Part shown: piece after piece, positions 1 to 32,000 of the stretch
How positions within the stretch are numbered: the first letter of the stretch is position 1
How the letters are laid out: each line of letters begins with the position of its first letter
NCBI GenBank assembly: GCA_002794465.1
Contig: MTSL01000117.1
Span: 64,375-96,374, forward strand
DNA: 32,000 nucleotides
Direction: 5' to 3'
Source: Paramicrosporidium saccamoebae KSL3
Taxonomy: Eukaryota; Fungi; Cryptomycota
Notes under the pieces: model-generated
What the model saw: the letters and a program-made list of their open reading frames with translations, nothing else
What the model was told of the DNA's origin: nothing
Databases searched by the model: none
Program-made: the position numbers and the translations under genes

Positions 1-10
1 GCTTTTTCCC

Positions 11-116
11 CATTGTTAGCTACTCTTTCTCATCGTTGTTATTTTTAAATTTCTTCACCATTGCTAGTTACACTTTCTCATCGTTGTTATTTAAATTTCT
101 TCACCATTGTTAGCTA
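11..116. repeat. ~47-bp tandem repeat, 2.3 copies, downstream of SPT5
   Basis: CATTG(T/C)TAG(C/T)TA..CTTTCTCATCGTTGTTATTT(TT)AAATTTCTTCAC at 11-58 and 59-104, partial third copy at 105-116. Confidence 0.9.
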
Positions 117-181
117 TCGCCACGACACCACTCATGCCTTTGCCATCTCTGGCCCATTATAATCCAACTGTCAATGCTGCT

Positions 182-3055
182 TTATTTAATAATTTTGACA
201 AGACTGTTGATGGGAACGATTCGAAAATCGGCGGTCCCGTCAACACGGATTACAGCGTCAGGCCCATCCAAGCCAATGACTGTTCCAGTCGCACGATCGT
301 CGTTTAACAGACGAACTGAGTCCTTTTTACTAGGCGGCACAGGTACCAGCTCTGCAGAGCTCATAGGTTCCGAATGGCCCGAGAGCTGTACCATTCCCGA
401 GGGCAGCACCGACAAGACCCGTCCTGTAATTGCACCCGACTTGTTGGTCAATTCGGCATCTTGAACAATCCAGGCCGGCACGGATGAACTCTTAGAAGCT
501 CCCGATTGCCATACTGGCGTCTTTCCTCCATCATGAACCGCAGGCGTGCGGGACGCATTTCCTCCCCAGGCGGGAGTCTTTGACGATGTGGCACCCCACG
601 CCGGAGTCTTTGATGATGTGGCACCCCAAGCCGGAGTCTTTGAAGATTGGGCGCCCCAAGCCGGAGTTTTTGAAGACTGTGCTCCCCAAGCCGGAGTCTT
701 TGATGACTGAGCTCCCCAGGCCGGCGTCTTTGAAGATTGAGCTCCCCAGGCCGGAGTCTTTGAGGATTGCGCTCCCCAGGCCGGAGTGCGGCTGTCAGTC
801 CAAGCGGGAGTCTTTCCTCCCGCTCCCCATCTACCACCTGGACCAGCAGGGCCAGTGTCAGCGCCAGGCAATGCAATGCGTTCACGTGCAACATTGACAA
901 CACGACTGTCTGTGTGAAGCTCCACGCGTGCAATAGTGTCGGTCATGTCCTTTACAATTCCCACATAGCCTTTATAAGGTCCTGCGCCACCAATGGTTAC
1001 AGACTTTCCTATCAAATGCCGCATAGGCGGGACACCACGGGAAGGTGAACGCTGTTCGCGGTTATTCCCTATTCCAGGATAAGCGGCCGGACGAGACAGC
1101 GACGACACGGCCCGACACAAAACTTCTCCAGTGTCTATGGTGTGCAAGAAGGCGTGGGTGCGAAAGACGTGAATAATAGTGGCTGGACGAGGCTCTTGTC
1201 CAGGCAGACTTGCAATCTGAACTCGGTCACCTGATTTGAGCACGGAGGGGTCAAATTTGACAGGTCCTTGGGAAGACGGTTTAGGCACCTTACGGAGGTT
1301 CTTAAACGAGACTTTTCGCGTCTGTCCATTGACATCCAGGATGGAGGCATGCTGCTCCTCGCTAAGGATACGCAAAATGACGCCAGCTTCGCCATCGTCA
1401 TTTTCAATGGTAACCAGATCGTGGATCTCAAAAGACGAATCTCCCGTCTTTTCTGGCCGCGCTGGAATCGGAGCATCAGTTCCAGAAGTCGTCAAGTGAG
1501 TCAACGGAACAGTAATTTGTTGATTCTCTGTCATCAAAAAGACGACTGCCTGTCTTCGGCCACCGCTTTGCAAAATGGAAACAATAATTCCACTTTTTCC
1601 CGCATGATCACCAAGGGCTATCCTAATCATGTTGCCTACGTCAAGCTTGCGTCTAATGGATTTAGCCGGCACCATTACGGATTCCTTAAAGGACTCGTCA
1701 TCAAAGCGGACAGAAATCATGTCGCCTTCAGGTTCGGCATCAACAATACCCGACATGTGCTGGAATTCGCCCCGCGTGACCACAATAGCCTCTCCCTTGG
1801 TATGTTTTATCAACATACTATCAGGGATGGCATCACCACCCTCTTCCGTAATCGACAATGCCCCAAAGCGCTCCAATTCATCGGGCCGAGGTCCGACTTC
1901 ATGAACATTCAAGCTGGATCCACGAACTTCTTTGAAAAGAAATCCGTCCTTGTATGCCTCGCTATTGAAAAGCCAATAGCCGCGAGCCTTGGTCACTGAC
2001 CCGTACTGGGCAGCCTCCTGGGGATCAAAGGGCTTGGCAGAGGGACGCTCATTCTTCCCCCCAGTCATCTTGCGATATGAAAGTCGAGGCAACAATTTCA
2101 CTCGAACAATGCATTCAATTCCCTCTCCCGTCGTCTCCTGGTCAACCTCTACAACCTGCGCCAAATCGCCAGCATATTTGCCACGTTTCACCCGAACCCA
2201 TCCACCGATAGTAAAGGCAGACGCATCGGCGGACGACTTTGACGAGCTGGCCATGCTTGCGGCCATTACATCGGCCATCTCTGACAACGGGACCATTACG
2301 GGTCGGTTCATGGGAGAGGCAAATATCAAATAGTTCAATTTGGTCTTTTGAACTGCGTTCATTACATCGTTGACTTTGTGGGCCTCCACATATATAAATC
2401 CCTTTAAAGAGTCTCTTCCAATCACTGAAAACACCCCCAAACTGTCTCCGAGAATGGTCAATCCACGCAGCAGTGCTGCTACTGCTGCCCTCTCCTTTCC
2501 AGGACGACATTTAACAAGCCAAAGTTTTGGATCCGATGGCTGCGGCTGCAATACAGTGGCCATTGTCGCCTCTGTCGCACCAACATTCTTTCCCGAGACA
2601 TGTCGAGTCCGTCCGTAAAGGCGCTTGAGACGCTCCTCCACCATTTCCGGATCCAATTCCTCTTCAAAGTTTTTCTTTGCAGCCTCCCTCCTTGCGGCAT
2701 GTGCTGCCAAACGGCGCTCAAATGCAGCGGAAAATTCCTTCTCGCGCTCTTCAATGTCGTTGTCAACGAAACCGTCATCGTCGTCCTCCTCTTCTTCTTC
2801 AGAATCAACTCTGTCTCGCTCCTCGTCGTCCTCACTGTCTTCCCCCACCGCTGCCTCGGTTTCCACAAAGCGGCTGCGTTTGGCCTTTTTCTTGCCCTCT
2901 CCCTGCCGAACTTTGCGCCGTTTGCTGACCACCTCGTTTTCACTGTCGGCGGCCTCGGAGCTGGAAGAACCGCTATAGTCTAGACGCTCTCCATCACTCT
3001 CGGTGAAGACGGCGTCATCTTCAGACAGCGAGTCGTCGTCACCAGGACCACCCAT
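182..3055 (-). CDS. SPT5: Transcription elongation factor Spt5 (DSIF large subunit), ~957 aa, intronless
   Basis: Acidic N-terminus, NGN domain (DPKLWLVKCRPGKER; GFIYVEA), multiple KOW motifs (WVRVKRGKYAGDLAQV; GPYKGYVGIVKD), TPAWG C-terminal repeats. First ATG is at 3055; the ORF track's 3076 start is GTG. Confidence 0.97.
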   Translation of the reverse strand: MGGPGDDDSLSEDDAVFTESDGERLDYSGSSSSEAADSENEVVSKRRKVRQGEGKKKAKRSRFVETEAAVGEDSEDDEERDRVDSEEEEEDDDDGFVDNDIEEREKEFSAAFERRLAAHAARREAAKKNFEEELDPEMVEERLKRLYGRTRHVSGKNVGATEATMATVLQPQPSDPKLWLVKCRPGKERAAVAALLRGLTILGDSLGVFSVIGRDSLKGFIYVEAHKVNDVMNAVQKTKLNYLIFASPMNRPVMVPLSEMADVMAASMASSSKSSADASAFTIGGWVRVKRGKYAGDLAQVVEVDQETTGEGIECIVRVKLLPRLSYRKMTGGKNERPSAKPFDPQEAAQYGSVTKARGYWLFNSEAYKDGFLFKEVRGSSLNVHEVGPRPDELERFGALSITEEGGDAIPDSMLIKHTKGEAIVVTRGEFQHMSGIVDAEPEGDMISVRFDDESFKESVMVPAKSIRRKLDVGNMIRIALGDHAGKSGIIVSILQSGGRRQAVVFLMTENQQITVPLTHLTTSGTDAPIPARPEKTGDSSFEIHDLVTIENDDGEAGVILRILSEEQHASILDVNGQTRKVSFKNLRKVPKPSSQGPVKFDPSVLKSGDRVQIASLPGQEPRPATIIHVFRTHAFLHTIDTGEVLCRAVSSLSRPAAYPGIGNNREQRSPSRGVPPMRHLIGKSVTIGGAGPYKGYVGIVKDMTDTIARVELHTDSRVVNVARERIALPGADTGPAGPGGRWGAGGKTPAWTDSRTPAWGAQSSKTPAWGAQSSKTPAWGAQSSKTPAWGAQSSKTPAWGAQSSKTPAWGATSSKTPAWGATSSKTPAWGGNASRTPAVHDGGKTPVWQSGASKSSSVPAWIVQDAELTNKSGAITGRVLSVLPSGMVQLSGHSEPMSSAELVPVPPSKKDSVRLLNDDRATGTVIGLDGPDAVIRVDGTADFRIVPINSLVKIIK
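551..811 (-). repeat. Spt5 C-terminal repeat: eight 30-bp units encoding TPAWGA(Q/T)SSK-type decapeptides
   Basis: CCGGAGT-type cores recur every 30 bp at 571, 601, 631, 661, 691, 721, 751 and 781, with degenerate flanking units. Confidence 0.95.
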
Positions 3056-3502
3056 TTTCTTGAATTCCCCGGCCACGGCAGTTGATGAGAATCTTGAAAG
3101 ACTGAGAGGGGCATAAGTGTGCTATTGATGACTGGACATGCATATTGAAAGGGGACTCTTGTTCGATGTTGTATTTTACGTTTATACACTGCCACGCTGT
3201 GAAACTCCCCATACACCCTAAATATACATTTACAGTTGCAATGTTATATTCTGTATATACATCTACTGTTGCACTGCTATACTGTCACACTTATTTATTG
3301 ATCTACTCTGCATATTAATATCCGCCCACATACAGTGCTATTTATATATTCCCAATGACGGGGACCAGTCATATAAGGCGACCGGGTCACAGGGACGTCT
3401 CATCCCGGACGGCATCCATCCATCCATCCTTGGTTAATTACATAGCCACCGTCTGTTTGTACCATACCCTACCCCCTTTCAAAGTTTTTCTACTCTATAT
3501 TC

Positions 3503-4843
3503 ATGAATCCTAAGACGAGTACTATCGCTTATACAAAACGTGGCGCACCTTCAATAAACGGCCGGCCGGCTGCACCCAGCAGTATAGACAGACAGTCCCG
3601 TCCCGGTGTACCCGCTGCTCCAACCACCCAGTCTGATGACTGGAAGAACCAACTCCATGCTCCCCCCAAAGACCACCGTCCGCAAACTGAGGATGTTCTG
3701 GCTACAAAGGGAAATGAGTTTGAAGACTACTTTCTGAAGCGTGAGCTGCTTATGGGAATTTTTGAAATGGGCTATGAACGACCCAGTCCCATACAAGAAG
3801 AGAGTATCCCTATCGCGCTGGCGGGACGGGATATTTTGGCTCGTGCAAAGAATGGAACAGGCAAGACGGCTGCGTTCATTATTCCGACGTTAGAAAAGAT
3901 TGACCCGAACAAGAATGCTATTCAGGCACTCCTCTTGGTGCCAACACGTGAGCTGGCCCTACAGACTGCACATGTTTGCAAAGAGTTGGCAAAGCACATG
4001 GGCAAGGTGCAGGTCATGGTCACGACAGGAGGGACCCTTCTTCAAGATGATATTGTACGCCTATACAACCCAGTGCATATAATTGTTGCGACTCCGGGTC
4101 GCGTTTTAGATCTCGCCAGTAGGGGGATCGCCAACATGAAAGAGTGCAACTTGATGGTCATGGATGAGGCTGATAAACTGCTCTCTCCAGAATTCCAGCC
4201 CATCGTTGACGAGATTATTAGACTACTCCCTAGACAGCGGCAGATTCTAATGTATTCTGCCACCTTTCCTATGATTGTGAAAGAGTTTAAAGACAAGCAT
4301 TTGAACAAACCCTACGAGGTTAATTTAATGGATGAGCTCACCCTCAAGGGAGTTACGCAATATTACGCCTATGTTGAGGAGCGACAGAAAGTGCATTGTC
4401 TCAATACACTATTCTCCAAGCTACAGATCAATCAGTCCATTATTTTCTGCAACTCGACAAATCGAGTAGAGCTGCTAGCCAAAAAAATTACCGAGCTGGG
4501 ATACAGCTGTTTTTACATCCACGCCAAGATGCCTCAGGCTGACCGTAATCGTGTGTTCCACGACTTTCGAAACGGCAAGTGTCGTAACCTTGTCAGCACA
4601 GACCTGTTTACGCGTGGTATTGACATCCAGGCCGTAAACGTCGTGATCAACTTTGATTTTCCCAAGAATGCCGAGACCCATTTGCACAGAATCGGTCGCA
4701 GTGGCCGTTTCGGACATCTTGGTGTGGCAGTCAACTTGGTGACTTATGAGGATCGGTTCAATTTGTACCGGATTGAGCAAGAGTTGGGTACGGAGATTGC
4801 GCCTATTCCACCGACAATTGATACAAAATTGTATGTGGCCTAG
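3503..4843 (+). CDS. DHH1: DEAD-box RNA helicase Dhh1/DDX6, 446 aa, intronless
   Basis: [76 protein letters not shown]: DDX6-diagnostic stretches. Confidence 0.98.
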
Positions 4844-4899
4844 GCACACTGACATGCAATGGTGTACTAGCTGCTAATGAAGAATGTTTGTGCGGGTGT

Positions 4900-4965
4900 G
4901 AGTGTTGGTGAAAGTGAGAGTGAAAGCGAAAGTAAAGGTGAAAGTGGAAGTGGAAGTGGAAGTGA
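4900..4965 (+). repeat. Degenerate purine-rich hexamer repeat (GAAAGT/GGAAGT)
   Basis: gtgaaagtgagagtgaaagcgaaagtaaaggtgaaagtggaagtggaagtggaagtgag in the DHH1-transporter convergent gap. Confidence 0.75.
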
Positions 4966-5070
4966 GAATTAAAGTCTCTTTACCAGAATCATTTATGCCA
5001 ACAAATTCTTGCACGACTATTCTGAAAGCAATAAATATCTTTACTGAAAATTTGGTAAATGCTTCTCTTA

Positions 5071-6364
5071 TTAACTATAAAGTGCTTTAAGTTCGGCAAT
5101 AGACTGCACGACGCTGAAATATGTACCAAACACCATGACCAAAAGACCCACGGCAATGTCGATGTAGCAAATAATCCTCTCTTTCATCGAAATCTTGTAC
5201 ATCTTGGACAGCCGCAGAAAATAAGTGGCTGGGAAGATGAACATGAGCATTGAGCCGCAGAGCGAAGTAAAGGCACCAAGGATGGGTAGCACAGCGTCCG
5301 CTGCGAACATGGCCACTACTGCGCATCCCGCAACCAATCCTCCCGTTATTCCAATGTTTCTTACTTGGCCATTTCCGCCCGCCGGCCCAATAGCCTTTGT
5401 CAACAACAAGTCCACACACGACTTTGTAGGATCACAGAGCAGCGGGAATGAGACGATGATCACACAGGAGACCAACAGCTGAGCAATGGCATAAGACAGA
5501 ATACTCTTGGCCAGTAGGATGTTGGCTGGCACTTGATCGCCAAAGTTGAGATATCCAAAAAGCGACACCAAAAAGTAAAAGAGCACAACAATCGTAGAAG
5601 AGCCTCCAATCATGGTCAGCCGCCTCTTGGCAGTGGGATTGATGAATGTAGGCACAATTGCCAAGAGTGTAAAGTGGTTGCAAAAGGCAAACAAAATGTT
5701 ACTGAAGGCTTTCAGTGCATCGCTGGACAGGTTGACCATGGTAAGAGTTGGCTTTTCCGCGGGGCTGCTGATCAAATAATCCACAGTAATCAATCCACAA
5801 ACAAAGGTCATGCAAAGCATTCCGACAATGCTTGCCTTGGCCAGCTTGCTCAGATCGCGGAGACAAGCCAGCGGGAAGATGAAGGCCGCACAAATGGCAA
5901 TGATGATTCTGCTGTTGGTATACCAAACTGCATTGGCCTCGACATTGAGTGCAAAGGCGAGGAACATTTGCAAGTACTTGGCCGTGTATGATGCGTAGGC
6001 AATCAGAGCACCAAAGAGGTACACCATAGTAGCAACGACGGCGGTAATCTCGCCCATTGAACCATAGGCTAGCCGACCTACCAGGAAATAGTCACCTTGA
6101 TCAGTGTGGGCAGCTATCCGGCCCAGAAGATAAAGGGTGCTCGTGGTAGCGGCCGAGCCAAAGAAGAGGAGTGCCAGTCCCAAGACGAGGCCTGCATTCT
6201 TCATAGAGTATGGGAGTGACAGGATTCCAACTCCAATGGCCGATTTGCACATGTTGAAGGCTCCAGAGGCCATCGAGATGGTGCGTTCGGGTGCTTTAAG
6301 TATAGGGCTATCCTATATAATCAAACACTACCTTCCTGGTATGTACACTAGCTTTACCGGTCAT
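5071..6364 (-). CDS. Amino-acid transporter, Aa_trans (AVT/SLC38-like) family, ~419 aa
   Basis: FNMCKSAIGVGILSLPY (TM1), FAFCNH, FGYLNFGDQVPANIL and ~11 hydrophobic segments. Model: exon 6364-6347 (MTGKAS), 34-nt intron 6346-6313 (GTAC...TAG), exon 6312-5071 in frame with the tracked ORF. Confidence 0.9.
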
Positions 6365-6480
6365 ATTCGCAAGTTTTGTAGTGGGCGCGTTGTGTTTTGA
6401 AGTAAACCACAAAACTATTTATACCCTTGTAGTTATAGCCGATGAGTGGCCATTGACCAATAGAAATGCGCCTCTATATA

Positions 6481-6489
6481 ATGACTCAT
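6481..6489. promoter_or_regulatory. Perfect Gcn4/AP-1-type site ATGACTCAT upstream of the amino-acid transporter
   Basis: Exact match to the Gcn4/CpcA consensus, ~117 bp upstream of the transporter ATG (6364), with a CCAAT nearby (~6458). Function is inferred. Confidence 0.5.
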
Positions 6490-6631
6490 CTAGCCGCAAA
6501 TGGCGTTCTGCCACCATAAAAAGATATATTTTAGACCCCAGTAATGAGGATTGGGGCCTTTTATATCCTATGTTGCGTAGTGGGGGCAAAGTCAGACAGA
6601 AGAGATGGGGGGAGGGTGATTAGGGACGGGA

Positions 6632-6695
6632 AGAGATGAGAGGAGATGAGATGAGATGGGATGAGATGAGATGAGATGAGATGCGATGCGATGGG
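6632..6695 (+). repeat. (GAGAT)n pentanucleotide microsatellite
   Basis: gagatgagaggagatgagatgagatgggatgagatgagatgagatgagatgcgatgcgatg. Confidence 0.9.
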
Positions 6696-6960
6696 GCGCA
6701 ATTAAAAGTGATGGGAAGAAAATTTGCCCACTGCTAGTCCCAAAATCGTAAGGGTACAAATCTCATTTCTAAAATATCTAGCTAATTATTCCACTCTGTC
6801 CCATGTTGTGTAACCACTTAGCTTGTGCTATCAGGTTAAAGACTGGCTTCTCATACAATACATGGATGTTTAAAACTATTTCATTTACGCGCCTTGGAAG
6901 CGTCCTTCCAAGATTGGATCATTACACAAAAAAGTTACAATTATCGCGTGAGTAGATTCT

Positions 6961-9312
6961 TTATGCGTGAATCCTCGAATTGATCTGTCTTAAAAGGTCC
7001 TGCCTCTGTGCCTTTAGATCAAGGGACATGATTCTTGCGCAGTAAAACAAGTTTCTGTGCAAAATTTCAATATCCGTGTATCCAAACTGAATGAGTAGCA
7101 CCCGGGCATATGATATAATATGTTTAAAGAACACATTCTTCGACTGTGACTTGGGAAACTCCAAGAACTTTGTTATGATAAAGTACATGAATCTGTCCGA
7201 GATCAAGCTGTCATCGTCGGGTATGTCCGGTGGCGTGCTATTAATCTCCACTCTGGTCTCAAAATTCACTCCAGCTGGCTTCCGCCTGTAATTTTCCACC
7301 GTAACATCATTGGCATGATCTGCTGACATGAGACTTAACATTTCCAGTCCGTCACGACTGTCTGACACCTCCACGGTGCATCTTCCTTGCTTGCAGATAT
7401 CAGTCATGGTAGGTGCATTCTTTGGAACTTTTTTCAGCTTGTAAATTTCATATGAAAGCTCCAAATTGTCCCCTGACAGGCCTTGTAGAAAATGAACGAC
7501 CTGCCACATTGCGTACATGAATCCTGGTGTCTTGACCAGTGTTTTAGGAGCAGCCTCTAACACCATTTTGAATCTTCCTGCATTACCCGCCCGGAACATG
7601 AATTCCAAGTAGCTGGAATGCATCAGTGGGTCGCTAGACTTTTTGAAAAAGTCGTCTGGGATCCAAAGATCCAGAGAAGCCATTGCTAGCGGCCTTTCTT
7701 TCTCCTTTAAATCATTCACTCCCCGGAATACTTCAGAAATGTTCGGTCTGACAACATCTTGGTTGCAATTAGCAATAGACTCGTGACTGCATGTAATATT
7801 GTGTTTGATGCATTCGGCGACTTTTTTCATTTGGGCAATCCACTGGTTTATTCGATTGTTTTCTGTCGACAGCAAGACATCATGGAGAGAGCGTTCAATA
7901 AGCTGCCGGCAATGACTCCCATTGTTCAATTTGCAAAATTTCATGAAATAGGCGTCGCAATCGTTTTCGGAAATTGCAAAGGCCAATTTCCGGAAAGCGC
8001 CGGAGCGGACACTGCTATTAAAGATGAGCTTTTTGTTTGCCATTTGAGCCAGAATCATTTGGTATTTGACCGGATCTTTGAGTGATCGTTTCTTACTCAG
8101 CAGTTTTGCAAGTACCCGATAGACCTTGGCAAATTTTGACGGCGTGTCTAATCCAGTAATGGTGCTGGCGTCAACCTTGGTAGAATCAAGAACACCGTCA
8201 ACCAGCAGGCTCTCTTTGTCAATAAACTCACTAGACCTCAACATTTCCAAGTTCTCTATTCCCGGAATGGCAACATATGACGTACGTGCAATACTCTTCA
8301 AGCTTCCAGTTTCAATGCAGGCCTGCGTCATCAATTCCCTAATGGCCTTGAAATTTGCTGCTCGGCCTGGCTTCAAATTCTCAAGCATTGTGAGGGAAAT
8401 TCTAACATGTTCTGAACTGTACGCCTTGCACATTCCATCTTTGTACCATTGCGTAAAAAATGTCAGATCGTCAGTCATTTTGTTAACGTCATCCCGCTTC
8501 TCTGCAATATAAAGGATCAGTCGTGAAATTTCGTCCACATTGTCCCATTTATGAGGAATAAACAAGGATATTGCCTCTGCCCTGTCCAGATTTCTTAACA
8601 ATTCTTCTGAAGCAATGCCTCGAAATAGTGACGCCATTCTCACCTTGTAAAAGCTCATTACCGTATCCACAAATAAATTTTCGTCATGTATGACATTGAA
8701 CAATACCTTTCGCAGCCCCCTGATTTGAAGCAGTTGTGGGAGGGCGCTGAGGTGATCTGGATAGTCTCCTGTTTGCAGTGGCCTATATATATCTCTTAGT
8801 CTATCTAAAGGATCACCGTTGACCAAATCTGCAACCACATCCATGACAAATTTCAAACTAACATCGACTTTTCCTTCCGAGATTACAAGGGGAATTTGTG
8901 TGCCTTCATTTCCCGCAATGATCCCAGTGAAAAGAAACTTTGCCAGAGTGTCCTGCTGGGTGGTATTATTTGTATATGATGGCACTTCTTTTATAATATC
9001 TGCCCACGTTTCCTTTGTTAGTTCACTGCGCTGAACCAACATTCGCCACGCTGAAAACATTGATGCGTCTCCGGATAAGCAGTTTGAAATAATTAATTCA
9101 CCGATACGCTTGAGAGTCTCCTTTGTGATATCATCGTTACAGCTTCGCAGAACTCCTGCAATGCTAATCCATTTCCCGTCCCTCATCAGGTCGGATATGT
9201 CGCCAATCCGCCTAGTGCAATCCGCGGGCGCCACTAAGATATCGTTCACTGTAAGCAAACTTGCTGATCCCAGTTGTAAGAATGCCCATAAGATAAGCAG
9301 GGATATATGCAT
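6961..9312 (-). CDS. Orphan predicted secreted protein, 783 aa, intronless, no recognised domain
   Basis: Long ATG-started ORF; N-terminal signal peptide MHISLLILWAFLQLGSA; helical-type composition. Confidence 0.85.
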   Translation of the reverse strand: MHISLLILWAFLQLGSASLLTVNDILVAPADCTRRIGDISDLMRDGKWISIAGVLRSCNDDITKETLKRIGELIISNCLSGDASMFSAWRMLVQRSELTKETWADIIKEVPSYTNNTTQQDTLAKFLFTGIIAGNEGTQIPLVISEGKVDVSLKFVMDVVADLVNGDPLDRLRDIYRPLQTGDYPDHLSALPQLLQIRGLRKVLFNVIHDENLFVDTVMSFYKVRMASLFRGIASEELLRNLDRAEAISLFIPHKWDNVDEISRLILYIAEKRDDVNKMTDDLTFFTQWYKDGMCKAYSSEHVRISLTMLENLKPGRAANFKAIRELMTQACIETGSLKSIARTSYVAIPGIENLEMLRSSEFIDKESLLVDGVLDSTKVDASTITGLDTPSKFAKVYRVLAKLLSKKRSLKDPVKYQMILAQMANKKLIFNSSVRSGAFRKLAFAISENDCDAYFMKFCKLNNGSHCRQLIERSLHDVLLSTENNRINQWIAQMKKVAECIKHNITCSHESIANCNQDVVRPNISEVFRGVNDLKEKERPLAMASLDLWIPDDFFKKSSDPLMHSSYLEFMFRAGNAGRFKMVLEAAPKTLVKTPGFMYAMWQVVHFLQGLSGDNLELSYEIYKLKKVPKNAPTMTDICKQGRCTVEVSDSRDGLEMLSLMSADHANDVTVENYRRKPAGVNFETRVEINSTPPDIPDDDSLISDRFMYFIITKFLEFPKSQSKNVFFKHIISYARVLLIQFGYTDIEILHRNLFYCARIMSLDLKAQRQDLLRQINSRIHA

Positions 9313-9564
9313 GTTTGTCTATCCATTAGCGTGGAATGCGTGGGCTTAACAATTGCGCATGCCGACTTTGCAATGATTCGTCAAAAAGTCACACATCTGA
9401 CCTATCAGAATTGACTTGTAGTAAGATGACATAAGGACATGCATTTATTCAGCAGATGCCCAATGAATCGACTCGAATAGAGGCATAGTCATGATACCCA
9501 GCCTAGCAAAAGTTGGCAAAGTCTCGGTACATCATGGTCGCTCTTCAGATGATTGGTCAAAGGC

Positions 9565-10660
9565 ATGAGCGAGGTCAACTTGGATGAGTATCGAGACGTG
9601 GATTTGCTTTTCCGAAAGAATCATGTTGGCTCTATCGAGCGGATGGTGCGCAAGCTGGAGTAACTTGCAAGTAAGAGTTTTGACAAATAGGGAAGAACGA
9701 AAGCAACTACGGCGTGACTTGAACAATCTTGTCGGGTAGACACCATTATATTTAATTTGTAGACAGAACTATGTCAAGATTCTAGAAGCCTCCTCTGCGG
9801 TAGATATGATGAGGGAGGCAGCCTCGGGGATTGACGAGCTACTGGCAACTTTGGATATTACCGTGGAAGCCGCCGAGGAGACGCCCATTGAGGCGTGCAA
9901 TGTAGAGAGTGATGGTTCTTACGAGGAGTATCGACAGATGTGGATCGAAATGCAAGATTCATGCTATTTAAAGGCCACTGAGATTATACAAAAGCTGTCA
10001 AAGGATGAAAAATTGGCAGAAGAGATTAGTCGGGCTCGTCGCATACTGTTGAAATTGTGTGAACGATGTATGCGGGACAGCAAGTCAGACGTAAAGTCTC
10101 TTGTGGAAGCAGTCAAAGCGATTGCACTCCTTGACAGCACCCAGCCCGCCACTGTATTTTACAGTGCCATTAGTTTAAACCCCGAATGTGACAATCTAGT
10201 CCTCGCAAACGGCATCCAGCGGATCCACGATTGTTGTTTAGCGCTGGACGTCCCAGCCGACTCGTTTCTGGATAGTGTCCTCTCCAAATTGAGTCTTGAG
10301 GGAGAAAAAGCACTCGGAGTGGCGATCAATCTTTATTCAAAGAACGACCATTCTCTGATAAAATCCATTGCGAGTCGGCTATTCAATCAGTGGGTGCAGC
10401 TGCTGCCCATGGAGGCAACCCTCTTGGACCTCTTTGTAATCAGCAAAATCCTCACAAGTGCCTCTGAATCGGCTTTGCCCTCGGAATGGATCTCTGTCAT
10501 CAAAGAAAAGCTGCCTATCCCGGTGCCATCAGAGTGTGGCCTATTAGTAGCGCCATTATTCGGCTGTCCAAGTGACACCCCACAGACAGATGCAGACGCT
10601 ATGGAGAAATTGTTCGTACCGATGGGACTGCCTCGAGTTCTTAAATTGCCCCTCTCCTAA
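9565..10660 (+). CDS. Vps51-family tethering subunit, most like COG1, ~345 aa
   Basis: Exons 9565-9659, 9691-9735, 9763-10660; introns of 31 nt (GTAA..TAG) and 27 nt (GTAG..TAG). Spliced N-terminus DVDLLFRKNHVGSIERMVRKLEEERKQLRRDLNNLVGQNYVKILEASSAVDMMREAA matches the spacing of the COG1/Vps51 helix (LF-30 aa-VG..Y..L.EA....M). Confidence 0.7.
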
Positions 10661-10671
10661 TACAGTTTAAT

Positions 10672-11307
10672 ATGTTCTGGTCCTGGTTCTGGCTGTTTTT
10701 CAGCACTGCTGTGGGCTGGACACTTTTACACGATAAGCTTATCCAAATCACAGAGCTGTCCACTCTGCGACTTGTTTGTCTGGATTGTATAGACGCTCCC
10801 GCTACCATCCATCAGGGTAACGAGTACATAGGAACGTCCTCGCTTATTGCAACCAACGAAACACGCACCTCTCCAGATGCCGTGTGGCTTGCGGATTCGG
10901 GTGGTACCTTTACCACTGAAGTTGGCGTTGGTCAACTGCACGTCGCATCGGATAGCAAACAGCTATGGTACCGCCTGGATGGTGTAGTGTCGGTCCATGA
11001 GGCATGTACGGTGGATCGCTATGTAGTGCCACTGATATTGAGACGCTTTGTGGAAGCAGTGGACGCGTGTCGGCAGAGAGGGATGGAGCTCGCAAATGTG
11101 CATTATGGGGATCAGGAGGTCATAAAATATCAACTTTGGAAATGTCTGCCCAAGAATACACAACTTTGGATTGCTTCGTTCGATCTGATCAAAGTCGACA
11201 AGCGACCTTGCCAGTGGCTAAGCACCTTTCCAGGTGTCAATTCAGCCATCAGTGATTGCGAACTATTAGCTTATCCACTGTGCTACGACCATTCCCTACA
11301 ATTGTAA
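10672..11307 (+). CDS. Predicted secreted protein, 211 aa, possible degenerate kinase-like C-terminal half
   Basis: ATG-started ORF with signal peptide MFWSWFWLFFSTAVG; fills the space between COG1-like (11-bp gap) and CUE3 (3-bp gap). Confidence 0.7.
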   Translation: MFWSWFWLFFSTAVGWTLLHDKLIQITELSTLRLVCLDCIDAPATIHQGNEYIGTSSLIATNETRTSPDAVWLADSGGTFTTEVGVGQLHVASDSKQLWYRLDGVVSVHEACTVDRYVVPLILRRFVEAVDACRQRGMELANVHYGDQEVIKYQLWKCLPKNTQLWIASFDLIKVDKRPCQWLSTFPGVNSAISDCELLAYPLCYDHSLQL

Positions 11308-11310
11308 GGT

Positions 11311-12637
11311 TTATTCTCGATTCATTAACACAAAATCACTGATAACGGAATCTTTTCGGGGCTAAAAATTAAACAATAAATGCAGTGTACATTTCGTTCA
11401 AACATGAGAGCCCAACCTTCAATTTGTTCATGCGACATTTTCAGCCTGCCTTCAAGGGCCTTTCTTTCCTTTGAATTTCTAACTTGTGATGATCTACCAA
11501 AGATGGAGGGATTTTTAATATACTCCCGTAAAAGATCCTTTTCAATTCCCGCAATCCCATCGGCATTCTAAAAAAGATGATAAAACCAACTTTGCATACC
11601 TTGCGGAGGTTGATAGGGGCAGCGGAAGAGTCAAATGTATCGACATACTCATCCTCATCGTCTGTGACAGTCAGTAGTCGTTCCAGATTTTTCTTCACAA
11701 ACGACTTGTCATCCAACAAAACGCCCATATCGTCAGCGCGACGACCCGTCTCTGCCTCAATAGCATGCTTCACATCTCCATCATGGCGATCAAGCATTTT
11801 CTGTGCATCCTCAACGGCAAGCTTTGGGAACGCAGTTATCAAAGAGTCTACCTTTCCACGCTCGGTGAGTGCGTGATCTAGGTCAGACGCAAGGCCACGC
11901 AACGCAGAGCAGTCACTGGATGCAATCAGGTCAGGAATAAAGCCAAGCTCACCATCTTTTTGCAGAATCACATCCACCAGCTCTTTTGTATTTATCCTAT
12001 CCCAAAACGGGAGCTGACCCAGCAACCGATACGAGCCAACAGCGACGGAAATGTCAGTAATCTTTCCAACTGCCACAATAAGGCTGGCCAGTGTTTCTAC
12101 TCCAACTTCTTCCACAGTGAGCATTGCTGCTCCCATCATTGCCGATAATAGCATGAAATCCTCCGCCTCTACCTCTTCCATATTAATTGAGTCTAGCAAC
12201 TGCACAAATTGCGTTCTTGCCACTACCACTTTGAAAAGCGACCTAAACAAGGCATCCCATTCACATTCTGGTAGCCTCCCCGCAAATTCTATCCATTGTG
12301 GCAAGTCCACGGCCCGTAGTAGTGCGGGACAGGGAAGCATCCGGATAGCCAGACGCGCCGTCCGTACGAGCAGTTCAGAATGCAGTAGTGAAACGTAATC
12401 ACGCTTCCAGTCCTCTGATATTGATGGCACCTCGTGGAAGAGAGCAGAGCTGACAAAGAGGATAAGACTGGCTTGAATGGCGGGGTCATTGAGATGCTCC
12501 TTAAAGGGTGTGGCTTTTAAACGAAGAATAAAGGAGACTTGTTCGTTGAGCAAATGGAGTTGTGCAGAATATGCATCCTCATCGAATACACTGTCACTGG
12601 GATGATGAATAGGGTCTATCCCTCTGAATAAGAGCAT
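11311..12637 (-). CDS. CUE-domain protein Cue3/ASCC2 (ribosome quality control trigger), ~421 aa
   Basis: Exons 12637-11600, 11567-11391, 11361-11311; introns of 32 nt (GTAT..TAG) and 29 nt (GTAC..TAG). CUE domain LITAFPKLAVEDAQKMLDRHDGDVKHAI; DEYVDTFD; spliced C-terminus ..KMSHEQIEGWALMFERN|PRK matches the ASCC2/Cue3 EQIEGW motif. Confidence 0.8.
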
Positions 12638-12693
12638 TGACAAATAATACTTTTGTTATTAATCTTAAATTCCTCGGCCAGATCTCGAGTCTG

Positions 12694-15600
12694 TTATTGG
12701 ATTGATTCAAAGCTCGAGATGGGGGAATCGTCCTTACGTGGAATGGGGGAATCGTCTTTACGTGGGATAGGGGAATTATCTTTACGTGGGATGGGACGGG
12801 CATCCGGACCAAGCTCTAGCTTTGCCCTAAGAGATACTATCTCATACGGGGTAAAGTTGATTACCCACGATCCTGAAACTTCCTCAAGCAGTGTCGATTC
12901 ATCGCGTTCCAGTAGATCACACCGCCGCAATGAGGCAATCTTTATCAATTGATGCGGATGGAGAGTGGCAATGCCACGGCATCCACGCGGCTCATATGCG
13001 CGTATAATGACATCGCCCGAGTCGTCCTCGGCCAGCTTAATGGCCTCAATGGCCAGAGGAACGGATGTGCAAGCTTCGTGTTTGGGACGACGCCATTTGA
13101 ATTGAAGTACCGGCGAATTCAGCCATCGTTCGTCGTAGAGGGAAGGCGAGGCAGCTGTCCATAAGAGCGGGGCGTTGAACTTTACAGCTTCTTCGATTAC
13201 TCCGCCATTGCATGCATTTCCCTGATGGGGGAACAATGCGAAACGCATCACATGACCGCCCATGTCGCAATTGTCATCGGGCATTTTGGGGGCTCTCAAC
13301 AGCGACAGCTGCATTAACGAGTCTCTCACAGAGTATCCGTATTTGCAATCGTTCAGGAGAGAAACCCCATAAGTAGGCTCAGAGAGATCTGCAAAAGAAT
13401 GTCCGCAGACCTCAAAACGAGCCACGTCCCAGGAAGTGTTAAAATGAGTGGGACGAGTAACAGTGCCAAATGGACATTCAAATGTTGCAAAATCTGACTG
13501 CACGGCGATGGGGAAATCTACTTTTAGGATACGATGGCTCTCATGCCATTCGATACGACAGGTAAAATCCAATCTCTTTGAGAGACAGGAGAGTGAGATT
13601 GCTTGGGTGATTAGAGAGGTTGGAGAGATTTTGATGACACGGAGCAAAGATACTAACAATGGACCTTCCATCTCAATACTGAGTTGTACGTCCGAGCCCT
13701 GCGAGATACACCATCCCTTTTCTAAATGGTGCAGCTCCACATCCCAGGCATCCCAGTAGTGTGGCACATCCTCATACATCATGAACCGATTCCCAACTGC
13801 CCCGCTACTAATCACTTCTCGCTCCTGTTCTTTGTCAAAGAAACTGGTCACATGGCCAGTCTCGTCAATATGCACACGCACAAATTTGTTCTCCATAATG
13901 TAATGCTCTTTGTTGCGCATGATTCGGGCAGTGTCTGTGGTGGACACGGGAATGCGACTTTGAGCAAAGGATGCCATTGAGAAGCCATTGACACCCGCGA
14001 CAGCCAATACCCCATGTTGGGGACTGCTGTCACTGCCGTCCCACGGAACAGTAATCACCTCATCCCGGACATACGGAGTCGTGTTGAAAAAGACGATTCC
14101 ACGTCCCTCAGAGCCTGGATCTACCTTTACATCGCCAGCCCTCTCTCCACTCGTCAGCAATGGTTCCGTGTCTTTGGAAGGTGTCTGTGATGGAGGCCCA
14201 ACCTTGTTTCCGAACAAATTGTTCATGGCATCATCCCGGATTTTCGAAGTATTAAACTCGGCATTTTGATACAATTTGTCAGAGTCCTTGTAAACTGAAC
14301 AGATGGAGGATCCCGGAAGGACATCGTGGAATTGATTCAAAAGCACATCCTTCCATAGTGTCTCCAACTGGTCCGATGGGTATAGCTTTTTCAAGCTATT
14401 GCTAACCACACCATTAATGACAGAAAGCATCTCGGCCTCTCTCAGCAATCTCTCGCATCGTCGGTTATAGTATTTGGTACGCGCCTGACTAGTATATGTC
14501 CCACGATGAAGCTCAAAGTACAACTCACCTCGCCAACGTAAGAGATTATGCGATTCTTCCTGCAAACGTTTGAAGAAGGATAATGGCGTGTCGAAGCGTA
14601 CCTCAGGCATTCCAGGAATGCCACTCATGCGTTCCAAACGACTAATCATTGCTTCGGTAGGTCCGCCGCCACCATCACCATGGCCATACAGCAGCAATGC
14701 ATTTGAGCTGCGATCGACATCCTTGTGATTAATTTCCGATTGGATAATGTCACCAGAAGTCGCCGTGGATGTGTAGGTATTGGCGGGAGGAAAGTGGGCC
14801 AGGACAGTGCTACCGTCAATGCCCTCCCAAACAAACGAAGAGTGGGGAAACTTGTTAATGTTGTTCCAGCTCAACTTTTGCGTCACAAAGTACTTCATCC
14901 CAGCCTTGGACATGAGTTGGGGCAACTGCGCATTATAGCCAAACGTATCTACAAGTCAGCAGGACATATCGGCCTACCTGGCAGCCAGAATATCTCACTC
15001 AGGCCCCCAAAATGCTCCATCATGAACTTTTGTCCGTAGAGGAACTGTCGGACAAACGACTCTCCACACGGAAGATTGCCGTCCATTTCGACCCACGATC
15101 CGCCCACCGGTATGAATCTCCCTTCCTTCACGTGGTCCTGGATTTTACTAAACAAGTCGGGATAATCCTGTCGTAGCCAGTCAAATTGCTGCATTTGCGA
15201 CGCAGCAAAGATGAATTTCGGGTGCTTTTCCATAAGGGCGAGTTGAGAGGAAAAGCTGCGTGCCGTTTTTCTGTGGGTCTCTTCATATCTCCACAACCAG
15301 GCAGTGTCAATGTGACAATTACCGACAGCGGTAATTACCATGGGGGTGGTGTGGGCATTCTTGGGTCTAAGGAATGCGTCCGAAATCTCTTGGCACTTAT
15401 TGACAGACTCTTCCACGCTGCCCAAGTCGGGTCGGTTGAAGTGATTAATAATATCATTTGCGACAAATAAGGCTCTTTTTCCTCGTGGATCGTCTTTGCC
15501 AAATTTCTCTGCCATCCCGTGCAGAATTTGTAGGTCATAGTAAAGATTCAGTGCTTCGGGGTTAAAGTGACGCAGATCATACTCGGTTACTTTGTAGTAA

Positions 15601-16097
15601 CGGTCCTCGATTGGGGGCTTAATGCTGTGGCCTTCCGAATTCCCGAACATCCAATTGCAAGCCATTTCAATATAAAAGACTACCGGTCCCTTTTTCGCAT
15701 CTGTCACTAGGCGCATCTCAAAGTCAACGCGATCCTGTGCGGCTAAATGGTCGGCTGAGAGGCCGTGTACTGGCCTGCCATCCGCTGTCCAGACCATACC
15801 CTCCGCCTGGCTCTTCCAATGAAACCAAGCACCCTCCAGATCACCTTGCGCGGTAATCCGGAACCAATGGGTAGTCCAAGACGGTCCAAACTCTTCTTCC
15901 AGCGTCGTCGCTTTGTACTCTGCCTCCCGTGCCTCACAAAACGTGACTCGTCGATCACCAGGACTCCAGACCTCTATTGTCAAGTCTTCCTTCCAGCTCT
16001 GCTTCACCAACTGTCCAACAATGTTCATCTCGCGCATGTAGTCTTCGGAAATAAACCGTTCAAGGCGACCATAGTAGATATCCCACTGCTTCTGCAT
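12694..16097 (-). CDS. AMS1: Alpha-mannosidase, GH38 (Ams1/MAN2C1 type), ~1124 aa
   Basis: Exons 16097-14978 and 14948-12694; 29-nt intron 14977-14949 (GTAG..GCTGAC..TAG) restores FWLPDTFGY. Also HIDTAWLW, GGSWVEMD, GDGGGGP, ELYFELHRGTYTSQ, NQFHDVLPGS, WDAWD, ARFEVCGH. Confidence 0.96.
12719..12795 (-). repeat. 24-bp tandem repeat x3 encoding PIPRKD(N/D)S at the Ams1 C-terminus
   Basis: Units at 12719-12742, 12743-12766, 12767-12790. Confidence 0.9.
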
Positions 16098-16147
16098 CGT
16101 CGCCGATATGGCAATTTAGCAATTCGGGAAGGCCCTTGTTTACATCC

Positions 16148-17446
16148 ATGTTCCTTGTCAGACGCCATCTCCATGTCTCCCGTCCGCTACATAAACTAGT
16201 GCCATTCATGCTTGCGGACATTGGTGAGGGGATTACAGAGGTAGAAGTGCTGCAATGGTAGATTAGACTACAAGATTAAATGCTTAGGCATGTGCAGGAA
16301 GGAAATGTAGTCCGACAGTTTGACAAGATTGCAGAAGTGCAAAGTGACAAGGCCACTGTTGAGATTACCTCTCGTTTTGACGGAATAATCAAGAAATTGC
16401 ATTACGAAAAGGGAGCCACAGCCAAGGTGGGGCAGCCACTGGTGGATATTGACGTAGAGGGCGATGTCAAAGAGGATGGCAAAGGGGATGGCCGAATTGC
16501 AATGCCGGCTGCAAAACTGGCGGAGAAGCAAATCAGTAATCCAGTGCGGAACATTGAAGTACTTAAACATCCGCCTGTGGAGAATTTGACCATCAAAGCT
16601 ATGCCGGGTGTGCGCCATTTCGCCAAGACTAACGGCGTGGATATTGGAAAAGTGCGACCATCGGGCAAATCCGGTCAAATAACCAAAGAAGATGTCCAGA
16701 AATCCATGAACGTAGCTATAAGGGCAAATGTGGATGCTGCTGAATACGAGCTGGTGCCGTTGAATGCTTTCCAGAAAGCCATGGAACGCAGCATGAAGGC
16801 TGCTCTGAATATTCCACATTTCGGTTTCCACGACGAAATTCTATTAAATCGTCTTTCTGGGCTCCGTACGAGTCTACTTCCGTCAATTGAATTGCGATAT
16901 GGAGTAAAGGTGACTGTCATGTCCTTTTTTATCAAGGCGCTCTCGTTGGCTCTCACTGACTATCCAGTACTAAATTCGCACTTTGACGAACCAAATCATT
17001 CTCTAAAGCATTACAGAGCACACAATATTGGGGTAGCAGTTGACACGGCCCACGGTCTGGCAGTACCCGTGATCAAGAACGTCCAAGATCTCTCTGTCAT
17101 CGAGGTCGCGAGGGAGTTGTCGAGGCTAACAGAGGCAGCGCGGGAGAACCGACTCAGTCAGACAGAGTTAGGAGGCGGCACAATTACACTTTCGAACATT
17201 GGTAGTATCGGAGGCACCACTGCCAGTCCTATTATTGTAGCACCGCAGGTTTGTATTGTGGCGGTAGGAAGGACGCAGGTCCTGCCACGATTTGATGAGA
17301 ATATGCAGGTGACAGCAAACAAGGTGATGCCGATTTCGTGGAGTGCAGATCATCGAGTCATTGATGGGGCCACTGTTGCCCGTTTCTCTGCTCGATGGAG
17401 GAACATACTCGAAGACACTTCGACACTTCTTCTCCACCTCTACTAA
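16148..17446 (+). CDS. DBT: Branched-chain alpha-keto acid dehydrogenase E2 (dihydrolipoamide acyltransferase), ~422 aa
   Basis: Exons 16148-16257 and 16288-17446; 30-nt intron GTAG..TAG. Spliced start MFLVRRHLHVSRPLHK (presequence-like), FMLADIGEGITEVEVLQW|HV, lipoyl motif VQSDKATVEI, peripheral subunit-binding domain (AMPGVRHFA..SGKSGQITKEDV), catalytic SADHRVIDG. Confidence 0.93.
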
Positions 17447-17503
17447 GTAAAGTTGCTATTATACCAAGAGTACCGGCACTTGTAAATGCATGATCGTCAG
17501 TCT

Positions 17504-17575
17504 TCATAGATGCACAAGCGTTAGTCCTCATAGGTGAATAAGCGTTAGTCCTCATAGATGCATAAGCGTTAGTCC
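17504..17575. repeat. 24-bp tandem repeat x3 in the DBT-GTR1 convergent gap
   Basis: TCATAG(A/G)TG(C/A)A(C/T)AAGCGTTAGTCC at 17504, 17528, 17552. Confidence 0.9.
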
Positions 17576-17616
17576 TAATATGTCAATTTTTGACTGCTCA
17601 ATAAGCTCATGATCAC

Positions 17617-17699
17617 CTCATATTTACAGTATGAACTCCCGTATCTACATTATGATTAACACATGGTTACAATATAATCCTCTCATATTTACAGTATGA
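17617..17699. repeat. 18-bp direct repeat pair CTCATATTTACAGTATGA
   Basis: Identical copies at 17617-17634 and 17682-17699. Confidence 0.8.
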
Positions 17700-17710
17700 T
17701 CCCCATGCAT

Positions 17711-18743
17711 TTACAGCATATGAGGATCGACTTCTGGCTGCGCCTCGGAAACTGCAGTGAATACGGGCTTAAATCCGGCCACTTCTGCGGGCAGCTCCAA
17801 CATTCGTTGGGGAGTGACATGTGGGACTGTCAACATGAGGATGGCCTCATTGCAGAGTCGCTCCATAAGCAATCCTGTCCCATCACCCAACACGACCCTT
17901 AAGGAAACCATTCCTGCACTAAATTTGCCCGTCATCGTTCTCAATTGTTTCATCATGTTTGAAATCTTTTCAAATCGTCTTCCGTCTGGATGGTGACGTT
18001 TCGTCACATGGCCAATTGCCAGTAGAGTGACAGCCTCGAAAAGAATAGCCTCTTCGCCACGAGTCCGGTCGACGAAGCGAAGAAGCTCAGAGTGGAAAAG
18101 GGTCAGATTGGGGACGAGGGATGAAATGATGGAAGACCAGGCGCGATAGAGTGATTCGTCCCAGATGGAGGTAATGTGACAATGGGCAAGAGTGGGGAGA
18201 GCCCTTCTCTTCAAGTCGGATTCACGATCGCGCAACAATGTGCTGGGGGAGCCGGAAAGCAGGTCCGATTTGTGGAAGAGCACAAAGAGCTTGGCCTCGG
18301 GTGAATACGTCCTCAGAGCAGACATGCAGCCATCAAATTGGGACATGCCCTCAGTCGATTCAGAGGTCACGTCAAATGCATACACCAGGACTGCGACATT
18401 ACTGAACAATTCCGAGGATTGGCTGTTAAGATATTCGTCCATAAACTTGTCCTGACTACCCATTATGTCAGTCCCTTGTTGTACCCTCCACAGTCCCACA
18501 GATAGAGTTGTACCGAACCAAGAATTGTCACTGGCTGTCGCTCCACTTTCACTATAAAATTTGGCAAGTTATCCATCAAATACTGGTCGGAGGTAATTTC
18601 CAGCAATCACGGACGTAATAGTCTGAGAATATGACTGACCGCATGGAAGTCTTTCCACTCCCACTTTTTCCCATCAGCAACACCTACAGGAAATACAAAG
18701 GGGAGGAGGGTTTCAGTACTTTTCTTTCTGTCATTGCCACCAT
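17711..18743 (-). CDS. GTR1: Rag GTPase Gtr1/RagA, ~311 aa
   Basis: Exons 18743(or 18734)-18720, 18683-18584, 18551-18485, 18455-17711; introns of 36, 32 and 29 nt. Splicing restores RK|[19 protein letters not shown] and LYLWDCGG|QDKFM; also HKSDL and [13 protein letters not shown]. Confidence 0.93.
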
Positions 18744-18779
18744 CACCCAGCCAAACCCCTCCCGCGGCCAGGGAGCAGA

Positions 18780-19850
18780 ATGGGAATCCTATGGTCACGC
18801 TCCCACTCGGATGACTACGAACGTATCCTATCCGACCTGACTACACGCATTGCCGAACTCGAGTCTCTGGTTGCTGACACGCGACATCGCTCCCGTCGTT
18901 GGTCCTTGTTCATCATATCCTATGGCACATTATTATATGTGCTGCATGCGATATATGTGTTTCTGTACCCGCGGGGTCCACCAACAGTGGCATATAGACC
19001 GTTGTTGGATGCAGTGGGACTAGTGATGGAGCCCGTTTTTGTTATTTATGCGAGGAGACTGGTAGTTTGGCTGTATTCCCGAAAGATTCATAATCTGGAA
19101 GCAACGTTGAGGTCGCTGCGAGCAAAGCAAAAATTAAAGGTTGTGCATGGCAATAGAGTTGATTTGTTAGGTGGAAGAGTTGAAAAAGGCAACTTCATAT
19201 TACAAGACAAAGGGCCTGGTGGAACGTTTTGAAATTGCCTCCGATGAAGGGGCGCCTATGAATTCCGAACCTATGCAGCCCGCCCCAAAACCTACAGTTG
19301 AAACGACAGAGCAGCAGCCATTATCGCCACCGCCAGCATCGCCTCCCCCGCCTCCACCCGCAGCCGCCCCCACTCCACTGACATGGCTTGATCGACTAGT
19401 TGATGCCATCATTGGCGACGATCGAAGCACGCGTTATGCTCTAATCTGTCCACGTTGCTTCTCTCACAACGGACTCGCTCGACCTGAAGAGTTTGAAATA
19501 CTCCGTACCCACAATATTCCTACTCATTTGTAGAATACGTCTGTCCACATTGTCACCATATGATCCTTCCTAGGAAAGAGTTGGGGAATGTAGCCAGCAA
19601 GGCGTCAAGTTCCGAATCCATCGCCAATGAGCCCATTTCCAACGAACCCATCTCCAATGGGTCCACCTCCAATGGGTCCATCTCTAATGGGTCCGCCTCC
19701 AACGAGTCCGCCCCCAAGCAGGACATCCCCAACGAGGCTGCTCAGGTTACTCCCAAACAGCCCAGCAGGACGGTACGTAGAAGGGGACGTCGAAAATCAC
19801 CGTCACCATCTCCGAAATCATCAGCTGCACTATCAGACTCGGATCAATAA
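18780..19850 (+). CDS. LNP1: ER junction protein Lunapark, ~336 aa
   Basis: Exons 18780-19139, 19171-19504, 19534-19850; introns of 31 nt (GTTG..TAG) and 29 nt (GTAC..TAG). MG start (myristoylation site), two TM segments, K|VEELKKATSYYKT, zinc ribbon RYALICPRCFSHNGLA...YVCPHC. Confidence 0.92.
19617..19706 (+). repeat. 15-bp tandem repeat x6 in the Lunapark tail (SIANE/PISNE/PISNG/STSNG/SISNG/SASNE)
   Basis: (T/C)CCA(T/C)(C/T)TCCAA(T/C)G(G/A)G-type units from 19617. Confidence 0.85.
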
Positions 19851-19875
19851 AGTTGTATACAACCAAAATCTGTTG

Positions 19876-21590
19876 CTATAAGTCATCGCTCATGATTATT
19901 GGATTATGTTTAACCATCGACAGGACGGGATGGGCTGGTACAAAATCCACATGGCCCAACGAATTAGCCACAATAATCTTGCCTAGCACTTTGTTGGTGA
20001 TGATACCTCTCTCTACCAACACTGCCATTCCCTGCAGATCGCCCTCCTCGCGCTGTTCCATGATGGCCTGCGCTCTTTTCGCTCCAATTTCCTTCAACTC
20101 TTTAATCTCCTTCAGTGTGCCGTAATTGAAAATTCGTAGCAATTCGGGCTCCACCAAAGGCATTAGCTGAACAACTTGGGGATCTAGTGGGTCGTCATTC
20201 ACCCTTCTTTGACGCGGTTTCCTGGGCTTTTTGCTCAATGGGCTGGTCGCTTCCATACGGAGCAGACTTTTCAAGTCGTTACCTTTGAGGAGAGGACTGA
20301 GAATGGTTCCCTTGGACATTTCTCGTAGTTTCTGGGCAACCTTTTCCTCAATCCTCTTTTCCAAGATCATTGTCTGTAGGGAACTTGGCTGGGAAGTATT
20401 GAATGGATTTTCCTTGGATTTTTTCGAATCCACTGACGATATTGTGGCAGGCGAAGAGCTTTTCACCCGCTTTCCTCTGTGCACCGTCTCCACATTATCG
20501 GAAATCCTCTTCCGCTCCTCAATCTGCTCGGCCAACTTGACATTATTCTCAATCAGCCTCGTCTTTGAGGCAAAATTCAGCGTATTATTCGTCTCCATGG
20601 TATCTGAAGACGCCACATTGGCAATGATCAGGGCATATGCATGTCCCCCGAGGGAATCTTGCAGTAATCGGGTGAGTTTGCTGTCACGATATGGGATGCG
20701 ACTGGCACCTAAATTGAGGGCATCAACCACTTGTCCCAGCACAAAGAGCGATTTGTTGATAGCGCCGCTCTCAATCAGCCGTTCTCCCGCATTGGCAGTC
20801 CGCCGATTGTCTTCCGATCCTGCCAAATCAATCAAATGCAACTTGACCCGCGTGTTCCCAAACGGCACTTGAATCGTTAAACACGAATGCGATCTGCTGG
20901 AATGCGCATTTAGCTTTGTTGCCGCAGTCCGACGATTTGCAATACCTCGTGACCATAGACGTTCAAATTCCCCCAGTGATGCCACACGGGTGACTGTCAG
21001 GTCAGGAATCAAAATCTGATGATTGGCGTCTTCTCGGATAGGCAAGTCAATAGAGGCGGGGTTAGGGGACAACAGGTCATACACTTTTTCCTTGTAGATT
21101 TCCAAGTAGGATATCCTCAGGTCAGTGGCCTGTGGGATGGGGCTTCTGTTTTGTCGCTTTGGAATCTCTTCCAGCAGATATTGCACTGTCAAAGGTATCA
21201 TTCCTACAAATTGGGAAAAAACATGGAAAGAGTACCCGGAGCGGCTAGTGTTCCCTCCATTGTAAAAGTCTTCCCCGCCCCCGTATTTCCGTAGGCAAAA
21301 ATTGTGGCATTGTAACCTGCCAATGTCCTCTCCACCACCGGCACCACATCAGTTGCAAATAGCGAAATCTGTGTCGACTCGGGTCCATAACACCCGTCGA
21401 ATGTGTATGCGAGCAATTCGGTGGGATTCCGCGGGTTAGGGAGTCGGGCTGTGCGGCCATGGAGGGTGAGCGCCGCATTCTTGGGCTCCTGCGCAAGTTT
21501 GGGACGTGCGCGGAGGATGGCGCGCACTGCTGCTGGGCCCGTTGGAGAGGCGGATGGGGAGAGACGCTGTGGTCCCTTTGCCGCCAACAT
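19876..21590 (-). CDS. Kinesin-10 / KIF22 (Kid)-like chromokinesin, ~560 aa
   Basis: Exons 21590-21236 and 21203-19876; 32-nt intron GTAC..TAG. Motor motifs FAYGNTGAGKTFTM, NAHSSRSH, LIDLAGSED, RIPYRDSKLTRLLQDSLGG; C-terminal helix-hairpin-helix (LKEIKELKEIGAKRAQAI). Confidence 0.88.
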
Positions 21591-21630
21591 TGCTACCCCG
21601 CCCCGAGGATGGCCTGTCTAACAATATGCT

Positions 21631-22019
21631 TTATTTTACAGTGTTGGCATGATGGTTCAGCCAAGTATAGAATTGCTGTCGATGGATATATGCTATGCAT
21701 TCTGGGTCGCGAATCTGTCTCCGGAACGAGGCAAACTGCAACAGCTGCAGCATTGTCAATCCATTGGGATATCTAATAGATAAGCATGGTTGGTTTACGG
21801 GTACGTAAAGAAACGGACGTACTGCGGGTGGCCTAGGTACAACAAATACTCCAAATATGCCAGAAACTTGGCATCCTCCAATGCGCCCTGCTGCGACAAG
21901 ACTACCCCACATTATGCACCAGATTCCACAATACAGAGGAGATAGGCGGGATTGGCAAGACACTGCACAAATTCCAGTTCAAGGGCAAAGCGTTCCCTCT
22001 CCTGCACCGTCTTTGTCAT
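21631..22019 (-). CDS. MED31: Mediator subunit Med31/Soh1, ~107 aa
   Basis: Exons 22019-21935, 21901-21805, 21772-21631; introns of 33 and 32 nt. Spliced product RFALELEFVQCLANPAYLLFLSQQG...FLAYLEYLLY..HPQYVRFFTYPNGL.MLQLLQ..SFR. The reading frame stays open upstream to an ATG at 22184. Confidence 0.92.
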
Positions 22020-22263
22020 GACCAGGGAACCCTGATCTCGGACAATAAGGTTACATGCAGCGTCATGACATATAAGCGCAGACGCCGAATGGATGGCCAC
22101 GCTCTCCATGAATTCATCCGTCCATGATTTGCCTGTCGCATTGGTAACCTTCCAGGAGGCTGCACTCCTCATGATAATCGGCATCGTATTCTATTCATTG
22201 CTGGAAATATACATCACCCCACTAATCCTGTAAGTCTATTGCAATTCCGTGAAAATAAAAGAA

Positions 22264-22662
22264 ATGTTTTCGCTCATTGATCAACGATGGGCCGTTGTTC
22301 TGCTCCTGTTTGGACTGCTTCTCCTCTACATTGGATTGCATCCAAATCCCATGCTCTTCTCCAGACTCAATGAGCGGCGTCTATTGGGAATTGCTGGCGA
22401 TCATTGGCTTCACTTCTGGGCATTTTTTATTCTTTCGGGGCTCGTTCCTCGTGTAATTTCGCCACTGTCTGTTGCCTGGCTCATGCTAATTGCATTGGCG
22501 GTGGGCAGTGAGTTGCTACAAGGGCTTTGGCCATGGCGGACATTCGACCATTATGACATTTTGGCCAATTTCTGCGGCTTGCTACTCGGTAATGTAGCAG
22601 TTTGGCTAGTGACGCACCGCAACCATTCAGCGTTGGAACAGCATCCGATGAGCTTGGTGTGA
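22264..22662 (+). CDS. VanZ-like small membrane protein, ~132 aa
   Basis: DHWLHFWAFFIL, GSELLQGLWPWRTFDHYDILANFCG and ~4 TM helices. ATG at 22264; the track start at 22249 is GTG. Confidence 0.8.
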   Translation: MFSLIDQRWAVVLLLFGLLLLYIGLHPNPMLFSRLNERRLLGIAGDHWLHFWAFFILSGLVPRVISPLSVAWLMLIALAVGSELLQGLWPWRTFDHYDILANFCGLLLGNVAVWLVTHRNHSALEQHPMSLV

Positions 22663-22789
22663 CCCATTAATCCTAAAGCTATCGGTAGTTTACGCTGTTC
22701 AGAAGAGTGCAGATTTCTATTACGTACTTTGATCGATATGTAAATATACAAATTATCCGAGCTCCTTACAATGTGCGCTTTGCCACTCA

Positions 22790-23003
22790 TCAGAGCTCAC
22801 TCCCAATATGTAACCGTCCATTAGAGTCCACTTTCAGTGTACAACCATCCATTAGAGCCCACTTTCAATGTACAATCATTCATTAAAGCTCATTCCCAAT
22901 GTACAACCATCCATTAAAATTCACCTTCAATGTAAAACTACCCAAAGCTCACCTTCCGTGTACAACTAAGCTCACCTTCAGTGTACAACTATCCAGAGCT
23001 CAC
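22790..23003. repeat. Degenerate minisatellite, ~8 units of 23-31 bp, running into the cyclin stop codon
   Basis: TGTACAACCATCCATTAGAGC(C/T)CAC(T/C)TTCAA-like units; the final unit's AGCTCAC contains the cyclin TGA (23000-23002). Confidence 0.85.
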
Positions 23004-24064
23004 TTTTTTTCAAAGCGCATTGTGCAACTCTCCATCAGGTCATCATACCAAGTCGGAGCAGTCTGTCTCCATTCTCCCGGATACATGACGTTCCAGAAGG
23101 TAGAAGCAATTTGGACAACATTTCGACAGGTCCCCGAGATGGCGAGCACATGAGAGAGGGCAAAGACGGTCCATCGGGGAATTGAGAAACACGGATGACG
23201 AGGCGATCCCGTGGCGAGATATCCGTCGAGAAAGATTTCCGTCTTCTTGGCCAGTTGCCGTCGGGCATGCAGATCCCAATTGGGAAAGCAATCGAGTAGA
23301 GAATATGCCAGAATGATGGGTGTCACAATGTCCGAGATTCGCCACTCAATTACCTTCATTACCTTTTGCTCCATCTTTAGCACTGAAGCCACAGTAGGTG
23401 GTGAGAATAGGGGCGGACAGTGCTTATTCTTCAGAATGGCCTTTGAAAAGTCTGCAATGTTCGGGTCCTCCTCCTCGTTGTACTTGAAGGCGACCATAAG
23501 AACAGCCACGTAGAGCTGGTTGCGGACCGATGCAATCCTGGGTACCACCATCCGACAATACCGTGCAAGGATTCCATAGGCCAGAAATGCTGTATCAATC
23601 GATGCATTATACTTTGCACAGACTGGATAGAATACGGTGGCCAATGCCGTTTCCAGCTCGCTTTTGGTGGTTCGAGAAACTTGCACATCTCTAAAGGGAG
23701 AGGGCTCCTCCATTCGTAGTAGCATTCGTTCTACCCGTTCCGTCTGGCTCCCTCCCTCAAAAAAGTCACGCATCTCAATCACTGCCTCTCCATCCAAATC
23801 GCTGTTGAAGCGCGGCCCAAACGAACAATGCTCCTCCTGCCCCCTCACCCTGCGCATCTCCTCAGTTTCAATTCCCCTCCTACGGCGTTTCCGTTGCACA
23901 GCCAGCTGGGCTGTCTTTCGAGTGATGCGTCCTAACAGTGGCAGACACGGGCCAGTTCCGGCAGGGATGACAGTGAGGGGAATGCTGATGATGTGTTTAG
24001 GAGAGGGTCGGTCCTCAAGAGAGGTGGGTGTGGGATACATGGTGGGGGCGGGGCGAGGGGACAT
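23000..24064 (-). CDS. Divergent cyclin-fold protein, 354 aa
   Basis: Cyclin-box pattern AFLAYGILARYC...QLYVAVLMVAFKYNEE..P.IADF...VLKMEQKVMKVIEWRI..VTP; basic N-terminal KRRRRG. Confidence 0.75.
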   Translation of the reverse strand: MSPRPAPTMYPTPTSLEDRPSPKHIISIPLTVIPAGTGPCLPLLGRITRKTAQLAVQRKRRRRGIETEEMRRVRGQEEHCSFGPRFNSDLDGEAVIEMRDFFEGGSQTERVERMLLRMEEPSPFRDVQVSRTTKSELETALATVFYPVCAKYNASIDTAFLAYGILARYCRMVVPRIASVRNQLYVAVLMVAFKYNEEEDPNIADFSKAILKNKHCPPLFSPPTVASVLKMEQKVMKVIEWRISDIVTPIILAYSLLDCFPNWDLHARRQLAKKTEIFLDGYLATGSPRHPCFSIPRWTVFALSHVLAISGTCRNVVQIASTFWNVMYPGEWRQTAPTWYDDLMESCTMRFEKK

Positions 24065-24135
24065 GACGAAAAACTGTCAAAGAAATCCTCTTTATTTTTA
24101 ACTTAAATCAATTGATCAGATCGCGTTAATCTCGT

Positions 24136-24879
24136 TTATATGGGTGGTAAGAGGGCAGATGGTCGGAATCTGGCCTCTGGAAACCGTTGCAGATACCAAT
24201 AAAGCGTACTCTGTGCCGAAATGTACAAATTGGCGCTGACAAAAGCTAGATTTAGCACCATCAGTGTTGACCAGCCAGAGAGATAAGCAAACCAAGCATA
24301 CATGGCTATTTCGAGCATATAATGTGGGCATAGGGTATATCTGAATTCAAGAAACAGATCACCGAGCGGTAAATACTCACCCTTTTGTCTGGACTCGTAC
24401 AATAGGCGATGCAAGTAATGCTGCCATATGTTCAGAGCCACTAAGGCTAGTGTAGCAATTGGATGGAATTGAAAGTGCACTTTGCAGAGGAGAAAGGTGA
24501 GCACCAAAACTGGATAATACGAAATGCCCACCAATCCATGGATAATGTGCATCCGACTATTCGCAGAATACGGCAACACAATGGTCTCTCCCATTCGTCT
24601 TGTCAAATGCACCAACAAGAGCCAGTCTTGTATTCCCTGAAAGGACAGTAGTGCTGTGGAAGCTACGATACCGACCATGTAGAAATAAGTAAAGTATTGC
24701 TTTGGCAATTGCAAGCTGCTGGACAAGGACACTTTGCCGTGCGTAACCAGCGGGTCGGTGAGATACGATTGTCTAAACGTGCACAGCAACATGCACAACA
24801 GTCCCACCAGGTAATAGCCGGCCACATAATCTCCAGTGACGTGAAATCCGGCTATATTGCATCCAGCAGTGTCCCACAT
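24136..24879 (-). CDS. DFG10: Polyprenol/polyprenal reductase Dfg10/SRD5A3-like, ~247 aa
   Basis: HGK, LPKQYFTYFY, HLTRRMGE, SRMHIIHGLVGISYY, QHYLH, CPHYMLEI, NLYISA..T..WY..RF: steroid 5-alpha-reductase family. First ATG at 24879. Confidence 0.85.
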   Translation of the reverse strand: MWDTAGCNIAGFHVTGDYVAGYYLVGLLCMLLCTFRQSYLTDPLVTHGKVSLSSSLQLPKQYFTYFYMVGIVASTALLSFQGIQDWLLLVHLTRRMGETIVLPYSANSRMHIIHGLVGISYYPVLVLTFLLCKVHFQFHPIATLALVALNIWQHYLHRLLYESRQKGEYLPLGDLFLEFRYTLCPHYMLEIAMYAWFAYLSGWSTLMVLNLAFVSANLYISAQSTLYWYLQRFPEARFRPSALLPPI

Positions 24880-24912
24880 AGCCACCGCGGTTCAACGTTT
24901 ATGTGTTATGAA

Positions 24913-27889
24913 TTACAATTTACAGAGTGCGGTGGATAGCTCTTCCAAACTAAACTTGCATCTGTGCGAGTCGAGTAGCTGGTGGAGCAAGGTTGAATCG
25001 CCGTCACAGACAAAGGACCAGATTGCAGCCTCGTCCATAGCATCGGCTTCTTCCAACATTTGGCAGACGGCACTACATCGGCCACTAACCGGACCATCCA
25101 ATTTAAGTGCTTTGACGTCTATCGGGTTAGTAGCGTCAATAGCAAGCACCTTGCTCCGTGACCATCATGAAGGAAGCGAGGATTTCTGACAATGTCGCTG
25201 GCGGAACCACAAATTTGTTCACAAATCCTTCCCTCTGGAGAATTTCCATAAAAGTCCAATCACGGAATGTGAGTATTTTGTCAGTCAGCTTGGAGATTAC
25301 CTCGTCCGGCGGGGTGTAGCCACGATCACGGGCAAGTCTTAGCAATCCACAGAACACCTATTTTTAGCCAAACGGCCCAATGGCTTACCGGAGTATTTCG
25401 ACTGTCATAAGATACTTCTAGCAAATCGGACAGTTCCTCCATCGCCAATGGATTCTCTGCATTAAATCCCTCAGCACTGCTTATGCGGAAGAAACTCCAC
25501 GCAACATCCACTTGGTGCGCAGAGACTGAGGCTTTGAACAGCTTTGGGAACGGGCCAAGAATCTCGAGTATGCGTGTCGCATCGGAGATTTCGATTCTCC
25601 TTAAGAAATTTGCCAGGCATTCGCGAAACGTCCTCGGTCCCAGCACTGACCCAAGCACTTCGGTAAGTTTGCGGTACAATAAATTTTGTTCAGCTTGTTG
25701 GGTCGTATTCAAAATTTCCAGGAGGAAAAGTTCAATCAAGAGCTTGAATTCACCAGCATGATCATCTCCAAAGGAACGCGAAATTGTTTTCGCCGTCTCT
25801 GAAAACTCGACAGCTGTTTGGACTTGGAGCTGCTGAAGGAGAAATGCCGGAATCAGCGATACTGTCTGGTTTATGGAGATTCTTTGCAAATTCCGCTCAC
25901 CCCAACCGAGGTGCGTGGATTGCTCCAATAGGGTGAGTAGTCCCCCAGCAATTTTGGGATAGAATGCACACGGCATACCATCCAATTCAAGCTTAAACTC
26001 GTCGGACTGTAGGAATGGCCATTTAATACATTGGACAGTCTTTCCAGCAACAATAACAACCCAAATTTGTCCTGATGGTTGCCATATGAAAAAATCATCC
26101 ACGTGAGTTGGCTTTAATATTTTGGCAGCAATATCCCGATGCTCTGCTTCCTCTCCCTGGGGTGGCACCAGCACCGAGAACAGAACTTGTCCCCTCTGAA
26201 CGACAAAGAGATGGAATTGCTTACCTGCATAAAGTGCGTTGGAGATGAAGGCAAACTTCCAGGCTGACGGATCGAGCGATGCGTCTGAAAATGACGTGAA
26301 CGAAGCAGAGATTAGAATTTCCATGCTGAATGGGCCTTTGTCGTAAGAAAGCTTGATGATCTGCAGAATAAACTCGCCTGATAGGATTCCCAGTTGTCCA
26401 TGGCCGCATGCGTTCAAGGCCACCACGTTTTTGCTTGCAACTTGTCGATGAAGGACATTTTTGATTCGCAACTCTGCCTTTGGGGATATAATCCAAAATT
26501 CACATTGCCCATTGTACATTCCGGACACGGCCAGCAGCTTTTCACTTCCACACTCTACCCACGTCATATGGTCCACAGTAAATTCTTGTTCCTCTCTCGG
26601 GTCACTGAACAATTTCCATCGTCGCTGCGACATGTGACATAAACAGAATCCTGTTTTCCCGGCAACGGCGACCCATTCACCGGTCGGATCAATGATCACA
26701 CGGCGGATCGGACCATTGAGCTTTCCTTGCATGTAGAGATCAAATGGGACATCGATTACTTCCCACAGAAAGGAATGGTCTCGAATACTAATGGCCGTGG
26801 AGTCATCTTCGGCGGCTTGAGCCGAAAAGAGACCTCGGGATATTCGGAGATGCATTAATTGGCCAGAACACTCCAAAAAGGCCAATTTCGAGTTGCACCC
26901 GCTGGTGATACCCAGTCGCGCCAGAGAATATTTGAAAATAAACTGTTCGCCTGAGATTGACTCGGCCAAAAGGAGGAGAGATGTTCCAACCGTACACATC
27001 AGAAAGCTCAACACTTTGGCAACGGCCCTCTCTGGCGAAAAGTCAATTCTCTGCACAAATGTTCCTTGTGAATCGTAAAACTTGACAACCGTAGAGTCTG
27101 CAATGGCGAGGAGATTTGACGTGATCCAAGCTACACAAGATGGCTCAGTATCAGCTTTGATCTTGGTGAGAATGGGCGCACCTAGCCTATGCAGATCTAT
27201 GACCACCACCCCCAATTCACAAATGTGGGCCAATAAGCCACGCTTCCTATGAATGTCAATCCGAGCGTCTGCCTCTTTCACAGTTCCCATGGGAATGAGG
27301 ATTTTTGCAGTACGGAGATCGATAACTCGTCCATCAGGCATGAAATATTCATAGACGAAAAACCCATCAGAGGTCATTTGTCCAAGACAGCCGTCCTTTG
27401 TCAGGACCAAGTTTGAAGATGTCGTGGCCGGCGACATTGGTGCATCGCCCGTTATTGGCCTCCCAACTCCATCAAGCGTGCAGTCAAACACCAAACTTAC
27501 TGACGGTGTGGCAAGTGTCATGTCTGAATGTGTATTGGTCTTGGAAGGCAGAACGGAGGTCGGAGTAGCGACTACCCGAAACCTGTCTGCTTTGCCATTC
27601 TGTGTCTTTACATCTACCGCATCCCCGTCCCACTTTTGCACCAACGCATATCCACCTTCAGTCTCATCTAGAAATGATGTTGGTCGTTCCTGATGTGCCA
27701 GTAAACACAATGGCTAAAACATTAACATGGGCCCTGCAGCCATACTGACAATGACCAGAGGGATACAGCCCGGGGGCCCACGGCTATGAATAATGCGCGC
27801 TTGGAATCGGGGCATTTGTAGAGAACAGAATATGTGCCGCAATCTAGGGTAGGCAGTTGAAGAACTGTAGGTGTGCCCACCAGGAACAT
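24913..27889 (-). CDS. RIC1: Rab6/Ypt6 GEF subunit Ric1, ~960 aa
   Basis: Exons 27889-27746, 27713-25389, 25357-25150, 25118-24913; introns of 32, 31 and 31 nt (the last GTGC..ACTAAC..TAG). RIC1-like N-terminus, WVAVAGKTGF.....RRWKLF....EEQEF, and a RIC1 domain (CLANFLRRIEI...PKLF). Confidence 0.8.
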
Positions 27890-27913
27890 TTTGGCTCCCG
27901 GGGTGCGGCGAGC

Positions 27914-28322
27914 ATGGATGAGCTATTCGACCTTCCTCGGTAATCCACCTGATCGTGTTGCCAATATTCGTAGAAAGTACCAAGAAGAAGGCTATCAGGA
28001 AGGTTTGAGCGCTGGCAAACGGCGGGGCTTTGAAGAGGGCTATATGCTTGGGGGTGAGGAGGGCGTCAAGCTTGGTCGGGAACTCGGCCAGATAGCCGGT
28101 CGACTCTTCCAGCTCCTCTCCCAAAACCCTCCAGAGAATACGGCCAGGAAGATTTCGAGGACGCTGCAAGAGATCCTGGCAGTGTCCTTTGCAAATCAGG
28201 AGGATTTGGAAAAGGAAGTGCGGATTTCCAGGATACGTGGTGCCTACAAGGAGCTGTCCACCATTCTAAATGTATCGATGCCAAAGTCTGTCGTATCAGA
28301 TAAGGCCAAGTTTGACTTTTAA
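27914..28322 (+). CDS. LTO1: Lto1/ORAOV1 (Yae1_N family; Fe-S delivery to Rli1/ABCE1), ~124 aa
   Basis: Exons 27914-27939 and 27974-28322; 34-nt intron GTAA..TAG. Product MDELFDLPRKYQEEGYQEG...GFEEG...G..LG.ELG; C-terminus RIRGAYKELSTILNV....F as in ORAOV1. Confidence 0.75.
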
Positions 28323-28535
28323 ACGGTCATGTAGATTTTAATAGACAAATATCGGTTATTCATATTGTAAAGTAGTGGAATGTTTAGCTGGGTGTTGAAT
28401 CTTCAATGTTTGGACATTCTATGCTGGTGAGCCCATACCAGTTGGTAATAAAGTTCCCTGTTGTCCATTTAAATTTATATTGACACCGTGGTATTACTCC
28501 TACCCTACCACGCCATAATACAACGGCATAGTGGT

Positions 28536-29437
28536 ATGGATGTGCCCGAGGAGCACGAAGCAATTGTCCACACCAATGACGAGGCCCTTTCTTGTAGAAT
28601 AGCGTTAGACATGAGCGGCATGTTTCCTGACCCGTTTGCCAGGTTATTCCAGCGACACGTCCACTACGAACCAACCTCTCCCCTCATACTTCGCGGTATG
28701 CAGCCTTGATTTTGATTAACCCCCTAGGAACATTTATTAGAACCAAGGCAATAGACAACGTACTGCTAAATATAGCGTCAACGGAACCGGTGCAGGTAGT
28801 GACGTTGGGAGCGGGATTTGATACGCGTTGGCATCGGCTCTATGATCAGTTGGCGAATGTGACGCGATATCTGGAGATTGACTTTAGAGAGGTTGTCCAT
28901 AAAAAGCAAAGGATCCTTGGTCAACAAATGCCCTCTCAGGATCCTCGCTATGCGATGGCAGCTTTTGACATGGAGCAGGATGACCAAGCGCTGTTGGAAT
29001 TTTTGCAGATTAATAGTCTCAGCTTGGGGGTCAAGACTATATTTATTGCCGAGTGCTTCTTGATGTATTTGGGTCAGCTAAGAGTCCAAAGGCTACTTAC
29101 GACATTGTCTATGCATTTCCCTATCGGCTCTCAAGTTATTCTGTATGATGCCGCTTTTATAGAAAATGACCGGTTTTCGTCATTTATGGTGGAGAATTTT
29201 GCCCGTCGCAATATCAGACTCGATCCTTTCTGGGTGCTCTCTCCTGAACAGATATGCAACGTGTGGGCGCCCGTCTGGACTACCCTCGATCTCCAAAACA
29301 TGAGCAATCTAGAGCAATCACCATATCTCACCGAGGATGACAAATTGATTCTTCGCACTCGGAGCATTCTCGACGAATACGAAGAATGGGCACTAGTCAG
29401 TTCCCATTACTACCTTGCAATCCTCAATAAACAATGA
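28536..29437 (+). CDS. PPM1: Leucine carboxyl methyltransferase Ppm1/LCMT1, ~289 aa
   Basis: Exons 28536-28695 and 28728-29437; 32-nt intron GTAT..TTAAC..TAG restores SPLILRG|TFIRT. Also QVVTLGAGFDTR, EIDF, AECFLMYL, LDEYEEW..VSSHY. PPM1 versus PPM2/TYW4 is judged only by the lack of a Kelch tail. Confidence 0.85.
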
Positions 29438-29802
29438 ACCCGGCTACCGCGAATCCTGTTACATCACGGAGGGAGGGGGGAGGGTTGGATTGAAAAGGCG
29501 CAATCAGCCTGTCTTACACGCTGAATGCACAGTCGGTTGATTGCTTTGTATTTTGAATGCACAAGATTCTTTATTGGGATCCCTAACCCGTAATTATATC
29601 ATCTCACACTAGCTGGGAGGTTAGTAATAAAAGTTTGCTAAACAGTACCCACTTGTTATTGGCGAGTCCGACCCAGCTAGTAATCTCACAAACCATTCCT
29701 ACGATATTATGCATGGCTGCCTATATGCCACATACTATAATACAACTAATTCGCTCATCAATAGACCCTTTACTGGAATCCCTGAGTTGTAATTATATTA
29801 TC

Positions 29803-30079
29803 TCACAACAACCTCAGTCGTTTGGATTGTGGAACAACTGGCTCGTCAATGCTTCCCGCGGTTGAGGGGAGGTGAAATGAAGAACTGCGGAGGGGCGTGC
29901 GGTAGAGCTGGATTGTCGTGGCGCTGGTACTAGGTGGGGTACACGGAGTAGCAGGCATTTCGGACGACCAGTGGGACCCAGTGACCGCCGGTGCAGAGAT
30001 TCTATACATCAATGGGAGTGAATCCGTACATTGCGTGGCGGATGCAGCTCATGTCCTCCAGAACATAGTCGGGCAACAT
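29803..30079 (-). CDS. Putative 82-aa disordered microprotein (two exons)
   Basis: ATG 30079, candidate 28-nt intron 30029-30002 (GTAC..TAG) that joins in frame to the tracked 29803-30012 ORF; no homology recognised. Confidence 0.4.
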
Positions 30080-30088
30080 TGCATGAAT

Positions 30089-31357
30089 TCATGCCAAGTG
30101 CGTTTTTCGTTTAATATCATGTCTGTCGGCGATTTGTCCATTCTTAAGCCTCATTGTAATCTGTATGGCTTCTTCGTCTATGTCAAGGAGAGTAAAGTGG
30201 TGTTCAATGATAGTCTTTTGATACACACCCAGCGACTCGACTCGTTCCTGATCAAGCGCTCCCCCACCGCCTCCAGTAATCAGATAGTGGACGCCATTTC
30301 GTTGGCCACGCTGATAATTGTGCTGATGTCCAGATACGACTAGATCTACATGATATTCTTCGAATAGTGGCACCATCGACTCGCGCATATAGACGGGCCA
30401 TTGATCTTCTCCCTTCTTCCAGGTCTTGGAGTTCCAAAACTCGATGAACGGAGGTATGTGCGTGGAAACTATTCGAAAGTCAGCCTGTAGGGATTCCTCG
30501 CTTTGCAGCTCCCTCTCCAGCCATTTTACCTGATCACCATCCTCAGTGTTGGCATCCAGCACTATGAAGCGTGTCTTACCAATGGTTATAGCATAAAAAT
30601 ACCCAATCGGCCGACCAGGAAGCTGAGCTAAAGACGGAAAGTATGGTGCGAGTTTATCATCGGACATGTCGTGGTTTCCCTGTGTCAGAATAAAAGGAAC
30701 CTGGCTCAAAAGCCCGGAATGTCGAAGTGGGTCGAAAAAGTAAGCCTGCCAGTCGTGATCCTCGTATGAAGTCTGCACCATATCGCCCACGTGGAGGAAG
30801 AGGTTTGGATTTGTCGCCGCAATTTTGGGGAGCATACTTCCAAATGTCCTGTATCCACTCTGGTTATCCCCCAGAACTACTACACGGAGCTTTCCTGCAT
30901 CGGATGGAGGGATAGCTATGCTGTAACGGCGAGATGATTTTGAGGAAGCAGATTGAATTTCATAACTGCTCTTTCCTGGCGGCAGCCCGGCCAAGAATGC
31001 CCTGTACACAGAGGCTTTCGTGCCCTTACTATAGGAAAGCTTTATCCCGGGCACTTGCATCTCTTGTGCGCCGTTCCATTTGAGCTGCGCGTCACCGTCC
31101 GCCCGACAAGCCTCCCAGACAATGACTGCTCGATTATCACCGATCAATTGCACCATCGGGCCCTTGCGGAATGCGCACTCTGTGAAAAACGAAATCCCAA
31201 ACAAGTGATACGTGAGGCCTGCGCCGAAATTGGGCAACCATAGAATACCAAGTAGCAGAGCAGCCAGAATAAATAATGTAATCACCATGAGAAGCGAGTA
31301 GATTTGATCAAAGGTTGACGGAGAGCGTGGGTACCTCTTCCGTCCCGATTTGAGCAT
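30089..31357 (-). CDS. Membrane-anchored calcineurin-like metallophosphoesterase with purple-acid-phosphatase-type N-terminal Fn3-like domain, ~422 aa
   Basis: N-terminal TM; GPMVQL...AVIVWE; metal motifs LGDNQ, HVGDMV, GNHD, THIPP, SGHQHNYQRG. ATG at 31357; the track start at 31378 is TTG. Confidence 0.88.
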   Translation of the reverse strand: MLKSGRKRYPRSPSTFDQIYSLLMVITLFILAALLLGILWLPNFGAGLTYHLFGISFFTECAFRKGPMVQLIGDNRAVIVWEACRADGDAQLKWNGAQEMQVPGIKLSYSKGTKASVYRAFLAGLPPGKSSYEIQSASSKSSRRYSIAIPPSDAGKLRVVVLGDNQSGYRTFGSMLPKIAATNPNLFLHVGDMVQTSYEDHDWQAYFFDPLRHSGLLSQVPFILTQGNHDMSDDKLAPYFPSLAQLPGRPIGYFYAITIGKTRFIVLDANTEDGDQVKWLERELQSEESLQADFRIVSTHIPPFIEFWNSKTWKKGEDQWPVYMRESMVPLFEEYHVDLVVSGHQHNYQRGQRNGVHYLITGGGGGALDQERVESLGVYQKTIIEHHFTLLDIDEEAIQITMRLKNGQIADRHDIKRKTHLA

Positions 31358-31527
31358 GACCGTTGAACGCTGTGACAAAGCTTATGGGATTGGAGGGCTC
31401 TCCTGTCAAAGTTTGAGACTATTTTGGGTAGCCAATGAGAGGCCATTGTTTACTAATGGCCAAACTTGGCTTTATGCGATAATAAGCCAATAATTTGGCT
31501 CACAGGGGGTGGTTCGTTTATAAGTAT

Positions 31528-32000
31528 CTAGGGGTCGGCAGCACGATATCTGCGAACAACGTTCTTTGGGATGGTGAGTTGGTCAAATTCTCTGCGATCC
31601 ACCCCGTACGCCTTTATGGTAATTTCCGTCTTGGTAATATCCAAATGCAAGTAATGGTGCACAAAGCTCGTCTTTTTAAAAACATGATGATCCTCTACCC
31701 GATTCGTATCTAGCATTCCTCCACCACCTCCACAGATGACATAATGTACGCCGTTGCGAAACCCGCGCTGGTAATTGTGTTGATGGCCCGAAAGGACCAG
31801 ATCGACGTGATATTTCTCGAATAAAGGGACCATCTTGGAGCGAATCATTGCAGCCCATTTGTTCTCCCCACCTCGCCAGGATTCGGCATCCCAATACTCG
31901 ACGAACGGCGGGGAATGTATTGTTATAATGCGAAAGACTGAACGCTGGGTGGGGATGGCAGCGAGCTCGGCCTCTAGCCATTGGATCTGCTCATCGCCTT
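31528..32000 (-). CDS. Tandem paralog metallophosphoesterase, 3' part only (truncated by the window edge)
   Basis: Open frame from the window end: GDEQIQWLEAEL..FRIITIHSPPFVEYW..MVPLFEKYHVDLVLSGHQHNYQRG..GGGGG, collinear with the 30089-31357 gene. Confidence 0.88.
   Translation of the reverse strand, partial: GDEQIQWLEAELAAIPTQRSVFRIITIHSPPFVEYWDAESWRGGENKWAAMIRSKMVPLFEKYHVDLVLSGHQHNYQRGFRNGVHYVICGGGGGMLDTNRVEDHHVFKKTSFVHHYLHLDITKTEITIKAYGVDRREFDQLTIPKNVVRRYRAADP

Follow-up and report, generated by a model that had tools for sequence, protein, structure and literature searches.

Very short GTA...TAG introns with a branch-like motif near the 3' end on a contig of Paramicrosporidium saccamoebae

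Genes on contig MTSL01000117.1 of Paramicrosporidium saccamoebae, an amoeba parasite of the Rozellomycota and sister to Microsporidia (PMC5701793), are interrupted by very short introns of nearly uniform form. We surveyed a 32,000-nt stretch of this contig (the window) and then widened the survey along the contig to 51 kb, out of a genome of 7.3 Mb. The 51 kb contained 31 introns of 27-36 nt, all with GT-AG ends and all with the acceptor TAG; 28 donors were GTA, 2 were GTT and 1 was GTG. The narrow length class and the near-invariant GTA...TAG ends are real. Judged from sequence, these are very probably U2-type (GT-AG) spliceosomal introns of the ordinary kind, reduced almost to the smallest size that still works: they have GT-AG ends and a branch-like A motif, and their removal restores the reading frame and conserved protein sequence. 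They are not described in the genome paper. The original prediction had listed 21 introns in the window, of which 20 were rebuilt (27, 28, four of 29, 30, four of 31, six of 32, 33, 34 and 36 nt), but one 34-nt intron could not be identified. All 20 acceptors are TAG and 18 of the 20 donors are GTA, the two exceptions being GTT (19140) and GTG (25119). The four introns of 3n length that had been quoted (9736-9762, 16258-16287, 18684-18719 and 21902-21934) each start with GTA and end with TAG.

For each ORF break, every GT-AG solution was enumerated without requiring GTA or TAG, and homology then decided between them. The comparison set consisted of uncultured relatives, including L005, L007 and L010, and one relative was syntenic. 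Eighteen of the 20 rebuilt window introns are backed by homologues or by conservation of position and exon in the relatives. Alignments to homologues of solved structure were gapless across 11 junctions, in kinesin, RagA (three), Med31 (two), E2, LCMT1 and Ams1, and including two in UBC assigned by motif. Six introns are exactly missing from uninterrupted orthologous ORFs of the syntenic relative, and 11 intron positions are common to P. saccamoebae and the relatives, with differing intron sequences. At the level of sequence comparison, the existence of the introns, their boundaries, their signals and the conservation of their positions in relatives are established. A search for the spliced proteins in a collection of 15 billion proteins returned none, nor any transcript-derived (Logan) version there; RNA-seq of P. 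saccamoebae exists (PMC5701793).

The RagA/Gtr1 gene (minus strand) holds three introns. Intron 1 (18684-18719; 36 nt, 3n, GTACTG...TGTAG, phase 0) has its in-frame stop in the acceptor TAG; splicing restores the sequence after MTERK, and at this position the relative's intron measures 37 nt. Intron 2 (18552-18583; 32 nt, GTATTT...TATAG, phase 1) and intron 3 (18456-18484; 29 nt, GTACAA..CATAAT..GGTAG, phase 2) both leave gapless alignments, the latter to human RagA. The relative lacks intron 2 and has LAPTMRVDRQ there, and intron 3 splits WDCGG/QD (the slash marks the junction here and below) at a position common to L005 and L007 (32 nt in each). Both Med31 introns (minus strand) are gapless against human MED31 and have a counterpart at the same position in the relative. 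Intron 1 (21902-21934; 33 nt, 3n, GTATTG..CATAAT..GGTAG, phase 1) carries an in-frame TAA within the branch-like motif, and its counterpart is 32 nt with an AAG acceptor; intron 2 (21773-21804; 32 nt, GTACCC...ATTAG, phase 2) has a counterpart of 39 nt. Also on the minus strand, the intron of the alpha-mannosidase gene Ams1 (14949-14977; 29 nt, GTAGGC..CTGAC..TGTAG, phase 1) splits FWLP/DTFGY and is gapless against solved Ams1 structures, and the relative's intron at this site is 39 nt. The kinesin motor-domain intron (21204-21235, minus strand; 32 nt, GTACTC...TGTAG, phase 1) is gapless against KIF22, keeps GMIPLT and is absent from the relative's ORF. On the plus strand, the intron in the lipoyl domain of a 2-oxoacid dehydrogenase E2 (16258-16287; 30 nt, 3n, GTAGAT...CTTAG, phase 2) is gapless against PDB 1k8m and missing from the relative's ORF, EVEVLQWHVKEGN. 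Human LCMT1 aligns through PLILRG/TFIRT with no gap at the junction left by the intron of the leucine carboxyl methyltransferase gene (28696-28727, plus strand; 32 nt, GTATGC..GATTAAC..CCTAG, phase 1).

The remaining genes were resolved largely by their relatives. In g5, a Vps51/Exo84/COG1-N-like gene on the plus strand, intron 1 (9660-9690; 31 nt, GTAACT...AATAG, phase 2) and intron 2 (9736-9762; 27 nt, 3n, GTAGAC...TGTAG, phase 2, with the in-frame stop in the donor GTAG) keep their positions in a relative (L005:14552-14587 and L005:14468-14506, respectively), and splicing gives the protein an unbroken PF08700 match spanning both junctions. Gene g6 (minus strand) has intron 1 at 11568-11599 (32 nt, GTATGC...TTTAG, phase 0), where the relative's ORF is gapless and continuous over the site, and intron 2 at 11362-11390 (29 nt, GTACAC...TTTAG, phase 0), where MFERN/PRKDSVISD in P. 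saccamoebae corresponds to MFERNPRRDAVISD in the uninterrupted ORF of the relative. A lunapark-like gene (plus strand) has intron 1 with the non-GTA donor (19140-19170; 31 nt, GTTGTG...GTTAG, phase 0), joining KQKLK/VEELKK at a position shared by a 36-nt intron with an AAG acceptor in the relative; intron 2 (19505-19533; 29 nt, GTACCC...TGTAG, phase 1) lies within the zinc ribbon and is absent from the relative's continuous ORF, EEFDTIQYLCPSC. The three RIC1 introns (minus strand) all have their positions kept in L010: intron 1 (27714-27745; 32 nt, GTATGG..GTTAAT..TTTAG, phase 0) together with exon 1 (..GPRAVSLWSL), the L010 intron being 31 nt; intron 2 (25358-25388; 31 nt, GTAAGC..GCTAAA..AATAG, phase 0) together with exon sequence, the L010 intron being 41 nt; and intron 3 (25119-25149; 31 nt, non-GTA donor GTGCTT..TACTAAC..GATAG, phase 1) together with the downstream exon (CSAVCQMLEE...). 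The other two of the 20 are candidates that rest on reading frame or on weak evidence. One, in an amino-acid transporter gene (6313-6346, minus strand; 34 nt, GTACAT...TATAG, phase 0), would link the ORF to a first exon of 6 codons (ATG 6364); it is the sole frame-compatible GT-AG solution, and the Pfam Aa_trans domain begins upstream of the annotated ATG, although no homologue spans the junction. The other (30002-30029, minus strand; 28 nt, GTACGG..TTGAT..TATAG) is suggested by reading frame and motif in an unannotated low-complexity ORF, which has no Pfam match and no homologue.

Assembly errors, pseudogene lesions or programmed frameshift sites are hardly credible as the nature of the interruptions: all 31 have GT-AG ends, belong to one size class and have a common internal motif, 11 recur, similar in form but differing in sequence, at an identical codon position in relatives whose assemblies are independent, and their removal gives gapless alignments to distant homologues. 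We also regard it as very unlikely that the uniformity is an artefact of searching ORF breaks for GTA...TAG, with CAG acceptors and other lengths being missed. Such an artefact is suggested by the relatives, whose 12 introns include one with CAG and two with AAG, and by the NCBI models, which hold 50-nt CAG introns in kinesin (PJF18509.1, 21186-21235) and g5 (10616-10665). However, the enumeration made no demand for GTA or TAG, both NCBI CAG introns remove conserved sequence (GMIPLT in kinesin, and in g5 a C-terminus conserved in the relative), separate genes account for the supposed long introns of the steroid dehydrogenase and Aminotran_4 models, and nine further introns beyond the range of the original prediction all end in TAG (9/9). 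An even slighter chance attaches to the idea that the invariant TAG merely reflects the base composition of AT-rich introns, with no preference of the splicing machinery. The introns are indeed 37% GC compared to 48% for the window, and T is their commonest interior base (35%). However, with an interior T/(T+C) of 0.65, the probability that every one of the 31 introns carries T at -3 is 1.4e-6, and introns of similar form in the relatives do use CAG and AAG. Wherever it could be checked across the 51 kb, the NCBI/MAKER annotation appears to model no micro-intron correctly. The NCBI models cut RagA, E2 and Med31 short, omit a motor-domain motif from kinesin and fuse six neighbouring gene pairs.

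Beyond GTA the 5' site is information-poor: by hand count over the 31 introns, +4 is C in 12, T in 8, A in 7 and G in 4, and +5 is G in just 12. At the other end, the pattern T.A[CT] with its A at -8 or -9 occurs in 19 of 31 introns, compared to 3.0 in shuffles. This pattern was initially picked after inspection of the data (13 of 22 introns in the first set, 2.3 expected) and was afterwards replicated on nine introns kept out of its definition (6 of 9, 0.73 expected). The original prediction that most introns have no clear branch point therefore fails. Of 30 introns, 20 have the branch-like A at -8/-9, and the stretch from the 5' splice site to the branch-like A is mostly 21-25 nt; several introns carry the motif at -10 to -14, and RagA intron 1 is the one intron without T-N-A-Y. 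Between T-N-A-Y and the TAG lies a short T-rich spacer. In 28 of the 31 introns, the last 10 nt ahead of the used AG are free of AG, and UBC intron 1 and P4 intron 3 skip TAGs that lie 5 and 7 nt ahead of the acceptor in use. The layout is a 5' GTA with weak sequence past +3, a spacer of about 20 nt, a degenerate T-N-A-Y, a short T-rich spacer and TAG. We propose that the branch site may be recognised first and that the acceptor would then be the first TAG at least ~7 nt downstream of it, a ruler-like choice; the narrow spacing of 21-25 nt could reflect a steric minimum of the spliceosome.

A different account had been put forward originally: that introns are recognised mainly by length and the GTA and TAG triplets without a branch signal, while NMD proofreads and stopless 3n introns are counter-selected as in Paramecium. 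The narrow length range, the terminal triplets and the poor 5' site fit this account, but the motif at a fixed position ahead of its T-rich spacer does not. Its claim that every 3n intron carries a stop held in the window (4/4) and over the 51 kb (8/8), although this mostly follows from splice-site letters: in seven of the eight, the splice site itself supplies the stop (a GTAA or GTAG donor in phase 2, or a TAG acceptor in phase 0). The sole bias-free test compares the 0 of 8 stopless 3n introns with the ~2.8 expected from the non-3n introns, of which 15 of 23 (65%) hold an in-frame stop (P ~0.03, n = 8). Hidden stopless 3n candidates were sought in 12,495 coding codons, and in the ~4,300 codons that align with the relative, and none was found. 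Read in the frame of the preceding exon, the acceptor TAG forms a codon in 14 of 31 introns (hand count; 1/3 expected), which is not significant. Against counter-selection, introns of 3n length are no scarcer than expected (8/31, p = 0.45), the Ams1 intron of the relative, a sister lineage, is a stopless 39 nt, and splice-site-embedded stops are also found in Yarrowia, whose introns are ordinary (PMC2911113). Because non-3n introns also hold stops, support for NMD-driven selection is weak, and the original account as a whole seems unlikely. With GTA(A/G) at one end and TAG at the other, many of these introns would, if retained, halt translation immediately. These built-in stops are a by-product of the splice-site letters, and selection may or may not have acted on the stops.

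Paramecium introns have GTA...TAG-type ends, and the P. saccamoebae introns share with them a narrow length class with such ends, as well as stops in the 3n members. However, Paramecium is an unrelated lineage with shorter, very AT-rich introns, given as ~25 nt in P. tetraurelia (Jaillon et al. 2008, as cited in PMC2911113; PMC5014332), where the depletion of stopless 3n introns was shown genome-wide and with NMD knock-downs; in P. saccamoebae the corresponding test is marginal at n = 8 and 3n introns are not under-represented. The convergence with ciliates that had been suggested is one of form only, and the nearest comparison is with microsporidian introns and the ~30-nt introns of Rozella (PMC3629993, PMC6349667); this likeness means reduction within the lineage. 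Microsporidia, the closest phylogenetic neighbours, likewise have GT-AG introns of tens of nucleotides with a branch site near the 3' end, whose retention would always give stops or frameshifts. The length of 27-36 nt lies within the 22-76 nt of Encephalitozoon cuniculi (PMC3629993, PMC6349667). In contrast to Microsporidia, P. saccamoebae has ~0.6 introns per kb of genome, a 5' site degenerate past GTA, including +4 and +5, and a branch motif that is merely T-N-A-Y. Rozella allomycis, of the same broad clade (Rozellomycota/Cryptomycota), has RPS23 introns of ~30 nt that introduce premature stops and are without strict microsporidian motifs (PMC6349667); that paper names just two Rozella introns in passing, with no signal analysis, and mentions P. 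saccamoebae solely for a 120-nt RPS23 intron. The latter lies outside the sampled 51 kb, and the 27-36 nt class is therefore not universal in the genome. Yarrowia lipolytica shares the stop logic, with phase-2 GTAAGT/GTGAGT donors, TAA in the branch site and phase-matched TAG acceptors, but its introns are much longer and its main acceptor is CAG, with TAG at ~10% (PMC2911113).

As a speculative proposal, less likely than not, P. saccamoebae could run a simplified 'ruler' spliceosome, in which 5' recognition would be reduced to GUA, the 3' site would be an obligatory UAG at a set distance of 8-9 nt from a minimal branch site, no polypyrimidine tract would be used, and stops in both splice sites would make any retained intron end translation. 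Such a state may follow the loss or alteration of U2AF/SF1-type factors. A density of 31 introns per 51 kb does not make for an intron-poor genome, and extrapolation over 7.3 Mb would give ~4,000-4,500 such introns, of which standard gene finders would miss nearly every one. The P. saccamoebae proteome has served phylogenomics and the inference of gene loss at the root of Microsporidia, and it warrants re-annotation in which introns down to ~20 nt are allowed. Intron-poor genomes have been reported with strict splice signals (PMC3629993), whereas this sister lineage of Microsporidia has the opposite combination of many very short introns, weak 5' signals and invariant TAG. The order of events in microsporidian intron loss thereby becomes testable. 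On the 'ruler' reading, an intron-rich, signal-poor state would directly adjoin the intron-poor, signal-strict Microsporidia. P. saccamoebae also offers a second, natural non-ciliate system for asking whether splice-site-embedded stops are selected through NMD or incidental.

Paramicrosporidium saccamoebae (MTSL00000000) is an intranuclear parasite of amoebae that has been placed sister to Microsporidia (PMC5701793). Its genome annotation came from MAKER, for which Augustus had been trained on Rhizopus oryzae and Trinity transcripts served as EST evidence (PMC5701793). The same study published a stranded poly-A RNA-seq library of strain KSL3 with ~73 million read pairs of 2 x 125 nt (PMC5701793). 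In the genome paper, the main text contains neither 'intron' nor 'splic' (PMC5701793; word search), and our literature search found no description of a ~31-nt intron class in this species. The window (contig MTSL01000117.1 of assembly GCA_002794465.1; contig position = window position + 64374) has a GC content of 48% and densely packed genes, including an intron-free DEAD-box ORF at 3503-4843. The stretch directly upstream (-206..0; contig 64169-64374) is an assembly gap filled with N.

To escape the search bias of the original prediction, stop-free segments with coding potential were listed first. For neighbouring segment pairs, all frame-restoring GT-AG solutions were enumerated without demanding GTA or TAG, and the choice among them was made by independent evidence from solved structures, a syntenic relative and Pfam. 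Coding potential alone chose wrong boundaries, such as a 50-nt intron for the alpha-mannosidase gene Ams1 and a P4-ATPase donor that homology corrected, and was discarded as evidence. Raw counts of GTA..TAG patterns were dropped as uninformative since TAG is depleted in coding sequence. The spliced kinesin aligned to KIF22 (TFTMEGTLAAPGMIPLTVQ; solved structure) with no gap at the junction. Alignments to solved-structure homologues were likewise ungapped at three of three junctions in RagA (RagA/Gtr1), two of two in Med31, and at those in the lipoyl domain of the 2-oxoacid dehydrogenase E2, in LCMT1 and in Ams1 (between FWLP and DTFGY). Splicing of g5 gave a contiguous Vps51/Exo84/COG1 N-terminal domain across two junctions by Pfam, and the unspliced g5 ORFs had no Pfam match. 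A search of the RIC1 N-terminus against PDB gave no match. The exact spliced proteins were absent from the protein collection searched, which included Logan assemblies, and the NCBI proteins of these genes formed clusters of one in it.

Twenty of the 21 micro-introns of the original prediction were rebuilt with lengths that agree; one 34-nt intron was not identified. The introns at 9736-9762, 16258-16287, 18684-18719 and 21902-21934, reported as divisible by three in length (3n), do start with GTA and end with TAG, and the two non-GTA donors, GTT at 19140 and GTG at 25119, match the predicted count. The introns at 6313-6346 and 30002-30029 are weakly supported. A well-formed 34-nt element (GTATTG..TTTAAC..GATAG) was observed on the minus strand at 6828-6861, ~100 nt downstream of the stop codon of a 783-aa gene. 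It connects no ORFs convincingly and may be the second predicted 34-nt intron or a UTR intron. Once the analysis covered 51 kb of this contig, 11 more introns could be placed by conserved motifs: two in a UBC4/5-type E2 gene (UBC), one in a stomatin-like Band_7 gene, four in the P4-ATPase gene (P4), two in a phosphoglucomutase-family gene (PGM), one in a class-IV aminotransferase gene and one in the mitochondrial DNA polymerase gene, the last tentatively, by alignment to yeast Mip1. The resulting 31 introns are 27-36 nt long, most often 32 nt (seven introns) or 31 nt (six), with GTA donors in 28, GTT in two and GTG in one. The predicted exclusive use of TAG acceptors held for all 31 introns in the 51 kb (P = 1.4e-6 for T at -3 throughout, at an interior T/(T+C) of 0.65). 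The core observation is real and non-random.

Searching with the spliced RagA detected an uncultured relative (56% identity) represented by three near-identical syntenic contigs, L004, L005 and L006 (JGI 3300037657 and 3300036987, Logan SRR12926096). It shares with the window the gene order steroid dehydrogenase, cyclin, VanZ, Med31, kinesin, lunapark, RagA, E2, Ams1, g6 and g5. In the relative, the ORFs are uninterrupted in kinesin, E2, both g6 sites, RagA site 2 and lunapark site 2 and read identically to the spliced products, which defines six intron boundaries to single-base precision. A further eight intron positions are common to P. saccamoebae and the relative, and three in RIC1 are common to P. 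saccamoebae and a further contig, L010 (Logan DRR438482); at these sites the flanking exons are conserved and the introns differ in sequence but are alike in form. Twelve introns of the relatives are 31-41 nt long and end in TAG (nine), AAG (two) or CAG (one). Since the relatives also use AAG and CAG, the invariant TAG seems to reflect a tightening peculiar to P. saccamoebae. These contigs, together with L007 (Logan SRR14610251), are Paramicrosporidium-like and come from public metagenomes, with gene order kept over >17 kb. Their better-conserved proteins are 56-69% identical to those of the window and the others 25-50%. L010 has no DNA match to L004 and may come from another organism or from a part that does not overlap.

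None of the CAG acceptor candidates in the 51 kb survived. The 50-nt intron with a CAG acceptor that NCBI places in the kinesin gene at 21186-21235 would delete GMIPLT, which is found in KIF22 and in the relative. The CAG candidate in g5 (10637/10616-10665), which NCBI uses as a 50-nt intron at 10616-10665 to fuse g5 with the downstream ORF, was rejected as the relative keeps the same C-terminus (ending ...FVPMGLFRVLKLT in the relative and ...FVPMGLPRVLKLPLS in P. saccamoebae, each followed by the stop codon). A 31/48-nt CAG candidate at 33568 would connect two separate genes. A 72-nt intron candidate ahead of the steroid dehydrogenase gene was also rejected, as an in-frame ATG gives an N-terminus like that of the relative and RIC1 has its final exon in the upstream ORF. 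The 35-nt intron at 12616-12650, part of an Ams1-g6 fusion, is unneeded given the conserved g6 start, MLLFRG. Insertions of 5-21 aa relative to the proteins of the relative are coding-like and lack GT-AG ends.

Beyond GTA, the donor has no conserved position in the 31 introns (by hand count of the intron table, C12/T8/A7/G4 at +4 and G in 12/31 at +5). Alignment of the 3' ends revealed strong enrichment of A at -8 (17/31) and -9 (18/31) with T-rich positions on both sides. The motif T.A[CT] with A at -8/-9, a pattern picked post hoc, was present in 13/22 introns compared to 2.3 in composition-preserving shuffles. Among the nine introns found later it was present in 6/9 compared to 0.73, giving 19/31 compared to 3.0 overall. 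The claim that a clear branch point is missing from most introns was thus not upheld: the motif, though short and degenerate, keeps a fixed position. The branch-like motifs are usually CTGAC, TTAAT, CTAAC, TTGAT or TTAAC, with TACTAAC in one intron and no such motif in RagA intron 1. In 20/30 introns the branch-like A lies 8-9 nt from the 3' end; its distance from the 5' end is mostly 21-25 nt. A real pyrimidine tract is absent, with just 3-4 T-rich positions at -7 to -5. The 10 nt preceding the used AG are free of AG in 28/31 introns; in UBC intron 1 and P4 intron 3, a TAG directly after the branch-like motif is skipped in favour of the used one, 5 and 7 nt farther downstream. An Rfam search of the window and L005 found no snRNA or other RNA.

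Eight of the 31 introns (26%) are 3n (p = 0.45 compared to one third). As predicted from four such introns, every 3n intron in the 51 kb carries an in-frame stop (8/8), as do 15/23 non-3n introns. The stop is the phase-2 donor (GTAG or GTAA) in g5 intron 2, E2 and P4 intron 3, the phase-0 acceptor TAG in RagA intron 1, PGM introns 1 and 2 and P4 intron 2, and the internal TAA of a branch-like CATAAT in Med31 intron 1 only. Two tests were run against the detection bias that the original prediction had admitted. Across ten orthologous proteins (~4,300 codons) compared to the relative, no P. saccamoebae insertion had intron-like ends. In 12,495 codons of open coding frame, GTA...TAG strings of 27-36 nt numbered 10 (3n), 10 (3n+1) and 11 (3n+2), with a branch motif in 0, 0 and 3, respectively. 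Together, these tests make hidden stopless 3n introns unlikely. The absence of stopless 3n introns (0/8 compared to ~2.8 expected from the 65% rate; 0.65^8 = 0.03) is suggestive at best and mostly a mechanical outcome of GTA(A/G) plus TAG. The inference of proofreading by NMD is not established. Yarrowia too is described as having stops built into its splice motifs (PMC2911113). The relative has a stopless 3n intron in Ams1, at the same position as in P. saccamoebae (L005:9861-9899, plus strand; GTAAAG..ACTAAC..ATAG; 39 nt, phase 1), with a perfect branch site, ACTAAC. An ORF caller rendered it as 13 extra residues within the invariant FWLPDTFGY.

Judged from sequence, these are most likely canonical spliceosomal introns shrunk to near minimal size. 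Beyond the boundaries, signals and conservation demonstrated here, recognition would rely on GUA plus a minimal branch site with UAG a short, fixed distance away, and steric limits may set the length window. Such compaction fits reductive evolution of the Rozellomycota-Microsporidia lineage. The P. saccamoebae micro-introns belong among the ultra-short spliceosomal introns, a type already known. Encephalitozoon cuniculi has few introns, of 22-76 nt with strict motifs (PMC3629993); ~30-nt RPS23 introns are mentioned in passing for Rozella allomycis, and the RPS23 intron of P. saccamoebae is 120 nt (PMC6349667). Paramecium introns of ~25 nt, with counter-selection of stopless 3n introns, are described in work cited in PMC2911113 and PMC5014332.

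All public gene models checked at these introns fail. The NCBI RagA (250 aa) lacks the N-terminus with the P-loop, E2 (388 aa) has its lipoyl domain cut, Med31 (86 aa) is truncated, and the kinesin PJF18509.1 ('Kinesin-like protein [Paramicrosporidium saccamoebae]', 554 aa) is mis-spliced, with GMIPLT deleted. Faulty NCBI/MAKER models span 9565-11307, 11441-16097, 16280-17446, 17711-18463, 19876-21590, 21912-22172 and 24136-27815 in the window. Comparison of gene spans with product lengths revealed fusions of Ams1 with g6, RIC1 with steroid dehydrogenase and g5 with ORF211 in the window, and of a borealin-like gene with an aminotransferase (Aminotran_4), P4-ATPase with SAC3 and a kinase with DNA polymerase outside it. 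These results carry practical weight for annotating the P. saccamoebae genome and for work on how introns were lost at the base of Microsporidia.

Genes are separated by very short spacers at 19850-19876, 12643-12696 and 10660-10672 in the window and at 33580-33625 outside it; 25 nt lie between the stop codons of kinesin and lunapark, and 50 nt between the stop of Ams1 and the g6 ATG. Such spacers probably contribute to the gene fusions in the annotation. ORF211 (10672-11307, plus strand; 211 aa) begins 11 nt past the g5 stop codon. It matches no Pfam family, nothing corresponds to it at the relative's syntenic site, and it is either a lineage-specific gene or no gene. A VanZ-like membrane protein gene (22249-22662, plus strand; 137 aa; PF04892, E = 1e-6) is missing from the called NCBI genes; the relative has a conserved copy at the syntenic site (L005 2315-2755). 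Tandem repeats were observed at 562-787 (30-nt units, Spt5 C-terminal repeat region), 6633-6693 ((GAGAT)12, upstream of an amino-acid transporter gene) and 12718-12795 (24-nt units that encode PIPRKDxS repeats at the C-terminus of Ams1), and as two intergenic arrays at 17486-17701 and 22812-23003.
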